Of a stretch of 64,000 nt of DNA, positions 1-64,000 are shown piece after piece; within the stretch, counting starts at the first letter, position 1, and every line of letters begins with the position of its first letter. The translations under genes were made by a program, and so were the position numbers. This DNA comes from a virus (Duplodnaviria > Heunggongvirae > Uroviricota > Caudoviricetes). The DNA lies in IMG/VR virus record IMGVR_UViG_3300032038_000047, positions 22,993-86,992 of that record; one strand, 5' to 3'. Under the pieces are notes generated by a model. The model did no database searches. It worked only from the letters and a program-made list of their open reading frames with translations, and was not told the DNA's origin.

Positions 1-13
1 AGCTGTTGGCGGC

Positions 14-3000
14 ATGTTCGTCAAGATTGGAGCCGCGCTGCTTCTTGTGGCGCTCGCCGTCGGGGTGCTATCTATTATTCCGACAGCCAGAATGGAACCG
101 GCTATGCGGGCGCTTGCTATATTCGCTGCTGTAGTTGGCGTTATTGTAGCTATTATTGTTGGGCTTGCTTCCCACATGAATTACGCCTCGTTTGAGTCAG
201 CAGCATCTGTTGTCAAAGCGGCGGGCAATGCCTTTGTAAAGATTGGGGCGGCTTTGCTTATCATGGCCCTCTCGATCGCTATCCTGTCAATTGTTCCTAC
301 CGACCAAATGCAGCCTGCGGCAATTGCACTTGGCATTCTTGCCGGCGTTATCGGAGCAATCATGATTGCTATCACGGCAATTGCAGCGCATTCTAACGGC
401 ACGAGCGATGTAGCAGCGTCTTTGACTGCGGCCAGTACCGGTTTCGTCAAAATGGCAGCAGCAATTCTGATCATTGCCGGAGCGATTGCGTTGCTATCCA
501 ATTTTGGCGGATCCAACATGCTGGCTGCAGCAGGAGTAATCGCCGGTTTAGCCGCCGGTCTTGGGATAATGATAGGCATCCTATCCACACTAGATGCCGA
601 CGGGCTACAGACTGCCGCACAGACGTTCATTCTGGCGGCAACAGCATTCTTAATTATTGCGGCAGCGGTTGTGGTCCTCGGCTATGCGATGTCGCAGTTT
701 GAATCAGTTGGTCAGTTTGCTCTGGCTATTTTCACACTGGTTGGGGCGCTTGTAGCCCTAATGGCTGTTGTTGGTGTTATCGCATTTCTTAGCACTCAGG
801 TTCCCGGACTCAGCATGGCTCTGAGCGCCGTTGCTGATATTCTGATGATCATTGCCATGGCGTTCCTGGCTGCCGGTGTTGGTGTGCTTGCATTTTCTGT
901 TGGTATTCAGTTGCTTGCCAACAACACGCAAGCAATCCCGGCGGTGCTTTCCGCCATTGGGCAAGGCCTCCATATGATGGCCACTTACATCAAAAACGAT
1001 AAGGGCGAACTTGCAATCTTTGCCCTTGTGTTGGCAGGTGTAGGTGTCGCCTGCGCTGGACTTGCAAAGCTTGTTGCAGCTCTGGCCCCTGTGTTCAGCA
1101 CATTTGTAGAGCAGCTTGGGACCATTCTTAACACAGTTGTTACCGCAGTTATCAATGGCGTAGATAAGCTGGTCACGGCAGTTGGTAACGGACTTGGCAA
1201 GCTAATCTCGTTAATCGGTAGCCATCTGCCATCCTTGAAAACACTTCTGATTGCTGGCGCTGCCCTGCTGATTACCGGGTTCCTTGAGTTTATAACTGGA
1301 GCCATGGGAGATCTGGTGAACAGTATTGTAAAGCTTCTCATTGTGGGTATCAATAGTATCTCTATTGCGATCATTGACAATGGGGAACAGATTGGCGCGG
1401 CAATCGGCAACTTGCTTGAAGCGCTTGGGCTGCTGGTCTTGAATGGGATTAAGGGCCTTCTTGAAAGTTGGAATATTCCGACTGGATGGATGGACGACAT
1501 GTTCAATCTTGACGGAGCAAACAGTCTCGTTCTTGGACATCTTCGTGAAAATAACGAGAAACTCAACAGTGAAGTCAAAGAGACCATGTCCGGCGTCGAA
1601 GAGACCGCAAAAAATGGGCTGAAGAGCATTGGTAACACTGTTGCTGATGGCGCTGACGGATTGTTTGGTAAAGCAGGGACCGTTGCGACCGATGATATTC
1701 ATTCTGCCGGCACTGCTGTAAAGAACGAGATCACCAAAACCGGCAAGGAAATCGATGAACTCAGGCAGGAGCAGTTTGACCGCAACCGGCGCAATACTGT
1801 AGATGCTATTGACAAAACTGGCGAAACAATCGAACGAAATGTCGACGGCAGCATTATTAAACCCGCCCAGAAGAAAGCAATGGAAGCGGCGGGATTGATT
1901 TCCGATGCCGGAACAGGCAGTATATCAGCGAAGATCAAAGAGCTCGGCCTGAACTACAAAGATATGCAGTCCTGGGCAAACGAGTACTTTGACGGCAACA
2001 TTCAGAAAGCCACCGAGTTTGCAGAGGCGCTGGACCGCCTTAACAGCAGTACCGAAGGGCTTAAATGGTGGGCTGACAATTACTTTAATGGTGATGTTTC
2101 TGCCGCTATGGAACAGGGCCTTGCCAACCTGCAAGCTACCGGAAAAGTAACGGCGGACAGTTGGGAAGAAGCCGCTAATAATCTCAAGGCCTACCGTGGA
2201 GAAGGCGCGGATATTTCCGACAGCGTTGCTTATGCCAATGCCGGTAAAGCGGACGGAGAGGCGTATGGTAACAACTTTATTGACGCCTTCCAGGGCCTCA
2301 TGGCAGGAGAAGGTATTTCCGGGAGTACCCTTCTTGGAGATATGGACATGGGCCAGCTGGGCGACATGCTCAGCGGTGCCGGACTAAGCTTTGACGCCGA
2401 CAGCCTGGACTTGTCCAATATCTCCGAGGTGCTAACCGAAAACGGCTTTGACCTCCCGCTTACAGGTGTGGATTTCTCAAATCTGTCGCTGGATGAACTC
2501 ATGGCGTATATGAGTGACGTCGGAACGGATGCTGGAGAAACCGCGGGCGAGGAAGCCGTCAACACCGCTGCAGAGAACATCGCCGGCAGTTCTGGAGAGT
2601 TGGCAGCAGCTACCAACGCCGCCGCGTCTGAGGCGACCGTAGAGAACATGGAAGCCATCAAGACCAGTGCGGAAGAAGCCACCGCTGCGGCAGAGACGGC
2701 AACCGCTGCTTCCGAAACAGCTACCGCTGCGGCAGAGACTGCAACTACAGCAATGGAAACGGAAGCTACCGCCGCACAAGGAACCCAGACCGCAGCTGAA
2801 GCGGCCATGGCTGCCATGGATACGGCATCTGAGCAAGCTGCGGTGTCCGGATCGGCTATGATGATGGCGTATATCAGCGGTATTAATAAAAACAGTTCTA
2901 TTGTTGTTACTACTGTAGCGAACGTCGCGCAGGCAGCCGTTAATAAGCTCTCAAGTTTCCGACAGAATTTCTACAACACTGGTTTGAATCTTGGTCAGGG

Positions 3001-3631
3001 ACTAATTGATGGTTTGCAGGCAAAACAAAGTGAGGCTGAAACTGCCGGATACAACTATGGTAAAGCAACCGCGGATGCAGTAGCGAGAGGTGCAGACACA
3101 GCATCTCCTTCTAAAGCAACAATGCTTACCGGTAAATACATTGGCGAGGGGCTTATCATTGGTATGCGGCGTATGGCATCAAACGTGTCTGCTACGGGAG
3201 AGAAAATCGGTTCTTTGGCCGTTAACGCCATGCAGTCGACCATTGAACGAATTCGCGGTATTATTGACGGGACACTTGAGGTCGACCCTACCATCCGTCC
3301 TGTTTTGGATATGTCAAATGTTACTGCCGGAGCAATGGCAATGAACGGGCTGTTTGGGAACCCGAGTATGTCGTTGTCCAGCGCAAACCTTAGTGCAATT
3401 CGGTCTTTGTCCGGTCTTTCTATTGGCTCACAGCCAGCCTCTGCAGTGGCCGGAAGCAACGCCGATATCATAAGCGCCATCCGCGAAATGAGAGGGGACA
3501 TTGATCAGCTCGGCGACCGCATCAGCCAAATGCGCATCGTGATGGACTCCGGCGAGCTTGTCGGATCTATCGGAACCAAAATGGACCGCCGGCTCGGTGA
3601 GATTGCCAAACACAAAAGTCGCGGTAACTAA
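14..3631 (+). CDS. Tail tape measure protein. The ORF is open to the window edge, so it is probably 5'-truncated
   Basis: 1205 aa. Hydrophobic TM-like segments at the N-terminus. Long Ala/Gly/Ile-rich low-complexity stretches and an internal ETATAA(A) tandem repeat region near nt 2690-2790. The position directly upstream of the Dit/Tal-like genes fits a siphovirus TMP. Confidence 0.8.
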   Translation: MFVKIGAALLLVALAVGVLSIIPTARMEPAMRALAIFAAVVGVIVAIIVGLASHMNYASFESAASVVKAAGNAFVKIGAALLIMALSIAILSIVPTDQMQPAAIALGILAGVIGAIMIAITAIAAHSNGTSDVAASLTAASTGFVKMAAAILIIAGAIALLSNFGGSNMLAAAGVIAGLAAGLGIMIGILSTLDADGLQTAAQTFILAATAFLIIAAAVVVLGYAMSQFESVGQFALAIFTLVGALVALMAVVGVIAFLSTQVPGLSMALSAVADILMIIAMAFLAAGVGVLAFSVGIQLLANNTQAIPAVLSAIGQGLHMMATYIKNDKGELAIFALVLAGVGVACAGLAKLVAALAPVFSTFVEQLGTILNTVVTAVINGVDKLVTAVGNGLGKLISLIGSHLPSLKTLLIAGAALLITGFLEFITGAMGDLVNSIVKLLIVGINSISIAIIDNGEQIGAAIGNLLEALGLLVLNGIKGLLESWNIPTGWMDDMFNLDGANSLVLGHLRENNEKLNSEVKETMSGVEETAKNGLKSIGNTVADGADGLFGKAGTVATDDIHSAGTAVKNEITKTGKEIDELRQEQFDRNRRNTVDAIDKTGETIERNVDGSIIKPAQKKAMEAAGLISDAGTGSISAKIKELGLNYKDMQSWANEYFDGNIQKATEFAEALDRLNSSTEGLKWWADNYFNGDVSAAMEQGLANLQATGKVTADSWEEAANNLKAYRGEGADISDSVAYANAGKADGEAYGNNFIDAFQGLMAGEGISGSTLLGDMDMGQLGDMLSGAGLSFDADSLDLSNISEVLTENGFDLPLTGVDFSNLSLDELMAYMSDVGTDAGETAGEEAVNTAAENIAGSSGELAAATNAAASEATVENMEAIKTSAEEATAAAETATAASETATAAAETATTAMETEATAAQGTQTAAEAAMAAMDTASEQAAVSGSAMMMAYISGINKNSSIVVTTVANVAQAAVNKLSSFRQNFYNTGLNLGQGLIDGLQAKQSEAETAGYNYGKATADAVARGADTASPSKATMLTGKYIGEGLIIGMRRMASNVSATGEKIGSLAVNAMQSTIERIRGIIDGTLEVDPTIRPVLDMSNVTAGAMAMNGLFGNPSMSLSSANLSAIRSLSGLSIGSQPASAVAGSNADIISAIREMRGDIDQLGDRISQMRIVMDSGELVGSIGTKMDRRLGEIAKHKSRGN

Positions 3632-3640
3632 ACAAAAACG

Positions 3641-3687
3641 ACCCGGTCTGTTGGCTACTACTCAGCTTTCAGACCGGGCTATTTTAC
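3641..3687 (+). terminator. Rho-independent terminator after the TMP gene
   Basis: GC hairpin CCCGGTCTG...CAGACCGGG followed by CTATTTT. Confidence 0.6.
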
Positions 3688-3721
3688 TGAACAACCACAA
3701 ATTCAAAATGGGAGGAACCCA

Positions 3722-5122
3722 ATGTATCATTCGATCTATTTCGCTCCGTCGCCAGAGGTGTTTCAGTCTGGTATTATCGACAAGAACGAGACGGACAGGC
3801 AAAAAGTTATAGACATCTGGGAAGATTGGCACCTGGTTTCCTCCTCGCGTCCGCTGTTCCTTCCTCCGAAACTTAAAGACAGCTACGTAGATATTCCGGG
3901 TGGAGATGGAGCACTGGATCTTTCCGAGGTGCTAACCGGAACGCCTGTATACAGCAACCGAACCGGAAGCTGGGATTTGTACGTCATGAATGGCTACTGG
4001 GATTGGGTTGATGCATATTCCACCATCATGAACTATCTTCACGGACAGCGCATGTACGCGATTCTCGAAGATGATAAGGCCCATTACTACGAGGGCCGGT
4101 TCACAGTGAATACGTGGAGGAGCGATCCGAGCTACAGTAGAATTACCATTAACTATAACGTTGACCCTTATAAATATACGGTCCTTCAGAATGAATGGTA
4201 CTGGAATCCCTTTGATTTCGGGGCGCCTTTAGACGACAACATCAATACGGACGCAGATTACGGTCAATGGCTAGAGGCCAATAGAAAAGGCAACACTGCT
4301 TTGATGGGCCATACATATCACCATGAGAATACCATTAACGGCGTGGACCTGCTTAGCCCAGAGAACGAGAGCACAGCTCGGATAAGCGCTAATGATTTCC
4401 AACTCGCTTTCGGCGGCGGCGCCATCCCAGATTATCAAAACATGACCGTTGCTGGAACGCTTGAGACCGTAGTTAAGGGTATTGGTAAAAAGATTACGCC
4501 GACATTTGAAGCTGCTCTTCCAAGCACTACAGTAAACAGCGTAACGTACGTAGACACATGGAATTACAGTGGTTTGAACGGAAAGACACACGTCGGTTGG
4601 CAGACGCAGAGCCAAGCCGAAGATTTTAGGGTGGGCGACTATGCTCCAGTAAAACCAGCCGAAACTATATCCGAAGGTATGCTTCAGAGTGCAACACTAT
4701 ATCTGACAATCGACGGAACCACCTACACTATTCCTCTACATACGGAGGCAAATGACAGCCTCAATTCTGGGGCCTATGCACTTTTTGGGACGGTACCTAA
4801 TACGGATCCGACGCCGAAAGTAAAGCCATATGTAATCTGCGTTCCAAACGAGCTATCCGATACACCTGCCGGAACATATTTTAAAAGGGAGTCTGGCGAT
4901 ACCTGGACAAAAGCAGAACTAACCTGGACGCAGACCCCCGACACAACATACGGAGTCACTGTCCAGCAGATCTACCCGGATGGAACCAGCACGGAGCGTT
5001 TTCAGATCCCGTATGGAGGAAAAGTCTATATTCCAGGAATCCTAATCGTTGACGGTGCTAATACACTTATTTTCAGGGGCTGTGGAACAGTGACCATGAA
5101 CTACAGAGGAGCAAGCCTGTAA
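3722..5122 (+). CDS. Distal tail protein (Dit)-like, phage tail family protein
   Basis: 466 aa ORF immediately downstream of the TMP, which is the conserved siphovirus gene order. Its RBS lies in the AATTCAAAATGGGAGG element. Confidence 0.5.
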   Translation: MYHSIYFAPSPEVFQSGIIDKNETDRQKVIDIWEDWHLVSSSRPLFLPPKLKDSYVDIPGGDGALDLSEVLTGTPVYSNRTGSWDLYVMNGYWDWVDAYSTIMNYLHGQRMYAILEDDKAHYYEGRFTVNTWRSDPSYSRITINYNVDPYKYTVLQNEWYWNPFDFGAPLDDNINTDADYGQWLEANRKGNTALMGHTYHHENTINGVDLLSPENESTARISANDFQLAFGGGAIPDYQNMTVAGTLETVVKGIGKKITPTFEAALPSTTVNSVTYVDTWNYSGLNGKTHVGWQTQSQAEDFRVGDYAPVKPAETISEGMLQSATLYLTIDGTTYTIPLHTEANDSLNSGAYALFGTVPNTDPTPKVKPYVICVPNELSDTPAGTYFKRESGDTWTKAELTWTQTPDTTYGVTVQQIYPDGTSTERFQIPYGGKVYIPGILIVDGANTLIFRGCGTVTMNYRGASL

Positions 5123-6360
5123 TGTATTACATCTATATAGACAATCTGTCATGGGACAGTGCGGGCAATTTAAAACCACATCAGGAGCGGTTAATGTATA
5201 TGCCAGGCGTGGACGACCTGCTTGTGCTGAATCCGAAGCTCACGATGGAATTAAACAAGGCCGGTTCTCTGGAATTCAAAATGCCATATAACCATATCAT
5301 GCTGGAGGATCTTCATGAGCTTCGATCCAACGTAATTGTTCGGAGAGACCGGCGGACCATCTGGAAAGGGCGCGTCACCAAAATCGATCGCGATTTTTAC
5401 AAAAATGCCAGTGTTTACTGCGAAGGGGCGCTCGCGTTTCTTAATGATACGTTGGTTCCTCCTTACGAGTATAAAGAAACTACAACTACCGTTGCGCAAT
5501 TATTTGAATATTTCATTACACAACATGTGATAGAAGCTTCCGAGGGACGTAAAATCCAATTAGCAACCCCTTCTTGCGATGTCACCAAAGTGTCCTGGGA
5601 GGTAGAGCATTATCCGGAGCTGGTAATACCCGAGGGCAGCACCGGTGATGAGACCCACGTCATTGACCCAAACGACACGGAGATCAAAGTCGAAAACAAG
5701 TCATATCCTCAGACTCTGGAAGAACTGACGAGCGTTCTTGTAGATGAGTATGGTGGATATTTGTATCTGACATATGGCGCAAATGACAAGTACTATCTGG
5801 GCTATTACCAAAAGTATGGCGGATCCGAACAGAGAAGATCCCGACAGAAGATCATGTTCGGAATCAACCTGCTGGACTTCTCAGAAAGTCAAAGTGCGGA
5901 AGATCTCTTTACCCGTATCCGTCCCATCGGCGCTTCCGATCTTGCAACGGATCCTGCGGTTATTGAGAATAAGACCGCCATGCAGGAGTACGGGAAAATC
6001 ACCCGCACCGAAACGTGGAACGATATTGAAGATGCTAACGAGCTTCTTCGCAAGGGACGGAAACGGCTGCTTGAGGGGTCGCGCATCAGTCAGACGATTG
6101 CGATTAAGGCAGTTGACCTGCAATTGCTTCGGCCTGACGAGGAGGACGAGATCGAGCTTGGCGATAAAGTCGGCGTGTTCTCAGCTCCGCACGGTATCAA
6201 TCAGGAGTATATTTGTTCCCAGATCATTATCGATCTGCAGGATCCATCTAACACAGAGTACGTGTTCGGAGACGTATATACATCACTTACCGGCACACGG
6301 GTTTCCGGAGATACTTCCTCCGTCGTGCTGGACAATCAGGCTGAAACCCAGGAGTTTTAG
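5122..6360 (+). CDS. Tail-associated lysin / tail endopeptidase (Tal)-like protein
   Basis: 412 aa. Its start overlaps the stop of the Dit-like gene (ATGTAATG-style coupling). It sits at the third position of the TMP-Dit-Tal order. Confidence 0.45.
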   Translation: MYYIYIDNLSWDSAGNLKPHQERLMYMPGVDDLLVLNPKLTMELNKAGSLEFKMPYNHIMLEDLHELRSNVIVRRDRRTIWKGRVTKIDRDFYKNASVYCEGALAFLNDTLVPPYEYKETTTTVAQLFEYFITQHVIEASEGRKIQLATPSCDVTKVSWEVEHYPELVIPEGSTGDETHVIDPNDTEIKVENKSYPQTLEELTSVLVDEYGGYLYLTYGANDKYYLGYYQKYGGSEQRRSRQKIMFGINLLDFSESQSAEDLFTRIRPIGASDLATDPAVIENKTAMQEYGKITRTETWNDIEDANELLRKGRKRLLEGSRISQTIAIKAVDLQLLRPDEEDEIELGDKVGVFSAPHGINQEYICSQIIIDLQDPSNTEYVFGDVYTSLTGTRVSGDTSSVVLDNQAETQEF

Positions 6361-6393
6361 GGTTACGGCAATACGATGAAAGGAGAGTTGATT

Positions 6394-7083
6394 ATGGCTA
6401 ACATCACCAATGAACTCGACACAATCAGTTCAGGTGTATATGGCCGCGATATTAAAAGGGCTATTCATAGCGCTATCGACAAATTAAACCAAAACGGCAC
6501 AGAAGGTCTGTCTGATGCGGCTGCCAATGCGGCTGTAAGTGCCACCAAGTATCAGAGTATTGACAAGGCTTCTGCAGAAGGACAGGAGGCACTTAATTGG
6601 CTTGTAGAAAATGGGTTTATGCAGGGTGGAGAAGCGTTCACACCGATGAACAAAGACGTTGTCCGAGCATTTATTATTCTTAAACGTATGGGTCTCATCG
6701 GAAACGATGATTCACAGGGTGCCTCTGGGTATAAGATCTATACGTATTTCAGAGCGAGAGCAGACGCCAATGGCATCCCCCGATGGGCACAGCCAACCAT
6801 CTACAAGCTGATGCACAAAGTTGGCATAGATGGACATCCTTTGCTCCGTGGCGTAGACGATCCACTTACGTCAGACCCGGTGCTTGTTATTGGGGATGAC
6901 AACCAAGATTACCCATTCGTATATGATAAAACGCCTCTGTCCAGCTCGGAACAGCGTGGACTGTATAACATCAAACTGAATATTTCAAGCGAGATGCTCC
7001 GCACGCTGGTAATCATTGACCGGTCTGGTTATTTTGAGGATCTTGTTTGGACCTCGATAAATTGCGACGCTCAGCTGCCATAA
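6394..7083 (+). CDS. Hypothetical tail/baseplate-associated protein
   Basis: ORF with AAAGGAGAG RBS ahead of the ATG at 6394. The upstream M at 6376 lies inside the RBS. It sits within the tail module. Confidence 0.5.
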   Translation: MANITNELDTISSGVYGRDIKRAIHSAIDKLNQNGTEGLSDAAANAAVSATKYQSIDKASAEGQEALNWLVENGFMQGGEAFTPMNKDVVRAFIILKRMGLIGNDDSQGASGYKIYTYFRARADANGIPRWAQPTIYKLMHKVGIDGHPLLRGVDDPLTSDPVLVIGDDNQDYPFVYDKTPLSSSEQRGLYNIKLNISSEMLRTLVIIDRSGYFEDLVWTSINCDAQLP

Positions 7084-7098
7084 AGGACGTGATACACC

Positions 7099-7851
7099 AT
7101 GGCCAGATTAGTATGGGATCAGACGGCGGAACGGCTGTATGAGACCGGCGTCCGGTACTGCGTGGCGTATCCGTTTAACCGGAGCAGAGAGCATCCATAT
7201 TCTCCGGGTGTCGCATGGAATGGACTGACGGCAATCAAGCAGGACCCAAATGTCACGTTCAAGCCGATTTATGCAGACGACACCAAGTATTTGAATCTCC
7301 CCCATGAGTCTCTGAAGCTGAAAGTGGACGCCTATACCTATCCTGATACTATCGCCATCGCTGACGGTTCCGCTGATCTGGCACGGGGCCTTCGTCTTAG
7401 TCAGCAGCGGAGAAAGATATTTGGGCTCAGCTATGTATCCACGGTCGGAAATGACACAGAGCTCAACGACTATGGCTATAAGATTCATCTGATCTACGGA
7501 TGTATGGCCTCTCCGGTTGAGAAAGCGTTTTCGACCATAAATGACGGAATCGGGCCTGTGACATTTTCCTGGGACGTCATCACCAACCCCATTACACTGG
7601 AAGGATTCAAACCACTGTCGGTCATCACGGTTGACTCCGCTACCTGTGCACTGACTCCGGAAGGCCAATCCGGCCTTGTCAAGCTTCGGGATATTTTGTG
7701 GGGCACCGATACGACAGAACCATACCTTCCGCTGCCGTGGGAAGTGGTGGAGATATTTACGGCGAAGAAGTTCTATCTTGTGGATGAGCTTGATCAGATT
7801 CTTATGGATGAGGACGGAAACTTCTACATTGACGCTGATGGGGATTCGTGA
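7099..7851 (+). CDS. Hypothetical tail module protein
   Basis: 250 aa ORF co-directional with and tightly packed against the neighbouring tail genes. Confidence 0.5.
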   Translation: MARLVWDQTAERLYETGVRYCVAYPFNRSREHPYSPGVAWNGLTAIKQDPNVTFKPIYADDTKYLNLPHESLKLKVDAYTYPDTIAIADGSADLARGLRLSQQRRKIFGLSYVSTVGNDTELNDYGYKIHLIYGCMASPVEKAFSTINDGIGPVTFSWDVITNPITLEGFKPLSVITVDSATCALTPEGQSGLVKLRDILWGTDTTEPYLPLPWEVVEIFTAKKFYLVDELDQILMDEDGNFYIDADGDS

Positions 7852-7860
7852 GGTGAGGCA

Positions 7861-8055
7861 ATGAGCGATATTTATACTGCAGATAAAGAAACAGTCTCAG
7901 GCGTTGCACCGCACGACAAATACGTAATTGAGCAGGATAAAAAACTTCGCCTTATCACCAGAGAAGAAGCAGCTTTGGGAGAGAAAGGCGTGATTGCTGC
8001 ATGGTTAAATGACCGTGGAGAATTGCTGCTCCAACTGGGCGGAAAGGAGGACTGA
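7861..8055 (+). CDS. Small hypothetical protein
   Basis: 64 aa ORF with GGTGAGG RBS, tightly packed. Confidence 0.4.
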   Translation: MSDIYTADKETVSGVAPHDKYVIEQDKKLRLITREEAALGEKGVIAAWLNDRGELLLQLGGKED

Positions 8056-8059
8056 CGTC

Positions 8060-8509
8060 ATGCCGAATATACCACTTGCAACCAAGCCAAAAACCAATCA
8101 TATGCTGGACCATGACAGCTTCCTTACCGTCACAGAAGAGGGCCTCAACCGCCGGGTGGAGCGAAAAGATCTTGAGGTTGATGAAGATATCTCACTGATT
8201 CTGGATGGATACATTAACGAGCACGGTGAACTGATGTTGGTCCTTGGCGATATGTTTGACAACAACCCGGCGACTGTTGAATTTAACTATATGATACCCG
8301 GAGGCGGTGGCAGCGTTGGCGACTTTGAGGTCGGTCCAGTTGAAAGTGTGGGTGACAGACTGTCCAGTAGCGACGAAACGGTTGCTACAGCATTGGTCGC
8401 TATCTATGGGGTGCATCAGCTTGGACACTACAGCGGCTGTCACAGCGGCGAGAAGCTCAGCGACAGTACAGATATTAATTCGGTACATAGGGAGGAAAAT
8501 GCATCGTGA
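8060..8509 (+). CDS. Hypothetical protein
   Basis: GGAGGA RBS 6 nt upstream of the ATG at 8060, in frame with the longer ORF that begins at 8009. Confidence 0.45.
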   Translation: MPNIPLATKPKTNHMLDHDSFLTVTEEGLNRRVERKDLEVDEDISLILDGYINEHGELMLVLGDMFDNNPATVEFNYMIPGGGGSVGDFEVGPVESVGDRLSSSDETVATALVAIYGVHQLGHYSGCHSGEKLSDSTDINSVHREENAS

Positions 8510-9072
8510 ACGGTGTTATCAATAAAAACTGGCTTGGAATCAAGAATAGCATGCTTCTTAAGGGATATGGCGGCAGCGGGAAGTACTACAAAGCCGGTGT
8601 TACAGACGTGATTGACACTACAGGCGCTACGGCGGTTGCACACAGTATCACGTCCTTACTTGGAGATAATCTAGTCAATAGCAGTAGCACCTCGGCTGAA
8701 GCTCTTACTGTGCGTTTTGGTACGTCGAACACCCCGCCAACTGGAGAAGAACGGAATCTAGGCAGCCCCTGGACGAACAATCTAAAATATGTGAAAACAA
8801 CACGTAGCAATTTGACATGGAACGGGAATACTGCGTCACGTACATATACTGTTACTGTACAAAGCGAGGCGAGTGGTTCTGAAGTGATTCGAGAATTTGG
8901 CTTGTTCTGTCACGGGATTAGAACGAGTAGTAGCAACGGTTGTGACATTCTTCTATATCATGAGATTCTTGACGAACCCATTACACTCAACCAGTTTGAG
9001 ACCGCCACCATCTCCTTTACGGTCTCTATGACCTTCACTGAGCCGACCAGTGGGTGGGTGGCGCCGGCATGA
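8506..9072 (+). CDS. Hypothetical tail fibre-region protein
   Basis: 188 aa, Ser/Thr-rich. Start codon overlaps the previous stop (translational coupling). Confidence 0.45.
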   Translation: MNGVINKNWLGIKNSMLLKGYGGSGKYYKAGVTDVIDTTGATAVAHSITSLLGDNLVNSSSTSAEALTVRFGTSNTPPTGEERNLGSPWTNNLKYVKTTRSNLTWNGNTASRTYTVTVQSEASGSEVIREFGLFCHGIRTSSSNGCDILLYHEILDEPITLNQFETATISFTVSMTFTEPTSGWVAPA

Positions 9073-9263
9073 GCAGAGTTATAAATGTTGGGCCGGTTAC
9101 AGCTTATGGGCTGGCTGTAAAAAACGGATTTGTTGGGACTGAGCGGGAATGGCTGGAGAGTTTGCACGATCACACTACCTGGGTAGGAACCAAAGCCGAA
9201 TATGACGCGCTACCGGCTCATGACGAGGGAACTATCTACTATACGCTGGAGGAGTCTACATGA
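9054..9263 (+). CDS. Small hypothetical protein
   Basis: 69 aa ORF bridging the neighbouring genes with overlaps at both ends. Confidence 0.35.
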   Translation: MGGAGMSRVINVGPVTAYGLAVKNGFVGTEREWLESLHDHTTWVGTKAEYDALPAHDEGTIYYTLEEST

Positions 9264-10759
9264 TTAATGCCCCCACTAGTTACGCGGCGGCTATATATCA
9301 GGGCGAACGAAACATAGAAGAAGTACGAATCGGCAACAATAAAGTTTGGCCAACCATGGGGGAACCGTCAATTTTTCAGCTAACGTTGACGTCAAAGCTA
9401 GACATCGATATTTATTATACCCAGACAGCCCCTTCCAGTGTATTGGTAAACTGGGGTGATGGCTCTGAGCCAGGATACACGCCGGCTTTGAATGCACATC
9501 TTCATCACCGTTATTATGAGCCAGGTGACTATGAACTACAGCTGACTTCCCGAAAGGGGTGTACGTGGAGTCCAGGTGCAGTTGATCAAAACGATTCTAC
9601 TATCAACTATGGATTCTTAGGCAGTTATGGATCAACAAAGGACGGTACGACACCGGAGCTGACAGGATTTGCTCTTTCTAAAGAAGCCAGGCTTGATGTT
9701 CCATATGCGTTTTATGGCTGTACCGGACTTACCTCGGCGTCTGTTCCGGCGTTTATTTCTTCCACGAGCGATTATATTTTTGAAGCATGTTCTGGTTTAA
9801 CGGAAATCTCCCTTCCGGACTCCATGCAAACCATCGCTTGGGGTTTGCTATTCGACTGCTCAGCGCTTGTAGAAATTACGTTACCCTGCAATTTGAGCTC
9901 CATTAGTGGTCATGCGTTTCGCGGAACGGGTATACGAACCATTGATATTCCGAGCACCGTTACCAGCATTGGCGAAAATGCATTTGCTTATTGCACGGAT
10001 CTTGAGGCTTTTTATTTCCCACCGCTTGTGACCGCTATTGCGAACGATGTACTCCGTAACTGCACGTCCCTCTCGGTAGTCACCATTCCAGAAGGCGTTG
10101 TATCAATCGGTTCGCAGGCGTTTTTCCTCTGCTCCAGTTTAAGCAGCTTGTCACTGCCGGCATCATTAACGAACATATATGGAGACAACAATACGGACGG
10201 CAATATGATTTGCTTCCAGCGTAGTGGCATAACTAACTTTCATGTTGCAGAGGAGAATCCAGCATTCTGTGATGTCGATGGAGTGCTGTATACTAAGGAC
10301 CGATCCACGTTGCTGGTATATCCGCCGGCAAGGCAAGGGGCATATACAGTACCAAGAAAAGTTACTGTCCATTATCATGCATTTTATTATTGTGTTGGCT
10401 TAACAAAGATAACCTTATCAACTGGTGTGGTACTTGCGGGTGCAGGTGATGGGCATACGTTCGGAGCATCGGCCTTCCAATTCTGCACGGCCCTTATTGA
10501 GGCGGATCTTGGGTTAACAACCATTTACGGGCATGTGTTCCAGAACTGCACTGCGCTTGAGAAGGTTTGGCTGCGGTCCACGTGTACCACTATAACTGCT
10601 TCTGCCGTCAGCCAGTCGCCGTTTTACACGACAAACAAAAACTGTGTACTGTATGTAGCGGCCAGCAGCAAGCCATCTGGCTTTGGAAGCTATTGGGATA
10701 ATTATGACGGTTCAACAAAACTATCCGTGGTGTACAGACAAACCACTAGCCCATTCTAA
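9260..10759 (+). CDS. Leucine-rich repeat (BspA-type LRR) protein, candidate receptor-binding or host-adhesion protein
   Basis: Repeated roughly 22-aa units of the form L..I.IP.SVTSIG..AF..C..L (for example 'ITLPCNLSSISGHAFRGTGIRTIDIPSTVTSIGENAFAYCTDLE'), which is characteristic of the Treponema/BspA LRR family. It is located at the distal end of the tail module. Confidence 0.7.
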   Translation: MINAPTSYAAAIYQGERNIEEVRIGNNKVWPTMGEPSIFQLTLTSKLDIDIYYTQTAPSSVLVNWGDGSEPGYTPALNAHLHHRYYEPGDYELQLTSRKGCTWSPGAVDQNDSTINYGFLGSYGSTKDGTTPELTGFALSKEARLDVPYAFYGCTGLTSASVPAFISSTSDYIFEACSGLTEISLPDSMQTIAWGLLFDCSALVEITLPCNLSSISGHAFRGTGIRTIDIPSTVTSIGENAFAYCTDLEAFYFPPLVTAIANDVLRNCTSLSVVTIPEGVVSIGSQAFFLCSSLSSLSLPASLTNIYGDNNTDGNMICFQRSGITNFHVAEENPAFCDVDGVLYTKDRSTLLVYPPARQGAYTVPRKVTVHYHAFYYCVGLTKITLSTGVVLAGAGDGHTFGASAFQFCTALIEADLGLTTIYGHVFQNCTALEKVWLRSTCTTITASAVSQSPFYTTNKNCVLYVAASSKPSGFGSYWDNYDGSTKLSVVYRQTTSPF

Positions 10760-10771
10760 GGAGGTGTCGTT

Positions 10772-11311
10772 ATGACTGTGTACCGAACGAGTGACCCTGA
10801 GGAGGCCTGGTGGCTGTCAAAAAAATGCCTCGCCGGACAAGAAGGGCTGATTATTGTTACTACGGAAGTTCCATGCGTTTGGACGGGCAAGCTTAGGACG
10901 TTTAACAAAAAATACTGCGAGGAACACAACGTTCCCGTGGCCTATGGAGAGTACCTGGGAGGGAGCATTGTGGCCTTCCCGAGTGACCTCTCTATTATGG
11001 AGGTTCGTTGGGGCGATTCTTCGTTTGCCCAAGACGTCATACACACGGTTGAACAGTGGCTGCTAACACGCGGACTTGCCGTAACGTACGATACTAACGA
11101 CCTTCTTCTCGACGGAAAGAAAGTAGCGTCCTGGGCCAGAGCTACCACGGTGAAAGGGTGGTGCCAGAGCGTCGTGCACTTTTCCATCGGCACGGATCTG
11201 GAGCTAATCAGAGAAATATGCATTAAGCCTATGACAAAGATCCCAGGAAGTCTAACCCCATATGGCATTACAGCAGAAGATCTTCTGAAGCTTTTAGAGC
11301 TATCTGAGTAA
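10772..11311 (+). CDS. BPL/LplA/LipB-family (lipoate/biotin ligase catalytic-domain-like) protein
   Basis: 'NDLLLDGKKVASWARATT' then 'VVHFSIGTDLELI' resembles the LplA segment 'NDLVV..GDRKVSGSA...FHHGTLLLNADLSRL', including the conserved Lys. The upstream 'PVAYGEYLGGSIVAF' resembles 'RLARRSSGGGAVFHD'. This comparison is from memory. Confidence 0.45.
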   Translation: MTVYRTSDPEEAWWLSKKCLAGQEGLIIVTTEVPCVWTGKLRTFNKKYCEEHNVPVAYGEYLGGSIVAFPSDLSIMEVRWGDSSFAQDVIHTVEQWLLTRGLAVTYDTNDLLLDGKKVASWARATTVKGWCQSVVHFSIGTDLELIREICIKPMTKIPGSLTPYGITAEDLLKLLELSE

Positions 11312-11335
11312 AATCAAAATGGGAGGCAGATTCCA

Positions 11336-12886
11336 ATGAGCATTTCTAAAATTATCAACATTGCCCTGGCTGAGGTCGGCTACGTGGAGAAGGCCTCTAA
11401 CAGCAGCCTTTATGATAAGAAAGCAAACCCGGGCAGCGCCAACTGGACCAAATACGGCGCATGGTACGGGCTTAACGGACCCGGTGCACCCTGGTGTGAC
11501 ATGCTCGTCTCCTGGTGCGCGGAACAGGCTGGGGAGGCATCTGCTGTTGGACGGTTCTCCTATGTGCCCTATCACGCGAAGTTCTTCCAGGAGAGAGGGC
11601 AGTATTTCGCAAGAGGAGAAAAGCTGCCGCAGGCCGGAGACGTGATATTCTTCCGGGAGTTCGAGCATATCGGCTTGGTAGAGTATTGCGACGGGACCTA
11701 TGTATATACCATTGAGGGCAATACTTCCGACGGTGATACGCTGGACCCCAATGGCGGCGCGGTTTGCCGGAAGTGCTATTCTCTCGACAGCGTGTATATT
11801 CAGGGCTATGGCCGGCCGGACTATCAGGAAGACGATGAAAAAGAGGAGGAAGCAACTACAGTGAGCACAAAGGTTTTGGGTATCGACGTCAGCGAGCACA
11901 ATGGAACAATCAATTGGACAGCCGTCAAGCAGGCTGGTGTGGAGTTTGCCATCATTCGGACTGGTTACGGCAAGTCTTATGTGGATTCTCAGTTCAAGCG
12001 GAACATTACGCAGGCCATTGCCCAGGGAATTCACGTGGGCGTTTATCACTTCACCTATGCTCTGGATGCGGCGGGTGTCAAACGGGAAGCGGAGTTTGTG
12101 CTCTCCCTCCTGAAAGACTACAAGATTGACCTGCCCGTGTTCTTTGACTTTGAGTATGATACGGTCCGTTATGCCAAAGAAAACGGCGTGACTCTTGGAC
12201 GGCAGGCTTTCCTGGACCACACCAAGGCTTTCTGCGATGTCATTGAGGCCGCGGGATATCGGGCCGGTACTTATTACAATTACAGCTACTACAAGCAGTA
12301 CTATGACAAGAATACCCTCGGCTCCTACGTCCAGTGGTATGCTCAGTACAATGCCACCGCCGACATCTCCGGCTGGGACATTTGGCAGTATAGCTCTAAG
12401 GGCACCCTCTCCGGCTGCACGGGCCATTTCGACATGAATGAGATGACCAGAGAAACTTTTGAGAAGCTGACCAACTTCAAAATGGCAGGCTGGCAGAAGG
12501 ATTCTAACGGCTGGTGGTATCGCTATGAAGACGGAAGTTATCCGAAGGCAGCACTGGCGGGCATTGACGGCTGCTGGTATTACTTCGATGACGACGGGTA
12601 CCTGGTGCAGAACGCCTCCTGGAGCTACAACGGCGTGCTGTATACGGCCGACAATGACGGGAAAGTAACATTTGAGGAGGAGAACGCTGTGAAAGAGGAG
12701 AAGTATTACGAGAAGCTCGGCGACCTGCCTGCCCACTATCGGACAGAGATTGATAAGCTGGTCGCTGCCGGGTTCCTGAGGGGCAAGAGCGGTGAGGGTG
12801 ATAGCATGGTGCTGGATCTCCATGAAGAGGCCGTTCGGAGTCTGGTTGTTCTGGCAAGAGTCGCTGCACAGAACGGGCTGATTTAA
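11336..12886 (+). CDS. Endolysin with CHAP peptidase, GH25 muramidase and cell-wall-binding repeat domains
   Basis: The N-terminus carries a CHAP-like Cys/His pair ('...APWCDMLVSWCA...FEHIGLVEY'). The middle is GH25 lysozyme-like ('GIDVSEHNGTINWTAVKQAGVEFAIIRTGYG'). The C-terminus has aromatic W/Y-rich repeats ('GWQKDSNGWWYRYEDGSY', 'GIDGCWYYFDDDGYLV') like clostridial/choline-type cell-wall-binding repeats. Confidence 0.85.
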   Translation: MSISKIINIALAEVGYVEKASNSSLYDKKANPGSANWTKYGAWYGLNGPGAPWCDMLVSWCAEQAGEASAVGRFSYVPYHAKFFQERGQYFARGEKLPQAGDVIFFREFEHIGLVEYCDGTYVYTIEGNTSDGDTLDPNGGAVCRKCYSLDSVYIQGYGRPDYQEDDEKEEEATTVSTKVLGIDVSEHNGTINWTAVKQAGVEFAIIRTGYGKSYVDSQFKRNITQAIAQGIHVGVYHFTYALDAAGVKREAEFVLSLLKDYKIDLPVFFDFEYDTVRYAKENGVTLGRQAFLDHTKAFCDVIEAAGYRAGTYYNYSYYKQYYDKNTLGSYVQWYAQYNATADISGWDIWQYSSKGTLSGCTGHFDMNEMTRETFEKLTNFKMAGWQKDSNGWWYRYEDGSYPKAALAGIDGCWYYFDDDGYLVQNASWSYNGVLYTADNDGKVTFEEENAVKEEKYYEKLGDLPAHYRTEIDKLVAAGFLRGKSGEGDSMVLDLHEEAVRSLVVLARVAAQNGLI

Positions 12887-12887
12887 T

Positions 12888-13430
12888 ATGACCATCGGGG
12901 ATATTCTCGCGTTGGTTGAGTTCAAGGATGGGGTCTCGATCGGGGGCCTCATCCTGATTATTTTACTCACCCTGATTCAGATCTCACCGATCAAGATCAA
13001 CCCTTGGGACTTAATTCTGCACTGGATTGGAGACCGTCTCACTTCCAACATAAAAAAGCAAGTATCGTCTCTGGAGAAGAAGCTGGACAAGCACATTGCC
13101 GAGTCTGCGGAGCGGGACCTGAAAGATACCAGAGCGCAGATTCTGGCCTTCTGTAATTCCTGCATGAATGGGACTCGTCATTCCAAAGAACAGTTTGACT
13201 TTATTATTAAGCAGTGCGACGACTATGAGACATATATCGCGGAGAATGATATTCGCAACGGTGTGATTGAGTCTGCCATGAAAGAGATTCGCCGACTTTA
13301 TGACAAGTGCATTCAGAACAATAGCTTTTTGAAAGAGGGGCAGGACCCTGAACCATTTGCAATGAAGACTGGAATGGATCAGGCCCAGGTTCGTCAAGCG
13401 ACTGAGGCCATTCGTGGGGGAAGGTGCTGA
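12888..13430 (+). CDS. Membrane protein with N-terminal TM helix and C-terminal coiled coil, possibly lysis-associated
   Basis: Residues 15-35 are strongly hydrophobic (GGLILIILLTLIQISPI). The start is 2 nt after the endolysin stop. Confidence 0.4.
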   Translation: MTIGDILALVEFKDGVSIGGLILIILLTLIQISPIKINPWDLILHWIGDRLTSNIKKQVSSLEKKLDKHIAESAERDLKDTRAQILAFCNSCMNGTRHSKEQFDFIIKQCDDYETYIAENDIRNGVIESAMKEIRRLYDKCIQNNSFLKEGQDPEPFAMKTGMDQAQVRQATEAIRGGRC

Positions 13431-13436
13431 TTCGCT

Positions 13437-13709
13437 GTGCGCTACACAATTGACGGCAGTATTCTTACCGGAATTGCAGACGCTATCCGGAACAAGACAG
13501 GATCTGAGGCAGGCATCGCGCCGGTTAACATGGCGAACGAAATCGATAATATTCCGTCTGACATTGCTGGGGCTTTGTCTACGGCCCGCGCTATATTAGA
13601 CAACCAATTTATGGCCCGGATCCAAGGTGTCCTGTCAGCCGCCGAGATGGCCCAGTATCAGAATACCTGGGAATTGATTTACGCAGAACTTGGATTAGGA
13701 GGCGATTGA
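13437..13709 (+). CDS. Hypothetical protein
   Basis: 90 aa ORF with a GTG start, co-directional. Confidence 0.35.
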   Translation: MRYTIDGSILTGIADAIRNKTGSEAGIAPVNMANEIDNIPSDIAGALSTARAILDNQFMARIQGVLSAAEMAQYQNTWELIYAELGLGGD

Positions 13710-14323
13710 TAATGTCCGATTCTCATGTAGAGGAATACCTTAAGAAACTAAACGGTCAGGATGTCGATATCTCCTTTGAGCCGCAAAGTAATGTCGAGCT
13801 GTATCTCGCTAAAATGAACGGCATGAATGTACAGCTGCCGCCTGAGCCAGAAAGCAGAGTCGAGGCGCTTCTTGCCGACTATATTGAGTCTGGCGGGGGA
13901 GATACCGCCCCATCTATAACTCGAATCACAACAGCTTTTCGGAATTTTGATAGTGCACAATATATGAATACATATGGGATTGATGCCTTAACGTCATACT
14001 CGTTTGTCCCTATTGTTAATTATTTTGTGTCTTTGGGTACTACCGAAAATGAAGCAAAAATATGTACAGCGATTCTTGCGCTCATCTCTTGTCTTACGGA
14101 TTGTGAACATCTTCGTACGCAGCAACTTCAACAATACGTTATGAATTTCAAATCGGTAGTAAGCGATAATGTTATTGATGGCTATTTAGAGTCCATTCGT
14201 GGGTTCATTAAAACAAGCGACATCGCGTGGACTTATTTATGCGGTGCTGGAGATGCTCCAATTTGCGCAGAGCTAGCCGATGTAATTATATACACAGCTT
14301 CTCTATCAATCAATGATACTTAA
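13706..14323 (+). CDS. Hypothetical protein
   Basis: 205 aa ORF overlapping the previous stop, with an AGGAGG RBS. Confidence 0.45.
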   Translation: MIMSDSHVEEYLKKLNGQDVDISFEPQSNVELYLAKMNGMNVQLPPEPESRVEALLADYIESGGGDTAPSITRITTAFRNFDSAQYMNTYGIDALTSYSFVPIVNYFVSLGTTENEAKICTAILALISCLTDCEHLRTQQLQQYVMNFKSVVSDNVIDGYLESIRGFIKTSDIAWTYLCGAGDAPICAELADVIIYTASLSINDT

Positions 14324-14339
14324 GGGATGGTGTTTCAAC

Positions 14340-14666
14340 ATGACTAAATTTACAAAAGATTGGGCGACTGCAGCGCTGATCAGAGCTGCTAGAAGCTTTG
14401 CACAGGTGGCCTTGGGCGGCATCACCGTTGGGGCTGCACTGGATGAAGTAAATTGGATTCGTATCTTTTCCGTAGCCGCCGTTGCCGCAATCTATTCTAT
14501 TCTGACCAGCGTTGTTACAGGCTTGCCTGAAGCTAAAACTGACGGCACACTGATCGTCGACGACACGAATGGAGACACCACCAACTATCTCTTCCAGGTG
14601 GAGACACCGCTGGATGAGATGCAGACTAAGAAATCTGTACGGATGAACGTGGAGGTGCACAAATGA
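14340..14666 (+). CDS. Holin, phage LL-H family
   Basis: The N-terminus 'MTKFTKDWATAALIRAARSFAQVALGGITVG...' matches the Holin_LLH pattern (MxKFLKD..IRA.RT.AQTALA). There are two hydrophobic segments and the protein is about 108 aa. Confidence 0.75.
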   Translation: MTKFTKDWATAALIRAARSFAQVALGGITVGAALDEVNWIRIFSVAAVAAIYSILTSVVTGLPEAKTDGTLIVDDTNGDTTNYLFQVETPLDEMQTKKSVRMNVEVHK

Positions 14667-14827
14667 TCAATTTCGGAAAGGACGTGCCGTTTCAGAGAAT
14701 TCGGCGTATTACGGGGTATCTCACCGGAGACCTTTCAACATGGAATAACGCAAAGCAGGCGGAGGAGAAAGACCGGGTTACACACGGGATGCATGCTTCT
14801 GCCAAGAAAACTAACAACCCGGCCTGA
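14663..14827 (+). CDS. 54-aa ORF resembling the C-terminal glycyl-radical domain of anaerobic ribonucleotide reductase NrdD
   Basis: ATG overlaps the holin stop (ATGA). 'RRITGYLTGDLSTWNNAKQAEEKDRVTH' compares with the E. coli NrdD C-terminus 'RRVCGYLGSPDARPFNAGKQEEVKRRVKH', recalled from memory. It carries the class III RNR glycyl-radical motif R-x-[CT]-G-Y. Confidence 0.45.
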   Translation: MINFGKDVPFQRIRRITGYLTGDLSTWNNAKQAEEKDRVTHGMHASAKKTNNPA

Positions 14828-14868
14828 AAGCTCTGGTACAGCTCATAGGTCGGGTTGTAATCGATTGT

Positions 14869-15057
14869 CTACCCGTGGACGTATCTGGTTTTCACCTTGG
14901 TAGACTTTCCATCGGATACACTGGTAGTTACTTTGTATCCTCTGTGTGCGGGTTTCACCTTAACCCGAATTCTTTTTACAATTCTTTTCGCCATTCCTCC
15001 TTCACCTCCTCCTACATGGCCCGGCGGTGATACAAAGAGCAGTTTGATCTGGTCCAT
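14869..15057 (-). CDS. Small basic hypothetical protein
   Basis: 62 aa minus-strand ORF, Lys/Arg-rich, with a weak RBS. It diverges from the HTH gene that starts at 15204. Confidence 0.3.
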   Translation of the reverse strand: MDQIKLLFVSPPGHVGGGEGGMAKRIVKRIRVKVKPAHRGYKVTTSVSDGKSTKVKTRYVHG

Positions 15058-15203
15058 CTACTGAGCTCTTTGTGACTTACACATCTATTATATCATAGCA
15101 TTGACGATCTCTCAACATATAGCGCATATTATGGTCAGCTTTGTGACTTTTGCACAACATCTTGTAATGTTTTAACTAAACCAAAAGAAAGGGGCAAATC
15201 ATC

Positions 15204-15530
15204 ATGGCCAAGAAAGAAATCATTAAGGTACCCTTTAACCGAGAACGTCTGGAGCTGGCGATGACCAACTACGGCTACAGCTACAAGGCGCTCTCTAAAT
15301 ACTCCGGTGTTTCTGACACCAGCATCCGCAGAGGCGCAAAGGCCGGCGAGATCAACCGGGAGTTTGCCATCAAGATTGCAGAACAGCTCTGTGTCACCCT
15401 GGCGTTCCTGTCTGGTGACAAGAGCATGGACCGCATTGCCAAGGCATTCAAAACAGTTAACGCGTTCATGGACACCGCGCCCGAGCTGCTTCGGATGGAG
15501 ATCGACCCGACTGCAACCGCTGCGGAATAA
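15204..15530 (+). CDS. XRE-like helix-turn-helix DNA-binding protein
   Basis: 'YSYKALSKYSGVSDTSIRRGAKAGE' is an HTH-like segment. There is a good RBS (AAAGAAAGGGG). Confidence 0.5.
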   Translation: MAKKEIIKVPFNRERLELAMTNYGYSYKALSKYSGVSDTSIRRGAKAGEINREFAIKIAEQLCVTLAFLSGDKSMDRIAKAFKTVNAFMDTAPELLRMEIDPTATAAE

Positions 15531-15547
15531 TTCAAAATGGGAGGTAA

Positions 15548-16228
15548 ATGATTATGGGTGCGTCAATTCTTGACCGGCTCAACGAACGGAACGGCACTAC
15601 CGACCACACCATTGCCGGTGCACTGAAGAGCTACATCATTCGTAACGGCGGTGATCCTACAGGTCTCCAGAACATTGCGGATTTGGTGGCAGCGCTACCG
15701 GAGGGCGGTGGATCTGGCGGAGCAAAGGTTTACACGATTACTGGTACTGATCATAATAATTCCGTGGTCCCGGAGGGGTTTCCCACGTCGTTTAGCGTGA
15801 ATGATGTTGAAAACGGGGACGTGGGCCTTATGTTGGTTTTGCGAGAAGTGTATCAAAAAGACGAAACGGACGAGCCGAGGGAAACGGTGCAGGTTCATTG
15901 GTTTAGTGAACGCAACGAAGCCTTGGACTTCGTGTTTGGACAGGCATATAATATCAGTACAGGCAACCTGGGGTGCATGTCAGTTATGTCATGGAACAGA
16001 AATCTCGGAACATGCAAACTGACACAATGGCATGATGGATGGACAGACAGCGAGACAGACAATTACTCATACTACGATTATTTATTCGGCGATGAATTTG
16101 TACACAACGAAATGGGTGACGAATATTACCGTAACACACAAGAAGCTGAAATGTCTGGTGAGGAGTTCGTATTATACAATCACTCAGTCACATGGAAACT
16201 GGTAGTGTTTGACAATCGATCTGCATAA
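15548..16228 (+). CDS. Hypothetical acidic protein
   Basis: 226 aa ORF with a GGGAGG RBS inside the AATTCAAAATGGGAGG element. Confidence 0.5.
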   Translation: MIMGASILDRLNERNGTTDHTIAGALKSYIIRNGGDPTGLQNIADLVAALPEGGGSGGAKVYTITGTDHNNSVVPEGFPTSFSVNDVENGDVGLMLVLREVYQKDETDEPRETVQVHWFSERNEALDFVFGQAYNISTGNLGCMSVMSWNRNLGTCKLTQWHDGWTDSETDNYSYYDYLFGDEFVHNEMGDEYYRNTQEAEMSGEEFVLYNHSVTWKLVVFDNRSA

Positions 16229-16287
16229 ATTCAAAATGGGAGTAAAAAAAACAGATCCGGCCCGAATGCTCCTCCTAAGCAATCAGA

Positions 16288-16352
16288 CCGGATCAACCAT
16301 CTCCTATTATACGCATAAGGGTAAGAGGCCTCCTTTCAACATTCCCTGCGCT
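16288..16352. terminator. Bidirectional rho-independent terminator
   Basis: Hairpin GGTAAGAGG...CTCTTACC lies between convergent genes 15548..16228 (+) and 16365..16547 (-). Confidence 0.5.
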
Positions 16353-16364
16353 CTTACCGGCTAG

Positions 16365-16547
16365 TTATGCCTCATCGTTTGTATGGTCTTCGCTGGCGTT
16401 TTCGTCAGCACCAATCTTGCTAATCACGGCATCGGCAGTGGATGCTAGGAAGTCTTCTCCGCACCCATTTTTGATTGCGAGCGTTCCGATATAGCAGATA
16501 CCAGCAACCGCTATGCCAAATTTGATTGTATCGCAAACGATGCGCAC
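16365..16547 (-). CDS. Small Gly/Cys-containing hydrophobic peptide (bacteriocin-like or small toxin-like)
   Basis: 60 aa with a strong RBS (AGAGGAGGGAG) on the minus strand. The sequence 'GIAVAGICYIGTLAIKNGCG' is hydrophobic with GxxxG. Confidence 0.45.
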   Translation of the reverse strand: MRIVCDTIKFGIAVAGICYIGTLAIKNGCGEDFLASTADAVISKIGADENASEDHTNDEA

Positions 16548-17324
16548 GAGTTCCAGATTGATTGTTTCTCCCTCCTCTCTCTAACATAGAGTTATATGGA
16601 AACGGGCGTATGTAAGTGTGGTGCCCGGACAATCGCAGTGTATCATATCTGAGAACGGCGGTCAATGAGCAGAGTTACCAAATCGTGCCATAATGGGGGA
16701 GGGGTCCTTAACGGGCTCCTCCCTTCGCATGTTTTACAACTGGTATTCTTTTTTGTTGAGCGTACCGTTTATGGAACTCTCGGTATGTTAGGATTCGATT
16801 GACAGCAACTTTTACAATGCCTATAATGGAAAGGAGGTGAGTGCGATGGTATACTTGACCGCACGTAACGATAAGCAGTTGGGTATCTGTTTACGAATGC
16901 TGTATTCGGAAAGCGTGGAATTTAAAGTTGAGGTTATCATGAATGATCGTGATAAAATCGAATTCCGCGTGTATCCAATGCTCGATGAAATTCGTATTCC
17001 AGATATTATGCGTCGTTACGAGATCATGATATCGTAGTCCATCATTCCTAACGGGTTAAAGGTCGTGAATCACATGGCCTTTAACTCTTGCAAAAGAAGC
17101 AAGGAGATGCATGATGCAAATACTGACTAAAATAATAGAGCCATACCGGCTTTCTGATGGTTCATGGAAAGTAAGGCTTATTGAACGGATGGAAGAGTAT
17201 CCGGTTGATAAGGAGCGAGACTTCGGATACTGTAATGTATGCGGCGACAAACGATATCCCGAGTGCATTGATGGGTGCATTCACAGGCGCGGTATTCCGC
17301 TAAAAGAGGGATGGGATGTCTGAA

Positions 17325-17352
17325 TCCGCAAAAATTGCAACTGCTATAATGG
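17325..17352 (+). promoter_or_regulatory. Copy of the phage-specific promoter motif that drives the tRNA-like small RNA
   Basis: TCCGCAAAAATTGCAACTGCTATAATGG, with TATAAT at 17345-17350. Confidence 0.5.
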
Positions 17353-17420
17353 AAAGAATGTAGTTTAATTGGTAAAACGCTACTTAGAGATGGAGGTTCA
17401 ACCCCTCCCATTCTTTTTTC
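17353..17420 (+). ncRNA. tRNA-like small RNA with acceptor stem, D-arm and T-arm but a truncated anticodon region
   Basis: AAGAATG pairs with CATTCTT as a 7-bp acceptor stem. There is U8 and a D-arm GTTT-AATTGGTA-AAAC. The T-arm GGAGG-TTCAACC-CCTCC is followed by TTTTTT. Only 12 nt remain where the anticodon arm and variable loop should be. Confidence 0.4.
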
Positions 17421-17789
17421 GTTTTGTCCGCAAATTTTACAGCCTCCTAGATGGAATAAACTATTAGGAGGTATGTGTATGTTCATAGATATTCTGATCG
17501 TGGTGCTTTGCATCGTGGTGGTCAAGAACATATTGGCGAAGTACATGTAAGCGAACGTGATATTCAGACTGGAAGGGTCCTGCGGGGCCTTTCCTTTTTA
17601 CAACGACTTTTCTTTTTTTTGAAATCGCAAAAATTCCCGGGTGGGGTTTTCCGAAAAAACAATTCTGAACTGGAGTTCATACTGTCCTTAGTATATGCCA
17701 TGAAATGTGCCACGGTGTTTACAGCCCTTGTGATACCAATGGGTTTGTAAAATAGAGAGAGTTTTCGAATCCCTCTCTCTCCGCCACTG

Positions 17790-17823
17790 GCCTCCCCTTG
17801 TGGGAGGCCTTTTTTGCGTTTTA
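17790..17823 (+). terminator. Rho-independent terminator
   Basis: GGCCTCCCC-TTGT-GGGAGGCC followed by TTTTTTG. Confidence 0.55.
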
Positions 17824-17967
17824 CCACGGTTTTACCCTGTTTTTGCAACTTATTTATGAGACTGAATTACCATATATTAGGCGCAAAACCCATGTTTGAT
17901 ACCCTCATATGCCACGAAATGTGACACGAGACCCCGAAAAATATGACACGAAAATCTGTCAAAAAGT

Positions 17968-19038
17968 TCAGACTTCTCCGGATTCTGATTTTTCATCTTT
18001 CAGCAGCTCAGCGAAGTACCGCTCAATTTCTGCATTTACCGCCTCTCTTTTTGCATCTGTGGTATGCTGGTAGATCCGTTTTAGAGTCTGGATCGACGAC
18101 CACCCGCCACGCTCCATGGCGTATTTGTCCGGAGTGCCGAGTTCCAACATGATAGAGGCGTTCTGATGCCGGAGGTCGTGCAAGCGCATATGCGGAAGCC
18201 CCTCCTCTTTACAGATCAGAGTGAGCCGCTTGCTTAGTGTGTTGGCGTGGACGTTGCAGAAAGGGATATTCCGTGTTACACACTCATCCAGTTTCAAAGC
18301 GAGATACGCAGGAACTGGGAGTGTACGCTTGGATTTCCTGGTTTTTGTAGTTTTGACCACAAACTCATGGTTCTCATTTGGGACTTTGGCCTTTGTTACG
18401 TGCAGGAGCTGCTTCTCGGAGTCCCAGTCACTATGCTCTAGCGCCAGTATTTCTGATCTGCGCAGCCCGAGGAACATCGCCAGCAGGACCGGAACCTCGA
18501 TGGATTCCCCATCCACTGCTCTGATCAGTTTTGCGCACTGGTCTTTATCCAGGATATTTCCCTCGAAATCCTCTGCTTGCGGCAGTGTGGCACGGATCTG
18601 GCGGCCACAGAACTGCTTTATTACTGCTGACAGAAGCCCTTTGACATTCGCAACGGTTTTGGGGCCGCTGGTCTTTGCCTCACGATTGATTGCCACCTGG
18701 GCTACATTATCGGTGATATTTCGGAGTTGCATGAGCATTTCCGGCTGCAGGTGGTTTTTCTTGATGTTTTTGTAGCCTCTGATCGTGGATGGGGACAACA
18801 CGTTGCTTTTCATGTTAATATATTTGGTGATGGCTTCTTCCAGAGTCATGGTGGATTGGTCGAGAATGGTTTCATGGTGCCGCTGGGCTAATTCACTGGC
18901 CAGGCGGATGCACTCATATTTATCAGGGCTGGTAACGCTCTGGTAGACGCTCTTTCCATTTTCGTCTTTTCCAAGATACACACGAAGTCTCCAGGTTCCT
19001 GATGGTAGTTGCGTTGGGTTCATGATATCTGCCTCCAT
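17968..19038 (-). CDS. int: Tyrosine-type site-specific integrase
   Basis: C-terminal catalytic region 'HMRLHDLRHQNASIMLELGTP...ERGGWSSIQTL.RIYQHT' carries the R..HxxR..Y signature of tyrosine recombinases. The N-terminal SAM-like/core-binding region is present. Confidence 0.85.
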   Translation of the reverse strand: MEADIMNPTQLPSGTWRLRVYLGKDENGKSVYQSVTSPDKYECIRLASELAQRHHETILDQSTMTLEEAITKYINMKSNVLSPSTIRGYKNIKKNHLQPEMLMQLRNITDNVAQVAINREAKTSGPKTVANVKGLLSAVIKQFCGRQIRATLPQAEDFEGNILDKDQCAKLIRAVDGESIEVPVLLAMFLGLRRSEILALEHSDWDSEKQLLHVTKAKVPNENHEFVVKTTKTRKSKRTLPVPAYLALKLDECVTRNIPFCNVHANTLSKRLTLICKEEGLPHMRLHDLRHQNASIMLELGTPDKYAMERGGWSSIQTLKRIYQHTTDAKREAVNAEIERYFAELLKDEKSESGEV

Positions 19039-19217
19039 TCAGATGTAGAATGTCTCCGATTGTATCATAAGCCCTCCGTGTTTGAAAGGACAGAACCAAT
19101 CTATTTTGTGACGACGGAACAATCTGTGCGCATGTTGTTCCAATAGTAATTGCCGTGCGCAGGTGTCCGGTTCTTATGGTATATTCTCTACATCTTAATA
19201 TTTTGGAGGTATAGAGA

Positions 19218-19463
19218 ATGCCAAAACTAAAAAAGTCGCCAACAGAACTGGCGAACACATACTTGCTGACGGCCATCGGTTCGTCAGCTATTTTTTATGC
19301 TAATTCGCCCCTGCAGCAGGCAAGAATTGTTGGCTTGTCCCGGGCCAGCTGGTATCGCCGGCTGAAAGCACCGGGAACCTTTACTGTTGATGAACTCCGA
19401 AAGCTTGCCAGGCACTATCGCTGGGATAACGACACCCTGCTGAAGATTGTGGGGTGGCAGTGA
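19218..19463 (+). CDS. Small HTH DNA-binding protein, excisionase or Cro-like candidate
   Basis: 81 aa. 'ARIVGLSRASWYRRLK' is an HTH-like segment. It is the first + strand gene after int. Confidence 0.4.
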   Translation: MPKLKKSPTELANTYLLTAIGSSAIFYANSPLQQARIVGLSRASWYRRLKAPGTFTVDELRKLARHYRWDNDTLLKIVGWQ

Positions 19464-19879
19464 TGGGATATTTGAAAGCAGAACTGTCACTCAAAAGTCC
19501 ATATCACATCACCAAGCATCGGCAGTATGAGCTGATGCACTTTTGTTTGCAGTACCCGGAGTGGAAAGCAGAGTACCATGATATTTATGAGGCGATTGGC
19601 AGCATCCAACGGTCAGAAGTGGCAATTGTCCATGAGAAAGGCAGACCGGTGGAAGATCTGGCTGAGCGGCTGACGGAACTGCGGGCGGCAATGGAGCTGG
19701 TTGAGAAAGCTGCTGACTATGCTGACAGAGAGTTGCGAGAGTTCATTATTCTCGCCGCAACAAAAGACGTGAAATACCCGGCGCTCAGTACTCGCTATGG
19801 GGTGCCCTGCGGAAAGGACCTGTGGTACAGCACATACCGGAAGTTTTTCTGGATACTAAGTCAGATGAAGGGGCTGTGA
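19454..19879 (+). CDS. Hypothetical regulatory protein
   Basis: 141 aa ORF in the lysogeny/early region. A role as an ArpU/RinA-like late regulator is speculative. Confidence 0.35.
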   Translation: MAVMGYLKAELSLKSPYHITKHRQYELMHFCLQYPEWKAEYHDIYEAIGSIQRSEVAIVHEKGRPVEDLAERLTELRAAMELVEKAADYADRELREFIILAATKDVKYPALSTRYGVPCGKDLWYSTYRKFFWILSQMKGL

Positions 19880-19904
19880 TGCGGCTCCCGATTATTTTTT
19901 ACTA

Positions 19905-19932
19905 TCCGCAAAAATTACAAGTTCTATAATGG
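19905..19932 (+). promoter_or_regulatory. Phage-specific promoter motif with a downstream UACG-loop hairpin
   Basis: TCCGCAAAAATTACAAGTTCTATAATGG is followed by GAACC-TACG-GGTTC and TATATATTTTTT at 19932-19957. Confidence 0.5.
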
Positions 19933-20029
19933 AACCTACGGGTTCTATATATTTTTTGCAGGAGGTAACGTTGTGGTCAGCTTGACAAGAAAGGCTGGAA
20001 TCAGTATAGTGAGAAAGGAGGGAGGTGCC

Positions 20030-20184
20030 AAATGAATATGTCGGAAACAGCACGTATCATTATCGGCCTCCGGTCTAAGGGATGGTCTGACACGGAAATT
20101 GCGGACTTCATCCTCTGGGTTGAAACCGGAGATACACAGTATCAGCCAAAGGAACCGCCCGATACTGCCGCAGCAAAAGAATAG
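20030..20184 (+). CDS. Small hypothetical protein (51 aa)
   Basis: ATG at 20030 with GGAGGGAGG RBS. 'ARIIIGLRSKGWSDTEIADFI' resembles a sigma-R4/LuxR-type HTH. A terminator follows at 20196-20235. Confidence 0.4.
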
Positions 20185-20195
20185 TAACAGACACA

Positions 20196-20235
20196 AGACC
20201 GCTCAACCGTAACTGGCTGGGCGGTCTTTTTGCGT
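20196..20235 (+). terminator. Rho-independent terminator
   Basis: AGACCGC...GCGGTCT hairpin followed by TTTTTGCGTTTT. Confidence 0.55.
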
Positions 20236-20254
20236 TTTAAGGAGGTAATTCAAA

Positions 20255-20470
20255 ATGGGAGTAATTAAATTCGCCGATGTGGATAGACGGTTGCTTTTCA
20301 AATACATTATGCATTGTGATAGAAGTATGTACTGGTATGATGGGATTATTCAGAGGCTCATGGAAGGAGTAATCTTTATCCGTGCTCGACGCATTGGCTG
20401 CAAAGGAATAGATGATTGGATCAATATGCAGCCACCTATCTGGGAGAACCCCGGCATGTTCTATCGTTAA
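20255..20470 (+). CDS. Small hypothetical protein
   Basis: 71 aa. The ATG lies inside the conserved AATTCAAAATGGGAG element. Confidence 0.4.
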   Translation: MGVIKFADVDRRLLFKYIMHCDRSMYWYDGIIQRLMEGVIFIRARRIGCKGIDDWINMQPPIWENPGMFYR

Positions 20471-20700
20471 TATAGTATATTTAGCACGGCTTGATCCCAA
20501 ATGATGATCGAGGGAACTGGGCCATAAGTTTGTCTGGTATATGCTTCACGATACTCGCCATATCGTTTTCCGGTTTCTGTAAGCTTCCATCCCGTGCCCT
20601 GTTTCACTATTAATCCAGCTGCCTGCGCACGTTTATTAAAGTCCTGAGCAGACTTATGCATTTGCCTGGCAAGCTCTGATGCTGTTTTACGTTTGCTCAC
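20467..20700 (-). CDS. Small DNA-binding-like protein on the minus strand, repressor candidate
   Basis: 77 aa, basic. It is transcribed divergently from 20782(+), with partial palindromes (ATGTG...CACAT) in the intergenic region. Confidence 0.4.
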   Translation of the reverse strand: MSKRKTASELARQMHKSAQDFNKRAQAAGLIVKQGTGWKLTETGKRYGEYREAYTRQTYGPVPSIIIWDQAVLNILY

Positions 20701-20781
20701 ATTTCATACGTCTCCTGTATGTGTTACTACCATTGTATCACATATGGGAGGCATTTTCAATTTTAAAGGAGGTAATTCAAA

Positions 20782-21015
20782 ATGGGAGGTAAAAACCCGA
20801 TCTACAAATACACCCTGTCGCCATATGACGTAAATGACCACAATGCTCCGGTGGCGCACTACTGTTCCCTGTGCCGGACGCATCATACGATTCCACGGAA
20901 GGACTGGGTGCTGTTGGTTCGGACAAATCGGATCACAAAGCGGCAGGTCCTTCGTCTGGCCTGCAAGAACAGTGTGTGGAAATCCGGATATATTGGAAAG
21001 GAGGCATTGCAATGA
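20782..21015 (+). CDS. Small Cys-rich hypothetical protein
   Basis: 77 aa. The ATG lies inside the AATTCAAAATGGGAGG element. There are several Cys/His residues. Confidence 0.4.
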   Translation: MGGKNPIYKYTLSPYDVNDHNAPVAHYCSLCRTHHTIPRKDWVLLVRTNRITKRQVLRLACKNSVWKSGYIGKEALQ

Positions 21016-21227
21016 ACCTGCTTCAGATAGCGAAACCGGTTGCCGTTGGTCTATGTTTGGCCAGCGGTTTTCTTATGTACCAGTGCGGAAGGGCCGATGC
21101 GGTGGACGGCATGTTCAATATGCAGATGGACGAGGAGGTCACCTTCGTTCGTGAGGATGGCAGTCGTTTCAAACTGAAAGTTGTGGAGGATGATCAGTAT
21201 GAAGATCGTAGTTCGATGCAGGGATGA
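21013..21227 (+). CDS. Small hypothetical protein
   Basis: In-frame ATG with AAAGGAGG RBS. There is an N-terminal hydrophobic segment. Confidence 0.35.
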
Positions 21228-21381
21228 TAGAATGTATAATTTTGTCTTCGCGGAGTGCCAGTATGACGTGCGTCAGCAATCCTGGATCGTACAGGACAGG
21301 GATGGCTCACAACATTATTTTCCGAGTGTAAACGTTGTCCATCTGCAATGCTCCAAAGACGATACTCCCGTTAAGCGGTGA
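21199..21381 (+). CDS. Small hypothetical protein
   Basis: About 60 aa ORF that overlaps the previous gene. Confidence 0.3.
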   Translation: MKIVVRCRDDRMYNFVFAECQYDVRQQSWIVQDRDGSQHYFPSVNVVHLQCSKDDTPVKR

Positions 21382-21386
21382 CTGTG

Positions 21387-21737
21387 ATGGAACGAAGCTA
21401 CACCATATATGAGATTGCCGAGAAGTGCAATGTACACCACAAAACAGTCAATCGGTGGATCAAAACAGGGCTGATGGAGGGATATTTGAAAGGCGGAAAG
21501 TTCCGAGTCCCTCTGTCGGCCTTTTTGCGCTTTCAGGTAGAACACCCTAAGTACAAAACAGAGAACCAGCTGCAGCGAGAGGTATGTTCCGCAGAGCTTG
21601 CCATCTATCAGGAACGGGTATGGGAACTCGCCGACGATATTAAACAGCGGATCGGGGTGCTTTCGGCAGAGCTGACGCAGCTTCAAGATCAGTTGGACCT
21701 GTGTAAAAAGATATTTGAAAGGATTGATCAGATATGA
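21387..21737 (+). CDS. HTH_17/excisionase-family (MerR-like) DNA-binding protein
   Basis: 'YTIYEIAEKCNVHHKTVNRWIKTGLMEGYLKGGKFRV' is a typical excisionase/MerR-type HTH. The C-terminus is a coiled coil. Confidence 0.55.
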   Translation: MERSYTIYEIAEKCNVHHKTVNRWIKTGLMEGYLKGGKFRVPLSAFLRFQVEHPKYKTENQLQREVCSAELAIYQERVWELADDIKQRIGVLSAELTQLQDQLDLCKKIFERIDQI

Positions 21738-22276
21738 CAAAAAACGAACGAATCCATGAATTTGACGTACTGCTTCGGGATGTTCCGAACAGTACCCGGA
21801 TGCGGGATTGGCTGATAGACCACGACTTTTTCAGGGTTCCTGCCAGCAGAAAGTATCATGGTGCCTATGAGGGAGGATTGTTTGACCATTCGTTGCAGGT
21901 GGCGCAGCATCTGATAGCGCTCACGGAAAACAATAACCTTCAGTGGAAGCGTCCGGAATCCCCTGTGCTGGTAGGGATATTCCACGACCTCTGCAAGATC
22001 GACCAGTATATCTGCACCGGGACGGATTACGAGGGGCACAACCAGTATAAGTGGAATGACAACCAGCTCCTCAAAGGCCATGGTGACAAATCTATTATCC
22101 TTCTAAGCCAACTCACGACGCTGACAGAGGAGGAAATCCTGTGCATCCGATACCATATGGGGGCCTTTGTGGAGAAAGAGGAATGGAACGACTACACCAG
22201 AGCCGTGGAGAAGTGTCCGAACGTGCTCTGGACTCATCAGGCGGACATGCTGGCAAGTCATGTTGACGGCGTCTGA
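21734..22276 (+). CDS. HD-domain phosphohydrolase
   Basis: 'HSLQVAQHL...FHDLCKID' contains the H...HD metal-binding motifs. Confidence 0.6.
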   Translation: MTKNERIHEFDVLLRDVPNSTRMRDWLIDHDFFRVPASRKYHGAYEGGLFDHSLQVAQHLIALTENNNLQWKRPESPVLVGIFHDLCKIDQYICTGTDYEGHNQYKWNDNQLLKGHGDKSIILLSQLTTLTEEEILCIRYHMGAFVEKEEWNDYTRAVEKCPNVLWTHQADMLASHVDGV

Positions 22277-22346
22277 TTATATTCAGCAAAAAAAGCAAGT
22301 CCTATAACGGAAGTAATTCCAAGAAATCTGAAAGGAGTTTGATACT

Positions 22347-22790
22347 ATGGAATTTAGAGATCGCATTGATGAGGAATTGGAGCGAGTTTGCAACAAGATG
22401 AAGTCGGCGACCCCTGGCACGGATCAGTACGTACAGCTTCTGACGGAGGTGGAACGGCTCGCCAAGCTGATCGGTAACGAGGACCGACTGGAGTTGGAGA
22501 AGCTGGACAGTCAGGCCAAGCGTGACCTTGATGAGGACAAGCAGCGGCTCGCGGAAGTGGAAAGCGAGCGCAACTATGAACTCGCCAAGGATCAGGCAAA
22601 GGCCGAAGCTGCCACAGCGGCCAACGAACGGGAGGTCACGGACCGGGACAGCAAGCGCGGGATCGTGAAATCTCTGATCGGGGCTGGCGCGATGCTGGCC
22701 ATGGGGGTGCTGACGATCTACAGTGAGGAAAGTCGCATCATCACATCGAAGGCGTGGAGCTTTGTCTCCAAAGTGATGCCTAAGATTTAA
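22347..22790 (+). CDS. Coiled-coil protein with a C-terminal TM segment
   Basis: 147 aa. The N-terminal region is charged and coiled-coil-like. The C-terminus 'LIGAGAMLAMGVLTIY' is hydrophobic. Confidence 0.45.
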   Translation: MEFRDRIDEELERVCNKMKSATPGTDQYVQLLTEVERLAKLIGNEDRLELEKLDSQAKRDLDEDKQRLAEVESERNYELAKDQAKAEAATAANEREVTDRDSKRGIVKSLIGAGAMLAMGVLTIYSEESRIITSKAWSFVSKVMPKI

Positions 22791-22809
22791 GAAAGGAACT
22801 ATTTCGGCG

Positions 22810-22848
22810 GGAGGACCTGTAACAGGGTCCTTTCGCTTTGTCTTTTCA
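22810..22848 (+). terminator. Rho-independent terminator with GTAACAG loop
   Basis: GAGGACCTGTAACAGGGTCCTT followed by a T-rich tail. Confidence 0.55.
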
Positions 22849-22871
22849 CAATTCAAAATGGGAGGTTTTAC

Positions 22872-23034
22872 TATGGGTGTTTTCAAGGATATTATGACTG
22901 ATCTGATGGACCATGAGGACGAGGTTGAGCTTCTCACCGGCGTCATGCCAGAGGATCTTCCGGACTACTTTGACACGAAGGAAATCACAGACCTTTGGCA
23001 GACAATTCAAAAGATTGAGGTGAAACGGTTTTGA
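22872..23034 (+). CDS. Small acidic hypothetical protein (53 aa)
   Basis: ATG 8 nt after the GGGAGG of the AATTCAAAATGGGAGG element. Confidence 0.35.
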
Positions 23035-23615
23035 CGGATGAACGCTTTGTGTATGAGAGTGATATTCGCAGCAAAAAGAACATCGCTCACCAGGCAATCC
23101 ATCGAAAGAACGGCAGCAAGTCCAAGAAATGCACGCTGCCCCATGATGGACTTTCTCAGAAACAGTGGAAGGAGCTGAACGGTCCGGTGCAAACGGTCAA
23201 TCTCAATGCGCCTATCGCATGGAAAGACTTCAAGGCGCTAAGTTCACAGATGCAAGAAAGCTACGTGATGAACCTGATTCGGAAGTATGATATTTCTCAA
23301 GTCGACTTTGCTGAATTAGTAGGGATCAGCGGCCCGGTCGTGAACAAATATTTTAAAGGTAGAAACATCAAATTTGGAAAGGGCAAGAAAGGGCGTTCCA
23401 GGAAGCAGGAGGACGCATGGATTGCGTTTGTCTGTGATATTCCTGAAACAGAGGTTGCAAATAATGAAACTTATGTAAAGCCAACTCCGTGTGAAGTGTC
23501 TCTGGTATTCCGCGGTAAACTCAAGCTGGATGATATTCTCAGCAGTTTGAAAGAGACCTTTGGAGATACGGTGGATGGCTGCATTCGGGTTACTTTTGAA
23601 AAGGAGGGTGCATAG
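23031..23615 (+). CDS. HTH-containing hypothetical protein
   Basis: 194 aa. 'ISQVDFAELVGISGPVVNKYF' is an XRE-like HTH. The start is probably non-ATG (TTG). Confidence 0.4.
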   Translation: MTDERFVYESDIRSKKNIAHQAIHRKNGSKSKKCTLPHDGLSQKQWKELNGPVQTVNLNAPIAWKDFKALSSQMQESYVMNLIRKYDISQVDFAELVGISGPVVNKYFKGRNIKFGKGKKGRSRKQEDAWIAFVCDIPETEVANNETYVKPTPCEVSLVFRGKLKLDDILSSLKETFGDTVDGCIRVTFEKEGA

Positions 23616-24607
23616 TGGGAAAAGATTCAAGTTATATTTGGGATCCGGAAAGACTAAGATTTCTGCTTGGTCAGGCCGGCATTTCGGGGGCAGAGCTCGG
23701 CAAGCAATGTGACCTTTCTAGCAAGTCTGTAGCCGACTATCTGTCCGGTGCCAGTGTGCCCGGCCTCCAAAACCTGATCAGGATCGCCGATTATTTCTGT
23801 GTACCGGTGGATTATCTGATCGGGAGGGTATCTTATTACGACGCCAAGGCTATTCAGAAGGATTTTCGGTGCAGTTATATGCGCCTTAGGCATGCCGCGT
23901 ACGAAAAATATATTCGGAGCAGCCACAGTAACCAACGGCCAATCGACCCGAATGACGATATTCTCCCAGTGTGGCCCTACAATCTGGTGGATGAGATATT
24001 CAAAGAGCCTACCGAGGACGTTCTCAATGACGATCAGTTGGTGGGGCTTCAGAACGCCCTTGATACGCTGACTGACCGCGAGCGGGAGGTTGTGCATTTA
24101 TATTATAAGAACGGGCTTACCCTTCGGCAGGTTGGTGAAATAGAGTCAGTAGGCCCTGCGCGAATCCGCCAGATCCTTGCCAAGTCTCTTCGAAAACTTC
24201 GGCATCCCAGCAGAGCAAATCAGATCCGGCTCGGTGCAGAGTTGGCAAAGAAAGAATCCTTTGTAAAAACCAAAGAGGCGGAACTGGAGGCGCGGCTGAA
24301 AGTAGTTGCAGAGCATGAGGAATCCTTAAAAGCTGTAAAAGACCCTAGTATGCCAACTAAGCGCACGATATCGCTGGTTGACCTGGATTTGTCAGTTCGG
24401 TCCTACAATTGTCTGGCTCGTGGCAGAATCAATACTTTATCGGAACTGATGGACGCTGCAGAGGCTGGCGAACTGGCAAACATCCGTAATCTTGGCAAGA
24501 AGTCAATTCTGGAGATCTGCAACAAAATCTACAGCCTGGCAGGAGTCTCTTATCATGAACGGTATGGTCTTGCTGTCCCGGAGTTAGTTAAAAAGGAGAA
24601 AGCGTAG
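23615..24607 (+). CDS. Fusion protein: XRE-type HTH + sigma-70 region 4 + RNA polymerase alpha-subunit C-terminal domain
   Basis: N-terminus 'LGQAGISGAELGKQCDLSSKSVADYLSG...LIRIADYFCVPVDYLIG' is XRE HTH. The middle 'LTDREREVVHLYYKNGLTLRQVGEIESVGPARIRQILAKSLRKLRHPSR' is sigma-70 region 4.2 (compare 'RIRQIEAKALRKLRHPSR'). The C-terminus 'LDLSVRSYNCLARGRINTLSELM...IRNLGKKSILEI' is alpha-CTD-like (compare 'LELTVRSANCLKAE...NLGKKSLTEI'). Confidence 0.75.
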   Translation: MGKDSSYIWDPERLRFLLGQAGISGAELGKQCDLSSKSVADYLSGASVPGLQNLIRIADYFCVPVDYLIGRVSYYDAKAIQKDFRCSYMRLRHAAYEKYIRSSHSNQRPIDPNDDILPVWPYNLVDEIFKEPTEDVLNDDQLVGLQNALDTLTDREREVVHLYYKNGLTLRQVGEIESVGPARIRQILAKSLRKLRHPSRANQIRLGAELAKKESFVKTKEAELEARLKVVAEHEESLKAVKDPSMPTKRTISLVDLDLSVRSYNCLARGRINTLSELMDAAEAGELANIRNLGKKSILEICNKIYSLAGVSYHERYGLAVPELVKKEKA

Positions 24608-24746
24608 TGGGAAAAGATATTAAGCTGTCGCCAAAGTATGCTTACGAGCTGCTGGAGCAGGTTACAAGGGATTGGTGATATTTTTTCCGCAAAATTAACA
24701 ACCTCTGTAATAGGAGAAATCCAATACTTTATGGAGGTACAAGATT

Positions 24747-24953
24747 ATGACTGGAAGAGTGATATTTAGCGTGGTTTGCCTGGGCATTAGCGTGTTTTCC
24801 ATCGGAGTATCTGCTGGAGCGACGATTCAGCAGCGGCTCGATCGGAAGAGCTACGATGGCCTGTTGGACAACCTGGGCTATGATGTTCACCACATCGGCA
24901 ATCAGGTGGTTGCCATGAGGAAAGGATTTTCAAAGAAAGGATTGGGCCTGTAA
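24747..24953 (+). CDS. Small membrane protein
   Basis: 68 aa with an N-terminal TM helix. It has its own upstream promoter motif (24686-24713) and a downstream terminator. Confidence 0.45.
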   Translation: MTGRVIFSVVCLGISVFSIGVSAGATIQQRLDRKSYDGLLDNLGYDVHHIGNQVVAMRKGFSKKGLGL

Positions 24954-24970
24954 CAGGGCCCTTTCTTTTT
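24944..24970 (+). terminator. Rho-independent terminator with GTAACAG loop
   Basis: GGGCCTGTAACAGGGCCC followed by TTTCTTTTT. Confidence 0.6.
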
Positions 24971-25003
24971 GTCCATCCGCAATTTTTACAACTCCTATAA
25001 TGA

Positions 25004-25135
25004 GGGAAGTGGAATTCGCTGAGTTATGTCGGCGGCCGGTGAAAGTCGGTAACCACATCAATAGTTCAATGGTAGAACACTCCAGTATGGAGAGACGCTC
25101 GTTCGAAGCGAGCAACCCTTATTTTTTTTGCTGGC
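25004..25135 (+). ncRNA. Candidate small RNA (about 125 nt) between a promoter and a terminator, with tRNA-like D-arm and T-arm segments
   Basis: It follows the promoter motif at 24976-25003. It contains AGTTCAATGGTAGAAC (a D-arm-like GG loop) and GCTCG-TTCGAAG-CGAGC (T-arm-like) followed by CCCTTATTTTTTTT. No acceptor pairing was found. The only ORF is 8 codons. Confidence 0.35.
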
Positions 25136-25197
25136 AGGATTGACAGGTATTCTCATATGTGATATTATTGCTCCACTTTTTGGTGAGGAGTGTTAAC

Positions 25198-25401
25198 ATG
25201 CCGAAATGTGAGATGTGCGGACAGTATTTCAATCTGGAAAAAGCGAAAAAAGAGTTTAATCACTATTTCAGCGAGAGTTCTCAGTGGAAGTACGAGTGGG
25301 TAATTAAGAAAGTTTTATGCGACGAATGTGCAATTGGTGACGCAAGTTTACGATGGATGGAAGGAACGCTTGTGGATGAATTTGAGGGAACATACGACTA
25401 A
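25198..25401 (+). CDS. Small zinc-ribbon-like protein
   Basis: 'MPKCEMCGQYF...CDECA' gives CxxC...CxxC. The RBS is GGTGAGGAG. Confidence 0.45.
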   Translation: MPKCEMCGQYFNLEKAKKEFNHYFSESSQWKYEWVIKKVLCDECAIGDASLRWMEGTLVDEFEGTYD

Positions 25402-25510
25402 TACTCCGAGTAGGTAAGAGGCTCCTTATGGGGTCTCTTTTTTTTCAGCAAATTTTACAGCAGCTATAATGGCAATAAATGCTAATTCTATATTCTAGGA
25501 GGAACGTATT

Positions 25511-25777
25511 ATGCGGAGATCAAGTGAACAGAAGAACGACCTGATGTGGAATCTGGTAGTGAGTCATGCTTATCGGATTGAGGCAAAAAAGCGTGAGCTG
25601 GAGAAGATTGGAGGAACCGAATCGACGATTGCAGGAGCGCTGGACATGTCGACAATGGAGTTGAGATGGTGGCATGCCGTTTATGTTACAAATCGGGTTG
25701 AGCAGAAAGAAATGGAGCTTATGCATAAGCGAGAATTGGAGAAAGAAGACGCATTTGAGGAGAAGCAGGGCTCTTAA
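25511..25777 (+). CDS. Small hypothetical protein
   Basis: 88 aa with an upstream promoter motif (25446-25472), AGGAGG RBS and a downstream terminator (25768-25797). Confidence 0.45.
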   Translation: MRRSSEQKNDLMWNLVVSHAYRIEAKKRELEKIGGTESTIAGALDMSTMELRWWHAVYVTNRVEQKEMELMHKRELEKEDAFEEKQGS

Positions 25778-25865
25778 CAGGGCCCTTTTCTTTTGTATCG
25801 TTATATTCCGCAATTTTTACAGGGTATATGATGGAGAATCTCAAAAATTTTTAGGAGGTTATATT

Positions 25866-26009
25866 ATGGGATGCATTATTAAGTACATTGGCATTGGAGC
25901 GTGTATTGGCGTCGGGTATCTGGCGGCCTGCACGGCGATGATGCCCGTTATGCAGAAGATGACGTACCGGATGACAATGAAGAATATTGAGAGGATGTGC
26001 AAGGATTAG
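25866..26009 (+). CDS. 47-aa membrane peptide
   Basis: ATG with AGGAGG RBS. It follows the promoter motif at 25806. The sequence is hydrophobic ('CIIKYIGIGACIGVGYLAACTAMMPV'). A terminator lies at 26008-26036. Confidence 0.4.
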   Translation: MGCIIKYIGIGACIGVGYLAACTAMMPVMQKMTYRMTMKNIERMCKD

Positions 26010-26122
26010 AGCCTGTAACAGGGCTCTTTCCTTTTCTACAGTGTTTTTCCGCAAATTTTGCAAGGTGTAAGATGGAAGGATTATTCACAAAAGAAACTGA
26101 AATTCTGAAAGGAGCAATTATT

Positions 26123-26284
26123 ATGCTGAACAAGATTGGTAACCTGAAGGATAAGATCTGGGTTGAGATGACTGCCCGGAAGCTGGAGAAGGAAGCCAAG
26201 CCAAAGAAGAGCATGGATGAGATCCTGAGAGAGAAACAGGAGGACATGATGTGGGCGATCCATGGACCGAACGCGGGGGCTTAA
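26123..26284 (+). CDS. Small hypothetical protein (53 aa)
   Basis: AAAGGAGCA RBS. It lies between the promoter motif at 26048 and the terminator at 26274-26303. Confidence 0.4.
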   Translation: MLNKIGNLKDKIWVEMTARKLEKEAKPKKSMDEILREKQEDMMWAIHGPNAGA

Positions 26285-26374
26285 CAGCTCCCCATTCTTT
26301 TTCACAACCGTTATATTTTTTCAGCAAGAATTACAGCGACAATAATGGAACAAAACTTAAAGGAGGAATTTGTA

Positions 26375-26533
26375 ATGGATGAACTGTTGAGCTTTGATGC
26401 CCTGCAGTGGCTGATGTCGGTTGGTTACGGTCAGAAGACGCATGAGGAGCGTATGGTGCTCATCAAGGCGGCTAAGATCGCTTACCCGAATGATAACGAG
26501 CAGGACGCAATTGACTTCGACAAAAGGGTCTGA
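26375..26533 (+). CDS. Small hypothetical protein (52 aa)
   Basis: AGGAGG RBS, downstream of the promoter motif at 26321. Confidence 0.4.
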   Translation: MDELLSFDALQWLMSVGYGQKTHEERMVLIKAAKIAYPNDNEQDAIDFDKRV

Positions 26534-26550
26534 CAAGGCCCTCCTTTTTT

Positions 26551-26943
26551 TTGTCTATGCGATATTTCTATGAGCCACCGCCGATCACCGTTCCCATGTA
26601 CGGACAGGTCCACTGCTGCAATCATCCGCTCTACACCTACTGCACGTTATATTTGGAAGGCGGTATTGGGCTTGCCGTGATCCAGCAGCGGTTTGACTCG
26701 GTCACAAAGCACTTCTGGTGGGGACCGATCGACGAGTGCCTGGCCAATGATATTTACTTGTCTCCAAACTTTCCGGAGTACTTTCATAGTCATGCCGCCA
26801 AGCCAACGGACGCCGGATTATATTTTACGGTTCCGGTCCGTTCTCTGATGTGGGCCCTCAGGATGAAGCCACTTCGGAAAGAGCCGTGGGAGCAGTTTTC
26901 CGCAGAATTAACAGCTCCTAAAATGGAAGGTATTACACTGTGA
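26551..26943 (+). CDS. Hypothetical protein
   Basis: 130 aa ORF. Confidence 0.4.
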   Translation: MSMRYFYEPPPITVPMYGQVHCCNHPLYTYCTLYLEGGIGLAVIQQRFDSVTKHFWWGPIDECLANDIYLSPNFPEYFHSHAAKPTDAGLYFTVPVRSLMWALRMKPLRKEPWEQFSAELTAPKMEGITL

Positions 26944-26964
26944 TATTTTGGAAGGAGCGATTGT

Positions 26965-27131
26965 ATGATTAAATTACTGGACAAGACGCTGTGGCTGATT
27001 GCGTACATCATTACTCTGCCGCTGAACATCGCGTTCGCGCTGGTGGATCTGTTGGTGGAGGTGACATTCGTACTGGCCGACTTCGTCCGAAACGCTATTA
27101 GGAACAAGCGGTTCAAACAAGTACACAAATA
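26965..27131 (+). CDS. 55-aa membrane peptide
   Basis: The start sits in a TGATATTTTGGAAGGAG-type junction (TGATATTTTGGAAGGAGCGATTGT-ATG). It is hydrophobic ('LWLIAYIITLPLNIAFALVDLLV'). A terminator lies at 27145-27176. Confidence 0.4.
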
Positions 27132-27261
27132 GATACCGGAGAACAGAGGGGGCTCTTAACAGGGCCTCTCTTTTTATTATGTCAACCAATCCGCAAAAAT
27201 TACAAGTACTATAATGGAACCTACGGGTTCTGATATTTTTCTTTTGAAAGGAGATTTCGCC

Positions 27262-28167
27262 ATGAATCCTGGAACATTCCTGAAAGTGCATTCACCAGTG
27301 TTGCTGGCGGGTGCGGCAATTGTGCTGATCGTCGGCGTGGTTGCCAGTGCGATTGCGACAGCACCGAAAGCAGCGGAAGAAGTCAAGGATATTCAGGAGA
27401 AAGCTAAGCATGTGAATCCTGAAAATTCCTCGGGGGAAGATTCCGAGGAAACCACCGTAGAAGAGGCCATTAACAGAGTCTCTTCTAATTTGCCCGAGCC
27501 TGCACAAATGGTGCTGAAGCGGATCCGCGGCCTCACCGTTGTTCAGAATCTGCGGTATCCGGAGTACCGAACGTTATATTTTGATGCGGCAAAAGTCCTT
27601 GGAAAGCGGTACCTGCCAACGCTTGTTATGGCTGCTGGGGCGGTTGCTTGCGTGATATTCTCGCAAAAGGCCTCGGCAGTGAAGTACGCGGCGGCAATGG
27701 GCATGCTGTCTACCACAGCGGGACGGTATGACAGAATACGGGATAAGATCCGCAAAGTGCTCGGTGAAGAGGAAGCGGTGGGTCTGGACCGTGATATTTT
27801 GAAAGAGGAGGCCAGTGAGAAGTTCAGTGATTCAGACATGACGCTGGCCTGTGGAGAGATTGAGGACACTGGTGATGGTGATATTCTGTTTTGGGAGCCG
27901 ATTACCGGGAAGTACTTCTATTCGTCAACACGAGCGCTGCAGGATGCGCTCACCAAGGCCAGCCGCATCCGGGAACGAAAAGATATTTCCTTCAATAAAC
28001 TTCTGGCGCTTATGGGGTTGGAAGGTATTCCGAACGGCAACGAACTCGGATGGAAAAAGGGCCAGAGCCTGATAGACTTCTGGTTCCACAACAATGACAT
28101 TGAGGTCGACGACGATACCAGGCCTTTGACAATTATCGACTGGATCACCAGCCCAACCTATATTTAA
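27262..28167 (+). CDS. Membrane-anchored protein, member 1 of a family of four paralogs
   Basis: N-terminal TM (VLLAGAAIVLIVGVVASAIA), an acidic linker, and a C-terminal conserved block 'ILFWEPITGKYFYSSTRALQDAL'. It is preceded by the promoter motif at 27190. Confidence 0.55.
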   Translation: MNPGTFLKVHSPVLLAGAAIVLIVGVVASAIATAPKAAEEVKDIQEKAKHVNPENSSGEDSEETTVEEAINRVSSNLPEPAQMVLKRIRGLTVVQNLRYPEYRTLYFDAAKVLGKRYLPTLVMAAGAVACVIFSQKASAVKYAAAMGMLSTTAGRYDRIRDKIRKVLGEEEAVGLDRDILKEEASEKFSDSDMTLACGEIEDTGDGDILFWEPITGKYFYSSTRALQDALTKASRIRERKDISFNKLLALMGLEGIPNGNELGWKKGQSLIDFWFHNNDIEVDDDTRPLTIIDWITSPTYI

Positions 28168-28183
28168 GAAAGGACAATCGCAA

Positions 28184-29158
28184 ATGGACGTAAAGACGAT
28201 CGCCAAGACGGTCAGCAGCATTTGTGTCAAGAACGGCCCTTCGATTCTCACGGGATTCGGAGTGGCCTTCTTTCTTGGCGCTACCGTTGCGGCTGCCGTC
28301 GTGTCACCTAAAGTGGTAAAACGGGTGAAAGCGGCAAAAGAACAGAAGAAGAAACGCCTCCAGAACGAGCAGGATGATATTTTGGAGGAAGACGAGGAAC
28401 AGGATGCCAAAGAAGAGAGAATCTATCGGGACGTGTACGAAGGCATGACCATGAAACAGGCCGGTGAAAAGTACGAGCTGACGCTGGCTGAGGTCCGTGA
28501 TATTTACAGAGCAAAGAAAAAGGCGCATAAGGCCCGGGGACGGAAACCGGGCGACCTGACTGTCTGGGAGAATATTAAGATTGCAGCGCCGTTATTTGCT
28601 CCGGCTGCACTGATGATCATCTGTGGGCTGATCTGTGTGGTCATGGCCAACAAGCTGCATATTGACAGAACCATGGCTGCCGTTGCCGCCTGTGAGCTGT
28701 CGGGGAACGCCCTGAAAGAGTATCAGGACAAAACTGCTGAGAAATTTGGAGAAAAAGCTGACAAGGAGATCAAGGAAGAGGTCGCAAAGGACCAGATCCG
28801 GAAGAATCCTCCTGAGAATAATACCGTGATATTTACTGGAAACGGAGAGTACCTATGCTATGAGCCAATCTCCAGGCAGTACATTCGATCCAGTTCCACT
28901 GCGGTAAAGGAAGCGATATTTAAGATCAGGGACGCATTGGCAGACGACGGCTGGTGCTCGGTCAATGACTACCTTGGATGGCTGAATGCGGAAGAGATGC
29001 CATACGGAGATGATATTGGCTGGTCAGCATTTGAGCCATGTGAGACAAAGGTGGAGGACAACTTCATCTACGACAGGGCCAAACCGGACGATGATACGCC
29101 GTGTCTGATCATTCAGCTCTATCCTCAGCCAAAGCACCGGTATGAGGGCAAACGGTAA
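28184..29158 (+). CDS. Membrane-anchored protein, paralog 2
   Basis: N-terminal TM plus C-terminal 'YLCYEPISRQYIRSSSTAVKEAI', which resembles the blocks in the 27262 and 46593 products. Confidence 0.55.
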   Translation: MDVKTIAKTVSSICVKNGPSILTGFGVAFFLGATVAAAVVSPKVVKRVKAAKEQKKKRLQNEQDDILEEDEEQDAKEERIYRDVYEGMTMKQAGEKYELTLAEVRDIYRAKKKAHKARGRKPGDLTVWENIKIAAPLFAPAALMIICGLICVVMANKLHIDRTMAAVAACELSGNALKEYQDKTAEKFGEKADKEIKEEVAKDQIRKNPPENNTVIFTGNGEYLCYEPISRQYIRSSSTAVKEAIFKIRDALADDGWCSVNDYLGWLNAEEMPYGDDIGWSAFEPCETKVEDNFIYDRAKPDDDTPCLIIQLYPQPKHRYEGKR

Positions 29159-29185
29159 CGTGATATTTGGAAAGGGGAGAGGAAC

Positions 29186-29548
29186 GTGTCTGATAACGTT
29201 GCGTTCAAGATGTCTTACAAGAATCCGAGAAATGGCGTGACCTATGTGTCATTTGGCTGCAGAGACAATGCAGTCAAAGCTGTACGTGATATTCTGGCGA
29301 GGACTCCACTTCCATACTTCGACACGCTCCTCTCCTTCCTCCGGCAGGCCAGTGTCGGAGATTCCGTTGAGATGCGTGATATTCGTATGGAGTGCGTTCC
29401 GGTATCAGAGGACGGCATCATAGCAGTGGATACGGTCATTGAGTATTACGACACGGAGGAACGCTATGAGAACTGCACGGTACAGATCCTGAGAAACAGC
29501 CACACCGGAGAGGAGTCTATTGGCTGGTGGGAGAACACAGACGAGTGA
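29186..29548 (+). CDS. Hypothetical protein
   Basis: 120 aa with a GTG start and GGGGAGAGG RBS. Confidence 0.4.
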   Translation: MSDNVAFKMSYKNPRNGVTYVSFGCRDNAVKAVRDILARTPLPYFDTLLSFLRQASVGDSVEMRDIRMECVPVSEDGIIAVDTVIEYYDTEERYENCTVQILRNSHTGEESIGWWENTDE

Positions 29549-29610
29549 ATCCGCAAAAATTACAAGTTCTATAATGGAACCTACGGGTTCTGTATATTTT
29601 TTCTGAAAGG

Positions 29611-30165
29611 ATGATGGCCATGAAGATCAGTATTAGAGGTGCGGTAAAAACTGCCCTCGCCGTTTACGGAGGCTACAAGCTTCTGGAACCGACCATCGAA
29701 CGGGCTGGAAAAGTGCTGGAGGGATATTTCGAGGACCGGGTGCTTCCTGATCTGAAGCGGAAACTGTCAGCTAAGATCCAGTACCTGATCTTTGGTGATA
29801 TTCCGGAGCGGGCTTCTGTGAAACGGCCTAAGGTAAGCTATGCGAAGTATGTGAAGTGCGATCGTCCGTCTGAGGATAGGGCGCAAACAGACTATTCTCA
29901 GTACGCAATGAAACGGCGTGCAGATATTCTGTATTCTTCCCGCAAAGAGGCGGAAGACGTTCGGGATGAGTTGGAGAAGCTAGCGTCAGATTATGGCATC
30001 GTTACCCTGAATGACGTAAGAAAACTTAGCGGTCTAGAAACCAAGTATGCTGATAGTAATTGGGGATGGGAAGATTGTGACCCTTACGAATGGGACATTT
30101 GCCCGTCTTACATTGATCGAAGCAGTTTCATCATCGACTTTCCGCCGATTGAGCGGTTGAACTAA
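29611..30165 (+). CDS. Hypothetical protein
   Basis: 184 aa. It follows the promoter motif at 29550 and its hairpin. The start could instead be at 29620. Confidence 0.45.
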   Translation: MMAMKISIRGAVKTALAVYGGYKLLEPTIERAGKVLEGYFEDRVLPDLKRKLSAKIQYLIFGDIPERASVKRPKVSYAKYVKCDRPSEDRAQTDYSQYAMKRRADILYSSRKEAEDVRDELEKLASDYGIVTLNDVRKLSGLETKYADSNWGWEDCDPYEWDICPSYIDRSSFIIDFPPIERLN

Positions 30166-30191
30166 TTATATTTTGAAAGGAGCAAATCACT

Positions 30192-30584
30192 ATGCGCAAG
30201 AAGAATTTTTACAACACAGGTGCAACTCTTGGGAGGAACGTAAACGCCGTTAACAAGACCGAAGTCAACAACAATGATGTTTCTAAGGAGGAAAACACTA
30301 TGAACGAGAACACCAACAACATGGAGCACATTGAGGACCGCAAGTTCACCGACAAAATCCTGAACGCCTGGGACGTGACCACCGCCTTCGCCCGGAAGCA
30401 CTGGCGGAAGATCCTGTTCGGGGCCATGGGCGTTGCGACAGCGGTGGCATTGCCAATGATCCTGGATAAGAAGAATGAGACGCCGGAGCTTCCCGCTGAG
30501 GAGGATATTCCGTTCCTGCCGGAGGACGAGCAGGCAACAGAAGAACCTCAGGAGGAGACTATTGAGATCGAAGAAGCGGAGTGA
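30192..30584 (+). CDS. Acidic protein with a single TM helix
   Basis: 130 aa. 'ILFGAMGVATAVALPMIL' is hydrophobic. The C-terminus is highly acidic. Confidence 0.45.
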   Translation: MRKKNFYNTGATLGRNVNAVNKTEVNNNDVSKEENTMNENTNNMEHIEDRKFTDKILNAWDVTTAFARKHWRKILFGAMGVATAVALPMILDKKNETPELPAEEDIPFLPEDEQATEEPQEETIEIEEAE

Positions 30585-30590
30585 TATTTC

Positions 30591-30851
30591 GTGTCAATCG
30601 CAGACAAACACGCCAACTTCAAAGACGTCGCCGGCATCAATGACATCATGAACTGGAGAGCTTTCCGGATTACCAAACGTGCGGACGAACTTCGGCAGGG
30701 CGGCATGACGGAGAGCGATATTGTGAAAGAGCTGTCTATTACCGTTATGGAGCTTCAGTCCTGCCGGGAAAGAGTCAGCGAGATGCATCCTGCGAAAAAG
30801 ACAGGCTTCGAGAAAAGGTATGAGGCCTGGCGCAAACGTGCAGAAGCGTGA
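30591..30851 (+). CDS. Small hypothetical protein
   Basis: 86 aa with a GTG start immediately after a TGATATTTCGTG junction. Confidence 0.35.
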   Translation: MSIADKHANFKDVAGINDIMNWRAFRITKRADELRQGGMTESDIVKELSITVMELQSCRERVSEMHPAKKTGFEKRYEAWRKRAEA

Positions 30852-30889
30852 TATTTGGAATTGGGAGGGGTGGCCTTTGGGTTGCCTCT

Positions 30890-31330
30890 CCTCCTTTTTC
30901 TGCTATGGCGAGGCGCAGTATAGCATGGTACAGATGAGCAATGGAAGAGCAAGGCGAGACGTGGCAAAGTGAGGCGTCGACTCGAAATGGAGTAGCGCAG
31001 AATAGCGAAGCGACAGAATGGCAATGCACTGACCCGATATGGCAGAGCGAAGAATTGCTGAGCGTTGAAACGAATTGAAACGGAATAGCGCGGAATAGCT
31101 GCGATAAGGGCCTGCCATGTGTAGAGATGAAAGGGCGAGGCGTGGCATTGAGTAGAGCTGCTTCGGCCAAGTACGGCATGGAAGGGCCAAGGAATGGCAA
31201 GGCGGATCGGTACGCTGAGATGCAACGGAAGAGCAAGGCGACCAAACGAGACGCAATGGAATGGCAACGAAGACCATAGCATAGGCGAAGCATCGCGGCG
31301 AGAAGTACAGAAACGGATTGGCTCAGCATA
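30890..31330 (+). repeat. Purine-rich, G/A-skewed degenerate tandem repeat region with no coding capacity
   Basis: About 440 bp of degenerate 12-18 bp units such as AATGGCAAGGCGAG, GGAAGAGCAAGGCGAGAC and GAATAGCGAAGCGACAGAATGGCA. There is no + strand ORF. The minus-strand ORFs there are low-complexity artefacts. Confidence 0.5.
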
Positions 31331-31410
31331 GTCATGCAACGGAAAGGTTTTGCAGCGCACAGATTAGAAAAGTCGAAACATTATATTTCAACAAACAGGA
31401 GGAAATTATT

Positions 31411-32085
31411 ATGCAAAATATGAGAGTTCGGATTACTACCACCGAGGGCATGCTGGGTACGGCGCCGATGGATCAGGATATTTACCGTCGGTTTATCGCA
31501 AGCAAGGCGCCGGATGCCGCAACCATTGAGGAAGAGGTAGCTGCAGTTGGCGTGGACGAGGTTGTCACCAATGGCATGACCGGTTTCCCCCGCTTGGAGG
31601 ATGGCCGGCCTTATGTTTATGACTATCAGATCCGGGGCATGTTCAAAGACTCCTGCGGCATGCTGTCCCGTCTGACCGGAAAGGACCCTGAGACCGGCAA
31701 AAAGAAAAAGGCCGTCAACGAGTCCGGAAAGCTCACTGCTTACAAGAAGGTCATCGACGGACTCATATTTGTGAATCCCAGGAAAATCCCGGTGGAGTTT
31801 TCCGGAGAAATGTCTCTGTGCCAGAGGCCGCTGCGTGCTCAGACAGCCCAGGGCGAGCGTGTTGCATTGGCAATTTCCGAGGAGATCCCGGCAGGTGCTA
31901 CGCTGGAGTTCGAGGTCGTCTGCTTCGATGACAGTCATATTTCCGCAGTACGGGAGTGGCTGGACTATGGAGCATTCCGAGGCCTGGGCCAGTGGCGTAA
32001 CTCCGGAAAGGGCAAATTCTACTGGGAGGAACTCGACGAGAACGGCAAGGTTATCGGCGGCAATAACTTCTCCAAAGCAGGCTGA
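31411..32085 (+). CDS. Hypothetical protein, possibly recombination-associated
   Basis: 224 aa ORF with GGAGG RBS, upstream of a DEDDh exonuclease gene. No family was recognised. Confidence 0.45.
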   Translation: MQNMRVRITTTEGMLGTAPMDQDIYRRFIASKAPDAATIEEEVAAVGVDEVVTNGMTGFPRLEDGRPYVYDYQIRGMFKDSCGMLSRLTGKDPETGKKKKAVNESGKLTAYKKVIDGLIFVNPRKIPVEFSGEMSLCQRPLRAQTAQGERVALAISEEIPAGATLEFEVVCFDDSHISAVREWLDYGAFRGLGQWRNSGKGKFYWEELDENGKVIGGNNFSKAG

Positions 32086-32121
32086 GTGATATTTTCAGAA
32101 GAGAAAGGAAAGGTGGTCTAT

Positions 32122-32472
32122 ATGACTGAAATCAAGGTAGCTCCTACGTACTACACGATTACAGATCTGTACAAGACGGTAAACGGCGGCTCCCGTGCAA
32201 TGCGGGGACTGTTTGGCTACATGATGAAGACCGGGCGGCTGAACGACGTGATATTTGGGGGCGCCGTTCATCTGCTGGGAGATCTGGAGAAGCTGGACAA
32301 GAATGAGGTGTATCAGGTCACCTACGACTCCGCCTGTCCGATTCCTGAGATTCAGGATATTTCCGAACTCGTCAAAGCCGCAAGAGCAGGCGCATTCAAA
32401 CCCTATGAGATTCCTCAGCGTGATATTTCCAAGACGCTGAGTGCTGTATCCAAACTCAATCTTAATTTCTGA
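32122..32472 (+). CDS. Hypothetical protein
   Basis: 116 aa with GAAAGGAAAGGTGG RBS. Confidence 0.45.
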   Translation: MTEIKVAPTYYTITDLYKTVNGGSRAMRGLFGYMMKTGRLNDVIFGGAVHLLGDLEKLDKNEVYQVTYDSACPIPEIQDISELVKAARAGAFKPYEIPQRDISKTLSAVSKLNLNF

Positions 32473-32487
32473 AAGGACGATGCAACT

Positions 32488-32871
32488 ATGAAAAACAGCA
32501 AATTCAACCGGTGGATGAACAAACACGCCGACGCCATCTATGCCGTGGAGAAAGGTATTCTCTACGCCACTCTGCCCATGACGGAGCTGGTGGTCTACTG
32601 CGCCGTTGGGAAGTTCCTTCCGAAGAGTCTCAAGCTCAGCGAGACCATGCGCAAGGTAATTATGTTCGGCGCCACGTACGGTATCACCTGCTCTATGTAT
32701 GGCCTGACGCCGCTGAGCATTGCCGGGGAGCAGGACAGCCGCGATCGGTATCGGTCGCTGGCTAACAGGCAGGCGTTCATCAGTGAGCAGATTCAGCATG
32801 ACCACAAGGTTCTCGCCGAACAGCTGGCGGAGACCAAAGGCACTGAGGATGAAGAAAAGGAGGCGCTGTAA
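32488..32871 (+). CDS. Membrane protein with two TM helices
   Basis: 127 aa. 'LVVYCAVGKFL' and 'VIMFGATYGITCSMYGL' are hydrophobic. Confidence 0.45.
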   Translation: MKNSKFNRWMNKHADAIYAVEKGILYATLPMTELVVYCAVGKFLPKSLKLSETMRKVIMFGATYGITCSMYGLTPLSIAGEQDSRDRYRSLANRQAFISEQIQHDHKVLAEQLAETKGTEDEEKEAL

Positions 32872-33602
32872 TGGTTATATTCTTTGATACCGAGTTCACC
32901 GGGCTGGTTCCAAAAACAACGCTTATCAGCATCGGTATGGTGGCCGCAAACGGCAAGATGTTCTACGGAGAGTTTACGGACTTCGGCCGATGGATGGTTG
33001 ACGACTGGCAGAAAGAGAACATATTCCAGCACACCATCATGCGTTATGACGAGGCAACCGGCTGGAGGTTCGATGCGGTCAACTTCGATAAAATCTGGGC
33101 CAGCATGGGCATGCACATAAACCCCGATGCCTACCGATTCAGAGACTCTTACGCTGCCACCAGCAAGTTCAACGGCAGTGTCATCTGCTTTGGCGACAGT
33201 GGTTACATTCGGGAGACGCTGAGAGAGTGGCTTGAGCGGTTTGCGACCGTCCAGTTTGTCGGCGACGTCTGCCACTACGATATGACCCTGCTGTGCAACC
33301 TCTTTGGCGGAGCAGGGGACCTTCCAGAGCATGTGGTGCCCATCTGCTACGACATTTGCCAGGACATTTGCGTCCGGAAAGAAGCCGTTCCGGATGAGGC
33401 GGAGTACTGGTATGCGGACATGGATGGCATGTGGAACGCCTTTGATATTTCCAGAGAAAAGCTTCTGGAGTGCTGGAACATCCCTACTCCTGCCGGAGAG
33501 AAGCACAATGCACTGTACGACGCCAAGGTCATTAAGGCCATCTATGATCACATGCGCCGGGATGGTGCTGCCATGCTGCGAAAGGACAAGCGGGATGTCT
33601 AA
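32871..33602 (+). CDS. DEDDh-family 3'-5' exonuclease (DnaQ/epsilon-like)
   Basis: Exo I 'FFDTEFTGL', and a C-terminal 'HNALYDAKV' that matches the Exo III H-x4-D motif. Confidence 0.65.
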   Translation: MVIFFDTEFTGLVPKTTLISIGMVAANGKMFYGEFTDFGRWMVDDWQKENIFQHTIMRYDEATGWRFDAVNFDKIWASMGMHINPDAYRFRDSYAATSKFNGSVICFGDSGYIRETLREWLERFATVQFVGDVCHYDMTLLCNLFGGAGDLPEHVVPICYDICQDICVRKEAVPDEAEYWYADMDGMWNAFDISREKLLECWNIPTPAGEKHNALYDAKVIKAIYDHMRRDGAAMLRKDKRDV

Positions 33603-33798
33603 GTGTTATATTCTCACAAAGCACTATAACGAGTTTGACGTGGTTGACGACAATCTGGAGATACAGAACCTGGAGATCTTTGAGATCGTCGGTGTATATT
33701 CCAGCCAAGAGTACGCCGACTACGTCAGATCACAATTCGAGGCCGACCCGCAGTATTCTGCATACACTTTCCTGGTCTCAGACTGGGAAGTCGAATAG
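33595..33798 (+). CDS. Small hypothetical protein
   Basis: 67 aa. The start overlaps the stop of the exonuclease gene. Confidence 0.35.
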   Translation: MSKCYILTKHYNEFDVVDDNLEIQNLEIFEIVGVYSSQEYADYVRSQFEADPQYSAYTFLVSDWEVE

Positions 33799-33815
33799 AA
33801 AGGAATGATATTTTT

Positions 33816-34217
33816 ATGAAAAAGTTCATCAATGACCACCCGTACGTCACCTTCTTCATCGCTTCCAAGCTGATCTCTCTGGCGGTAACTACTGTCAGCA
33901 AGATCACACACGCTGTAAACTACCGCTCCTACGCCACGGGATGCGGCATGTCCGGCGTGGAGCCTCTGCAGGAGGGATATTCCCGGACATGGAGCGAGGA
34001 CGGAGTCAACTGGCGGATCGGGCCTCCGGCGAAGAATCCGGATACGTCCATCGCCGATCAGATTGCCGAGAAGGTGGCTGAAGACCTGAAAGAAAGGCTG
34101 GTGAAAAATGATGACGGAAATGGACAGGCGATTGATCATGACACTGACGAAGCAGGAACTGCAGAGTCTTGTGAAGAAGGAACTGGGGGAGACGGTGACG
34201 ATCTCCTCACTGTATAA
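33816..34217 (+). CDS. Hypothetical protein with an N-terminal TM segment
   Basis: 133 aa. 'VTFFIASKLISLAVTTV' is hydrophobic. Confidence 0.4.
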   Translation: MKKFINDHPYVTFFIASKLISLAVTTVSKITHAVNYRSYATGCGMSGVEPLQEGYSRTWSEDGVNWRIGPPAKNPDTSIADQIAEKVAEDLKERLVKNDDGNGQAIDHDTDEAGTAESCEEGTGGDGDDLLTV

Positions 34218-34446
34218 CGAATTCCATCAAGAGTATACAAGGCCAGCAACAGACCTTGAGAAAGATATTCTGTTCAATATTGTGTTTGGGGCGGTATTGG
34301 CAGTGAAGTATGATGGTGCCACTGCTTCTACCGCTGCCAACACGGCTGAATACATTGCGCTCAGGATGCTCAATTATATTCAGACATACCTTTGCGTGTA
34401 CGCGCCAATTAAGAAAATCTGCTCTATGGAGGAGGGCGACGCATGA
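34108..34446 (+). CDS. Hypothetical protein
   Basis: 112 aa ORF that overlaps the previous gene in a different frame. Confidence 0.35.
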   Translation: MMTEMDRRLIMTLTKQELQSLVKKELGETVTISSLYNEFHQEYTRPATDLEKDILFNIVFGAVLAVKYDGATASTAANTAEYIALRMLNYIQTYLCVYAPIKKICSMEEGDA

Positions 34447-34730
34447 TTGATATTTCCGGACTTGACAAGAAAAAGGTGCTGATGGCACTGTATGATGCCG
34501 CAAAACCTCAGGGGCTTGGGTTTCTGCATTTCAGTGTGGAGCCCATGACTGAGGAGGAGGCCTCGGCGCTTCTCGGCAAGGACGCATATTTTGACTATGT
34601 CAACGGACGGGTCATGAAGGTAGACCTGACCTACGACAACCATTTCGACGAGCGGCTGTACGACCGGGACAATGGTGAAGGCGCCGCGGCCAAAGCTGTT
34701 GAGCGTGTCAGGAATGGGGTGTTTGGATGA
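34443..34730 (+). CDS. Hypothetical protein
   Basis: 95 aa, translationally coupled. Confidence 0.4.
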   Translation: MIDISGLDKKKVLMALYDAAKPQGLGFLHFSVEPMTEEEASALLGKDAYFDYVNGRVMKVDLTYDNHFDERLYDRDNGEGAAAKAVERVRNGVFG

Positions 34731-34912
34731 CGGTTGGCCAGATAGCACAAATTGTTATACTTGTAGGTTTCATCGTTTTATATGCAGCACTAGAATGCTA
34801 TGCAGACAGTGTTCGTGAAAAGGTTGTGGTTGTTATTGCTCGGTCAATGGCGGTGATTGGTTTAACATTGACGTTGATCGAAATTGTTTTTGGAAAGGCG
34901 GTGCTTGGATAA
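34727..34912 (+). CDS. Small membrane protein
   Basis: 61 aa with two hydrophobic segments. Confidence 0.35.
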   Translation: MTVGQIAQIVILVGFIVLYAALECYADSVREKVVVVIARSMAVIGLTLTLIEIVFGKAVLG

Positions 34913-35289
34913 TGGAGACCGTGATTCGGCTAAGGAAGGAAGACATTATTGCTATCCTGGCTGAACATTTTGAGGTGGACGAAAGCGCTGTAAATGTGTT
35001 TGGCAGCCGCGTCACCCAAGGCATTGGCCCAATGGAACATGACGTCATTGTTGTTGAGGCATCTGTCCAAAAACCGATGGAGATGGACGTTTCCAAATAC
35101 ACTGAACCGGCTATGATGCTGGAGTTCTGGGGAAATCATGACGGTCGTTTCAACCTGAAGTGCAGATGCTGCGGTTATCGAACCAATGATATTCAAAGGT
35201 CAGAAAAAGCGGCTATGGAATCTGCAGTGAAAACAATGGCCTGCCCAAAGTGCAAAGCAAGAACGCACCAAAAGGAGAAGCAGAAATGA
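34912..35289 (+). CDS. Zinc-ribbon-containing hypothetical protein
   Basis: 125 aa. 'CRCCGY...CPKC' gives CxxC...CxxC. Confidence 0.4.
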   Translation: METVIRLRKEDIIAILAEHFEVDESAVNVFGSRVTQGIGPMEHDVIVVEASVQKPMEMDVSKYTEPAMMLEFWGNHDGRFNLKCRCCGYRTNDIQRSEKAAMESAVKTMACPKCKARTHQKEKQK

Positions 35290-35708
35290 TTGTGTATGTT
35301 ATCACTCAAGGATGTTACTCCGATTACCATGTTTGTGGGGTGGCTATCGACCGGCAAGCGGCAAATCGGCTAAGAGAGCTGTATTCTGGTCAGTTCGATG
35401 ATGCAAATATTGAAGAGTATGATACTGAGAAACCTTTATCCGTGTCCGAACGTCTAGATAAGGGTTACACGGCATATAAGGTAGATATTATGGACGGCGT
35501 AATAGTTAATGTACGAATTCTGGATAAGGATGATATTAGCTATTCAGTTGGCTATTTATCAGCGTCTCCTAAATTTAAAACCTATCCCAGATTTGCGACA
35601 ATGAATAAGGGCTGGGTATATTGCCTTGCAAAAGATGAGGAACACGCTAAGAAGATTGCATTGGACACGTATGCACAGTGGAAAGCTGAAAAGGAGGGTA
35701 TTGTCTAA
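35286..35708 (+). CDS. Hypothetical protein
   Basis: 141 aa with AAAGGAGAAG RBS. Confidence 0.4.
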   Translation: MIVYVITQGCYSDYHVCGVAIDRQAANRLRELYSGQFDDANIEEYDTEKPLSVSERLDKGYTAYKVDIMDGVIVNVRILDKDDISYSVGYLSASPKFKTYPRFATMNKGWVYCLAKDEEHAKKIALDTYAQWKAEKEGIV

Positions 35709-36487
35709 TGATCAACATTGAAAACAGTGTAGTAAACGGCTGGGAAGCGGCCATTCGAGGCATGAGAAACCCTATGAATTCTTGGGAGAAGTCCGATAGC
35801 TGGTTTGAAGATATCTTTGATGACTATGATGATTGTGAAGCTCATAATATATGTGGTCAATGGATGTGGTATGATTGCGCTCAAAAACCAGCACCAGGAG
35901 ATGATACTATGATCGGCCCCAATGACCACAAGCTCATGATGCAGCTCGCCAAGGCTGGGACTGAGCATTCAAAATACCGGCGGTTCATTACCGTGACTGC
36001 GGATATTACGGCGCCGCTTTACTGGTGGAAGGAGTATGACACCTATAAGGTCGGAACTGTGGCTAACAGCTGCTCCACTATGCATAAGATCCATGCGAAA
36101 GAGTTTACGCTGGAGGATTTCTCCCGTGAGCATATTGATCCGAGATTTATTACTGTCTCTGAAAATGGCAAGGATTATGTCAACTACTTTGACAGCAGCC
36201 AGCAGCAGTTTAAGTTATCCTATCTTGACGTGTTACGGCTTACAATAGAGGCTCTTAATTGTGCACGAAAGAAATACCTCGAAACCAAAGACAAATGCTA
36301 TTGGTGGCAGATGATCCATCTCCTCCCGACATCCTATAATCAGCGGCGGACAGTTCTGCTCAATTACGAGAACCTGGCGGCCATCTACCGGCAGCGGAAA
36401 GACCACAAGCTGGACGAATGGCATTCCTTCTGCGACTGGATCGAGTCGCTTCCATTCAGTGAAATCATTACGCTGAAAGAGGATTGA
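35708..36487 (+). CDS. Hypothetical protein
   Basis: 259 aa ORF. No confident family was recognised. Confidence 0.45.
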   Translation: MINIENSVVNGWEAAIRGMRNPMNSWEKSDSWFEDIFDDYDDCEAHNICGQWMWYDCAQKPAPGDDTMIGPNDHKLMMQLAKAGTEHSKYRRFITVTADITAPLYWWKEYDTYKVGTVANSCSTMHKIHAKEFTLEDFSREHIDPRFITVSENGKDYVNYFDSSQQQFKLSYLDVLRLTIEALNCARKKYLETKDKCYWWQMIHLLPTSYNQRRTVLLNYENLAAIYRQRKDHKLDEWHSFCDWIESLPFSEIITLKED

Positions 36488-36561
36488 TATTCTCACCCGA
36501 CACGGAAGGGCCTGCGGAAACGTGGGTCCTTCTTTTTTTATTTGTGAAAGGAGATGACGGT

Positions 36562-37170
36562 ATGGGCCAAAGACTGAATGTTGAGATTACCAAAAACGGT
36601 GATATTCTGGCCAATGCCTATTACCACTGGGACGCCTATACTTCCACAGCGGTGCTGAAGACCGAGCGTATCATTCGTGACTTCCTGGAAATTTACGGAA
36701 TACCGCTTAAGTATTACCCGGATGAGATAACGGATCTTGAGATTGCGACAAGGCTTTTGATTATGACGGGTGCCGGAGTCAATGCGGAGGAATCGATTCG
36801 GATTGCCGACAGCGATATTTCAAAAAGACTGATAGCAGAGGGAATCATTCTTCCGAAAAGCGTTAATCGCAGTGCCGGATTGATCGCAGTCACCAAGGAA
36901 GGAATCGAGGAAACCCGAAAGTGGGAAGAAGGCCGTGTCACCATTGATATTGGCACTAAACAAGTGAATTTCCAGGTGTGCAGTTTCTGTACCAAGGAAG
37001 AGATCGACACGTACTACGATGACGTGGAAGCCTCTAAGTTTGTTGAATGCGACTTTGATATTTCCAATCTGCACTTCAACGACTTCCTTCACGGGACCGT
37101 TTCTAAGTTTGTCACAGCGCATCCGGACGGTTACAAGCACGGAGACGATTATATTTTGTGGATTGAGTGA
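36562..37170 (+). CDS. Hypothetical protein
   Basis: GAAAGGAGATGA RBS ahead of the ATG at 36562. Confidence 0.45.
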   Translation: MGQRLNVEITKNGDILANAYYHWDAYTSTAVLKTERIIRDFLEIYGIPLKYYPDEITDLEIATRLLIMTGAGVNAEESIRIADSDISKRLIAEGIILPKSVNRSAGLIAVTKEGIEETRKWEEGRVTIDIGTKQVNFQVCSFCTKEEIDTYYDDVEASKFVECDFDISNLHFNDFLHGTVSKFVTAHPDGYKHGDDYILWIE

Positions 37171-37182
37171 GGAGGGCTCAGT

Positions 37183-37389
37183 TTGGCAGTAATCAAGAAA
37201 GAGTATTGGATGTGTGATATTTGCGGCTTTCAAGAAAATGAGGCACCCGCAAGAGACTGGAAGTTCATGTTCGGACCGACCACGACTCCCACCGGCGGCT
37301 TTCGTGAACGTGACCGGGTGGATATTTGCCCGGAATGTTTTCGAAAACTAAAGCTCAAAATTGCAGAAATTCAGGCGACGTACATCTGA
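37183..37389 (+). CDS. Small zinc-ribbon protein
   Basis: 'CDICGF...CPEC' gives two CxxC pairs. Confidence 0.4.
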   Translation: MAVIKKEYWMCDICGFQENEAPARDWKFMFGPTTTPTGGFRERDRVDICPECFRKLKLKIAEIQATYI

Positions 37390-37403
37390 AAGGAGAGGAT
37401 AGT

Positions 37404-38006
37404 ATGGGCTGGCTTTGTTATGACAGCACCGAATTATATTCCAACGGAAAAGTCAACCGAAAGAAAGAGATGGACAAAATCAGCACCTGGGACTCTGAGC
37501 ATTCTTCCGGCCGGGTGCTGAAGTCTACTATGTACGGTCGTGTGTATTATGCGGCTTTAGAATGCACGAATAAGGATACCGGAGCGAAAAAAGTAGTTGC
37601 CTCAGTCTGCCTGACATGCGGAAAGGACCGAATGGACAAGCACAGCCATAACTTCGGCTACAAGGACATGGATGAGTCAATGGGGCCTCATTACTATGAT
37701 TGCCCGGAATCCATTTTGGGGCTGCTTTCTCCAACAGACAATGAGGAAGCCCTGCTGTGGCGGGAGCGCTGCCATAAGTTGAATCGGCGAAAGAAGCTGC
37801 TGAAAAACGCCGGAAGGATTCGCGTCATGTTCAACCGTGATATTCAGTTCAACTTCGCCGAGACCATCCCTGCCGGGAAATGGGTGACGCTGAGTAAGGA
37901 ACGGCACGGCCATAAACGTAAGCGTGCATACTGGGTTACCGAAGATGGCGGATACCTGCATAACGGGTTTGTTGTCAACTGCGCCGAGGAGCTGGAGATC
38001 TTATGA
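37404..38006 (+). CDS. Hypothetical Cys/His-rich protein
   Basis: 200 aa with AAAGGAGAGGA RBS. Confidence 0.45.
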   Translation: MGWLCYDSTELYSNGKVNRKKEMDKISTWDSEHSSGRVLKSTMYGRVYYAALECTNKDTGAKKVVASVCLTCGKDRMDKHSHNFGYKDMDESMGPHYYDCPESILGLLSPTDNEEALLWRERCHKLNRRKKLLKNAGRIRVMFNRDIQFNFAETIPAGKWVTLSKERHGHKRKRAYWVTEDGGYLHNGFVVNCAEELEIL

Positions 38007-38088
38007 GCAGAAGCCTTCTTTGGGTTTTTATGACCGTATTCTTTGCGGTCTTTGTGATCACTTACAATTTATTTAACAGAAAGGACAA

Positions 38089-39039
38089 ATGATTATGGAT
38101 GGAAAGAAGATATTTGCAATTGTGATGGCGGCTATCATTGCATTTGTGGCCGCTGTGTTTACGATCGACTGCGCCGAGCGAGTCCCTGTGGGTTATGTCG
38201 GCGTCGTATATTCTGCCAAAGGCGTGGAACAAGAGACGCTCCCTCAGGGTTGGCACTGGCTGCACCCATTCAAGGAAGTTAAAGAGTTCCCGATTTCTCA
38301 GCAGCAGATCGTATTTTCCAATAATCCTGCTGATTATGACAAGGACGAGCACGCAGACTGGCATATCGATGCTCCTGCCGATGGGGGCATGCTCAAGCTT
38401 AACCTGACTGTCAATTACAACTTCGTACCGGACCGTGTGGTGGAGCTCTATACCCGCTTCAATGGCATGGATGGAGAGAGTATTGTCGAATCCCGAGTGC
38501 AGAACAGTATCATCGCCTATGTCAAGGAAGTCACAACTCGCTATACCGTCATGGATATTTACTCCGATAAGAAAGCAGAGGTCAACCAGGCTCTTACAGA
38601 ATACCTGGATGAAAGGCTGACTTCTGAGTATGGTATCAATGTCTCTGCGGCTCTGATAATTGACGTACAGCTGGACGAGACCCTGACCGATAAGATCCGT
38701 GCCAAAGAGCAGGCCAAACAGGACGTGGAGATTGCCGAGCTGGAGAGACAGACTGCTCTGGCCCAGGCTGAGACAAACAAAGCGATTGCAGAGTCTGAGG
38801 CAGAGGTGGCCAAGATCAAAGCAGAATCAGAAGCTGAGATCAAGCGCATCCAGGCGGAAGCCGCGGCGGAGGCCAAGAAGATTGGCTCTGAGGCTGAAAG
38901 AGCTGCGAACGACGAGATCAAAGCGGGGCTCAATGATGATATTCTGGACTACAAAAAGATCGAGAAGTGGAATGGTCAGCTTCCTGATGTCGTCACCGGC
39001 TCAGATAGCGGCACCATGCTGGATATTCCGGTGGAGTGA
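38089..39039 (+). CDS. SPFH/band-7 (stomatin/prohibitin/flotillin-like) membrane protein
   Basis: N-terminal TM (IFAIVMAAIIAFVAAVFTI), a core typical of the SPFH fold ('VPVGYVGVV...LNLTVNY...'), and a long Ala/Glu/Lys-rich coiled-coil C-terminus (AEAEVAKIKAESEAEIKRIQAEAAAEAKK). Confidence 0.6.
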   Translation: MIMDGKKIFAIVMAAIIAFVAAVFTIDCAERVPVGYVGVVYSAKGVEQETLPQGWHWLHPFKEVKEFPISQQQIVFSNNPADYDKDEHADWHIDAPADGGMLKLNLTVNYNFVPDRVVELYTRFNGMDGESIVESRVQNSIIAYVKEVTTRYTVMDIYSDKKAEVNQALTEYLDERLTSEYGINVSAALIIDVQLDETLTDKIRAKEQAKQDVEIAELERQTALAQAETNKAIAESEAEVAKIKAESEAEIKRIQAEAAAEAKKIGSEAERAANDEIKAGLNDDILDYKKIEKWNGQLPDVVTGSDSGTMLDIPVE

Positions 39040-39041
39040 GT

Positions 39042-39419
39042 ATGAGATACGAGCATGTAAGAATTGCCCGGTGCAAGGACTGCAAACACAGGCCGGTGAA
39101 ACCAAAGGACTATACAGACGGTTTTGATCTGGAATTCCCGGATGATATTTGCCCTTGTCAGTGTGAAGACGGGTATTATTCCTGGTATCCTCCTGACGAC
39201 TGGTTCTGCCCCAAAGGTGAAGAAAAGCCTGAGGAGGAAATGGAGATCGACCCGGACGACCCATTTGAGGCGGATATTCGGAAAGCAATAAAGCATATTC
39301 AGAAAACGGCAGCGGACATCCAAGCCGTTTTGCTGTCTCCTGACTCCAGTAAAGATCCTTCAGAAGAACCGGCTATCAAGATTGTAGATGAGGATGGCGT
39401 CAAGGGGATATTTCTATGA
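39042..39419 (+). CDS. Cys-rich hypothetical protein
   Basis: About 125 aa. 'CKDCKHR...CPCQCEDG...CPKG' is a zinc-binding-like Cys cluster. Confidence 0.4.
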   Translation: MRYEHVRIARCKDCKHRPVKPKDYTDGFDLEFPDDICPCQCEDGYYSWYPPDDWFCPKGEEKPEEEMEIDPDDPFEADIRKAIKHIQKTAADIQAVLLSPDSSKDPSEEPAIKIVDEDGVKGIFL

Positions 39420-39688
39420 CTCTGGAGGAATTCGTCGAGGCGCTTGAAAAAGGAAGCGTAATTATTCCCGGGCGATGTAATGGTAAAACGCTTATGATGA
39501 TTCGTGCTCTGGAGAAAGCACCGCATTTATGCATGCCAAGGCACATAGGGGAAACGGCACATCGCCACTATACTGACCAAGTTGATGCACTATTATATTC
39601 TTTGAAAGCAAAGGAGATCTGTGATGCCGAACATAAGAAAGACCCTGCCGGAGAACGAGACGGTATGGGTGATGAGCACGCTGGATAA
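39416..39688 (+). CDS. Hypothetical protein
   Basis: 90 aa ORF. Its 3' end overlaps the better-supported ORF at 39621, so it is uncertain. Confidence 0.3.
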   Translation: MTLEEFVEALEKGSVIIPGRCNGKTLMMIRALEKAPHLCMPRHIGETAHRHYTDQVDALLYSLKAKEICDAEHKKDPAGERDGMGDEHAG

Positions 39689-39818
39689 CGGGACGATCTA
39701 TTATATTACGTCGGATCGGACCAGAATGAGCTATAACCTCTGGCGGCAGGTAGACGGCGGTTACAAATACATCTGCAAGCATGCGTCGCCAAACATTCTT
39801 GCCAAACGGATGGTGTGA
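39621..39818 (+). CDS. Small hypothetical protein
   Basis: 65 aa with a strong RBS (AAAGGAGATCTGTG-ATG). Confidence 0.4.
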   Translation: MMPNIRKTLPENETVWVMSTLDNGTIYYITSDRTRMSYNLWRQVDGGYKYICKHASPNILAKRMV

Positions 39819-39843
39819 TATTTGTGAAAAGGAGATGGTATTG

Positions 39844-40179
39844 ATGAAGGTAATGGTAGTGGAGCCCATGAAGGTTCCTGAGGTTAAGGAGATCAGTGGA
39901 AGCCTGAAGAGTATGCAGGAGGTTGTCGGCGGATACATCGAGGGATATTATCCGTTCGAGAAGGAACCGCTGGCCATTGTCTGCAACGAGGAAGGAAAGC
40001 TGCTTGGCCTTCCGCAGAACCGGATGGTCATACAGGATCACAGTCCCGTGGATATTCTCTGCGGGACTTTCTTTATCTGCAGTTTGGACCAGGAAGAGGA
40101 GGGTTTCAGCTCCCTGACGGATGAGCAGATCCAGTGGCTGCAGAGTCGGATCAGTACGGCAGGGATATTTGTGAGCTGA
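39844..40179 (+). CDS. Hypothetical protein
   Basis: 111 aa with GAAAAGGAGATGG RBS. Confidence 0.45.
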   Translation: MKVMVVEPMKVPEVKEISGSLKSMQEVVGGYIEGYYPFEKEPLAIVCNEEGKLLGLPQNRMVIQDHSPVDILCGTFFICSLDQEEEGFSSLTDEQIQWLQSRISTAGIFVS

Positions 40180-40211
40180 AGCATCCGCAAAAATTACAAG
40201 TATCATAGTGG

Positions 40212-40335
40212 AAGGTAAATGTATAGACCCTTAAGACATCCGAAGCTTGGGCTAAGATCCAAGTGAGATGGTAGGTGAAAGTCCTACTCTATACATCTAA
40301 GCAGTAGCGTGGCTCACCTTCCACTTATTTTTTCT
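40212..40335 (+). ncRNA. Candidate structured small RNA or leader (long imperfect hairpin plus U-tract) downstream of a promoter motif
   Basis: The promoter-like motif at 40184-40211 is followed by GTGGAAGGT...(GTATAGAC...GTCTACTCTATAC)...ACCTTCCAC and TTATTTTTT. No ORF is present, and the RBS and start of the next gene follow at 40340-40352. Confidence 0.35.
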
Positions 40336-40351
40336 AAAGGAGAACTGATCT

Positions 40352-40609
40352 ATGGAGATGACTGGCAAGTTGGTGGTTTGCGATATTTGTGCCAACAGCG
40401 TGTTTCTGAAGTTCACCGGAGAAAAAGACCTGGACGGAGGCTTTACTCGGTTTAATACTTTTGAAAGCAGCCCGGACGGATGGGACCGGTATAAAGATAT
40501 CGGCCAAGTATGCCCGACATGCCATGAAAAGATCATTAACTATGCGAATGAGCTCAAACGACATAATGATCATTACGCAACGATGGTTATGCTTCCTAAG
40601 GAGGAATGA
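40352..40609 (+). CDS. Small zinc-ribbon protein
   Basis: 'CDICAN...CPTCHEK' gives CxxC pairs. Confidence 0.45.
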   Translation: MEMTGKLVVCDICANSVFLKFTGEKDLDGGFTRFNTFESSPDGWDRYKDIGQVCPTCHEKIINYANELKRHNDHYATMVMLPKEE

Positions 40610-40768
40610 CAATGTACACAGTCGTCTTTCTCAATGAGCGAGGAGTGCGGGTGACAAAGAAGTTCGACTCGCCATACCTCGCTCGGATATTTGTGAATAA
40701 GATCAACCATTCCAAGAGGTGCCAATTAGTTTCGGCGCCTCTATTTTCTTAAGGAAGGGGATTATTGT

Positions 40769-40963
40769 ATGGGTGCTATTCTCGCGATTCGTATCTATGT
40801 TACCGACCACTATACGCCTATGGCAGACTTGAAGACCGTAAATGGGGAAGTTATCACGATTCGATGGACGGATGTAGAGGCCCGCAGACAATATGAGCCA
40901 TTTATCACTGGCTACACTCTTATCTATGATGAGCGTCCGAAGCGTGCCTGGGACGAATGGTAA
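40769..40963 (+). CDS. Small hypothetical protein
   Basis: 64 aa with AAGGAAGGGG RBS. Confidence 0.35.
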   Translation: MGAILAIRIYVTDHYTPMADLKTVNGEVITIRWTDVEARRQYEPFITGYTLIYDERPKRAWDEW

Positions 40964-40976
40964 AAGAGGGATATTT

Positions 40977-41198
40977 ATGAGTTGCAAAATAAATGGCATT
41001 GATGCCCCTGCAACATGCTCCGAATGCTGGTTTCGATCAGAACCGGAACTGACATCGGTTCACAACGAACCTACTTTATTCAAATATATCAGTGAGTGTA
41101 TGGTTGCTCCAATAGAAATAGAAGACCCGTGGAGAGATATATCATGGCAGCTTGAGCATAAAGAAGAATGGTGCCCAATAGAGCAACTAGACGATTAA
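40977..41198 (+). CDS. Small Cys-containing hypothetical protein
   Basis: In-frame ATG following a GGGATATTT junction. Confidence 0.35.
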   Translation: MSCKINGIDAPATCSECWFRSEPELTSVHNEPTLFKYISECMVAPIEIEDPWRDISWQLEHKEEWCPIEQLDD

Positions 41199-41210
41199 GG
41201 AGAGATATTT

Positions 41211-41729
41211 ATGGCGTCTTTAACACCGGCATGGGACAAACTCATGGCAACCTGCTTTGCGAAAGTGGATGCCGAACGACTTGAACGCAAGATAGGGTAT
41301 GTACTTCTCGGGTTTCGGCCCATAGATAACACCTACTCTATCATCATATTAACGGGACCACCAGCTTGCGGAAAAAGCACTGTGCTGCACATCATCCGGA
41401 AACTGTTCAACAACGAGAATACTAATCGTATTTATGCCGCCATATTTCATGACTGGGACCTGAAAAATCTTGACCAATTCAATCCGAATGGTTTTATATT
41501 TACCGCCACTAACATCACGAAAGGGCTATTCTCCCTCAAGCCAAAACATGAAGGATATTATACGGCGTTGGATGTTATGCCACACAAATGCGGGTCAGCG
41601 CCACTTCCGTTAGAAGAATATAGACAACTCGTACGTGAGATCACCACGACTGAACTGGATGCAATCGCTGACAAATGCAAGGCCCACGTTAAGAAGCGCT
41701 TTCCAAAGGATCATTTTCAGCATCCATGA
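41211..41729 (+). CDS. P-loop NTPase / small kinase-like protein
   Basis: Walker A 'LTGPPACGKST'. The 172-aa size fits a nucleotide or polynucleotide kinase-like fold. Confidence 0.5.
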   Translation: MASLTPAWDKLMATCFAKVDAERLERKIGYVLLGFRPIDNTYSIIILTGPPACGKSTVLHIIRKLFNNENTNRIYAAIFHDWDLKNLDQFNPNGFIFTATNITKGLFSLKPKHEGYYTALDVMPHKCGSAPLPLEEYRQLVREITTTELDAIADKCKAHVKKRFPKDHFQHP

Positions 41730-41770
41730 ACTCAAGTTGTACGAATAAGATAGGTTTTAGGAGGAAAATA

Positions 41771-42130
41771 ATGGGCGATATTGTAAATATGAAAATCACC
41801 GGTACATCCATCACTATGGCTGACCATGGATGCCTTACCTTCTATGTTTATCTGGAAGGTAACGGATTCGGCTGTTGTTACGGTGGGTACTGCATTGGGC
41901 ACGGCTATCTCGGAGCGAAGAATTTTAATGGGTCGAGCAAGGGCCCGGAGGCCATGGCCAGAATCATGGATACGGTCGGTGTAGATACGTGGGAAGACCT
42001 CCCCGGAAAGTATATCCGGGTCGTTGACGCCGGCTTGGGAAGGTCCATTACCAAAATTGGAAATGTCATAGATGACAAGTGGTTTGACATTAAAGAGTTT
42101 TTCGAGAAAGACGACAAGCGGATGATTTGA
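41771..42130 (+). CDS. Hypothetical Gly/Cys-rich protein
   Basis: TTAGGAGGAAAATA RBS ahead of the ATG at 41771. Confidence 0.4.
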   Translation: MGDIVNMKITGTSITMADHGCLTFYVYLEGNGFGCCYGGYCIGHGYLGAKNFNGSSKGPEAMARIMDTVGVDTWEDLPGKYIRVVDAGLGRSITKIGNVIDDKWFDIKEFFEKDDKRMI

Positions 42131-42254
42131 AAGAATGGCTCGCTATGGAAACCAGAAAGGACGGTGCTGACAATGGATAGGCTGACCAATCGAAGCCCTG
42201 CTTATCTGGACCGTGACGTCTATTTCAACTATGTAACGAAAGGAGTGCTGCCAG

Positions 42255-42497
42255 ATGGCTATAATCTATAAATGTGACCGCTGTGGGGCTGTGTATGAAA
42301 AATTATTAGCCGTTCTCGCGCCCACAGAGCCTTCGTATTTCAATGGATTCAGATTCGTGCGTACTAGCCTCGGTGGAGCGAGCACTTGCTATAGTAACGT
42401 TCATGACCTCTGCCCAGATTGTATGGCTGAGTTGAGAGACTGGTTCACTATGGAAACCAGGAAGGAGAATGATGTTCATGGACAAACAGATTCTTAA
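42255..42497 (+). CDS. Small zinc-ribbon protein
   Basis: 'CDRCG...CPDC'. Confidence 0.4.
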   Translation: MAIIYKCDRCGAVYEKLLAVLAPTEPSYFNGFRFVRTSLGGASTCYSNVHDLCPDCMAELRDWFTMETRKENDVHGQTDS

Positions 42498-42855
42498 CTG
42501 CCCAAACTGCGGGGCTCCGATTGGGACTTGGGATCCGTCGCAGTCCTGGGCGTACAAGTGTAAATACTGCGGGACGACGTTCTGGGACTTTGCCGCCATG
42601 GATATTGATGCGCACCAGCCGTTCTTTATGCGTCTCAAGATTCATGGAGCGATTCATATTTTGCCGGTTATGCTGGAGTCTATGACGGTCAGCATGGAAC
42701 CGCCGGAGACCGTCAAACTGTATGCCGACAATAGCATCTACTACCAAACGCTTCAAACTGGTGAGCCAGACACGATGATTGAGATGAGATTCCGGAACGT
42801 GCCGAACGGCGGCTGGAAGAGCGTAACGTATGAGGGAAAGGATGGTTCAAAATGA
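42469..42855 (+). CDS. Zinc-ribbon hypothetical protein
   Basis: 'CPNCGAP...CKYCGT'. Confidence 0.4.
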   Translation: MMFMDKQILNCPNCGAPIGTWDPSQSWAYKCKYCGTTFWDFAAMDIDAHQPFFMRLKIHGAIHILPVMLESMTVSMEPPETVKLYADNSIYYQTLQTGEPDTMIEMRFRNVPNGGWKSVTYEGKDGSK

Positions 42856-43124
42856 AGACTATGCATATTATGTTTGAAGGCGAGCACACAATGAGTTCTT
42901 CGTTTATCTCCTATTTGAGAAGTATTGTCGATTTAGCCGATCGTGGTCGAACTGTACGGTTTTCTGAAACAGATTTTGTTGACATTCAGAATATACTGTT
43001 TGCTATCACTGACGCAAGGTCAGAAACGAGCATTACGTATAAAGAATATGTAACATTATCCAACGCTGCTGAAATCGTAAAAGACTATATTGAGGAGCAG
43101 ATTAGACAGGATGGTTCAAAATGA
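42852..43124 (+). CDS. Hypothetical protein
   Basis: 90 aa, translationally coupled. Confidence 0.35.
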   Translation: MKTMHIMFEGEHTMSSSFISYLRSIVDLADRGRTVRFSETDFVDIQNILFAITDARSETSITYKEYVTLSNAAEIVKDYIEEQIRQDGSK

Positions 43125-43405
43125 GTGCCAGCTTTGCCGACATTGTCCATACATTGTCTCGAAAAAGAAACGAGCTTTATGAAAGAAAACGAGCTGTCGA
43201 GATAGAAATGCAACGACAGATAGAGGAAATTGAGGACGAAATTGCAAACCTTGATTCTGCGTTGGGTACTCTCAATAAAGCCATTTCAGACTATCTTTGT
43301 GCAACATGCAAGGGAACAGGGAGCATAAGGAAATGCGATGCCGCCGGACAAATGGAGGAAGTCACATGCCCATGTTGTCACGGAACCGGTATCATTACGC
43401 AGTAG
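43121..43405 (+). CDS. Coiled-coil plus zinc-ribbon protein
   Basis: 'CATCKGTG...CPCCHGTG'. Confidence 0.4.
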   Translation: MSASFADIVHTLSRKRNELYERKRAVEIEMQRQIEEIEDEIANLDSALGTLNKAISDYLCATCKGTGSIRKCDAAGQMEEVTCPCCHGTGIITQ

Positions 43406-43426
43406 TACTATAAGAAAGGACAATAA

Positions 43427-43654
43427 ATGACAGTATTTATATTTCTGCTGCGGTGGCTGAGCAACATAGCGGACCGCGCCAATTTCGGAAAATTTTCCGA
43501 GGGGGATCTTCTGGAAATCCAAACGTTTCAGGCAGTGCTGCTTGAGAGCACAAACCGCGGTGATATTTCCAGTCAGACCCGAACAGACCTGTGGAACCTG
43601 GCAGACATTGTCCGGGAGCAAATTCGCAAACAAGTGAGAGAGGTGGATGCGTAA
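43427..43654 (+). CDS. Small hypothetical protein
   Basis: 75 aa ORF. Confidence 0.35.
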   Translation: MTVFIFLLRWLSNIADRANFGKFSEGDLLEIQTFQAVLLESTNRGDISSQTRTDLWNLADIVREQIRKQVREVDA

Positions 43655-43830
43655 TGAAGATTATAACCCCAGGTGATATTTCCCTGCTGCTGAGGACCAA
43701 ACGCTTTCGGTGCCCTTACTGCGGCTGCATCTTTGAGGCCGACGAGGGCGAGTATAAACACGGGCCTCAGTGGGAACCGGAAGCCTATTGTGTTTGTCCA
43801 ACGTGTGGGAAGAATGCTTATGAAATGTGA
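43654..43830 (+). CDS. Small zinc-ribbon protein
   Basis: 'CPYCGC...CPTCGK'. The ATG overlaps the previous stop. Confidence 0.35.
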   Translation: MKIITPGDISLLLRTKRFRCPYCGCIFEADEGEYKHGPQWEPEAYCVCPTCGKNAYEM

Positions 43831-43839
43831 GGAGGATGC

Positions 43840-43968
43840 ATGATGAAACGAGACGACATTGAAACAGACGCTGGCGATTGGCTTTCAGTTGATTCTAACC
43901 GGTACGACGACATTGAAACAGACGCTGGCGATTATATTCCGAAGTGCACGGCCAACGGGTCAGAATAG
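43840..43968 (+). CDS. 42-aa acidic peptide with an internal tandem repeat
   Basis: GAGGAGG RBS. 'RDDIETDAGDW' and 'YDDIETDAGDY' come from a 27-nt direct repeat ACGACATTGAAACAGACGCTGGCGATT at 43850-43876 and 43901-43927. Confidence 0.3.
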   Translation: MMKRDDIETDAGDWLSVDSNRYDDIETDAGDYIPKCTANGSE

Positions 43969-43988
43969 TAAAAAGGTGGGATTATCAA

Positions 43989-44600
43989 ATGGCTATGATT
44001 GACTACGGCGCAATCCTTCGAGTGGATGGAAAGATTATCAATAATACCATGTTCATGGACGTGTCCGACACTGGCTGCAAGCCTGCGGATCAAGTGGAGA
44101 TAAACGGAGAGACAATGAACTTCGACGGCGACTTCTTCGTTTACGCCGGAGACGAAAAATTCATGGTAGCGACATACAAGACGTATCTGTGTGTAGTCAG
44201 CGACGGTAGGGTTATCTGGGACAAGTGGCCGTGGGATTGCGATGTTGTGAGCGAGACCCGCTTCTTCGACGGACTTCCTGCGGTAACAATCAGGCACCTT
44301 GACCCGGCGAGGTATCCTGTTTACCCAGAGCCGTTCGACGAATGGCCGGCTTATCTCTGTACAAAAAAAGAAGCTGACAGAATGCGTCTTCGCCATGCCA
44401 AGAGAGCGAGGAAACCACTATACAAGTGTTTCACAAACCGATTTGTCGCAACGTGGGATTACGCCGGGAGGCACTATGAGATCATCTATGGCTACGGCAT
44501 AGACCCGGATGAAGAAGTCTGGTACTACATTAAAAACATGAGCTACGGGTTCACGCAGACCGAGATCGAGGTGATTGATTCCTGGTTTGCAGATACGTAA
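43989..44600 (+). CDS. Hypothetical protein
   Basis: About 203 aa with AAAAGGTGGG RBS. Confidence 0.45.
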   Translation: MAMIDYGAILRVDGKIINNTMFMDVSDTGCKPADQVEINGETMNFDGDFFVYAGDEKFMVATYKTYLCVVSDGRVIWDKWPWDCDVVSETRFFDGLPAVTIRHLDPARYPVYPEPFDEWPAYLCTKKEADRMRLRHAKRARKPLYKCFTNRFVATWDYAGRHYEIIYGYGIDPDEEVWYYIKNMSYGFTQTEIEVIDSWFADT

Positions 44601-44616
44601 TTGAGGAGGATGCATC

Positions 44617-44826
44617 GTGTTTGTTATATCTGATTTCACAAGGGCCGCTCTCAATCAGACGAGTACCAACAACATCCGCGACATCTATGATATTGTGCTC
44701 GGCATCACTGGCAGTGAATCATTAGCGGAACGTGCTGCCCACGTTGCTTCTGACATGCGCTTTGATGACCAGCATTATTTTGGAAATAAGACAACATTAT
44801 TCAAAATTGAGTGTAGAAAGGGATGA
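44617..44826 (+). CDS. Small hypothetical protein
   Basis: GTG start with GAGGAGGA RBS. Confidence 0.35.
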   Translation: MFVISDFTRAALNQTSTNNIRDIYDIVLGITGSESLAERAAHVASDMRFDDQHYFGNKTTLFKIECRKG

Positions 44827-44831
44827 TCTAT

Positions 44832-45080
44832 ATGAGAAATATTCTTGCGATTTTGTTCCTGATATTTGCCATGGTGCCAATGCTGTGCGGCTGCAACTAT
44901 CAGATGATCGACACAAAATACACCTTTGACCGGGCGATCATCCAGCTGCCCGATGGAACCGTTGTTGATGGGAAGGTTCAGTCCTGGCGGGACTATGAGG
45001 ACGGTGACCAGATCCAGGTCAAAATCGACGGCGTTACATATTTGGTGCATGCTGCCGATGTGGCGCTGATTGACGAGTGA
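44832..45080 (+). CDS. Small protein with an N-terminal signal or TM segment
   Basis: 'MRNILAILFLIFAMVPMLCGC' looks like a lipoprotein signal followed by Cys. Confidence 0.4.
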   Translation: MRNILAILFLIFAMVPMLCGCNYQMIDTKYTFDRAIIQLPDGTVVDGKVQSWRDYEDGDQIQVKIDGVTYLVHAADVALIDE

Positions 45081-45088
45081 GGTAACGA

Positions 45089-45325
45089 TTGATGCTGATT
45101 AGAATCGCATTGGCCTTGATTGGCATCATCTTATATTTGGCTATCGGAATCATTGTGTCGGTAGTTGCTGTGCTTTGGAAAGGATTTGATAGCGACGATG
45201 CCGCTCCGTGGATTATATTTTGGCCAAGCGTGATTATCCTGCTCATTATTTGGGCTGGCGTTTGGATACACGACAAGCTGGTGAACCTCCTGGACTGGAT
45301 CCTTAAGAAAGTGAGGAAATCGTAA
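45089..45325 (+). CDS. Small integral membrane protein
   Basis: 78 aa with two or three hydrophobic helices. Confidence 0.4.
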   Translation: MMLIRIALALIGIILYLAIGIIVSVVAVLWKGFDSDDAAPWIIFWPSVIILLIIWAGVWIHDKLVNLLDWILKKVRKS

Positions 45326-45651
45326 TGGGTGAAACGCAATCCAATGAGTCGCAGATCTTCTACAGAACAGCTGCCGGAGATCTGATTCCGGTAGACGAGA
45401 TCCCTGATGTTACTCTGGGGATAGATCTGGCAAATGATGCGGATTTCATGAACTTAAGTTTTGACCCGGTCACCATAGACATGGCCATGATATTCCCATG
45501 CCATAGCCGCAAGCGATTTGTCAAGCTTCTGATGGGCCGTGGATATTCCAGAAACCAGGCGAACGCTGTGGCTCGGCAGATTGTCTCAGAGGGAAAAAGT
45601 TATCGGGATGAACTATGGTGGAGGCTGCTGATTGGGCCTGCGGTCGGTTGA
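45325..45651 (+). CDS. Hypothetical protein
   Basis: 108 aa ORF. Confidence 0.4.
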   Translation: MGETQSNESQIFYRTAAGDLIPVDEIPDVTLGIDLANDADFMNLSFDPVTIDMAMIFPCHSRKRFVKLLMGRGYSRNQANAVARQIVSEGKSYRDELWWRLLIGPAVG

Positions 45652-45725
45652 TATTCTGAGATAGGTATGGTATGATGCCATTGTCAGTAAAATCTGCAAC
45701 CTCTATAATGGAAAGGAGGACCATT

Positions 45726-45923
45726 ATGTTGGAACAAAGTTCTAGTTTCAATCAAGGAGGTGAAGAAATGGGCATGACTGATATACAGTATAAGGGTATG
45801 CTTATGGACCAATTGCGAGTCTTTAAGGATATTCTGAAACTGGCAGTAGAGCATGGCGACAAAGAGATCCAAGAAAAGGTTGAGGAACAAATTGCCGATA
45901 TACGTGTAAAACTCGAATTCTAA
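45726..45923 (+). CDS. Small protein; its N-terminus and leader are duplicated at 46035
   Basis: It shares an identical roughly 80-bp promoter/leader/first 10 codons (MLEQSSSFN) with the gene at 46035. A terminator follows. Confidence 0.45.
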   Translation: MLEQSSSFNQGGEEMGMTDIQYKGMLMDQLRVFKDILKLAVEHGDKEIQEKVEEQIADIRVKLEF

Positions 45924-46034
45924 GTAACGAAAGGGCTGAGCTGTTATGGCTTAGCTCTTTCTTTTTCTTTGAAGCTATGTTATAATGGGCCATCAGTAAA
46001 ATCTGCAACCTCTATAATGGAAAGGAGGACCATT

Positions 46035-46229
46035 ATGTTGGAACAAAGTTCTAGTTTCAATGACGAGGAGGTGGACGAAGAGATGATGAATGTACAAGAA
46101 GTCGCACGTACTATCGAGTGGTTCAGAGCTAAAGGCCTGAGCGAGAAAGACGTTAACGACTATCTGACATACGTCGCTACCGGAGTCGGGCTCCCGGCAA
46201 ACAACGAACCCGACAACAAAGAATCCTGA
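46035..46229 (+). CDS. Small acidic protein; N-terminus paralogous to 45726
   Basis: The identical leader and 'MLEQSSSFN' start then diverge. A terminator lies at 46235-46275. Confidence 0.45.
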   Translation: MLEQSSSFNDEEVDEEMMNVQEVARTIEWFRAKGLSEKDVNDYLTYVATGVGLPANNEPDNKES

Positions 46230-46339
46230 CCAAAGCAAAAAGGGCTCTGACCGTAATGGCCAGGGCTCTTTCTTTTTGTCCGCAAGAATTACAACCTCCA
46301 TAATGGTAGGAATACTATTATATTTAGGAGGTAATAACA

Positions 46340-46516
46340 ATGATGGTTACTGTGTTGAGTGTAGTTATTTTTATGATCGGGATAATGATCGGAGTAGTTG
46401 GAACTTTGGCCTATGGCAATAAACTTGTAGAGGACATAAACCAATACTATCCGGATGTGTATTCTGATCTGATAGACGTTTTCGATGACAAAGGCCGAGT
46501 GATTACAAGTAAATAG
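46340..46516 (+). CDS. 58-aa membrane peptide
   Basis: It follows the promoter motif at 46279 and a TTAGGAGG RBS. 'VLSVVIFMIGIMIGVVGTLAYG' is hydrophobic. Confidence 0.4.
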   Translation: MMVTVLSVVIFMIGIMIGVVGTLAYGNKLVEDINQYYPDVYSDLIDVFDDKGRVITSK

Positions 46517-46592
46517 ACCCCTATCAAGAAGGCTGAGCTGTTATGGCTTGGCCTTTTCTTTTTATCTTGACTGATATTTTGAAAGGAGACGA

Positions 46593-47396
46593 ATGATGAA
46601 CACCCGTTTGATTCTGACTGTGGTTGGCGCGGTCGGCGTGGTTGCTACCGGCATTCTGGCATCCAGAGCCGGCAGGAAAGCGCAAAAGAAGCTGAGCGAA
46701 GAACCCGTTGTGGTGGATATTCCCGCTGAGGAGATCCAGGAATTCTTCGATGAAAACACCGAGGCCGTGGAACCGGTCCGTACAAAGAAGGAAGTCGTCA
46801 AGCTTGTGTGGAAGTATTATATTCCCCCGGTGCTGGCTGGTTTGGTGACGATCGGCGCAATGATAGGAGCCCATCATCTCGGAGCTAAAGAGATTGCGGC
46901 CCTTACGGCATCCTGCGCCTACCTCACCGCCAACCGGGACAAGCTGGAGGAGAAGATCCGTGAGCGATACGGCGAAGAGGCCCTGGAGGATATTCGTGCA
47001 GAGGTTATGGAAGAGCTGTCCTGCACTGCAAATGGAAAAATCTCGGTGGAGACAACCGGCAAGGGGAACCTTTTGTGCTTCGAGGCATATTCCGGGAGAT
47101 GGTTCCGGTCGTCAAAAGAAGCCGTTGACGAAGCCATAAAGAAGTTCAACGAGATGTTCGACTGCGGCAAAGGCAGCTACATGTCGATGAATGACCTGTA
47201 CGATCTATTTGGCATTTCTGAGACGCATTTTGGACATGAAATGGGCTGGCCGGCAGATCCTGAATACTACGACCATGATATTGTCTTCGATACGACTCTG
47301 GTTGAGAATGACAAAGAATGCGGGGAAGACCTCTATGTGATTGAGATCAACCCGTTCAGCTACAGCTACCCGATTGACTATTGGATGGAGGTGTAA
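46593..47396 (+). CDS. Membrane-anchored protein, paralog 3 of the 27262/28184 family
   Basis: N-terminal TM plus C-terminal 'LLCFEAYSGRWFRSSKEAVDEAI'. Confidence 0.5.
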   Translation: MMNTRLILTVVGAVGVVATGILASRAGRKAQKKLSEEPVVVDIPAEEIQEFFDENTEAVEPVRTKKEVVKLVWKYYIPPVLAGLVTIGAMIGAHHLGAKEIAALTASCAYLTANRDKLEEKIRERYGEEALEDIRAEVMEELSCTANGKISVETTGKGNLLCFEAYSGRWFRSSKEAVDEAIKKFNEMFDCGKGSYMSMNDLYDLFGISETHFGHEMGWPADPEYYDHDIVFDTTLVENDKECGEDLYVIEINPFSYSYPIDYWMEV

Positions 47397-47402
47397 TCAC
47401 GA

Positions 47403-47624
47403 TTGTTGAAGTTCCTGATTGGATTATATTTATTCAGTGCGATTGCTATGGCCATTCTCATCGCGGCCATGCTGCTCAGTGAGGGCTCGAAATTCACCGT
47501 TGGGCCCGGAATGCTGGTCGTTGTGCTGGCAGTTACTTATATTCCCGTCGTCAATACCCTGACCCTCTGCTGGATCATGAAGGAGACCGTGCGGCGGATG
47601 GGTAAAAGGCGGCTTGACAGATGA
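47403..47624 (+). CDS. Small integral membrane protein
   Basis: Probable TTG start. It has two hydrophobic helices. Confidence 0.3.
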   Translation: MLKFLIGLYLFSAIAMAILIAAMLLSEGSKFTVGPGMLVVVLAVTYIPVVNTLTLCWIMKETVRRMGKRRLDR

Positions 47625-48124
47625 CGGTCGATGATATTTTCATGGACGTCTTTGAGGAGGATGGAGAGAACTACCGGGACTTCTACATAAAGCACAAGCT
47701 GAGTACCGGGCAGACTATGATGATGTCGTTTCAGGAGACCTATCACGAGAACCATACGATTCACTGGAACATCTTCCTCGAATTATATTCCAAGCGAAAG
47801 CATGCCGATCACAACATAGACGCCAAACTCGTGACCGGAAAAAGCCCGCTGGAGAGTTTTGCGGTAGCTCGGAGAATGTTTCTTCTGCTGCAGGAGTACA
47901 TCGTTTATGACATAGACCCTGACTGCGACAAAATTATATTCTGCCAGTGGGTGGACAACCGTCGGCGTGAGGCTTACTTCAAAGTCCTCAGCCGCTATGG
48001 GTATGAGTATGGCGCTCTCTTTGGCGAAAAAGTGATATTTCGGCGATTTGGCAAAGATGAAAGGATTGATGCGGATGGAAAAACACAGCGAGACGGTACA
48101 GCAATTCCTGGCTTTTCTGCGTGA
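47621..48124 (+). CDS. Hypothetical protein
   Basis: 167 aa ORF. Confidence 0.4.
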   Translation: MTVDDIFMDVFEEDGENYRDFYIKHKLSTGQTMMMSFQETYHENHTIHWNIFLELYSKRKHADHNIDAKLVTGKSPLESFAVARRMFLLLQEYIVYDIDPDCDKIIFCQWVDNRRREAYFKVLSRYGYEYGALFGEKVIFRRFGKDERIDADGKTQRDGTAIPGFSA

Positions 48125-48485
48125 ATGCGGAACAGAGTACAACATAGCTGCGTCGAGAGAGGAAGAACTCAACGCCATGACACAGGATATTCTCCACAGT
48201 CTGGAGCTGGACGGTAACAACTATCACGCTTCGGCAAAGCTGGCTCAGACTCTGACAGAGGTCCGGCAGCAGCGACGGGACGCCAAAGACACCATGACAA
48301 TCACTGACCCAATTATATCCTGGGTGGCTGAAAACAAGACAGTACTTAAGTCTCTGGAGCGTCTCCTGGGTGATATTCGCAAGGCCGAGCATTCCACGGA
48401 GGGCCGCTGCTACATACCCCGGACTAATGTAGTGGAGTTGGCACTGCAGGGAGATTCTACCAAAAGTAGAGCCAAAACCTCATAG
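48048..48485 (+). CDS. Hypothetical protein
   Basis: 145 aa ORF that overlaps the previous ORF. Confidence 0.35.
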   Translation: MAKMKGLMRMEKHSETVQQFLAFLRECGTEYNIAASREEELNAMTQDILHSLELDGNNYHASAKLAQTLTEVRQQRRDAKDTMTITDPIISWVAENKTVLKSLERLLGDIRKAEHSTEGRCYIPRTNVVELALQGDSTKSRAKTS

Positions 48486-48600
48486 GCTAACTCAGAGTTA
48501 GAATATGGCGATTATATTCTACTTTCGGTAGAGCGCAAAAATTACAACTGCTATAATGAGAGAGCATTTGTGCTTTTAATTTTGAAAGGAGTGTTTTGGA

Positions 48601-48954
48601 ATGGCTGATGAGAAGAAGAAGCTCAAAGTCGATCCGCAAGCTATCGTCAAAGGAGGCGTCCAGATGGTCGCGGGCCTTGGCGTCAGCACAGTGGCGTATT
48701 ATGCTGTCAAAGCTGTGACCCCGCCTGTGCTCCACCCTGTTGAGAAGGTGGTGTTCAAGTTGGGGGCCGGTATATTTGAGAGCCTGACGTACACGCTGAC
48801 GGCAAAGGCTGTCGGAGACCGGATGGATGAGATCTCCAAAGAAACCGACGAGATGCTGGATGCGATGGAGGAGCGTCAAGCTGAACGAAAGGAGAAAAAG
48901 AAGAAACTATCCCGTAGAGAAAAGAGAAAGCAGAAAGAAGCTGTTCTCGCATAA
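48601..48954 (+). CDS. Small membrane protein with a basic C-terminal tail
   Basis: It follows the promoter motif at 48533. There is a hydrophobic segment (VQMVAGLGVSTVAYYAV) and a KKKK tail. Confidence 0.45.
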   Translation: MADEKKKLKVDPQAIVKGGVQMVAGLGVSTVAYYAVKAVTPPVLHPVEKVVFKLGAGIFESLTYTLTAKAVGDRMDEISKETDEMLDAMEERQAERKEKKKKLSRREKRKQKEAVLA

Positions 48955-48994
48955 AGACAAGAGGGAGGTCTGAACAAGGCCTCTCTTTTTTCTT

Positions 48995-49205
48995 TTATAT
49001 GGGTATCGGCTTAGTTCAGCTAATGAAGGTTCCCCGACTTGTCATTGCGAGCCAGTGCGCACACTGGCGTGGCAATCCGTATCCTAAAGCGTTTCGTCAA
49101 CGGAAAAGAACGTATTGTCGCACCCGTGACGTCGGTTACTAGTGCGCAATGACACATAAGGGCAGATTATTGCATTTTAACCGACAAGGCTGATTAAAGC
49201 CGATA
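48995..49205 (+). ncRNA. Candidate structured RNA or leader with nested long-range inverted repeats
   Basis: GTATCGGCTT (48997) pairs with AAGCCGATAC (49197). GTCATTGCG (49043) pairs with CGCAATGAC (49147). There is an internal hairpin CCAGTG-CGCA-CACTGG. No ORF is present. It lies upstream of the gene at 49256. Confidence 0.3.
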
Positions 49206-49255
49206 CGCATTTTCTTTTATATTCTCAGCAAAACCCAAGCGAAAGGAGTTACACG

Positions 49256-49882
49256 ATGGCAAACGAACTGATCCCCTCCAACTCGAACAAGTACCACGAG
49301 GGGCAAAACAAGAAGAAGGAGAAGAAAGTCCGACAGGTGACATCCGGTTCAGTAAAGACCCGTCCAAGATCACCTGGAAGGAAGTTCTTCAATGCCTTCT
49401 TCAACAGCGACGCCAGGACCCTGAAGGAGTATCTGGTGGAGGACCAACTGATCCCAAGTATGAAGGAGATCGCCCTCCGCACCTTCGAGATGTGGTTATT
49501 TGGCGACTCGGCCAGGTCTTCCAGTAACGGAGGCAGGTCAAGAGGCTGGACGGAGAAAACCCAGTACAACAAAGCAGGTCGGGCCGCACGCAACAGCAGC
49601 TCCAGAAACTCCGAGAAAAGCAGGGCGCTGGCGAAGTTCAACCCGGAGATCGATGATATTTTTATGGAGACCCGTGGAGATGCCGAGCGGACTCTGGAGT
49701 ATCTGCAGTACCTCATCAGCGAATATGACGAGGTCACCGTGTCGGATTTGTATGAGTCTGTTGGCAAAACTGCGGACTGGTCTCTGAGCAATGTCGGTTG
49801 GCGTGACCTTGGGGATGCGTATGTGCAGCACACCCGGTACGGCTGGCGGCTGGAGCTTCCCTCTGTGGAGCAGCTGGACTGA
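49256..49882 (+). CDS. Hypothetical basic protein
   Basis: 208 aa with AAAGGAG RBS. Confidence 0.45.
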   Translation: MANELIPSNSNKYHEGQNKKKEKKVRQVTSGSVKTRPRSPGRKFFNAFFNSDARTLKEYLVEDQLIPSMKEIALRTFEMWLFGDSARSSSNGGRSRGWTEKTQYNKAGRAARNSSSRNSEKSRALAKFNPEIDDIFMETRGDAERTLEYLQYLISEYDEVTVSDLYESVGKTADWSLSNVGWRDLGDAYVQHTRYGWRLELPSVEQLD

Positions 49883-49899
49883 GAAAGGAGAATTATATT

Positions 49900-50208
49900 T
49901 TGCTGTTTGATAGTAAGACCGCTGCGGATGGTGAGTACATACCGACCACTACTGCGGCTCCTGACATTTCCCGGGAGGTTGAGTCTCGCAAAACTGACCT
50001 CTACGAGTGCGAGGATATTTACGTCTCCCATCCGCCCCATTACCAGAGCGAGAGCGGGCTGGAGGTTATTGACGTGATCGAGGCGTTCACCGAAGGTCTT
50101 GAGGGCATCGAGGCTGCGGACACCGCCAACATTATTAAGTACGCCTGCCGCTGGAAGAAGAAAAACGGCGCGCAGGATATTCAGAAGATCATCTGGTATG
50201 CAACACAT
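49900..50208 (+). CDS. DUF3310-family phage protein
   Basis: 'HPPHYQSESGLEVIDVIEAF...ANIIKYACRWKKK' matches the DUF3310 pattern (HPxHY...IE.IDVIEA...NAIKY..R). The start is probably TTG. Confidence 0.5.
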
Positions 50209-50242
50209 CTGTATAACAAATTACAAGAAAAGGAGAGCAACA

Positions 50243-51277
50243 ATGAACGTTAACTTCATCAAGAATTTTGCACTGGCTGGACGGAAAGTCGCCGGTGTGG
50301 TGGGCAGAAACCTGAAAGAGGCAAGCCCTGAAATTTTGCTCGTGGTCGGCGTGGCTGGTGTTGTGGTCAGCACGGTCATGGCCTGTCGGGCTACCAAGCA
50401 TATGGATGATATTCTCGACGAGCACAATGCGGAGCGTGAGGCTCTTGAGAATGACGAAATTGAAACTTCTGAGGATGAAAACCAGCTGGAAATCGAGGAA
50501 AACACTGATATTTCCAAACATTCTGGCGTTGATTCTAAGGCCCCTGCCGTTGCGTATAAGCGCGCTTTGTGGAGGACGTATTGTAAGACCGGATGGCGCT
50601 TTGTGAAGCTCTACGGGCCTTCTGTGGCCCTTGGAGCGGCTTCTCTGGCCTGTATATTCGCTTCGCACGGAATTCTTCGGAAACGTAACGCCGGACTCCT
50701 TGCGGCATACACCATGATGGAGCGCGGCTTCAGTGAGTATCGCAGCCGTGTCCGGGATATTCTCGGAGAGGAAGAAGAGGAGAAACTCCGGCTGGGAATG
50801 TCTGAAGAAGAATTTGAGGAGACAACTGTTGAAGAGGATGGGTCCGAGACAACGGTTCTGAAGAAAGGCCCAATCTTTGACCTGTCGAACTGCAGCCAGT
50901 ACGCAAGATATTATGATGCCTATAGTGTGTATGGCTGGGAGGGCGACGCGTATCAGGAGATGGTTCTCGACGGTGTGGAACGGTATGCCAACGACCGGCT
51001 GATTGCTCAGGACGTAGTGTTCCTGAATGAGGTCTATAAGGACCTGGATCTGCCTCTGTCCAGCGATGGTCAGCTTGCCGGCTGGTGCACGGGCGGTAAT
51101 GGTGACGGGCAGGTCATTATTAAGCGTATCAAGGGATATCGTAAGGTTAATCTTGATGGTATGGAGAGAATCATCCCGACAACGATTCTTGACTTTAATG
51201 TGGACGGCGACGTGCATCGGGTCCTGGATCTGCAGGATCAGCTTGGCGCCGCGGTCAGAAAGAGACTGGTGAAGTAA
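50243..51277 (+). CDS. Membrane-anchored protein, distant paralog 4 (N-terminal TM plus acidic linker)
   Basis: GAAAAGGAGAGCAACA-ATG. 'ILLVVGVAGVVVSTVMA' is a TM helix. The architecture resembles the 27262, 28184 and 46593 products. Confidence 0.45.
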   Translation: MNVNFIKNFALAGRKVAGVVGRNLKEASPEILLVVGVAGVVVSTVMACRATKHMDDILDEHNAEREALENDEIETSEDENQLEIEENTDISKHSGVDSKAPAVAYKRALWRTYCKTGWRFVKLYGPSVALGAASLACIFASHGILRKRNAGLLAAYTMMERGFSEYRSRVRDILGEEEEEKLRLGMSEEEFEETTVEEDGSETTVLKKGPIFDLSNCSQYARYYDAYSVYGWEGDAYQEMVLDGVERYANDRLIAQDVVFLNEVYKDLDLPLSSDGQLAGWCTGGNGDGQVIIKRIKGYRKVNLDGMERIIPTTILDFNVDGDVHRVLDLQDQLGAAVRKRLVK

Positions 51278-51279
51278 CA

Positions 51280-51915
51280 ATGCTGCAGAAAGCAATTATA
51301 TTTGGAGCTGGCCTGGTGGTCGGTGCCGGCGCTGCGATTCTTGCCCTCCGTGACTACTATGCGGAGAAGGAAGAGTACAACGTGGCGTCGGTAAAGGCTG
51401 CCTTGCAGGGCGACCGTTCCCTGATATTTGGGGAAGAACAGAAAGAAGAGCCGAGCGAGCCGGAAGTACCCGAGGTCCATGTGAATGCGGAGACGCTGGC
51501 GAATAAGACCTCCTACAACAGCCTCGGAGGGAAGCTGGCCAGAGACAGAGACCGGACACAGATGGGGCAGATCGCCGAGCATGAGAATTATATTCAGAAG
51601 CCCGATGAGGATGACGACCCGATTGAGGTGTACACGATCTCACCGGAGGCCTACGGTGCTCTGGGAGGCGGTTTCGAGAAGATCGAGGTTGAGTACTATG
51701 AGGGAAACGATACCCTTCTGGATGTAGGTGCGGAACGGGTCATTGATATTTCCAGTACCATCGGTCGGGAGGCTCTCGAACGGTTCGGCGAGTACGGAGA
51801 AAAAGATATTGTGTACGTTCGGAATGAGAAGCTGTGGACCGACTACTGTGTGAGTAGAAACCCAGGAAGTCTTACTGATATTTCAAAGTTCGCCCCTTCT
51901 CACGAGGAAACCTGA
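51280..51915 (+). CDS. Hypothetical protein with an N-terminal TM segment
   Basis: 211 aa. 'IIFGAGLVVGAGAAILAL'. Confidence 0.45.
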   Translation: MLQKAIIFGAGLVVGAGAAILALRDYYAEKEEYNVASVKAALQGDRSLIFGEEQKEEPSEPEVPEVHVNAETLANKTSYNSLGGKLARDRDRTQMGQIAEHENYIQKPDEDDDPIEVYTISPEAYGALGGGFEKIEVEYYEGNDTLLDVGAERVIDISSTIGREALERFGEYGEKDIVYVRNEKLWTDYCVSRNPGSLTDISKFAPSHEET

Positions 51916-51933
51916 AACGAGGGAGGTGATCCG

Positions 51934-52500
51934 ATGACCAGAGATGAGGTGGTTAAAGGATATTTTGATTGGCTGTTGGAAGCGGTAACCTGCGATCTGT
52001 ATGCGCCCGGAGACTACTGGTATCTGCTTGATATTCTGTTCGATACCGAGTTCTATTGGACGTTGGACAGAGACAGTAACCGAGCGGACGACGGCATGCA
52101 TCTGAGACTATTATATTCTCAGGAGCATCCGGTGGAGGGACATAAACTGCTGCGGTCCATGCCGGAGTTCTGCACGGTTCTTGAGATGCTGATTGCTCTG
52201 GCAAAGCGGTGTGAGAACGAGGTCATGTATGATCCGGATCAGGGAGATCGAACAGCTCTGTGGTTCTGGATTATGCTGGAGAACCTCGGTCTGACCAGTT
52301 ACAACGACCGGGCATTTCGGAGGAATCATCGGCGTGTGGATCAGTATGTAGATGATATTCTGACGACCTTCATGTATCGGGAGTTTGAGCCCGACGGAAC
52401 CGGCTCTATTTTCCGTGTGAAGAATGTTCAGGCGGACATGCGGGACACCGAATTGTGGTATCAGATGCAGTACTACGTGAATGAGAATTTTGATATTTAA
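51934..52500 (+). CDS. Hypothetical protein
   Basis: 188 aa with AGGGAGGTGATCCG RBS. Confidence 0.45.
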   Translation: MTRDEVVKGYFDWLLEAVTCDLYAPGDYWYLLDILFDTEFYWTLDRDSNRADDGMHLRLLYSQEHPVEGHKLLRSMPEFCTVLEMLIALAKRCENEVMYDPDQGDRTALWFWIMLENLGLTSYNDRAFRRNHRRVDQYVDDILTTFMYREFEPDGTGSIFRVKNVQADMRDTELWYQMQYYVNENFDI

Positions 52501-52850
52501 TGTGGCAAAATCGGGTGAAAAAACCGAAAATTTGCCCGGAACAGATGCCCAAAAATCCGTGCCGGTTTTGCCGAAAAAAGTGGCACAAAACCGGTTTGAA
52601 AGTGGCACGAAATTGCTAAAAGTTACAAATTGTAACCAAATCTTCACAAAACTCTGCCACTTTGCCACTTTTGTGCCGGTTTTGAAATCAAAAGTGGCAC
52701 GGCAAAAACCCTGTATTTGCAACGGTTTGCGGGCATCTGTGCCACTTTGCCACTTTTTTTTATTATCTAATTGTGAATAAAAAATTTAAATATATATAGA
52801 TAGGTCGGAAAAAGTGGAAAAGTGGCAGAAACGCAATTTTATACAGATTT
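52500..52850. repeat. Candidate replication origin: iteron cluster of AAAGTGGCA / TGCCACTTT plus an AT-rich region
   Basis: At least 10 copies of (A)AAGTGGCA(C/G/A) in both orientations. CCGGTTTTG and AAACCGGTTT repeats. The AT-rich stretch TTTTTTTTATTATCTAATTGTGAATAAAAAATTTAAATATATATAGATAGG. It lies immediately upstream of the replication gene. Confidence 0.5.
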
Positions 52851-52880
52851 TTAGTGACTACGGAAAGGAGGCCGTCATGT

Positions 52881-55800
52881 GTGGACTTTATGCTCGTTAG
52901 TGTCAAATCACTGAAGAAAGATGAGATGGTCATCTACCCCAAGTTCATCGTTACCAGCAGCAAGGATCTCATGGTGCGCGGTGGCGATTTTTATGCGGTT
53001 TGGGACGACGAGAAAGGCATGTGGTCAACTGATCAGGACGACGTCACCCGGCTGATTGATCACGAGCTGGATCAGTACAAAGAGGAACACGCAGACCTGG
53101 CAGGTGCCAAGGTCCTCCACATGTGGGACGCCGACTCCGGAATGATCGACAAATGGCTTAAGTATGTACAGAAGCAGCTGCGGGACAACTATCATCCTCT
53201 GGACGAGAAACTGATATTTGCAAACTCCCCGATTGACCGGATGGACTATGCCAGCAAACGTCTGCCCTATGCTCTGGAGAAAGCAGAGACTCCTGCGTAC
53301 GAGGAGCTCATCTCCACATTATATTCTCCGGAAGAGCGGAAGAAGATTGAGTGGGCAATCGGCTCGGTTGTAGCCGGGGACTCCAAGAAGATTCAGAAGT
53401 TTCTGGTGTTCTACGGATCCGCCGGAACGGGCAAGTCAACGATCCTGAACATCATCCAGCAGCTCTTTGACGGATATTGTACCAGCTTCGATGCAAAAGC
53501 GCTGGGGTCTTCATCGGGAGAGTTTGCACTGGAGCCATTCAAAAAGAACCCTCTGGTGGCGATTCAGCACGATGGCAACCTGAGCAGAATCGAGGATAAT
53601 ACCCGGCTCAACAGTCTGGTCTCCCATGAGGAGATGACCGTCAACGAGAAGTTCAAGTCTCAATACACAGCAAGATTTCAGGCAATGTTATTTATGGGCA
53701 CCAACACGCCGGTCCGGATCACTGACAGCCGGTCCGGCATTATTCGCCGGCTCATTGATGTTTCCCCAACTGGAAACACGGTTCCTCTCAAGCGGTACAA
53801 CCAGCTGAAGGAGCAGGTCAAGTTTGAGCTCGGCGGAATTGCCCAGCACTGTCTGGAGGTCTATGAGAGCGATAAGGACGCCTATGAGAATTATATTCCC
53901 ACCAGCATGATCGGAGCGACCAATGACTTCTACAACTTTGTGGAGGAGTACTATGAGGAGTTCATTGCGGAAGATCCGGTGTCTTTGAACTTTGCATGGA
54001 TATTGTACAAGCACTACTGCGACGACGCCAAAGTGTCCTACCCTTACGGAAAACGAGTGTTCAAGGAAGAGCTCAAAAATTACTTCCGGGAATTCGAGGA
54101 CCGCGGGAAGAACAAGAAGGGCGAACTGACCAGAAGTCTTTATCGAGGGTTCCGTATGGAGCGCATGGGATATTCTGTGCAGGCGGATGCGGAAAGTGGA
54201 CAGGCAGAAGCAGCCGATCAGGAGGCCGAGGTAAACCCTTCGGCGGAGGAGGCTGTTGACATTCCGCCTTGGCTGATATTTGACAAGACAGAATCGCTGT
54301 TTGACAAGGAGTATGGGGATTGCCCGGCGCAGTATGCCAACGACGAGGGGACGCCCTTGAAAAGCTGGGACAACGTCCAGACTACCCTTGCTGATATTTC
54401 CACAGACAAACTGCACTATGTACGAACGCCGCTGCAGCTGATCGTCATAGATTTCGACATCAAGAACGACTCTGGCCAGAAGTCCCTGGAGCGAAACATT
54501 GCGGCAGCTTCCAAGTGGCCTGCAACATACGCAGAGCTGAGCAAAAGCGGCCAGGGCATCCATCTCCATTATATTTACAACGGAGATGTGGCGGCTCTGA
54601 GCAGGGTCTACGACGACAATGTGGAGGTCAAGATATTCAACGGAAAGAGTTCCCTCCGAAGAATGCTGACCAGATGCAACGACAGACCCATCGCAACGAT
54701 CAATTCCGGTTTGCCATTGAAAGGAGATCGCAAAATGGTGAACCACAGAACCATCAAGACAGAAGCGGGACTCAGATCCATGATCAAGCGTAATCTGCAG
54801 AAGGAGATTGGTGGCTTCACAAAGGTCAGCGTGGATTTTATCTACAACGATCTGGAAGCGGCATACAATGCAGGATTCAAATACGATGTGAGTGATCTTC
54901 GTCCGGCTGTATTCAGTTTCGCCGGCAGGAGTCATAACAACAAAGACTACTGCACGAGACTGGTTCGCAAGATGAAGTTTAAGTCAGAGGACCCGGCGGA
55001 ACCGGAAGCTTATCCTGATATTTCAGAGGTCGACCTTGCCTATGCGGAAGAAGCGCAGAAGGCCGATACGGGAGAGGCCAAGGCGGACGGTCCACTGATA
55101 TTTTTCGACGTGGAGGTATTCCCGAACCTCTGCGTTATTGTGTATAAGGCTGCCGGCTGCCCGGCGGTGAAGATGATCAACCCGTCTGCGGAAGAGGTAC
55201 GGCAGCTTATGCGGATGCGGCTGGTGGGCTTCAACAACCTTGGGTACGACAATTATATTCTCTATGCCATTGTGCAGGGCTTCTCTGTGGCGCAGCTTTA
55301 CAAGCTTTCCCGTCGGCTTATTAACAACGAGCGAGTCGGCATGCGGGAAGCAAGGAATGTCTCCTACACGGATATTTTCGACTTCTCTGCTACAAAGCAG
55401 AGCCTGAAGAAGTGGGAGATCGCCCTGGATATTCACCATCAGGAGCTGGGTCTTCCATGGGACGAGCCGGTACCGGAGGAACTGTGGCCGAAAGTTGCCG
55501 AGTACTGCGTCAATGACGTGGTGGCAACGGAGGCGCTATTCTTCCATCAAAACGCTGATTGGACCGCGAGGCAGATCCTGGCGGATGTGGCGGACAAGAC
55601 CGTCAACGACACCACCAACACGCTTACCACTGCAATTATATTCGGCGGCAACCGCAATCCGCAGGGAGAATTCAACTATCGGGATATGGGAAAAATGCCC
55701 AGCGGCCATTCTGGACTAAAGAACTGGCCCGGTCTGGACTGTGATCCGGAGTTCACGGTGTTCGACGATCTCGGACGGCCGGTGTTCCCTGGATATTCTT

Positions 55801-57044
55801 TTACCTTCGATAAGGAGGCGAAAAAGAAGGTCAGCTTCTACAGAGGGGAAGATCCTAAGGAGGGCGGCTATGTATATGCCGAGCCCGGGATCTACTGGGA
55901 TGTGGCGCTGCTTGATATTGCGTCCATGCATCCGTCAAGCATCGTAGCGGAAGAACTGTTTGGCCCGATTTATACCGCTCGATTTAAGGAACTTCTGGAT
56001 GCCCGTATCGCCATCAAGCATAAGGACTTCGACAAAGCCCGGACAATGCTGGACGGCAAGCTGGCGCCTTATATTCAGAAGGTTATCGACGGTGAGATTA
56101 CGACCAAGGATCTGGCCTATGCCCTGAAGATTGCGATCAACTCGGTATACGGGCTGACTGCTGCCAACTTTGAGAACCCCTTCCACGACCCCAGGAATCA
56201 AGACAACATTGTGGCGAAACGAGGCGCGCTGTTCATGATCAACCTTAAACATGAGGTGCAGAGCAGAGGCTTTACAGTGGCCCATATCAAGACCGATTCC
56301 ATCAAGATTCCAAATGCCACGCCGGAGATCATCCAGTTCGTTACGGACTACGGAAAGCTGTATGGATATTCCTTCGAGCACGAGGCGACCTACAGCAAGA
56401 TGTGCCTGGTGAACGACGCTGTGTACGTGGCTCGTTACGCCGCCAAAGAGAAGTGTGAGGAGCTTTACGGATATATTCCGGGAGACAACTACGAGCACGG
56501 CGGCGACTGGACGGCCACCGGCACACAGTTCCAGGTTCCATATGTCTTTAAGACGCTCTTCAGCCATGAGCCAATCGAGTTCAAGGACATGTGCGAGACT
56601 AAGGCGGTCAAGACAGCATTATATTTGGACATGAACGAGAACCTTCCGGATGTGGAAGCGGAAGAGAAGGAACTGGTGAAGCTTAAGAAGAAGCTGGCCG
56701 ATGAAAAGAAGCCTCCTTCCGAGGCGGATCGGGCTGCGATTGAGCAGCGTGTCGCAAAGCTCTCGGTTGATATTCCGAAGGGGCACGATTACCAGTTCGT
56801 CGGAAAGGTCGGATGCTTCTGCCCGGTCAAAGCAGGTCTTGGCGCCGGCAAGCTGATGCGTCAGGGCGCCAATGGATATTCTGCTGTAGGCGGAACCACC
56901 GGCTACCGCTGGATGGAGGCCGAGAAGCTGGCTCAGACCCCAAACTGGGATCAGTACATTGACAAAACCTATTATGCAGCGATGGTTGACACCGCTGTGG
57001 AAGCTATTTCGAAATACGGAGACTTTGAAGAGTTCTCTGCATGA
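52881..57044 (+). CDS. Replication fusion protein: P4/D5-like primase with SF3 helicase, plus a C-terminal family-B DNA polymerase with proofreading
   Basis: Walker A 'VFYGSAGTGKSTIL' (D5/P4-type SF3 helicase). A prim-pol-like 'IVIDFDIKND...GQGIHLHYIY'. Exo I 'IFFDVEVFPN'. PolB motif A 'LDIASMHPSSI' (DxxSLYPS) and motif C-like 'VAHIKTDSIKI' (..DTDS). The start is GTG at 52881 or ATG at 52890. Confidence 0.7.
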   Translation: MDFMLVSVKSLKKDEMVIYPKFIVTSSKDLMVRGGDFYAVWDDEKGMWSTDQDDVTRLIDHELDQYKEEHADLAGAKVLHMWDADSGMIDKWLKYVQKQLRDNYHPLDEKLIFANSPIDRMDYASKRLPYALEKAETPAYEELISTLYSPEERKKIEWAIGSVVAGDSKKIQKFLVFYGSAGTGKSTILNIIQQLFDGYCTSFDAKALGSSSGEFALEPFKKNPLVAIQHDGNLSRIEDNTRLNSLVSHEEMTVNEKFKSQYTARFQAMLFMGTNTPVRITDSRSGIIRRLIDVSPTGNTVPLKRYNQLKEQVKFELGGIAQHCLEVYESDKDAYENYIPTSMIGATNDFYNFVEEYYEEFIAEDPVSLNFAWILYKHYCDDAKVSYPYGKRVFKEELKNYFREFEDRGKNKKGELTRSLYRGFRMERMGYSVQADAESGQAEAADQEAEVNPSAEEAVDIPPWLIFDKTESLFDKEYGDCPAQYANDEGTPLKSWDNVQTTLADISTDKLHYVRTPLQLIVIDFDIKNDSGQKSLERNIAAASKWPATYAELSKSGQGIHLHYIYNGDVAALSRVYDDNVEVKIFNGKSSLRRMLTRCNDRPIATINSGLPLKGDRKMVNHRTIKTEAGLRSMIKRNLQKEIGGFTKVSVDFIYNDLEAAYNAGFKYDVSDLRPAVFSFAGRSHNNKDYCTRLVRKMKFKSEDPAEPEAYPDISEVDLAYAEEAQKADTGEAKADGPLIFFDVEVFPNLCVIVYKAAGCPAVKMINPSAEEVRQLMRMRLVGFNNLGYDNYILYAIVQGFSVAQLYKLSRRLINNERVGMREARNVSYTDIFDFSATKQSLKKWEIALDIHHQELGLPWDEPVPEELWPKVAEYCVNDVVATEALFFHQNADWTARQILADVADKTVNDTTNTLTTAIIFGGNRNPQGEFNYRDMGKMPSGHSGLKNWPGLDCDPEFTVFDDLGRPVFPGYSFTFDKEAKKKVSFYRGEDPKEGGYVYAEPGIYWDVALLDIASMHPSSIVAEELFGPIYTARFKELLDARIAIKHKDFDKARTMLDGKLAPYIQKVIDGEITTKDLAYALKIAINSVYGLTAANFENPFHDPRNQDNIVAKRGALFMINLKHEVQSRGFTVAHIKTDSIKIPNATPEIIQFVTDYGKLYGYSFEHEATYSKMCLVNDAVYVARYAAKEKCEELYGYIPGDNYEHGGDWTATGTQFQVPYVFKTLFSHEPIEFKDMCETKAVKTALYLDMNENLPDVEAEEKELVKLKKKLADEKKPPSEADRAAIEQRVAKLSVDIPKGHDYQFVGKVGCFCPVKAGLGAGKLMRQGANGYSAVGGTTGYRWMEAEKLAQTPNWDQYIDKTYYAAMVDTAVEAISKYGDFEEFSA

Positions 57045-57063
57045 TATTTAGGAGGAATTAATT

Positions 57064-57600
57064 ATGGCTTACATTGACAACATTATTCTGCGGGACGTGA
57101 AGGTCATGTCCAAGAACTTCAGCGGCATGGAGAAGATCTATAATGGCCGCACCGTGAACACCAAGGGCAGCCGTAATTTCTGCCCGGAGCTGCCGGAAAA
57201 TCTGGCACTCCAGATGAAGGAGGAGGGCTGGAACGTCAAGCACACCAATCCTCAGGATCCGGACGAGCCCGTGCGCTATTATATTCAGGTGGCGCTTCAG
57301 TTCCGGGACCGGTACAACGAGCCCGTCCGCCCCAAGTTCCGTCCGAAGGTTGTTCGGGTGGACAGCCATGGGGATCATATTATGCTCAATGAGGACACGG
57401 TAGAAGAATTGGACGATGACGAGATCATCAAGGCCAACATCAAGATCCGCGGTCGTGAGTATGAGCCCGGCAAGATCAAGGCCTATGCCAAGGTGCTCTA
57501 CGCCTGGGTGGACGAAGCAGATCCCTTCGCTAACGACTTCCGGGAGGCGGAAGACTTCCCCGGCGCTGATGATGAGCTGGACGACTTGCCCTTTGATTGA
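57064..57600 (+). CDS. Hypothetical acidic protein
   Basis: 178 aa with TTAGGAGGAATTAATT RBS. Confidence 0.45.
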   Translation: MAYIDNIILRDVKVMSKNFSGMEKIYNGRTVNTKGSRNFCPELPENLALQMKEEGWNVKHTNPQDPDEPVRYYIQVALQFRDRYNEPVRPKFRPKVVRVDSHGDHIMLNEDTVEELDDDEIIKANIKIRGREYEPGKIKAYAKVLYAWVDEADPFANDFREAEDFPGADDELDDLPFD

Positions 57601-57684
57601 TATTTGAGAGCACGCTTTTTGCGTAACCCTGCCCCTGATGCCCTGGCCGGTGTCAGGGGCTTTACTGATATTTAGGAGGCGCTT

Positions 57685-58917
57685 GTGAGCATCTCACTGT
57701 ATGAGCACCAACAGCAGGCGCTTGAGAAACTGAGGAACGGCTCGGTTCTCTGCGGCGGGGTTGGGTCTGGAAAGTCCCGGACGGCCATTGCCTATTACTT
57801 TGTGAAAGAATGCGGCGGCCGGATCGACGGAAAGGCCCATGGATATTCTGAGAATTACGTTCCGATGGAGAATCCGAAGGATCTGTACATCATCACCACC
57901 GCCCAGAAGCGGGATAAGAAGGAGTGGGAGGCGGAGTGTATTCCATTCCTTCTCATCGGCTCTCCTGATATTTGTCCCTACAGCATCAAGGTGACCGTCG
58001 ATTCCTGGAACAACATCGCCAAGTACAAGGATGTGACGAACAGCTTCTTTATATTTGACGAACAGCGGGTGGTCGGCTATGGCAAGTGGTCCAAAACCTT
58101 CATTCGGATCTCACGGCGGAATCACTGGATCCTGCTCAGTGCCACGCCCGGCGACACCTGGATGGACTACATCCCGGTGTTCATCGCCAATGGATATTAC
58201 CGTAACAAAACAGACTTTGTGAACACTCATGTGGTCTATGCGGCATATTCCAAGTTCCCAAAGGTGGAACGGTATATGGGGGAGCGGCATTTGGAAAAAC
58301 TGCGGGAGCAGATCCTTGTCAACATGGACTACCACAAACCGGCCCAGTCGCACCACATTGATATTCTGACCGAGTACGACCGGGAGACGTTCAAGGACGT
58401 GATCCGCCGCAGGTGGAATATTTACGAGGACAAGCCCATCGTCAACAGCGCCGAGCTGTTCTATCTGATGCGTAAAGTGGTGAACAGCAGCCCGGCCAGA
58501 GCCGAGGCCATCCGGAAGCTGGCGGATGCCCATCCGAAGGCAATTATATTCTACAACTTCGACTACGAGCTGGAGATTCTCCGGGCGATTCCCTATGCGG
58601 ACGGAACCGTGGTCGCCGAATGGAATGGCCACCGGCATGAGCAGATCCCAAAGGCGGAGCGCTGGGTATATCTGGTGCAGTACTCCGCCGGAGCCGAAGG
58701 ATGGAACTGCATCGAGACCGACACCACCATCTTCTACTCTCAGAACTATTCTTACAAGATCCTGGTTCAGGCGTCCGGACGGATCGACCGGCTGAACACG
58801 CCGTACAAAGACTTATATTTTTACCATCTCAAGTCAAGAGCCTGGATCGACGCGGCCATTGCACGGGCCCTGAAAGCCAAGAAAAACTTCAACGAGCGCT
58901 CTTACAAGCTCCATTGA
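57685..58917 (+). CDS. DEAD/DEAH-like superfamily-2 DNA helicase
   Basis: Motif I 'GGVGSGKS', motif II 'FDEQ' and motif III 'SATPG'. GTG start with TTAGGAGG RBS. Confidence 0.65.
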   Translation: MSISLYEHQQQALEKLRNGSVLCGGVGSGKSRTAIAYYFVKECGGRIDGKAHGYSENYVPMENPKDLYIITTAQKRDKKEWEAECIPFLLIGSPDICPYSIKVTVDSWNNIAKYKDVTNSFFIFDEQRVVGYGKWSKTFIRISRRNHWILLSATPGDTWMDYIPVFIANGYYRNKTDFVNTHVVYAAYSKFPKVERYMGERHLEKLREQILVNMDYHKPAQSHHIDILTEYDRETFKDVIRRRWNIYEDKPIVNSAELFYLMRKVVNSSPARAEAIRKLADAHPKAIIFYNFDYELEILRAIPYADGTVVAEWNGHRHEQIPKAERWVYLVQYSAGAEGWNCIETDTTIFYSQNYSYKILVQASGRIDRLNTPYKDLYFYHLKSRAWIDAAIARALKAKKNFNERSYKLH

Positions 58918-58920
58918 TAT

Positions 58921-58948
58921 TCCGCAAGAAATACAACGGCTATAATAG
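58921..58948 (+). promoter_or_regulatory. Copy of the phage promoter motif upstream of the VRR-NUC gene
   Basis: TCCGCAAGAAATACAACGGCTATAATAG. Confidence 0.4.
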
Positions 58949-59005
58949 GAGAGATAGGAGATGCGCCTTACATCTCATTTATTTTTGAGTCGAGGAGGCT
59001 CTTCT

Positions 59006-59302
59006 ATGCGGGAAAACCAGTTTCAAGCGAGACTTATCAAGGACATCAAGAAGCGCTTGCCCGGTTGCATCGTGCTGAAGAATGACCCGGATTATATTCA
59101 GGGCATTCCGGATCTCACGGTGCTGTACGGGAACCGATGGGCGTTTCTGGAGTGCAAACGCTCCGAAACAGAGTCCCATCAACCGAATCAGGACTATTAT
59201 ATTTCTACGGCCGATGCAATGTCATTCGGTCGTTTTGTTTTTCCCGAAAACAAGCAGGAGGTACTTGATGAACTTCAACAATCACTACAATCTGATTGGT
59301 AA
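59006..59302 (+). CDS. VRR-NUC domain nuclease
   Basis: 'GIPDLTVLYGNRWAFLECKRSE' contains the PD-(D/E)xK core typical of VRR-NUC. Confidence 0.6.
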   Translation: MRENQFQARLIKDIKKRLPGCIVLKNDPDYIQGIPDLTVLYGNRWAFLECKRSETESHQPNQDYYISTADAMSFGRFVFPENKQEVLDELQQSLQSDW

Positions 59303-59834
59303 GCACGCATTCCTGGGAGCCAGCAACTACCACTGGCTCAACTACGACATGGAGAAATTGATATCCACTTACCGAAACCGGCAGGCGGTTCAGCGGGGAA
59401 CCGAGCTCCATGCCTTTGCCAAGAATGCGATTGATCTGAGAATCAAGCTCCCACGCAACAAACAGACCCTCAGCATGTATGTGAACGATGCCATTGGCTA
59501 TCGGATGACTCCGGAGCAGGTGCTTTGTTATTCCGACAACTGCTTTGGAACCGCCGACGCCATCAGCTATAACGAGAATCAGAAGCTTTTGCGTATTCAT
59601 GACCTGAAAACCGGTGCCACGCCGGCTTCCATGAACCAGCTTCTTATTTACATGGCCATGTTCTGCCTGGAGTACGATATTGACCCGTCCAAGATTGACG
59701 CTGAGCTCCGCATCTACCAGAGCGACGAAGTGAACGTTTTGAATCCGACGACGGATGATATTATGCCGGTCATTGAGGCCATGATTGACGCCGATGAATG
59801 CATCTCACAATTACAAGCGGAGGGTAGAGACTGA
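59268..59834 (+). CDS. Hypothetical protein
   Basis: AGCAGGAGG RBS with ATG at 59268, in frame with the longer ORF at 59082. Confidence 0.45.
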   Translation: MNFNNHYNLIGKHAFLGASNYHWLNYDMEKLISTYRNRQAVQRGTELHAFAKNAIDLRIKLPRNKQTLSMYVNDAIGYRMTPEQVLCYSDNCFGTADAISYNENQKLLRIHDLKTGATPASMNQLLIYMAMFCLEYDIDPSKIDAELRIYQSDEVNVLNPTTDDIMPVIEAMIDADECISQLQAEGRD

Positions 59835-62563
59835 TGGACACAATGTTTACTGATATTTTGGACTTGCCGTTCCCGGATGACCAACTTGCGCACTACGGAA
59901 CACCTCGGCACAGCGGACGCTATCCCTGGGGTTCCGGTAAAAATCCGCAGCGCCATAAGAACTTTCTGACCATGGATGCGGAGCTCAAGAAGCAGGGCCT
60001 CAGTGAAAAAGAGCGGGCTCAGGCTATGGGCATGTCCACCACCGAACTGCGGGCCATGAAATCTATTGCCAGCGACGCGCACAAGGCGGAAGTGGCAGCA
60101 CAGGTGATTAAACTCCGCAAGACAGGTATGTCCTTTGACGCCATTGCACAGGAAACCGGTGTTTCAGCCTCCAGCGCCAGAAATATGGTAAAAGAGGATT
60201 ATGCCATTAAGCTTAGTTCCGACCGCAAGCTGGCTGAAGTGCTCAAAGAGCAGGTGGAACAGCACCCGTATCTGGATATTGGCGCCGGTGTCGAGCGACA
60301 GCTCGGCGTATCCGACACGAAGCTGAAAACAGCGGTCAAGATTCTGGAGCAGGAAGGATATTCGAAGAAGTACCTGAAAGTCGAGCAGGCCGGAAATCCC
60401 GGACAGTTTACGACGGTTATGGTGCTGGCCAAGGACAACGTGACCTATGAGGAGCTCAGGGAACACAAAGACCAGATTATTTCTCCCCAAGGCGTATTTT
60501 CCAATGACGGCGGAAATACCTTTCTTGGCATCAAACCGCCGGTCAGCATCGATTCCAAACGTATTGATATTTGCTATGCCGAGCAGGGCGGAACCGAGAA
60601 AGACGGCCTGATTGAGATCCGTCCCGGTGTCCCTGATATTTCCCTTGGCGATAACCGCTACGCCCAGGTCCGTATTGCGGTCGACGGAACGCACTATCTG
60701 AAGGGCATGGCCGTCTACAACGACAAACTTCCCGACGGTGTTGATATTCGCTTCAATACCAACAAGGATTCTTCCAAATCCAAGATGGAAGTTCTCAAAG
60801 AGATGAACACCATCAAAGCAACCGGCGAAGTGGATATGGATAATCCCTTTGGAGCCACTATCCGTCAGTATGAATACGAGGATGAAAAAGGCAATAAACA
60901 TTTGTCCGCCATCAATATCGTAAATAACGATGAAGACTGGGCCAAATGGTCCAAAACTCTGTCCTCTCAGATGTTGTCGAAGCAGTCTCCGGCCTTGGCC
61001 AAGCAGCAACTGGATATTACGTACGATCGCAAGAAGCAGGAATTCAACGAGATCATGGCGCTCACAAACCCGGTTCTCAAGAAACATCTGCTGGAGTCTT
61101 TTGCCGACGGTTGTGACTCCGCTGCTGTGGACCTGAAGGCCGCCGCCCTTCCGAGACAGGCTACCAAGGTTCTTATTCCAATGCCGAGCCTCAAAGACGA
61201 CGAGATTTTCGCCCCGTCCTACAACAACGGCGAGCAGGTCGTGCTGATCCGATATCCTCATGGCGGAACCTTTGAAATTCCGACGCTGACTGTAAACAAT
61301 AAGGCAAAAGAGGGCATTGACACCATTGGCAAGGACGCCCGAAACGCGGTTGGTATCAACGCCAAAGTGGCGGAGCGGTTATCCGGCGCCGATTTTGACG
61401 GCGATACGGTTACGGTTATTCCCATTGTCGGACAGAAGATCAAGACCAGCAACGCTTTGGAAGGCCTGAAGGACTTTGACCCGAAGCATGAGTACCGCGC
61501 CTACGAAGGGATGCCCAAGACCTGCAAGGAGAACGGTTTCCAGAAGCAGATGGAGATGGGCAAGGTCTCCAATCTGATCACCGACATGACCATTCGGGGT
61601 GCTACAGAGGATGAAATCGCCAGAGCGGTCCGGCATTCCATGGTCGTCATCGATGCGGAGAAGCACAACCTGGACTGGAAGCGTTCCTACCAGGAGAACC
61701 GGATTGCCGAGCTGAAAGAGAAGTATCAGGGCGGCGCCAACAAGGGTGCCTCCACGCTTATTTCGCAGGCAAGCTCCGATACCAGAGTGAATGAACGCAA
61801 ATCCGGCTACAAGATTGACCCCGATACCGGTGAGAAGATCTATACCGAGACCGGCCGAACCTACAAGACCGAGAAGGTCATGAAGGACGGCAGCGTCAAA
61901 ACCGAGATTCATAAAGCCCAGGAGAAGTCCACAAAGATGGCGGAAGCCTCTGATGCGTTCGAGCTCTCCTCCGGCACCAGAATCGAGAATGTGTACGCGA
62001 CGCATGCCAACAAGCTTAAAGCTTTGGCCAACGAAGCCCGCAAAGCATACGTGGCTACCGAAAACCCCAAACGGAACCCAACTGCGGCAAAAGAGTATGC
62101 GCCCGAGGTATCCTCTCTGCTGGCAAAACTGAACATTGCGCTGAAGAATGCGCCGAATGAGCGAAAAGCACAGCTTGTGGCCAGTAAAGTGGTTGAGACG
62201 AAAATTGAGCACAATCCAGAGCTGAAAGATGATGACGAGCATTTGAGCCGCGTCAGACGCCAGGCTCTTGCGGAAGCCCGTGCCAGAAGCGGAGCTCTGA
62301 GCAGGAAAGAGCGCAATATCGATATCACAGACCGGGAATGGGAAGCCATCCAGGCCAACGCCATCAGCCCGACCCAGCTCAAGACCATTTTATCCAATAC
62401 GGACCTTGACAAGCTGAAGGAACGCGCCACTCCGCGCAATAACAAGTCCCTGAACAGTGCCGCATTATCAAGAGCCAGATCGCTGCTGAACAGGGGCTAC
62501 ACATGGGCTGAAGTTTCCGAGCAAGTCGGGATCTCTGTCAGCACGTTGCAGAAGCAGATCTGA
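59834..62563 (+). CDS. Large (909 aa) hypothetical protein with several HTH-like segments
   Basis: N-terminal HTH-like repeats ('GLSEKERAQAMGMSTTELRAMKS', 'GMSFDAIAQETGVSASSARNMVKE') and a C-terminal 'YTWAEVSEQVGISVSTLQKQI'. No ATPase motifs, so it is not a terminase. It lies directly upstream of the CTATTGATATTT iteron array. Confidence 0.5.
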   Translation: MDTMFTDILDLPFPDDQLAHYGTPRHSGRYPWGSGKNPQRHKNFLTMDAELKKQGLSEKERAQAMGMSTTELRAMKSIASDAHKAEVAAQVIKLRKTGMSFDAIAQETGVSASSARNMVKEDYAIKLSSDRKLAEVLKEQVEQHPYLDIGAGVERQLGVSDTKLKTAVKILEQEGYSKKYLKVEQAGNPGQFTTVMVLAKDNVTYEELREHKDQIISPQGVFSNDGGNTFLGIKPPVSIDSKRIDICYAEQGGTEKDGLIEIRPGVPDISLGDNRYAQVRIAVDGTHYLKGMAVYNDKLPDGVDIRFNTNKDSSKSKMEVLKEMNTIKATGEVDMDNPFGATIRQYEYEDEKGNKHLSAINIVNNDEDWAKWSKTLSSQMLSKQSPALAKQQLDITYDRKKQEFNEIMALTNPVLKKHLLESFADGCDSAAVDLKAAALPRQATKVLIPMPSLKDDEIFAPSYNNGEQVVLIRYPHGGTFEIPTLTVNNKAKEGIDTIGKDARNAVGINAKVAERLSGADFDGDTVTVIPIVGQKIKTSNALEGLKDFDPKHEYRAYEGMPKTCKENGFQKQMEMGKVSNLITDMTIRGATEDEIARAVRHSMVVIDAEKHNLDWKRSYQENRIAELKEKYQGGANKGASTLISQASSDTRVNERKSGYKIDPDTGEKIYTETGRTYKTEKVMKDGSVKTEIHKAQEKSTKMAEASDAFELSSGTRIENVYATHANKLKALANEARKAYVATENPKRNPTAAKEYAPEVSSLLAKLNIALKNAPNERKAQLVASKVVETKIEHNPELKDDDEHLSRVRRQALAEARARSGALSRKERNIDITDREWEAIQANAISPTQLKTILSNTDLDKLKERATPRNNKSLNSAALSRARSLLNRGYTWAEVSEQVGISVSTLQKQI

Positions 62564-62629
62564 TTTCACTGATATTCTCAGAATACTTGTGAAAAGGGCT
62601 TTTGCACCTGAAAAAGCATCCAACAGCAA

Positions 62630-63135
62630 AACGGCGCTATTGATATTTGCATATGCTTCGGATGTCACTCGCATTTAGACGTTAAAACGGCGCAAACCGG
62701 TCCAAATGGGCTATTGATATTCTCCCGAAGGATTCCTGGCCTGTTTGGACCTATTTGGGCCTGTTTACGGTATGTGTGTATGCGTCCATTGATGTTCTTG
62801 CGAAGGCCCTTTAGAGAAGAGGCTGTAGTACGGCTGTATATGGGGTGCCTTTTTATTGATATTTGAACGCTGTCGCTTGATCTGATCCTACAAAACCGCA
62901 ACGGAGCTCTATGTTGTTTGAAATCAATATAACGGGCCTGGCTATTGATATTTGAGTCCCCATAAGAGACGATTCTGCCGTCTATCAGAAGCGTTTTCCG
63001 TACTCTAAACTGGAATTCTGCGCGCACGGCTATTGATATTTAGAGGGGGTACCCTTGGCTGTCAGCAGCACAGATAAAAGCGTTTGCGCTTATGCTTGCT
63101 GTGTTAGCTGCCACCCCATGTATTGATATTTGAAT
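62630..63135 (+). repeat. Iteron array of 6-7 spaced copies of (GG)CTATTGATATTT
   Basis: Copies at about 62636, 62712, 62786 (degenerate CCATTGATGTTC), 62858, 62944, 63032 and 63120. The spacing is roughly 75-90 bp. The region is non-coding. Confidence 0.6.
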
Positions 63136-63658
63136 TGTTTTTTATGCGTTCCTTTTATCGAATACACGGCTGCCTGCTTAAAATAACAGGTCCATTTGGC
63201 AGCTTGCTCGCTCCTAAGACGCCTCTCCTTTTGCTTTATTGCAATAATGCGCATGCTGTTTGAAGCAGAGCAGCTTTTGCGTCCATCCTACTGCATTTAA
63301 AACAAGGCCATCAGCATTGGCCAGTGACCCATGCTATAACATGGAACGTACAGTCATAGTCAAAAGGCATAGTTCTTAACTATGTTTGCAGCCTTGCACC
63401 CAATCAACCACATCACAACAAGAGATTCATACATGCACACTTGCATACTGTTTAACTCTTGAAAAGGTTGTGCTCTTTGATTCATACAATCTTGTAAGCG
63501 TTCACAGTTTGTTGAATGCAGCAAGACAAGCACGCTGATACCCTGACAATGTGACGCAAACAGAAAGCGACGCACCACAATGTTGTCACTCTTTGCATGT
63601 CCTATTATAGTATAGGTTCTTATCATACGTTCGCTGCTACAATTAAGGAGGTCTTATC

Positions 63659-63901
63659 ATGCGCGAAGTGGCGCTTACAACTACAGACAATCCTTACAAC
63701 CCTTTTACACAGTTCGATGCATGGGATTCTTGGGATCGACTCATGGGTTATGAAACATGCGCTTTACTTGGCCGCATTGCCAAGACCTCACCCGAACTCA
63801 GTCCTGCTGATCAAGCAATTGAAGTTGAACATGCGATTGATGCGATCGTTGACCTGAACCCTTTAGGTGTGTACAAGAAGGTTGTAAGAGATGACGAGTA
63901 A
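63659..63901 (+). CDS. Small hypothetical protein
   Basis: 80 aa with a strong RBS (TTAAGGAGGTCTTATC-ATG). Confidence 0.45.
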   Translation: MREVALTTTDNPYNPFTQFDAWDSWDRLMGYETCALLGRIAKTSPELSPADQAIEVEHAIDAIVDLNPLGVYKKVVRDDE

Positions 63902-64000
63902 TAATAGCTTGTTAAACATGGTTATTTCATTTCTTATTTCCAAATAAAAAATAGAAACATGGGGGAGGGGGCCTTAAAAAAGCATACCCCCCTCCCACAT

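Follow-up and report, generated by a model that had tools for sequence, protein, structure and literature searches.

Why should a phage genome carry a short word some 200 times in one orientation and almost never in the other, and what reads it? The question is raised by a 64,000-base stretch of a tailed-phage genome, here called the window, in which a first-pass annotation had noticed a strand-specific excess of GATATT(T/C).

Counts and codon context

Exact counts gave a stronger effect than had been reported by eye. The + strand has 175 copies of GATATT and the − strand 4 (binomial p 1e-46); for GATATT[TC] the figures are 145 and 0. The fuller motif is [GT]ATATT[CT] (208 on the + strand and 7 on the −), with T or G favored at position −2 and an information content of ~12 bits. 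Composition predicts ~16 copies of the word per strand, and one-mismatch neighbors of GATATT occur at normal frequency. We found no published description of a polar (G/T)ATATT(T/C) word in the literature, and it appears to be previously undescribed.

The enrichment goes beyond codon bias. Synonymous-codon shuffles holding the protein sequence and the per-gene codon usage constant served as the null; GATATT was observed 134 times in + strand genes against 38.3 ± 4.7 in the shuffles (z ~19), and its reverse complement AATATC, rightly called rare, 4 times against 11.6 ± 2.6. All three reading frames are used (90/18/26), and the 38 intergenic copies amount to a density equal to that in coding sequence. 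Minus-strand genes, the integrase gene included, hold 20 motifs in the + orientation and 5 in the −; the word thus tracks the DNA strand, and its behavior fits the polar recognition sequence that had been suggested. Site density rises 3–4-fold at gene boundaries, where TGATATT supplies the TGA stop of 9 of the 76 called + strand genes; the seven boundaries originally listed as built in this way were all verified.

Distribution along the window

The dense domain, evident from site list, spacing and codon-pair test, extends over 17488–60749 and holds 182 [GT]ATATT[CT] sites on the + strand, ~4 per kb. It starts 72 bp to the right of a tRNA-like element (17354–17416, + strand; Rfam tRNA, 52 bits), the probable attP, where ARAGORN found no tRNA. 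From there it passes antisense through the tyrosine integrase gene (17968–19038, − strand), which, as first claimed, has the motif in the + orientation (four copies, and none in the −), then through the early and replication genes, and ends in the RNA polymerase gene, within its 5′ third.

The late genes for tail and lysis (118–13254, + strand) are sparse, with 19 forward and 2 reverse sites and a density of 1.46 per kb versus 3.5–4.5 per kb; they carry the motif at 52% of permissive positions, against a background of ~20%. The scarcity first remarked in the tape-measure gene, put at about two copies, was close to the mark (ORF 14–3631 has three GATATT and one TATATT), but the whole late module shares it. 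The mosaic origin that had been suggested for the tail segment was not supported: the early/late contrast recurs in relatives whose late genes and early region have diverged together, as for L004/L007 (87% identity in late genes, 91% in early genes), so weaker late selection fits better than recent import.

Only the accessory block between the two regions (13436–17350, + strand) looks unselected, having zero sites and a use of permissive positions (1/5) equal to background. Near its end lie a G-rich terminator hairpin (16695–16725) and a perfect TTGACA-17-TATAAT promoter (16799–16827), and three + strand terminator-like hairpins stand between this promoter and the integrase gene. The early region also holds ordinary sigma-70-type promoters. 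The phage encodes its own exonuclease and annealing-protein module.

Selection on single sites

Individual copies are maintained by selection. In the early region 78 of 95 Asp-Ile pairs are written GAT-ATT, and in the dense domain 70–86% of permissive Asp/Tyr-Ile positions carry the motif; this use is uniform over 45 kb, with no decay from an end. Between relatives ~9–11% diverged, 89–98% of sites are retained versus 54–58% of arbitrary 7-mers. Selection acts over a short range. The motif stands at 87 of the 103 permissive Asp/Tyr-Ile positions that have no other site within 60 nt, and at 6 of the 22 that have one (p 3e-7). Sites closer than ~60 bp are never needed, a footprint-sized range; the Gordonia phage Schwartz33 has no gap below 87 bp and the Rhodococcus phage ReqiPepy6 none below 60 bp. 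Haemophilus and Neisseria uptake sequences (USS/DUS), at ~1 per kb, likewise use all frames, are over-evenly spaced and shape the peptide content of proteins; they are found in either orientation, however, and their role is in uptake by competent cells.

The terminal array and the genome end

Seven sites, six of them within an extended box GCTATTGATATTTG, form an array in a non-coding spacer (62571–63131, + strand). They are direct copies, all forward, spaced by 71, 74, 142, 89, 88 and 90 bp. The box is 14 bp long and helical phasing is absent; the sequences between boxes are unrelated and unstructured (folding z-scores near 0). Relatives have homologous arrays with boxes of their own, and the bases before ATATT in these (ATTG-, AAAG-, GGTC-ATATT) match, phage by phage, the −2/−1 preferences TG, AG and C of the dispersed copies. 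The array is missing in the close relative L004 (91% identical), and L131 has the same extended box three times in reverse orientation. An iteron-type replication origin, with direct repeats of ~17–22 bp that are close, phased and essential, was considered for the 62.6–63.1 kb array and rejected: the reading fails on the 14-bp box, the 71–142 bp spacing, the absence from L004 and the reversal in L131. The first-pass annotation had linked the dispersed sites to this supposed iteron, and the core is indeed shared, with flanks that co-vary across relatives. The dispersed sites are not a trace of it, however, since the array is gained and lost among close relatives, whereas the dispersed copies are old and conserved site by site.

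Reverse sites are enriched, ~3-fold, only in the terminal spacer that follows the last large gene (15 in 24.9 kb of such spacer versus 56 in 302 kb; p 1e-4); the spacer of L131 has five. In the window the site cluster lies 0.9–1.4 kb from the right end. The last small gene (63659–63901, + strand), the family-conserved PHROG 4303, is 3′ of the array here and ahead of it in L045. A terminal G/C hairpin, GGGGGAGGGGG...CCCCCCTCCCACAT (63959–64000), is taken as the physical right genome end (cos) on the grounds that the source contig stops there and that L131 stops at the homologous ...CCCCCTCCCTGCAT. The right end of the Streptomyces phage Bilo reads ...CCCCCCTTCTGCAT and then has a 3′ overhang. 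ATATTT is also found at the extreme left end, at positions 4–9 in Bilo and the Streptomyces phage CricKo and at position 22 in Schwartz33, and in the Faecalibacterium phage Oengus it flanks the probable cos palindrome.

Related phages

The same polar word is present in Oengus and in actinophages. Forward:reverse counts of ATATTY are 74:0 in Schwartz33, 35:0 in CricKo, 30:0 in Bilo and 119:0 in ReqiPepy6, the last covering the right arm, 40–76.8 kb. In the first three together ~21 reverse sites are expected and 0 were observed (p ~8e-10). Base −1 is almost never A in the actinophages; an A there would create the reverse core AATAT. No polar ATATT was found in the Arthrobacter phages Circum (47:88) and Gordon (46:28) or in Lactococcus phage 1706 (42:137). 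Strand bias is absent from three unrelated Faecalibacterium prausnitzii phages (Lugh, Mushu and Lagaffe), and 160 kb of gut Clostridia-like chromosomal DNA, a stand-in for the true host, shows no excess over Markov expectation. Polarity of one word in phages of unrelated hosts, together with its absence from unrelated phages of the same host, indicates a reader encoded by the phage family; it argues for such a reader over host Chi, host RNA polymerase or a lysogeny repressor.

Site density is higher in early than in late genes in the window phage, Oengus, Schwartz33 and the IMG/VR relatives L002, L004 and L007. In the late genes of Oengus (26 kb) motif use is at background and selection is not seen. 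Bilo has the motif nearly confined to its late genes, with two sites in its 19.5-kb early half, and the right arm of ReqiPepy6 is dense throughout except for the polymerase gene.

Candidate readers

The gene at 59834–62563 (+ strand) encodes a 909-aa protein that matches PHROG 4291 and has N- and C-terminal helix-turn-helix domains (Pfam matches). It has the catalytic DxDGD loop (SGADFDGD, residues 517–524), in which every residue but F521 is invariant in alignments of 10 and 25 sequences, F521 itself being conserved at ≥90%; the SPbeta YonO counterpart is QFDNDGD at residue 535. With an AlphaFold model (pLDDT 79.9, pTM 0.67), Foldseek retrieved QDE-1 (E 1e-10, probability 1.0), RDR2 (6e-7) and the RNA polymerases P32 gp64 and P74 gp62 of Thermus phages (3e-6). 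One homolog has the Pfam RdRP domain PF05183. HHalign of the family profile against YonO gave no sequence-level link (probability 0.3%), and phmmer against PDB sequences no match. By predicted fold and catalytic loop the protein is a two-barrel (QDE-1/RdRP-like) single-subunit RNA polymerase, and it is our candidate reader.

All motif-bearing phages examined have this polymerase; Circum, Gordon and 1706 have it too (39–54% identity), but without the polar motif. Its gene is motif-poor, with five sites, all in the first 900 bp and none in the last 1.8 kb; the homologous gene has 0 sites in 2.7 kb in ReqiPepy6 and 2 in Oengus. Saturation of its Asp/Tyr-Ile positions (6/7) indicates that the gene is not exempt from selection. 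The ReqiPepy6 homolog is annotated as a structural protein.

An alternative candidate is the 1396-aa replicase fusion (52854–57044, + strand) of a D5_N/SF3 helicase and a family B polymerase, with a weak Prim-Pol/AEP signal at residues ~524–582. Its gene has 21–27 sites, several at positions common to up to 17 of 18 motif-bearing relatives. Neither a DnaG-type primase nor an FtsK/SpoIIIE-type translocase was found among the scanned phage proteins.

Possible functions

Our best explanation, put forward tentatively and with clearly less than even confidence, is that B-ATATT-Y signals, in one direction only, to the QDE-1-like polymerase that the family itself encodes. The word would be read, in an orientation-dependent way, by a phage-encoded machine moving rightward along the genome, and the AT-rich ATATT(T) would be the core of its recognition site, where melting and initiation take place. 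Sense-strand copies would let the polymerase engage the phage genome every ~100–300 bp; copies in the opposite orientation would direct a very processive enzyme against genes and replication, and would be purged. A second site within ~60 bp would be useless, one enzyme occluding the next, and boxes with the longer phage-specific 5′ part would be stronger sites. We infer that the polymerase is the reader and that its effect would be initiation, not pausing or termination.

In favor of this reading, the hallmark gene of the family encodes a two-barrel RNA polymerase and has the extended boxes in the spacer directly after it, and TTG, AAG or GTC before ATATT in the array goes with TG, AG or C before the dispersed copies, the pattern of promoters and single-subunit polymerases co-evolving. 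The two-barrel RNA polymerases of Thermus phage P23-45 and its relatives each have a short phage-specific promoter motif, and relatives of P23-45 without the enzyme are also without the motif (10.1101/2022.12.01.518664). The promoters of T7, T3, SP6 and P23-45 resemble the word here in being short, phage-specific and on the sense strand, with a variable part and an AT-rich core; they too co-vary with the phage and have strong copies adjoining the polymerase gene. Those phages have 10–20 promoters per genome, whereas here there are ~200 sites, and unlike T7/T3/SP6 promoters these are mostly in coding sequence, evenly spaced and of ~12 bits. Some members of this family, Circum, Gordon and 1706, also have the polymerase without the motif, unlike the T7/T3/SP6 class.

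Other points count against the polymerase. We know of no phage polymerase with 3–4 promoters per kb. Relatives that are 91% identical may have the array or do without it, and its reverse boxes in L131 do not fit an array of late promoters; the early region has its sigma-70-type promoters; HHalign did not link the protein to YonO; and the saturation of Asp/Tyr-Ile positions in the polymerase gene (6/7) goes against its exemption from selection. The T4 late promoter TATAAATA is AT-rich, ~8 bp long and −10-like, with no −35 element, and is read at a density of ~0.3 per kb by host RNA polymerase with gp55, gp33 and the sliding clamp. Like the motif here, it has many copies in one orientation, often within upstream genes; to our knowledge, strict purging of the reverse orientation and regular spacing have not been reported for it.

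Two other readings are unlikely, and to the same degree. The first has the word as a loading or occupancy site for a phage factor on early transcripts or on the exposed non-template strand, each site covering ~60–100 nt of RNA; the factor could block termination (e.g. by Rho), process RNA, or trigger early mRNA decay like T4 RegB. One site per ~60–100 nt would then suffice, agreeing with the local selection, and Rho needs free RNA of close to this length. The early bias, the empty accessory block and the 3–4-fold density at gene boundaries would follow, and purging the reverse complement from the same strand would leave the motif unpaired. The dense domain also lies inside a putative rightward unit, with similar G-rich hairpins at 16.7 and 64.0 kb. 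Against this, minus-strand genes such as the integrase gene keep + orientation sites (20 versus 5), the three terminator-like hairpins separate the 16.8-kb promoter from the integrase gene, and Bilo has its sites in late genes. No candidate factor tracks the motif, PHROG 4079 having failed on co-occurrence, and a spacer existing only for an array is given no role.

In the second, the word would act on a machine that tracks along DNA, as a polar barrier or guide of the kind of Tus-Ter, KOPS/FtsK or the T7 class II pause. Leftward movers, e.g. antisense polymerases or leftward forks, would be halted or oriented by forward copies, and a reverse copy would block an essential rightward process, so that none is tolerated in the genome body. 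This agrees with the zero reverse sites in four actinophages, the near-absence of A at −1, the ~3-fold enrichment of reverse sites only in the terminal spacer (five in L131), the local action of sites, and an orientation shared with transcription and, by analogy with lambda, packaging. KOPS and SRS, read by FtsK and SpoIIIE, stand at ~0.1 per kb in bacterial chromosomes; like the word here they show >90% strand skew, with the non-permissive orientation purged and a switch near the terminus, and such extreme skew is found both here (208:7) and in the actinophages (74:0, 35:0, 30:0 and 119:0). However, we know of no FtsK/SpoIIIE-like translocase in this phage family, and no barrier protein or translocase was identified. 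The window's array is wholly forward, the early/late difference in selection has no obvious reason under a barrier, and suppression of antisense transcription seems too small a gain for 80% saturation of permissive codons. Terminase guidance and sites for a DNA-binding or modification enzyme, also among the roles first proposed, are conceivable readings too.

More doubtful than these is a priming site on the lagging-strand template, used by the Prim-Pol-like domain of the replicase or, on single-stranded DNA, by the QDE-1-like polymerase; primers would begin with a purine, placed opposite the 3′ Y. When a fork moves in the direction of transcription, its lagging-strand template is the + strand; the short motif is dense and needed locally, and its 3′ Y implies an A or G start. 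The scanned proteins yielded no DnaG-type primase, just the weak Prim-Pol/AEP signal, and structures of the structural homolog QDE-1 include, by their entry titles, complexes with DNA templates, one with a 12-nt DNA, ATP and 3′-dGTP. Yet priming cannot depend on a motif with two sites in the 19.5-kb early half of Bilo and no selection in 26 kb of Oengus late genes, and the early/late contrast is left unexplained.

Chi-like protection from AddAB, one of the roles first proposed, is largely refuted and now very improbable. It has the word attenuate host AddAB/RecBCD entering from the right cos end, and the geometry is apt: the site cluster is 0.9–1.4 kb from that end, and the motif is on the strand with its 3′ end at the right terminus, in the active orientation facing the open cos end. 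In phage LLS the Chi sites crowd toward the right end, 20 of 23 having the active orientation on the top strand, and in phage MD8 Chi stands at 32:0 (PMC12315714). As here, a polar, enriched top-strand oligomer concentrates in the right part of a cos genome and recently acquired segments are without it (PMC12315714). The Chi of LLS and MD8 is host-defined and occurs at ~1 per 1.9 kb, whereas the word here is constant across host phyla, ~7 times denser, uniformly saturated and limited by local range. Its polarity spans phages of Clostridia and three genera of actinobacteria (two bacterial phyla), and it is missing from Lugh, Mushu and Lagaffe, which share the host; Clostridia-like DNA has it at Markov expectation. 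Permissive sites are used evenly across 45 kb, with no decay after the first sites, and a second site within 60 bp adds nothing. The phage has its own exonuclease/annealing module, and phage 1706 is without L. lactis Chi.

Less probable again are stoperator-like sites at which an immunity repressor would silence the early region in the prophage. In support, both the window phage and Oengus are temperate, and it is the lytic early region that forms the dense domain. The L5 gp71 stoperators of cluster A mycobacteriophages are 13 bp, 24–36 per genome, mostly intergenic and repressor-dependent; like the motif, they are dispersed and asymmetric and all point the same way with respect to transcription, with variants per immunity group as here per phage. 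The motif is found in strictly lytic relatives too, unlike stoperators: Gordonia cluster DJ phages are lytic, without integrase or repressor (PMC9671010), and show 74:0 polarity with the same early bias. Its ~180 sites are mostly within genes, and each is selected.

That the word has no function of its own, reflecting codon or strand composition, context-specific mutation or repair bias, or avoidance of Type III/ISP restriction, is scarcely credible: genes all on one strand, polar hexamers of at least 40:0 in other phages and the asymmetric EcoP15I hexamer carried by T7 in a single orientation speak for it, but codon usage explains those control words (z 2–6, against ~19 for GATATT), the motif is in all frames and in intergenic DNA with neighbor words not depleted, and 89–98% of sites are retained between relatives against 54–58% of arbitrary 7-mers. 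Type III enzymes need inversely oriented sites, and the T7 pattern amounts to passive evasion of a host enzyme, with neither the per-copy selection nor the cross-host conservation found here; restriction avoidance accounts for the loss of one orientation, not for an 11-fold gain of the other.

We return to the family's own polymerase. The preference for one region over another follows gene classes and varies by clade, which is easy for a transcription program and hard for replication, packaging or end protection. The motif-poor polymerase gene and the structural annotation in ReqiPepy6 fit an enzyme of the virion that is produced late and then transcribes the early genes; on the evidence of that one 'structural protein' annotation, the polymerase may be carried in the virion and transcribe the early region.

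Counts and codon controls

The window covers 64 kb at the right-hand end of a linear 87-kb phage contig (ENA ERZ27256903). By exact count it holds 175 copies of GATATT on the + strand and 4 on the − strand; for the degenerate word [GT]ATATT[CT] the counts are 208 and 7, and the composition-based expectation is about 16 per strand. The informative positions of the word are [TG][GT]ATATT[TC]. Of the 78 genes called in the window, 76 are on the + strand. Synonymous codons were shuffled within each gene: GATATT occurs 134 times in genes where 38 ± 5 copies were expected, while AATATC occurs 4 times against an expectation of 11.6 ± 2.6. A scan of all hexamers gave z scores of 17-18 for GATATT, ATATTC and ATATTT. 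GATATT copies divide 90/18/26 among the reading frames, and intergenic density equals genic density. As a control, the top polar hexamers of the one-strand phages Mushu, Lagaffe and Lugh are mostly accounted for by codon usage (z 2-6). A codon or composition artefact is ruled out by these shuffles, frame counts and control words, and we regard artefact as a very improbable explanation; the strand-specific excess beyond codon usage claimed in the first-pass annotation thus holds under exact counting. Words at one mismatch from GATATT have normal frequency, which excludes mutational conversion, including a VSP-like repair process.

The word also shows in protein sequence. Of 95 Asp-Ile pairs encoded in the early region, 78 are written GAT-ATT (16 expected), and the dipeptide itself is 1.8 times over-represented.

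Another hexamer, GCTGGA, is also polar in the window (61:13), in Lugh (71:17) and in Faecalibacterium phage Oengus (79:14). In Lugh it stands at 1.9 times the codon-shuffle expectation (z 5.8), mainly as xxG-CTG-GAx, and its polarity is probably a codon-pair effect.

Spacing and conservation of sites

The 176 sites between 19 and 62.5 kb are evenly dispersed, with a modal gap of 75-125 bp. There are just 4 gaps below 60 bp; 37 were expected, and the lowest value among 2000 simulations was 21. We scored permissive positions, the Asp/Tyr-Ile codon pairs at which the word can be written synonymously. The motif is present at 87 of 103 such positions with no other site within 60 nt, and at 6 of 22 with one (p 3e-7). 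The latter is about the background rate, so close sites are not avoided, merely unselected; a single site per ~60-100 nt suffices.

Related viral contigs keep their sites: 94-98% are retained between L004 and L007 (91.5% identical) and 89-94% between L050 and L007 (89.3% identical), compared with 54-58% for arbitrary 7-mers. In the gene for the 1396-aa replicase (52854-57044, +), several sites occupy a common alignment column in as many as 17 of 18 relatives that bear the motif; Tyr-Ile-Tyr, Leu-Ile-Phe and Ile-Ile-Phe are examples of where they fall, and at these columns motif-free relatives retain the amino acids and not the word.

Distribution along the window

The motif fills 70-86% of permissive positions in four sub-regions of the early/replication genes, 52% in the late tail and lysis genes, and 20%, which is background, in the accessory block at 13.4-17.4 kb, where zero sites were found. 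The gene for the 909-aa RNA polymerase (59834-62563, +) is motif-poor. That it is exempt from the motif is partly ruled out, since it has few permissive positions yet uses 6 of 7 (86%). The dense domain begins at 17488, immediately right of a tRNA-like element. The minus-strand integrase gene lies inside this domain and has 4 sites, all in + orientation; putative minus-strand genes of motif-bearing relatives together have 20 forward and 5 reverse sites.

The tRNA-like element itself (17354-17416, +, 63 nt; Rfam 52 bits, missed by ARAGORN), with the accessory block on one side and the integrase gene on the other, is probably an attP holding part of a host tRNA gene. Integrase searches of genome and metagenome collections found distant islands only. 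A perfect TTGACA-17-TATAAT promoter at 16799-16827 (+) faces right, toward attP and the integrase gene's antisense strand; once the prophage is integrated, this promoter would be parted from the early genes.

Other repeats were noted in the window. An element consisting of caagttCTATAATGGAACCTACGGGTTCT then (G/T)ATATTTTT is found at about 19920-19950, 27205-27235 and 29565-29595, and more weakly at 16821, 17344, 45703 and 46012; its TATAAT-like hexamer and GAACC/GGTTC hairpin with a T run point to a promoter or terminator cassette. At up to 2 mismatches CTATAATGGAAC has 15 copies (4.4 expected). At the same tolerance AATTCAAAATGGGAG has 8 copies (0.2 expected), 6 of them exact, on the + strand at 3700, 11311, 12474, 15529, 16228, 20247, 20774 and 22850. 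At least the copy at 3700-3714 is immediately upstream of a start codon (3722), which suggests that AATTCAAAATGGGAG is a conserved translation-initiation cassette. The similar TCAAAATGG is polar in Oengus.

Terminal array and genome ends

The 1.1-kb spacer after the polymerase gene has 7 sites, 6 of them with the extended box GCTATTGATATTTG, spaced 71-142 bp apart (62571-63131). Structured small RNA genes between the boxes are ruled out by fold z-scores near 0, and an Rfam search found nothing besides the tRNA-like element at 17.35 kb. Arrays in relatives have 4-12 boxes with 5′ parts of their own (TATTG-, ATAAAG- or AGGGTC-ATATT), and the dispersed motif shifts in parallel with these 5′ parts. 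Arrays are confined to motif-dense loci and are variable: between L004 and L007 the array is an 800-bp insertion/deletion, in contig L045 it is located after the last gene, and in contig L131, whose polymerase is 70% identical, the extended box occurs as three copies in reverse orientation. Reverse sites are ~3 times commoner in the terminal spacer than in the genome body.

The contig end is the physical right genome end, since L131 ends at a homologous hairpin and Streptomyces phage Bilo ends likewise, plus a 3′ overhang. Bilo, CricKo and Schwartz33 each have an ATATTT at their extreme left end, and in Oengus ATATTT flanks a probable cos palindrome.

Right termini in the family are G5AG5/C6TC3-type hairpins (63959-64000 in the window, 13975-14016 in L131), and left termini have a C4-5/G4-6 palindrome adjoining ATATTT (CCTATATTTTCCCCCGCGGGG in Bilo); loci of these terminal elements also include the left ends of contigs L056, L128 and L129 and 31717-31750 of L053. 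A near-copy of the right-end hairpin at 16695-16725 closes the late/accessory unit of the window at 16.7 kb. In L045 the terminal non-coding region (2400-2700) also has a 41-bp unit (GAGAGTTGTGAGGATCT...) repeated ~8 times in tandem, with a group of GGGTCATATTTGTGGGC boxes on either side.

Phage family and spread of the word

The polymerase family gives the last large gene in these phages, in which all or nearly all genes are rightward. Its members include Lactococcus phage 1706, Oengus, Rhodococcus phage ReqiPepy6 and many Arthrobacter, Gordonia, Streptomyces, Microbacterium and Curtobacterium phages; the phage family includes 250 records, mostly of actinophages, in the cultured-phage genomes searched, plus many gut and rumen viral contigs. 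SGADFDGD is invariant in the polymerase family. An AlphaFold model of the polymerase (pLDDT 80) matches QDE-1 at E 1e-10, along with plant RDR2 and the Thermus phage gp64/gp62 RNA polymerases; sequence similarity to SPbeta YonO was not detectable. The ReqiPepy6 homologue (33544-36258) is annotated as a "structural protein". The replicase is a fusion that carries an SF3 helicase and a family B polymerase, together with a weak Prim-Pol signal; the rest of the replication module encodes two nucleases (a VRR-Nuc endonuclease and a Cas4-type exonuclease), a helicase and an annealing protein. PHROG 2152 (DUF6353) is represented by four paralogues (27214-28167, 28184-29158, 46593-47396 and 50099-51277) and PHROG 4079 by two (29611-30165 and 49256-49882); both groups belong to a conserved cassette that most family members have upstream of the replicase.

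Most of 87 viral contigs recovered via the polymerase or replicase bear the polar word, with forward:reverse counts such as 76:0, 82:2, 69:0 and 68:2 (L070, L079, L012 and L084). Oengus (TGATATTT) has 33:0 in its first 50 kb and 36:2 in the whole genome, being dense in the early half only. The codon-shuffle scan singled out the same word in Bilo, at 61% GC. Counts of the shared form ATATTY are 30:0 in Bilo and 35:0 in CricKo (Streptomyces), 74:0 in Schwartz33 (Gordonia) and 119:0 in the right arm of ReqiPepy6, with 3-11 expected per strand. None of these four has a gap below 60 bp (minimum 87 bp in Schwartz33). The base 5′ of ATATT is hardly ever A, which would make the reverse core. Arthrobacter phages Circum and Gordon and Lactococcus phage 1706 have no such polarity (Gordon has a weak bias).

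Sites are denser in early than in late genes in Oengus, Schwartz33 and the window. The right arm of ReqiPepy6, the part examined, is dense throughout; sites in Bilo are almost exclusively in late genes, and in CricKo in early and late genes both. GC content in cluster DJ phages is 51%, against 67% in their hosts (PMC9671010). This mismatch and the "structural protein" label are possibly linked to the motif.

Candidate readers

The reader is expected to be family-encoded, direction-sensitive, tied to gene classes, limited to one site per footprint-sized interval, and able to shift its specificity at the 5′ flank. Tentatively, our preferred reader is the RNA polymerase that the family itself encodes, which has built-in HTH domains. 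The two-barrel polymerases of P23-45 set a precedent by using short phage-specific promoter motifs (10.1101/2022.12.01.518664). The motif-poor polymerase gene and the annotation of the ReqiPepy6 homologue suggest a virion enzyme serving the early region. The polymerase as reader is weakened by the three family members that have the enzyme without the motif, by terminal boxes that are reversible or absent, and by a site density that to our knowledge is without precedent among promoters. The promoter P_YonO of SPbeta gave no useful model, and two GATATTT in the yonN-yonK spacer are not significant.

Two other readings are unlikely, and to the same degree: that a co-transcriptional or RNA-level factor reads the word, and that the word is a polar barrier or guide. 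Somewhat more doubtful is an unconventional role for the polymerase, with the word as a genome-wide polar "self code", for which we know of no described counterpart. As a genome-entry transcriptase, an ejected virion polymerase would load repeatedly on the incoming genome at co-oriented ATATTY sites, first at the ATATTT of the extreme left terminus, and by transcribing rightward from hundreds of sites it would both express early genes and pull DNA into the cell; no reversed site would be tolerated because one would push DNA back out. Alternatively the polymerase would take the + strand, as ssDNA or RNA, for its template, start purine-initiated chains opposite the 3′ Y, and so act as a sequence-specific primase or antisense-RNA synthase. 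A priming site in general is improbable, and obligatory lagging-strand priming is contradicted by the nearly site-free early half of Bilo and the unselected late half of Oengus.

A signal defined by the host, through Chi, a sigma factor or an RNase, is unlikely because hosts fall in two phyla, the bias is missing from three unrelated F. prausnitzii phages, and there is no excess in 160 kb of gut Clostridia-like chromosomal DNA, a stand-in for the host genome itself. The Chi-like protection proposed in the first-pass annotation fails on the same two phyla and on the absence of bias in the F. prausnitzii phages Mushu, Lagaffe and Lugh, and we give it very little credence; Chi-rich lambdoid phages (PMC12315714) share the geometry, but this word, unlike theirs, is uniformly saturated, follows a 60-bp rule and is independent of host. 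Repressor sites are similarly remote, and lysogeny repression or prophage silencing as a general explanation is ruled out by the lytic Gordonia cluster DJ relatives (PMC9671010).

Two individual proteins were rejected as readers. PHROG 4079 fails by phylogenetic profile, being present in Gordon, yet the bias there is weak. In a 330-aa early protein (23615-24607, +) an XRE-type HTH (residues 17-68) is followed by sigma-70 region 4 (148-197, E 3e-14) and, at 246-305, by an RNA polymerase alpha C-terminal domain (E 1.5e-17); the protein resembles a mimic of parts of the host RNA polymerase, or an adaptor for them. It has no full-length homologue among 50,697 cultured phage records, Oengus included, and is ruled out by that absence.

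Significance

Full-text literature searches for the word and for polar phage motifs found nothing relevant, and the sole repeat described in cluster DJ genome announcements is a different one, 50 bp long and promoter-like. The word bends protein sequences, as the 1.8-fold excess of Asp-Ile attests, and the phage family that shares it is very large. Other polar oligomers found genome-wide (Chi, KOPS and uptake sequences, for example) each revealed a DNA-tracking machine, and we know of no phage oligomer as dense, strictly one-sided and evenly spaced as this. Strand-locked ATATTY is a simple marker by which to recognize these phages and orient metagenome contigs. For the RdRP-like polymerase the word is a concrete test sequence in assays of binding, initiation and pausing and in 5′-end mapping; if the word is read by something else, phages have a new polar DNA transaction awaiting discovery.

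Follow-up and report, generated by a model that had tools for sequence, protein, structure and literature searches.

We conclude that the 54-residue open reading frame (ORF) directly downstream of the holin gene, in the 64-kb stretch of DNA from a temperate gut phage analysed here (the window), is a real gene that belongs to a large family of free-standing proteins, is under purifying selection, and is independent of the phage attachment (att) site. We lean towards the view that it is translated and encodes an autonomous glycyl-radical module of the type found in the class III anaerobic ribonucleotide reductase NrdD, and that the module would serve as a spare part for the NrdD of the host. The original prediction offered two readings of the ORF, and this is the one that comparison supports best (through the family, the translation signals, the pattern of selection, and the existence of split NrdDs), as a function that we infer rather than prove.

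Table 1. Features of the window that bear on the module gene and on phage integration
Feature	Position	Strand	Description
r1t-type holin gene	14313..14666 (called start 14340)	+	Pfam Phage_r1t_holin PF16945, E=4e-12
Shine-Dalgarno sequence GGAGGTG	14651..14657	+	5 nt before the ATG, within the end of the holin gene; read directly
54-aa ORF, free-standing NrdD-type glycyl-radical module	14663..14827	+	ATG start; matches to the NrdD C-terminus
Conserved core F10-H41 (FQRIRRITGYLTGDLSTWNNAKQAEEKDRVTH)	14690..14785	+	Buried Gly loop and helix matching P. copri residues 723-730
GGG codon of Gly18, predicted radical-bearing glycine	14714..14716	+	In register with the radical Gly of P. copri NrdD (RITGYL)
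363 nt following the conserved ORF block	14809..15171		Not in L180; contains the final 6 codons of the ORF and its stop
attP core, 52 bp	17764..17815	+	Last 23 nt of tRNA-Ser(GGA) and terminator hairpin; exact in L193 and L180
Tyrosine integrase gene	17968..19038 (called start 19023)	-	Pfam Phage_integrase; stop 153 bp from the attP core

The ORF encodes the Gly loop with the short helix and tail that come after it, but neither zinc ribbon nor catalytic barrel, and its translation is the peptide given in the original prediction. The likeness to the NrdD C-terminus claimed there proved significant in Pfam, NCBIfam, and PDB alignments. The Pfam NRDD profile (PF13597) matches at E=2e-8 and 33.8 bits (cut-off 26.2), and its positions 532-562, of 562 in all, align with peptide residues 9-41. 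The NCBIfam NrdD equivalogs match at E=1.8e-11 and 3.7e-11 over the last 33-35 model positions only, with scores of 33-43 bits against cut-offs of 326-764. In the Prevotella copri enzyme (PDB 8p23), peptide residues 11-41 align with chain residues 708-738, and RITGYL falls on RITGYL. The radical glycine of P. copri NrdD is Gly711 in the numbering of the 8p23 paper, and from this register Gly18 of the peptide is therefore aligned to it, which places the Gly of ITGYL on the radical glycine as had been proposed.

In full-length Clostridial NrdD (..CPxCGRTEEDG[VI]PFQRIRRITGYL..), Met1 of the peptide falls directly after the last Cys of the zinc ribbon. The peptide contains no Cys, and the zinc ribbon, with the Zn(Cys)4 site of NrdD, is therefore absent, as the first reading of the sequence had it; the ten-stranded alpha/beta barrel and the catalytic cysteine loop of NrdD (PF13597, TIGR02487) are also not in the protein. 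It does possess the R-x-x-G-Y radical glycine motif (as RRITGYL) and a predicted short helix (residues 29-36). AlphaFold leaves the peptide alone unstructured except for this helix (pLDDT 59.5), which corresponds to NrdD helix 723-730, and the predicted disorder fits a docking module, being compatible with one rather than positive support for it.

The ATGA overlap between the holin stop codon (TGA, 14664-14666) and the start codon of the ORF (14663-14665) is present as described. It was taken as a sign of translation, and this is a reasonable argument, but relatives do not share the overlap: different genes lie upstream of their modules, and they have Shine-Dalgarno (SD) sequences of their own, GAAGGT in a related prophage (L180) and GGAGG in another phage (L186). 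The window ORF too has an SD sequence, which was absent from the earlier account (Table 1). The holin neighbourhood is thus context only, as relatives lack it. The identical 54-aa protein is found on 4 metagenome contigs, which show neither a frameshift nor a stop in the gene.

Comparison with L180 isolates the gene as a unit. Positions 14661-14808 form a discrete block that is 96% identical and begins 2 nt before the ATG, with both flanks swapped. In the place of the holin gene, L180 has a 199-aa gene without Pfam hits, and its next gene begins 28 nt past the ORF; the stretch that the window carries here and L180 does not (Table 1) bears a small basic ORF and, on the minus strand, a promoter-like site. 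The two copies of the gene differ at 4 synonymous and about 1 nonsynonymous positions, too few for a strong test of selection. Against the L186 copy there are 21.0 differences at 21.2 synonymous sites vs 8.0 at 74.8 nonsynonymous sites; judged from these sequences, synonymous sites are saturated and the protein is conserved, which is purifying selection. Residues R12, R14, I16, T17, G18, Y19, K31, E34, R38, and H41 are invariant across 86 family members.

Free-standing and two-piece modules

In a search of 1.84 billion representative proteins, 1822 representative clusters reached E<=1e-3. Among the best 150 of these 1822 clusters, 149 are proteins of 45-213 aa, and the median length of the 150 is 70 aa; the Gly motif occurs in 147 of the 150 representatives and a Met start in 147, and an upstream CxxC in only 3. 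The top representative match (P0121; 1817 aa, 30 stretches) is an artefact, a translated tandem repeat with no Gly motif. We define the family as proteins of ~42-140 aa with a Met start, a core of F-x-R-[IV]-R-R-I-T-G-Y-L...K..E...R..H, at least 24 residues after the Gly, and usually no zinc ribbon, and the 54-aa peptide of the window is a free-standing member by this definition. All of the best 80 viral loci are short frames (50-154 codons), usually with their own ATG and SD sequence. About 62 of the best 80 bacterial-genome loci are short frames, mostly of 87-92 aa with the Gly at residue 61-63; they occur in Ruminococcus, Faecalibacterium, Oscillospiraceae, and others, and are annotated as hypothetical. 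Of 133 distinct family frames, 97 have an in-frame ATG preceded by an SD match of 5 or more bases, compared with 8.6% of all ATGs in the same loci. Such a large family of NrdD-type mini-proteins does not appear to have been described before. Cultured sources of its members include Ruminococcus sp. FC2018 (WP_051540416.1), Faecalibacterium sp. CAG:74 (CDE48171.1), and Eggerthella lenta phage EL753P1.

No NrdD similarity was detected in the N-terminal domain of the 87-92 aa relatives, for which a profile search of PDB sequences matched the NrdD C-terminus only, and a Foldseek search of a 92-aa family model against the PDB returned nothing at E<0.7. In Pfam, six other family members matched NRDD only at E<=1, with no match to Gly_radical (PF01228). 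The match of one member to the NCBIfam "FRAT-87 protein" (17.9 bits, cut-off 50) is attributed to chance; it is absent in 61 other members, and no literature on it was found. No conserved partner gene emerged from the neighbourhoods of 63 bacterial copies. A rubrerythrin-like gene lies near the module in 5 of these 63 loci, probably through synteny among relatives. A blastn search of positions 13700-15600 against 50,697 phage records gave no match, and tblastn against phage records returned mostly full-length phage nrdD genes and unannotated fragments.

Many modules belong to two-piece enzymes, in which an NrdD core ends just past the zinc ribbon and is followed by a separate module ORF. This arrangement is seen in 26 of the best 80 viral loci and 5 of the best 80 genome loci, and further in loci L009-L013 and in phage EL753P1. 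Several of the split cores have a similar tail (..GEAVSEEKLRQIKKN..). The module in all split loci lies downstream of the core, on the same strand and within about 1.1 kb; the spacers range from 9 nt to about 1 kb, the core stops are TAG, TAA, or TGA, and some core and module ORFs overlap in different frames. The variety of stops, the spacer lengths, and the frame-shifted overlaps rule out stop-codon recoding as an account of all split NrdDs, but occasional read-through of an in-frame TAG is still conceivable in the L011 and L027 groups. These two-piece enzymes suggest that the module is able to work in trans, an action that is implied wherever the enzyme is naturally split. For the split ribonucleotide reductase genes so far described in phages, the causes given are introns, inteins, and homing endonucleases; none of the literature passages retrieved describes a split at the radical domain.

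Orphan modules are the majority in both collections (45-54 of 80 viral loci and 54-60 of 80 bacterial-genome loci). They occur in the cargo region of temperate phages, adjoining endolysin and integrase genes, and on the chromosomes of Clostridia. An integrase lies within the locus in 13 of 53 viral orphan loci vs 0 of 27 split loci. The window does not have the arrangement of the split loci, as the gene upstream of the module is a holin gene and no core was found.

Candidate functions of the module

As a spare part, the module would act through the enzymes of the host. The host activase NrdG would recognize the conserved RRITGY loop and put the radical on Gly18, the loop of the peptide would enter the barrel of the NrdD core beside the catalytic cysteine, and the peptide would thereby replace a radical domain that is absent, has been displaced, or was cleaved by oxygen. 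Synthesis of deoxynucleoside triphosphates (dNTPs) in the anaerobic host would be restored or boosted, to the benefit of the phage or lysogen. Neither an NrdD core nor a CxxxCxxC radical-SAM (NrdG-like) ORF was found in the 64-kb window, including the whole early/replication region, so the partner would then be the NrdD of the host. Against the spare-part reading, the NrdD of a host with the full-length enzyme comes with its own radical domain, so that a 54-aa peptide without the zinc ribbon would have to compete for the barrel and be activated, and the coupling to the holin suggests late expression, which is not obviously the time of peak dNTP need.

We extend the spare-part reading to the family as a finely balanced proposition, namely, that class III ribonucleotide reductase has autonomous glycyl-radical cofactors of its own. 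In many phages, likely virulent ones, such a cofactor would be the second polypeptide that a two-piece NrdD requires, and the orphans of Clostridia and temperate gut phages, the window phage among them, would be replaceable radical cartridges for the host NrdD after oxygen damage.

An intact activase-recognition loop and small size could equally suit a decoy or inhibitor. A module of this kind would titrate NrdG or block the barrel of the host NrdD without catalysis, and in so doing lower dNTP synthesis in the host, keep out superinfecting phages, or divert the installation of the radical. The recognition loop is fully conserved and the zinc ribbon that usually precedes it is missing; its gene, moreover, is part of the cargo between lysis genes and integrase, a region in which exclusion and conversion genes often occur, and sequence alone does not tell activation from inhibition. 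We nevertheless consider a regulatory role unlikely. The same kind of module is the sole source of the radical glycine for split NrdDs and therefore must be catalytically competent there, and the orphans retain the Gly and every residue that does not vary among split and full-length enzymes. Furthermore, orphans of 87-92 aa are scattered over Clostridial chromosomes, where a self-inhibitor would be harder to rationalize.

It is more doubtful still that the ORF is a functionless leftover of a two-piece nrdD cassette whose core was recently lost from the phage lineage. Split cassettes are common in related viral sequences, phage genomes are mosaic, and the close relatives (window and L180) differ too little to test selection strongly. 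However, the start codon and SD sequence are retained in three different upstream contexts, the block of homology to L180 coincides with the ORF and both of its flanks have been exchanged, and the four contigs with the gene keep it intact. The orphan of L186 belongs to an unrelated temperate phage and yet combines synonymous saturation with a conserved protein, and orphans predominate in viral and bacterial loci alike.

We regard as very improbable the suggestion that the ORF is the small subunit of a two-piece NrdD of the phage itself, with the core elsewhere in the phage genome, outside the window. Core and module are up to about 1 kb apart in some split loci (L025 and L165), and 16.7 kb of the 87-kb contig (ERZ27256903 k141_1652072, 70282-87012) lie outside the sequence searched. 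Against this, the 64 kb that were searched, with the early/replication region complete, yielded no NrdD homologue, and the remaining 16.7 kb lie upstream of the tail chaperone and tape-measure genes, within the head/packaging module. The constant order and close spacing of core and module in all split loci also argue against a distant core, and none of the integrase-bearing loci had one.

Position of the attachment site

The other reading in the original prediction was that the ORF is the 3' end of a host nrdD gene carried at attP, with the att core at the holin/ORF junction near 14.66 kb and not at a tRNA-like element. Two contigs preserve the junctions of integrated relatives. The attL contig (L193) carries a bacterial ABC-transporter binding-protein gene, an intact tRNA-Ser(GGA) (recognized by ARAGORN as tRNA-Ser(gga)), and then the 3' end of the integrase gene, which places the integrase C-terminus beside tRNA-Ser. 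The attR contig (L180) matches the window to 17815 and then enters a chromosomal nitroreductase gene. What attL and attR have in common is exactly the 52 bp of the core (Table 1), of which the tRNA-Ser part (17764-17786) comprises the T loop, the T stem, the 3' strand of the acceptor, the discriminator G, and CCA. Therefore, the att core is not at the junction between holin gene and ORF. The ORF lies 2.7 kb inside the L180 prophage, between phage genes. The tRNA-like element, an Rfam match at 17354-17416, is likewise ruled out as the att site by the L180 and L193 junctions; ARAGORN found no tRNA in the window.

Integrase relatives in IMG/VR, at only 34-43% identity, did not help to map the att site. 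A candidate empty attB, contig L190, shares the nitroreductase region at 89% identity, but it lacks a tRNA and loses similarity beyond that gene, and was therefore uninformative. A host nrdD with a 3' end matching the ORF, which the prediction called for, was not present among 80 genome loci; the best DNA matches there are other mini-ORFs, and among full-length bacterial nrdD genes the closest (L132) reaches 88.6% over 35 nt. A search of JGI metagenomes with an exact 42-nt probe taken from the ORF gave no match, and a host search via the binding protein that flanks attL returned metagenomic proteins only.

The window phage does have an attP that copies the 3' end of its target gene, typically a tRNA in such sites, namely, the 23 nt of tRNA-Ser, but the ORF is 2.9 kb away and not at the crossover point. 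Although the ORF starts exactly at the end of the zinc ribbon and is located between lysis genes and integrase, an interval in which attP sites are found, it is hardly credible as an nrdD 3' end that restores an intact host nrdD on integration, and we take this reading to be refuted by the tRNA-Ser(GGA) core, by the internal position of the ORF in the L180 lysogen, by the short and inexact matches to the bacterial nrdD genes retrieved, by the ORF's own SD sequence and ATG, and by the N-terminal domain, with no NrdD similarity detected, on its 87-92 aa relatives.

Significance and comparison with known systems

Oxygen destroys glycyl radical enzymes by cleavage at the radical glycine, and anaerobic ribonucleotide reductase is the supplier of all DNA precursors in strict anaerobes. 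The ORF points to a specific, abundant family of candidate spare parts for this enzyme. If the spare-part reading is true, this would be the first such system beyond pyruvate formate-lyase among glycyl radical enzymes, and prophages would carry a function in oxygen tolerance or dNTP supply as cargo, a new kind of auxiliary gene in temperate gut phages. The view of NrdD activation and of oxygen recovery in gut anaerobes would have to be revised, and enzymologists would gain a minimal NrdG substrate. In a 2026 review, spare parts are known only for pyruvate formate-lyase (formate lyases), and their existence for other glycyl radical enzymes is an open question.

The window peptide is homologous to the radical domain of full-length NrdD (P. 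copri residues 676-739; phage T4 NrdD) in the Gly loop, the Tyr after the Gly, the helix, and the tail. It differs in that it is without the structural zinc site that forms the first part of that domain, has no attached barrel, and is encoded by a separate gene with its own ribosome-binding site. The modules of split NrdDs (viral contigs and EL753P1) are of the same kind, each in its own ORF of 42-90 aa, and those of the L027 and L009 groups are 63-72% identical to the window peptide.

The closest functional parallel is with the spare parts of pyruvate formate-lyase, GrcA/YfiD of E. coli and Y06I of phage T4. Like the window peptide, these are small free-standing glycyl-radical domains with a conserved Gly, which lies about 25-36 residues from the C-terminus in all of them, and they can be phage-encoded (Y06I). 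By analogy, a common logic may be proposed, in which the activase of the parent enzyme activates the small protein and the protein stands in for an oxygen-cleaved domain. The window peptide is distinguished by its parent enzyme, which would be class III ribonucleotide reductase and not pyruvate formate-lyase, by a RRITGYL motif that is not of the pyruvate formate-lyase type, and by its size (54 aa vs 127 aa for GrcA/YfiD); unlike that family, it matched only NRDD (PF13597), with no match to Gly_radical (PF01228) at E<=1.

A glycyl-radical C-terminus downstream of the holin gene

The window's virus reads as a temperate siphovirus, and the window makes up the first 64 kb of a metagenome contig in ENA (ERZ27256903 k141_1652072; 87 kb). 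Its genes run from tape measure/tail genes through a CHAP/GH25 endolysin, the holin, the 54-aa ORF and several small genes to the integrase and early genes. Three more contigs encode an identical 54-aa protein, with gene order unchanged. The ORF encodes the 54-residue sequence originally quoted, and the predicted overlap of its ATG with the TGA of the holin gene is present.

The similarity to the C terminus of NrdD, the class III ribonucleotide reductase (RNR), held up in profile searches. Pfam NRDD matches the peptide at E=2e-8 along profile positions 532-562 of 562, with a score above the gathering threshold, and two NCBIfam NrdD equivalogs match at E ~2-4e-11 over their last 33-35 positions, so that coverage is confined to the extreme C terminus. 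Aligned with the solved Prevotella copri NrdD (8p23), RITGYL of the peptide falls on RITGYL, putting the glycine of "ITGYL" (Gly18) in register with the radical glycine, as anticipated. The peptide has no cysteine and thus lacks the Zn ribbon, again as proposed; its Met1 corresponds to the position directly after the last Zn-ribbon Cys of full-length Clostridial NrdDs (..CPxCGRTEEDG[VI]PFQRIRRITGYL..). In P. copri NrdD, the glycyl radical domain (residues 676-739) starts with the Zn site, continues into a buried loop that holds Gly711 and closes with a short helix (723-730) and a tail (PMC11226230). From this layout and the alignment, the peptide represents the domain from the loop onward and lacks the Zn site. 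AlphaFold predicts the lone peptide to be unstructured save for a helix at residues 29-36 that matches the NrdD helix, a model compatible with a spare-part role and uninformative about it.

Features around the module ORF, in window coordinates
Feature	Position	Strand	Basis or remark
r1t-type holin gene	14313-14666	+	Pfam PF16945, E=4e-12
Shine-Dalgarno (SD) site GGAGGTG	14651-14657	+	5 nt before the ATG of the ORF
Glycyl-radical module ORF, 54 aa	14663-14827	+	ATG start; NrdD C-terminal profile matches
attP core, 52 bp	17764-17815		Last 23 nt of tRNA-Ser(GGA) and its terminator; comparison of attL (L193) with attR (L180)
Tyrosine integrase	17968-19038	-	Precedes early genes in window order

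Free-standing modules and two-piece NrdDs

Judged by sequence, the ORF is a member of a large family of predicted free-standing modules. A word-indexed protein search returned 85 matches, every one 42-95 aa long, and an exhaustive HMMER scan of 1.84 billion representative proteins yielded 1822 clusters at E<=1e-3. Among the best 150 representatives, 149 are 45-213 aa long (median, 70), 147 carry the Gly motif, 147 start with Met and just 3 have a CxxC upstream of the Gly. The top score of that scan was rejected as an artefact: P0121 (1817 aa) is the translation of a tandem DNA repeat, in which a 61-aa unit without the Gly motif recurs ~30 times and many weak matches are summed. IMG/VR yielded 147 relatives, the best 80 all in open frames of 50-154 codons; the best 80 loci in GTDB genomes comprise ~62 short frames and 16 full-length NrdD genes. 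Of 133 distinct frames, 97 contain an in-frame ATG that follows an SD match of at least 5 bases, whereas the share is 8.6% for all ATGs in the same loci.

The module takes two forms: short peptides of ~42-70 aa, including that of the window, and proteins of 87-92 aa whose N-terminal domain lacks Cys (predicted beta-alpha-beta-beta, pLDDT ~80) and whose Gly is at residue 61-63. A few short modules (L023, L024 and L110) have a small Cys motif of their own. Chromosomes of Ruminococcus, Faecalibacterium, Oscillospiraceae and relatives commonly carry the longer form, and one member of it occurs on >1000 contigs, one of them 3.5 Mb long. Named members are almost always annotated "hypothetical protein," and neither NCBIfam nor Pfam holds a model dedicated to the family.

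Among 80 viral and 80 genome loci, 26 and 5, respectively, have an NrdD core that ends shortly after the Zn ribbon and lacks the Gly motif, with a module ORF downstream, and so do the loci L009-L013. Several of these split cores have similar tails (..GEAVSEEKLRQIKKN.., ..GDELTHDEIAKIRKQCR). Since the cores stop at TAG, TAA or TGA and the spacing to the module varies from a 9-nt in-frame gap with an SD site, through overlapping frames, to ~1 kb, stop-codon recoding cannot explain all split NrdDs and was rejected as a general account. The sole radical glycine of split systems lies on the separate polypeptide, and we regard these putative two-piece enzymes as the strongest indirect evidence that the module may be activated and used in trans. 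The same arrangement occurs in the cultured Eggerthella lenta phage EL753P1, whose module (L192 3370-3584; OP172808.1 6964-7178) is divided between an annotated 42-aa ORF (ending ..FERIRRI) and an unannotated frame (TGYLTGSADRWNDAKKAELRDRVKHGK); the break appears to be a frameshift, either from sequencing or real. The core of this phage also carries a large insertion mid-protein.

A 2013 survey of RNR genes in phages explains gene splits by introns, inteins and homing endonucleases, and the passages of it considered here include no radical-domain split. In four of our loci (L009, L010, L012 and L013; ~4868-7991), the core itself is in pieces, a 227-aa ATP-cone/NRDD piece, a 172-aa ORF and a 526-aa NRDD piece, where L011 has a single 747-aa core gene. 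This suggests a mobile insertion, of the intron or homing-endonuclease type, besides the radical-domain split. In an Oscillospiraceae MAG (JAVBRS010000108.1; L102 1795-4413), a full-length NrdD frame has two tandem modules on one chain (..RVKHGLETGDDSTVGEGVPFERIRRITGYL..RVKH..), which may represent a spare built into the enzyme, the fusion of nrdD with a module gene downstream of it or an assembly error.

Orphan modules, with no NrdD core within 1.5 kb upstream, account for 45-54 of 80 viral and 54-60 of 80 bacterial occurrences, and the copy in the window is one. Viral orphans tend to adjoin an endolysin or integrase gene; an integrase is present in 13 of the 53 viral orphan loci and in 0 of 27 split loci. 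In one group (L052, L055, L065-L067, L069, L081 and similar; ~5840-7490), an ~89-aa module lies between an amidase endolysin and the integrase 3' end, ~260 nt from the latter and so beside the likely attP of those temperate phages. No conserved neighbor of the bacterial orphans was found. Five of the 63 bacterial loci (L139 8243-8791 and four related ones) have a gene resembling rubrerythrin, an oxidative-stress protein of anaerobes, ~1.5 kb from the chromosomal module gene, an arrangement that may be synteny among related Ruminococcus genomes.

Candidate roles and the integration site

The best-supported reading, which we consider somewhat probable, is that the peptide serves as a spare part or trans-subunit for class III RNR. 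The host activase NrdG would install a radical on Gly18, and the loop would insert into the barrel of an NrdD whose own radical domain is oxygen-cleaved, absent or displaced. We infer activation by NrdG, docking on host NrdD and a benefit to phage or lysogen each from the existence of a conserved free-standing module. That the peptide is instead an inhibitory decoy seems unlikely.

Still more doubtful is a recent functionless remnant, as the ORF is a self-contained gene that has been maintained. In this part of the genome, the window and L180, a relative whose ORF is 93% identical, have only 14661-14808 in common (96%), a block beginning 2 nt before the ATG. Upstream in L180, a gene for a 199-aa protein replaces the holin; downstream, the next gene begins 28 nt past the ORF, and the 363 nt that follow the block in the window (14809-15171) are missing from L180, which is otherwise 96-97% identical. 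A 54-aa homologue also occupies the lysis-to-integrase interval of a different temperate phage (L186), one with an SPP1-type holin, a GH25 endolysin and a metallophosphatase gene. This homologue has a GGAGG site of its own, and the next gene begins 2 nt after its stop. Over a 32-codon core, the window ORF and this orphan show 21.0 synonymous differences at 21.2 sites and 8.0 non-synonymous differences at 74.8 sites.

The 363-nt stretch looks like a small inserted cassette. Its minus strand has a near-consensus promoter (15115 to 15087, TTGAGA-17-TATAAT with TG) and a strong SD site with a small basic ORF (..MAKRIVKRIRVKVKPAHRGYKVTTSVSDGKSTKVKTRYVHG, within ORF 14869-15057), and its plus strand a terminator-like hairpin (14949-14967).

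A subunit of a phage NrdD core encoded in the remaining 16.7 kb of the contig is quite improbable: no NrdD homologue was found within the 64-kb window, and the remainder lies upstream of the tail chaperone genes. The window likewise has no CxxxCxxC radical-SAM ORF of at least 100 aa.

The alternative in the original prediction, that the phage integrates in nrdD and carries the ORF at attP as a replacement 3' end, is refuted and retains next to no probability. L180 tracks the window in blocks of 96-97% identity to 17815 and then enters a nitroreductase gene, in a flank 89% identical to a contig with chromosomal and without phage genes. The sequence at the break (TTCGAAT-CCCTC-TCTCTCC-G-CCA plus a terminator hairpin) is a tRNA 3' end, and a JGI metagenome search with it returned one contig, L193. 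This has a bacterial ABC-transporter binding-protein gene and an intact tRNA-Ser(GGA) (ARAGORN), followed directly by the integrase-downstream region and integrase C terminus (92.4% identical to window 17764-18118). Exactly 52 bp are common to L193 and L180, and therefore attP consists of the tRNA-Ser 3' end and terminator, 153 bp beyond the integrase stop, and not of the holin/ORF junction near 14.66 kb. The L180 lysogen has the ORF 2.7 kb within its prophage, and the best DNA match among retrieved bacterial nrdD genes, where a matching 3' end had been expected, is 88.6% over 35 nt, with no long identity.

Nor does the core coincide with the tRNA-like element, a 63-nt sequence (17354-17416, +) that matches the entire Rfam tRNA model at 52 bits. 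It has no ARAGORN call, its anticodon arm looks truncated, and it is kept inside the L180 prophage.

Relation to known spare parts

Having no barrel and no Zn site, the ORF is not an NrdD enzyme; with no match to PF01228, it falls outside the GrcA family; and with the attP core in tRNA-Ser, it is not an att-site remnant. As far as the literature and curated model libraries show, the module family is undescribed, and the literature searched contained no relevant report of an NrdD spare part or of prophages that target nrdD. [quoted passage not shown] GrcA/YfiD and T4 Y06I follow a parallel logic, for pyruvate formate-lyase instead of class III RNR. The ORF would resemble a GrcA-type spare part in its proposed working and differ from it in the parent enzyme.

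What the first reader, a model, noticed from the sequence alone, without database searches (positions are those of the whole stretch)
17353..17420. Promoter-driven mini-tRNA-like RNA (acceptor stem, D-arm, T-arm, no anticodon arm) next to the integrase
Starting about 7 nt after a copy of the phage promoter's TATAAT, the sequence folds as follows. There is a perfect 7-bp acceptor stem (AAGAATG pairing with CATTCTT) and U8. The D-arm is GTTT/AATTGGTA/AAAC with the GG of the D-loop. The T-arm is GGAGG/TTCAACC/CCTCC with T54-T55-C56 and A58. A U6 tract follows. Only 12 nt occupy the place of the 17-nt anticodon arm plus variable loop. It could be a degraded phage tRNA, a tRNA-mimic small RNA (mascRNA-like, or processed by RNase P/Z), or the tRNA-derived core of attP. 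The integrase gene ends 550 bp downstream and arm-type repeats lie in between.
Basis: seen in the sequence. Interest (0 to 1): 0.65.

Follow-up and report, generated by a model that had tools for sequence, protein, structure and literature searches.

The report
Phage tRNA-like RNA without anticodon arm
A temperate phage carries a small promoter-driven gene for an RNA with the acceptor, D and T arms of a tRNA but only a stub for an anticodon arm; over 100 similar unannotated genes occur in other phages, including well-studied Lactococcus phages, so it is probably a working non-decoding tRNA mimic, not a broken tRNA.

Summary
Window 17354-17416 (+) matches the Rfam tRNA model over its full length (52.1 bits; threshold 29). 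It has a perfect 7-bp acceptor stem, a D-arm and a T-arm. Only 13 nt replace the usual 22-23 nt of position 26, anticodon arm and variable loop. ARAGORN calls nothing.

It is not attP. The real attP core (17764-17786) lies 350 bp downstream, flanked by arm repeats.

The element, one copy of the phage's repeated promoter motif and a T-run form a ~95-bp cassette. The cassette is present in L006 and L176/L177, absent from the otherwise similar L175, and present with all stems compensated in L025 and L047.

Pattern scans found more than 100 distinct elements of this design, almost all phage-borne. They include 30 Lactococcus P335-group records (unannotated) and Polaribacter phage Danklef ("tRNA-OTHER"). 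Compared with canonical tRNAs in the same loci they rarely encode CCA (3/30 vs 50/111). Their connector has a sharp 8-nt lower bound. Longer remnants form capped mini-hairpins. In lactococcal phages the element is nearly invariant between mosaic flanks.

Most likely it is a selected, non-decoding tRNA-shaped RNA matured by tRNA-processing enzymes. Its target is unknown; a decoy role is my best guess.

The parts
17321..17352 (+). Copy of the phage's repeated promoter-like motif (TGAATCCGCAAAAATTGCAACTGCTATAATGG). The -10-like TATAAT is at 17345-17350 and ends 3 nt before the acceptor stem.
   Evidence: There are 9 copies in the window against 0.06 expected, lying upstream of genes. The motif is conserved upstream of the element in L006, L176, L025 and L047.
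17354..17416 (+). tRNA-like RNA gene without an anticodon arm. Acceptor 17354-60/17409-15; D-arm 17363-78; G26 at 17379; remnant stub CTACTTAG 17380-87; variable loop AGAT 17388-91; T-arm 17392-17408; discriminator T at 17416.
   Evidence: Rfam RF00005 gives 52.1 bits. Independent model R1 gives 47.2 bits. ARAGORN makes no call. Orthologues occur in L006, L176 and L177, and compensated homologues in L025 and L047.
17414..17419 (+). T6 run that overlaps the end of the acceptor stem and the discriminator. No CCA is encoded. It is a likely weak terminator and 3' trailer.
   Evidence: Read and flagged as terminator-like. A T-run also follows the element in L006, L176, L025 and L047.
17427..17454 (+). 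Second, degenerate copy of the promoter motif (TCCGCAAATTTTACAGCCTCCTAGATGG). It bounds the cassette on the right and drives the downstream peptide gene.
   Evidence: It is the only copy present in L175, which lacks the element.

Best explanation
**What it is.** Window 17354-17416 is a stand-alone gene for a non-decoding, tRNA-shaped small RNA. It keeps everything that forms the tRNA 'top half' and elbow: a 7-bp acceptor stem, U8, a D-arm with G18 G19, an A15/U48-compatible variable loop, and a T-arm with T54 T55 C56 R57 A58 and the G53-C61 pair. The anticodon arm is reduced to a 2-3-bp stub, so it cannot read a codon.

**Proposed mechanism.**
1. The RNA is transcribed from its own copy of the phage promoter motif. 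It may also be made by read-through from the late operon. (Inferred.)
2. RNase P defines the 5' end. RNase P, RNase Z and the CCA-adding enzyme all measure the acceptor/T-arm stack and the elbow, not the anticodon arm. (Inferred from established knowledge.)
3. No CCA is encoded and a U-run follows, so the 3' end is made by RNase Z or by exonucleases. CCA may then be added. (Inferred.)
4. The product accumulates as a stable tRNA body. It acts through its acceptor/elbow surface on a tRNA-binding factor. My best guess is a decoy or competitor for a tRNA-targeting host toxin, nuclease or defence system. (Speculative.)

**Shown here:** the anatomy, the cassette structure, its conservation, and membership of a widespread phage-borne class.
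For: **Anatomy and significance**
-.

**A discrete cassette (promoter motif + element + T-run)**
- L176/L177 carry it almost unchanged (only A57 to G), although the upstream gene is just 65% identical.
- L006 has four changes, all structure-compatible: C25 to T gives a G-U pair; A57 to G; the others fall in the stub.
- L175 (upstream gene 80% identical) lacks exactly the first promoter copy plus the element.

**Distant homologues L025 and L047**
- They share the motif AATCCGCA..TTTTACA..TAATG, a 3-4 nt gap, the element and a T-run.
- Their acceptor stems differ (GAAATGA and GGAATGA, against AAGAATG in the window).
- Their T-stems differ (GTTGG and GCAGG, against GGAGG).
- Their stubs differ (CAC/GTG and CGA/TCG, against CTA/TAG). 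All of these remain paired.

**Class-level evidence**
- Two D-arm patterns with a shortened connector gave 8 + 62 viral loci, 27 metagenome loci and only 6 hits in 596 Gb of bacterial genomes.
- 20/26 and 36/49 of the distinct elements have perfect 7-bp acceptor stems.
- Connector length peaks sharply at 8 nt. Only one element was shorter, although 4-7 nt was allowed.
- Remnants of 11-20 nt form stubs capped mostly by tetraloops: 70 bp in total against 42.5 +/- 5.2 in shuffles.
- The base at position 48 matches position 15 in 64/65.
- Encoded CCA: 4/65 against 39/72 for normal tRNAs (p = 3.5e-10). Within the same loci: 3/30 against 50/111 (p = 2.7e-4).
- 40 of 70 elements lie in loci with no canonical tRNA.

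**Cultured phages**
- 30 Lactococcus P335-group records carry such an element after the lysis module and before attP/int.
- About 58 of its 61 columns are invariant, while the flanks are of several unrelated types.

**Recognition by processing enzymes**
- RNase P, RNase Z (for which CCA is an antideterminant) and the CCA-adding enzyme all measure from the elbow (PMC4919913).
Against: - There is no expression, processing or binding data of any kind.
- If the host sigma-A polymerase starts the usual 6-8 nt after TATAAT, the transcript would lack the first 2-4 nt of the acceptor strand. In that case the full element must come from read-through, or the start site is atypically close.
- Nearest-neighbour folding does not favour the D-arm: -10.8 against -13.1 kcal/mol, z = -1.15.
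- Among close relatives the element is no better conserved than its flanks: about 94% in both for window versus L006.
- No conserved protein partner is found near 70 elements.
- Acceptor sequences and discriminators are heterogeneous, so no shared aminoacylation identity or specific partner can be read from the sequence.
- Truncated forms are only a small share of phage tRNA-like genes: about 2% of model R1 hits in 100 phage loci and 2 of 522 other tRNA-like genes under a strict parse.
- Stem covariation across the class is partly inherited from different parent tRNAs.
Confidence: 0.6

Rival explanations
1. A cis-acting RNA processing, termination or insulator module, like plant-mitochondrial t-elements or MALAT1-mascRNA. 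The tRNA-like fold exists only to be cut by RNase P and RNase Z. This would define the 3' end of the upstream RNA (late operon or a leader sRNA) and the 5' end of what follows. The excised tRNA-like piece is a by-product.
For: - It needs exactly the retained parts (acceptor, T-arm, elbow) and benefits from the absence of CCA, which is an RNase Z antideterminant (PMC4919913).
- The element sits at the end of the late/lysis region.
- In five of seven aligned lactococcal phages a conserved ~100-nt leader lies between the promoter and the element; the other two have a short hairpin there.
- In L198/L210 an abiF-motif hairpin lies 5 nt upstream of the element.
- Heterogeneous acceptor sequences fit a role that depends on shape alone.
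Against: - In the window, L006, L176, L025 and L047 the promoter motif ends only 3-4 nt before the element and a T-run follows. There is essentially no upstream RNA to mature, and the next gene has its own promoter.
- L175 expresses the same flanking genes without the element.
- 28 of 70 elements sit inside tRNA arrays, where extra punctuation is superfluous.
Confidence: 0.2
2. A decaying tRNA pseudogene. A phage tRNA gene lost its anticodon hairpin by deletion, and the remnant has no function.
For: - It is clearly tRNA-derived.
- Normal tRNAs with the same D-arm are common in phages: at least 120 loci.
- Hairpins are deletion-prone.
- Truncated forms are a small minority of phage tRNA-like genes.
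- Among close relatives the element is no more conserved than its flanks.
Against: - Homologous cassettes in L025 and L047 have all stems compensated.
- The connector length distribution is sharp, not uniform.
- Stubs are capped by tetraloops beyond chance.
- CCA is depleted relative to tRNAs in the same genomes, although the stems are intact.
- 40 of 70 elements lie in loci with no canonical tRNA.
- The lactococcal element is nearly invariant across about 30 phage records with mosaic flanks.
Confidence: 0.12
3. A DNA-level element. It could be part of attP (a secondary core or an accessory-factor site), or a conserved linker sequence at a module junction that promotes recombination between mosaic phages.
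For: - It lies close to attP/int in the window and in lactococcal P335 phages.
- In lactococcal phages it sits exactly where flanks switch between unrelated types.
- The cassette is bounded by two promoter-motif repeats.
Against: - The attP core and arm repeats are elsewhere.
- Integrase relatives L007, L010 and L011 lack the element. L175 lacks it too.
- Most class members are not near integrases, and no integrase family recurs among their neighbours.
- A DNA linker would not need compensated RNA stems.
Confidence: 0.05

Closest known systems
mascRNA (from MALAT1) and plant-mitochondrial t-elements (PMC1920247; PMC4919913)
   Same: These are tRNA-shaped, non-decoding folds without an encoded CCA. 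They are recognised through the acceptor/T-arm/elbow by RNase P and RNase Z.
   Different: They are eukaryotic or organellar and sit at the ends of long transcripts as processing signals. The element here has its own promoter motif 3 nt upstream and is phage-borne. mascRNA also retains a small anticodon-like arm.
Decoding tRNAs of phages that counter tRNA-targeting defences, such as T5 tRNA-Tyr against retron/PtuAB (PMC11555353)
   Same: They are phage-encoded tRNA genes, often in the same arrays as 28 of 70 class members. They provide a plausible arms-race context.
   Different: They are full tRNAs that replace cleaved host tRNAs in translation. This element has no anticodon loop and cannot decode.
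tRNA-like domain of tmRNA
   Same: It has an acceptor stem and a T-arm without an anticodon arm, and it is processed by RNase P.
   Different: tmRNA has G3:U70 for AlaRS, a reduced D-loop without a stem, and a long mRNA-like domain with pseudoknots. Here position 3:70 is G:C, there is a true D-stem and no insert, and ARAGORN finds no tmRNA.
Gammaherpesvirus 68 vtRNAs (TMERs), B. cereus tRNA-Other, and irregular tRNAs near toxin-antitoxin loci (PMC5389517)
   Same: They are tRNA-like RNAs, virus-encoded or accessory, that are processed like tRNAs but are not used, or not normally used, in translation.
   Different: Those keep an anticodon arm. They occur in other hosts and contexts, and no sequence relationship was found.
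'tRNA-OTHER / Undet (NNN)' annotations, e.g. Polaribacter phage Danklef_1 43546-43603
   Same: It is the same kind of 58-nt element (model R1, 73.1 bits).
   Different: It is only a pipeline label. The paper describing the phage does not discuss it (PMC8776804).

Membership tests
Canonical decoding tRNA (Rfam RF00005) | 7-bp acceptor stem, D-arm with G18 G19, T-arm with T54 T55 C56 and A58, and a score above the gathering threshold | tested here: met
   52.1 bits against 29, with all three arms perfect.
Canonical decoding tRNA (Rfam RF00005) | Anticodon arm of 5 bp with a 7-nt loop presenting an anticodon | tested here: not met
   Only CTACTTAG (8 nt) stands in place of 17 nt. ARAGORN calls no tRNA.
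Phage anticodon-arm-less tRNA-like class (defined here) | Intact acceptor, D and T arms, with at most about 20 nt between the D-stem and the T-stem | tested here: met
   The connector is 13 nt. The class comprises more than 100 distinct elements.
Phage anticodon-arm-less tRNA-like class (defined here) | Match to a covariance model built from independent members | tested here: met
   Model R1 (the window was not among its seeds) gives 47.2 bits, E about 5e-14. R1 also hits normal tRNAs, so connector length is what separates the class.
Phage anticodon-arm-less tRNA-like class (defined here) | No encoded 3' CCA, with the base at position 48 matching position 15 | tested here: met
   The discriminator T is followed by TTT. 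A15 with T48 is present. Class figures are 4/70 with CCA and 64/65 with matching 15/48.
attP core of a tRNA-targeting integrase | Identity with the 3' end of the target tRNA, shared with att regions of related integrases and flanked by arm-type repeats | tested here: not met
   These features belong to 17764-17786, not to the element. L175 lacks the element.
tmRNA tRNA-like domain | G3:U70, an mRNA-like domain with a tag reading frame | tested here: not met
   Position 3:70 is G:C and the element is 63 nt with no insert. ARAGORN finds no tmRNA. Within the Rfam clan the best hit is tRNA.
RNase P/RNase Z-processed tRNA-like elements (mascRNA, t-elements) | tRNA-like fold with an elbow and without CCA | tested here: met
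RNase P/RNase Z-processed tRNA-like elements (mascRNA, t-elements) | Demonstrated cleavage by RNase P and RNase Z, and a role in forming the ends of a host transcript | not testable with these tools
   This needs RNA end mapping or in vitro cleavage.
Bacterial Y RNA (YrlA) tRNA-like module | The tRNA-like domain is inserted in a long Ro-binding helix formed by the RNA's 5' and 3' ends | tested here: not met
   The termini form only the 7-bp acceptor stem, a promoter motif lies 3 nt upstream, and a T-run follows directly. There is no Y RNA hit in Rfam.

The most novel reading that the evidence does not exclude
Phages of many lineages encode 'anticodon-less tRNA bodies' as a dedicated class of small RNAs. 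These act as uncleavable, non-decoding decoys or inhibitors of host factors that recognise the tRNA acceptor/elbow. Candidate targets are tRNA-targeting defence nucleases and toxins that act on acceptor ends. In temperate Firmicute phages they ride as promoter-equipped cargo cassettes between the lysis genes and attP.
Probability: 0.2. Interest if true: 0.85.

Novelty: new variant of a known kind. Interest (0 to 1): 0.68.

Why it matters
- Phage tRNA genes are now read mostly as codon-usage helpers or as replacements for tRNAs destroyed by host immunity. A widespread set of phage genes that keep only the non-decoding half of a tRNA points to a further use of the tRNA shape.
- ARAGORN misses all 70 elements tested. 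GenBank records leave them unannotated or label them "tRNA-OTHER/Undet".
- The same design occurs in genetically tractable Lactococcus P335 phages: ul36, P335, and TP712, which to my knowledge is the resident prophage of the laboratory strain L. lactis MG1363. Its expression, processing and partners can therefore be tested directly.
- The class also gives annotators a concrete rule: a tRNA-model hit whose D-to-T connector is 20 nt or less.

Tried and rejected
- **attP core.** Rejected; see the attP core and arm repeats elsewhere.
- **Close DNA relatives in GenBank phages.** A 2.3-kb query around the element found none.
- **Exact pattern of the window element in IMG/VR.** No hit.
- **Integrase relatives.** Those in IMG/VR (L001-L005) and at 61-65% identity (L007, L010, L011) carry no tRNA-like element. 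The element is therefore not part of the int/att module.
- **The D-arm GTTTAATTGGTAAAAC as a class signature.** Rejected. Normal tRNAs with this D-arm are abundant, and truncated elements are even more numerous with the GCTCAGTTGGTAGAGC D-arm.
- **A conserved protein neighbour.** None among 984 ORFs around 70 elements.
- **A shared aminoacylation identity** (G3:U70, a common discriminator). None.
- **A phage single-subunit RNA polymerase** that could explain a start site right after TATAAT. None recognised by Pfam in the large ORFs tested.
- **Thermodynamic support for the fold.** Weak. The alternative central pairing is not conserved in L025.
- **The 11-nt perfect complementarity** between the D-arm (17370-17380) and 17816-17826. 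It is not kept in L006, so I treat it as chance.
- **Literature.** The library lacks most subscription journals, so prior description cannot be excluded.

Full report
**1. The observation**

Window 17354-17416 (+) reads as follows:

AAGAATG-TA-GTTT-AATTGGTA-AAAC-G-CTACTTAG-AGAT-GGAGG-TTCAACC-CCTCC-CATTCTT-T, then TTT.

- It has a perfect 7-bp acceptor stem and U8.
- It has a 4-bp D-stem and an 8-nt D-loop containing GG.
- It has a 5-bp T-stem and a T-loop with T54 T55 C56 A57 A58.
- Thirteen nucleotides (G26, an 8-nt remnant and a 4-nt variable loop) stand where a tRNA has 22-23.
- Rfam's tRNA model matches over its whole length at 52.1 bits (gathering score 29; E = 2.7e-8 for the whole window). 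The anticodon arm collapses to CUA-CU-UAG.
- ARAGORN calls no tRNA or tmRNA anywhere in the window.
- Energy-based folding is not special (z = -1.15). It prefers an alternative pairing of the D region with the remnant (-13.1 kcal/mol) over the cloverleaf (-10.8 kcal/mol). That alternative is not kept in the homologue L025.

**2. The promoter claim**

- The motif ending in CTATAATGG occurs 9 times on the + strand, against 0.06 expected.
- With flanks it reads aTCCGCAAAAATTACAAnnnCTATAATGG and lies upstream of genes.
- TATAAT is at 17345-17350, so the acceptor stem starts 3 nt after it, not about 7.
- In other copies, functional elements also begin 2-4 nt after TATAAT: Shine-Dalgarno sequences at 45694 and 46003, and a 5' hairpin at 19915, 27200 and 29560.
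- I infer that the start site is unusually close to the hexamer. If not, the full element needs read-through from upstream. This remains open.
- No single-subunit RNA polymerase was recognised in the large ORFs tested.

**3. Surroundings, and the rejected attP reading**

- The window is a temperate siphovirus-like phage of a Firmicute. It carries tail genes, a GH25/CHAP/choline-binding endolysin at 11336-12886, a holin at 14313-14666, and then small genes.
- These are followed by the element, a 23-codon hydrophobic peptide gene (17479-17550), attP, and a tyrosine integrase on the minus strand (17968-19038).
- The sequence shared with the att regions of related integrases is TTCGAATCCCTCTCTCTCCGCCA at 17764-17786. 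This is the 3' end of another tRNA.
- Arm-type repeats at 17693-17714, 17907-17928 and 17941-17953 flank that site.
- The tRNA-like element is therefore not the attP core.

**4. A discrete cassette**

- L006 (integrase 97% identical) has the element with four changes, all structure-compatible.
- L176/L177 have an upstream gene only 65% identical but carry the cassette almost unchanged, with only A57 to G.
- L175 has an upstream gene 80% identical and a homologous peptide gene. It lacks exactly the first promoter copy plus the element.
- The roughly 95-bp unit (promoter motif + element + T-run) is therefore an autonomous insertion/deletion cassette. It sits in the cargo position between the lysis genes and attP.

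**5. Distant homologues of the cassette**

- Two rumen metagenome contigs, L025 and L047, carry a homologous promoter motif, a 3-4 nt gap, a tRNA-like element and a T-run.
- L025 even shares the AATCCGCA segment of the motif.
- Their acceptor stems, T-stems and stubs all differ from the window's but remain paired.

| Part | Window | L025 | L047 |
|---|---|---|---|
| Acceptor 5' strand | AAGAATG | GAAATGA | GGAATGA |
| T-stem 5' strand | GGAGG | GTTGG | GCAGG |
| Stub | CTA/TAG | CAC/GTG | CGA/TCG |

- All score 45-49 bits with model R1, which was built from unrelated elements.

**6. A widespread class**

Scans used two common phage D-arm patterns, a shortened connector and the T-loop:

| Pattern and collection | Loci found |
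|---|---|
| AT-rich D-arm, IMG/VR viral contigs | 8 |
| AT-rich D-arm, metagenome contigs | 27 |
| AT-rich D-arm, 596 Gb of bacterial and archaeal genomes | 6 (3 convincing, one on a phage-like contig with 21 tRNAs) |
| GCTCAGTTGGTAGAGC D-arm, IMG/VR viral contigs | 62 (49 distinct elements) |

- ARAGORN calls none of the 70 distinct elements tested.
- 28 of the 70 lie within 1 kb of a canonical tRNA. 40 are in loci with no canonical tRNA.
- They make up only a small share of phage tRNA-like genes: about 2% of model R1 hits in 100 phage loci and 2 of 522 other tRNA-like genes under a strict parse.
- No protein family recurs next to them.

**7. Not ordinary tRNAs with a fresh deletion**

- Perfect 7-bp acceptor stems occur in 20/26 and 36/49 of the distinct elements.
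- Connector length peaks at 8 nt (18/49): position 26, two further nucleotides and a 5-nt variable loop. Only one element is shorter, although 4-7 nt was allowed.
- Connectors of 11-20 nt form a stub directly after position 26, capped mostly by tetraloops such as GAAA and UUCG. The total is 70 bp against 42.5 +/- 5.2 in shuffles, with a maximum of 63 in 2000 shuffles.
- Position 48 matches position 15 in 64/65.
- Encoded CCA occurs in 4/65 elements against 39/72 normal tRNAs (p = 3.5e-10). Against canonical tRNAs in the same loci the figures are 3/30 and 50/111 (p = 2.7e-4).
- Position 26 is a purine in 17/40 elements against 20/22 normal tRNAs.
- On 20 members, stem covariation is strong: 98.4% of cells paired, covariation score 0.90 against 0.215 in shuffles. 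The seeds were pre-filtered for pairing, and part of this signal is inherited from different parent tRNAs.

**8. Cultured phages**

- A BLAST search of GenBank phages found the design in 30 Lactococcus P335-group records, including ul36, P335, TP712, bIL286, bIL309 and 63301. None is annotated.
- It also occurs in Polaribacter phage Danklef, annotated as "tRNA-OTHER, Undet (NNN)". The paper describing Danklef does not discuss it.
- In ul36 and TP712 the element lies after the lysin and cargo genes. In ul36 it also lies just before the integrase gene, as in the window.
- Rfam gives 38-39 bits and R1 gives 46-51 bits for the lactococcal elements.
- In seven lactococcal phages about 58 of 61 columns are invariant. 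The downstream flank is of at least four unrelated types. The upstream flank is of two types, each with a TATAAT-like promoter.

**9. Interpretation**

- The retained parts are exactly those measured by RNase P, RNase Z (for which CCA is an antideterminant) and the CCA-adding enzyme. All three gauge the acceptor/T-arm stack from the elbow (PMC4919913).
- I therefore read the element as a selected, non-decoding tRNA-shaped RNA that is matured by the tRNA-processing machinery.
- In the window lineage, the dedicated promoter motif and T-run, and the cassette's absence from L175, argue that the RNA itself is the product rather than a cis-processing signal.
- The processing-signal model remains a serious rival. 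Five of the seven lactococcal phages aligned place a ~100-nt leader before the element, and L198/L210 place an abiF-motif hairpin 5 nt upstream.
- What the RNA acts on is unknown. A decoy for a factor that binds the tRNA acceptor or elbow is my best guess and is unsupported by data.

**10. Novelty**

- Eight of the ten literature searches looked for a description of phage tRNA-like genes without an anticodon arm and found none.
- Rfam 15 gives no match other than tRNA above its gathering scores; the weak sub-threshold hits nearby do not overlap the element.
- The library searched is incomplete, so I rate this a new variant of a known kind (tRNA-like non-coding RNAs), not a categorically new thing.

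Noticed in passing
window 17479-17550 (+), leader 17427-17478, terminator 17571-17594: A 23-codon hydrophobic peptide gene (MFIDILIVVLCIVVVKNILAKYM) has its own degenerate promoter copy and a strong Shine-Dalgarno sequence (TAGGAGG, 17465-17471). An upstream CCTCCTA (17443-17449) overlaps the -10-like box and could sequester that sequence. L175 has a homologue (MIMDLLIVVICVSIILKVIDKYK) with a covarying anti-SD/SD pair (CTTCCAAGAT/ATCTGGAGG). It looks like a type I toxin or a small membrane peptide. There was no PHROG hit.
   Followed up: partly
window 17693-17953: The true attP consists of a core, TTCGAATCCCTCTCTCTCCGCCA (17764-17786), which is the 3' end of a tRNA with discriminator G and is probably tRNA-Ser by my recollection of such acceptor ends. 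It is followed by a terminator (17789-17809) that would serve the rebuilt tRNA. It is flanked by arm repeats at 17693-17714, 17907-17928 and 17941-17953. Relative to the integrase gene, the core is inverted compared with L007 and L011.
   Followed up: partly
window 19915-19960, 27200-27245, 29560-29605: Three copies of the promoter motif are followed, 2 nt after TATAAT, by the same small hairpin and T-run (GGAACCTACGGGTTCTATATATTTTTT) before the gene's Shine-Dalgarno sequence. This could be a 5'-terminal stabiliser or a promoter-proximal attenuator or terminator.
   Followed up: no
L006 7696-8917 and L007 8205-9611: Close relatives carry a reverse transcriptase (RVT_1) preceded by the Rfam RT-18 RNA motif (67.6 and 44.8 bits), about 1-2.5 kb from the position of the element. 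The window has neither.
   Followed up: no
L198 1866-1903 (same sequence in L210): An abiF RNA motif hit (RF03085, 39.9 bits, threshold 37) lies 5 nt upstream of a 57-nt anticodon-arm-less tRNA-like element, just after a gene's stop codon. This could be a phage-borne antitoxin-like RNA fused to a tRNA-like processing signal, or a chance hit.
   Followed up: partly
L240 (ul36) 66-206; L241 (TP712) 2375-2493: In five of seven lactococcal phages examined, a TGnTATAAT promoter and a conserved ~100-nt leader precede the tRNA-like element. The leader contains crossing inverted repeats: GTGGATG with CATCCAT (CATCCAC in TP712), and GATAATCTGCAG with CTACAGATTATC. bIL286 and bIL309 have a short hairpin there instead.
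   Followed up: partly
L170 (JAEEHF010000033.1, 27 kb, labelled Bacillota MAG): This contig has 21 canonical tRNAs within 8 kb plus one anticodon-arm-less element at 2996-3055 (-). It looks like a phage contig binned into a bacterial genome.
   Followed up: no
window 17370-17380 vs 17816-17826: There is an 11-nt perfect complementarity between the D-arm of the element (TGGTAAAACGC) and a site on the right side of attP (GCGTTTTACCA). About 0.06 such matches are expected by chance in this region by my rough estimate. It is not preserved in L006, so it is probably chance.
   Followed up: partly
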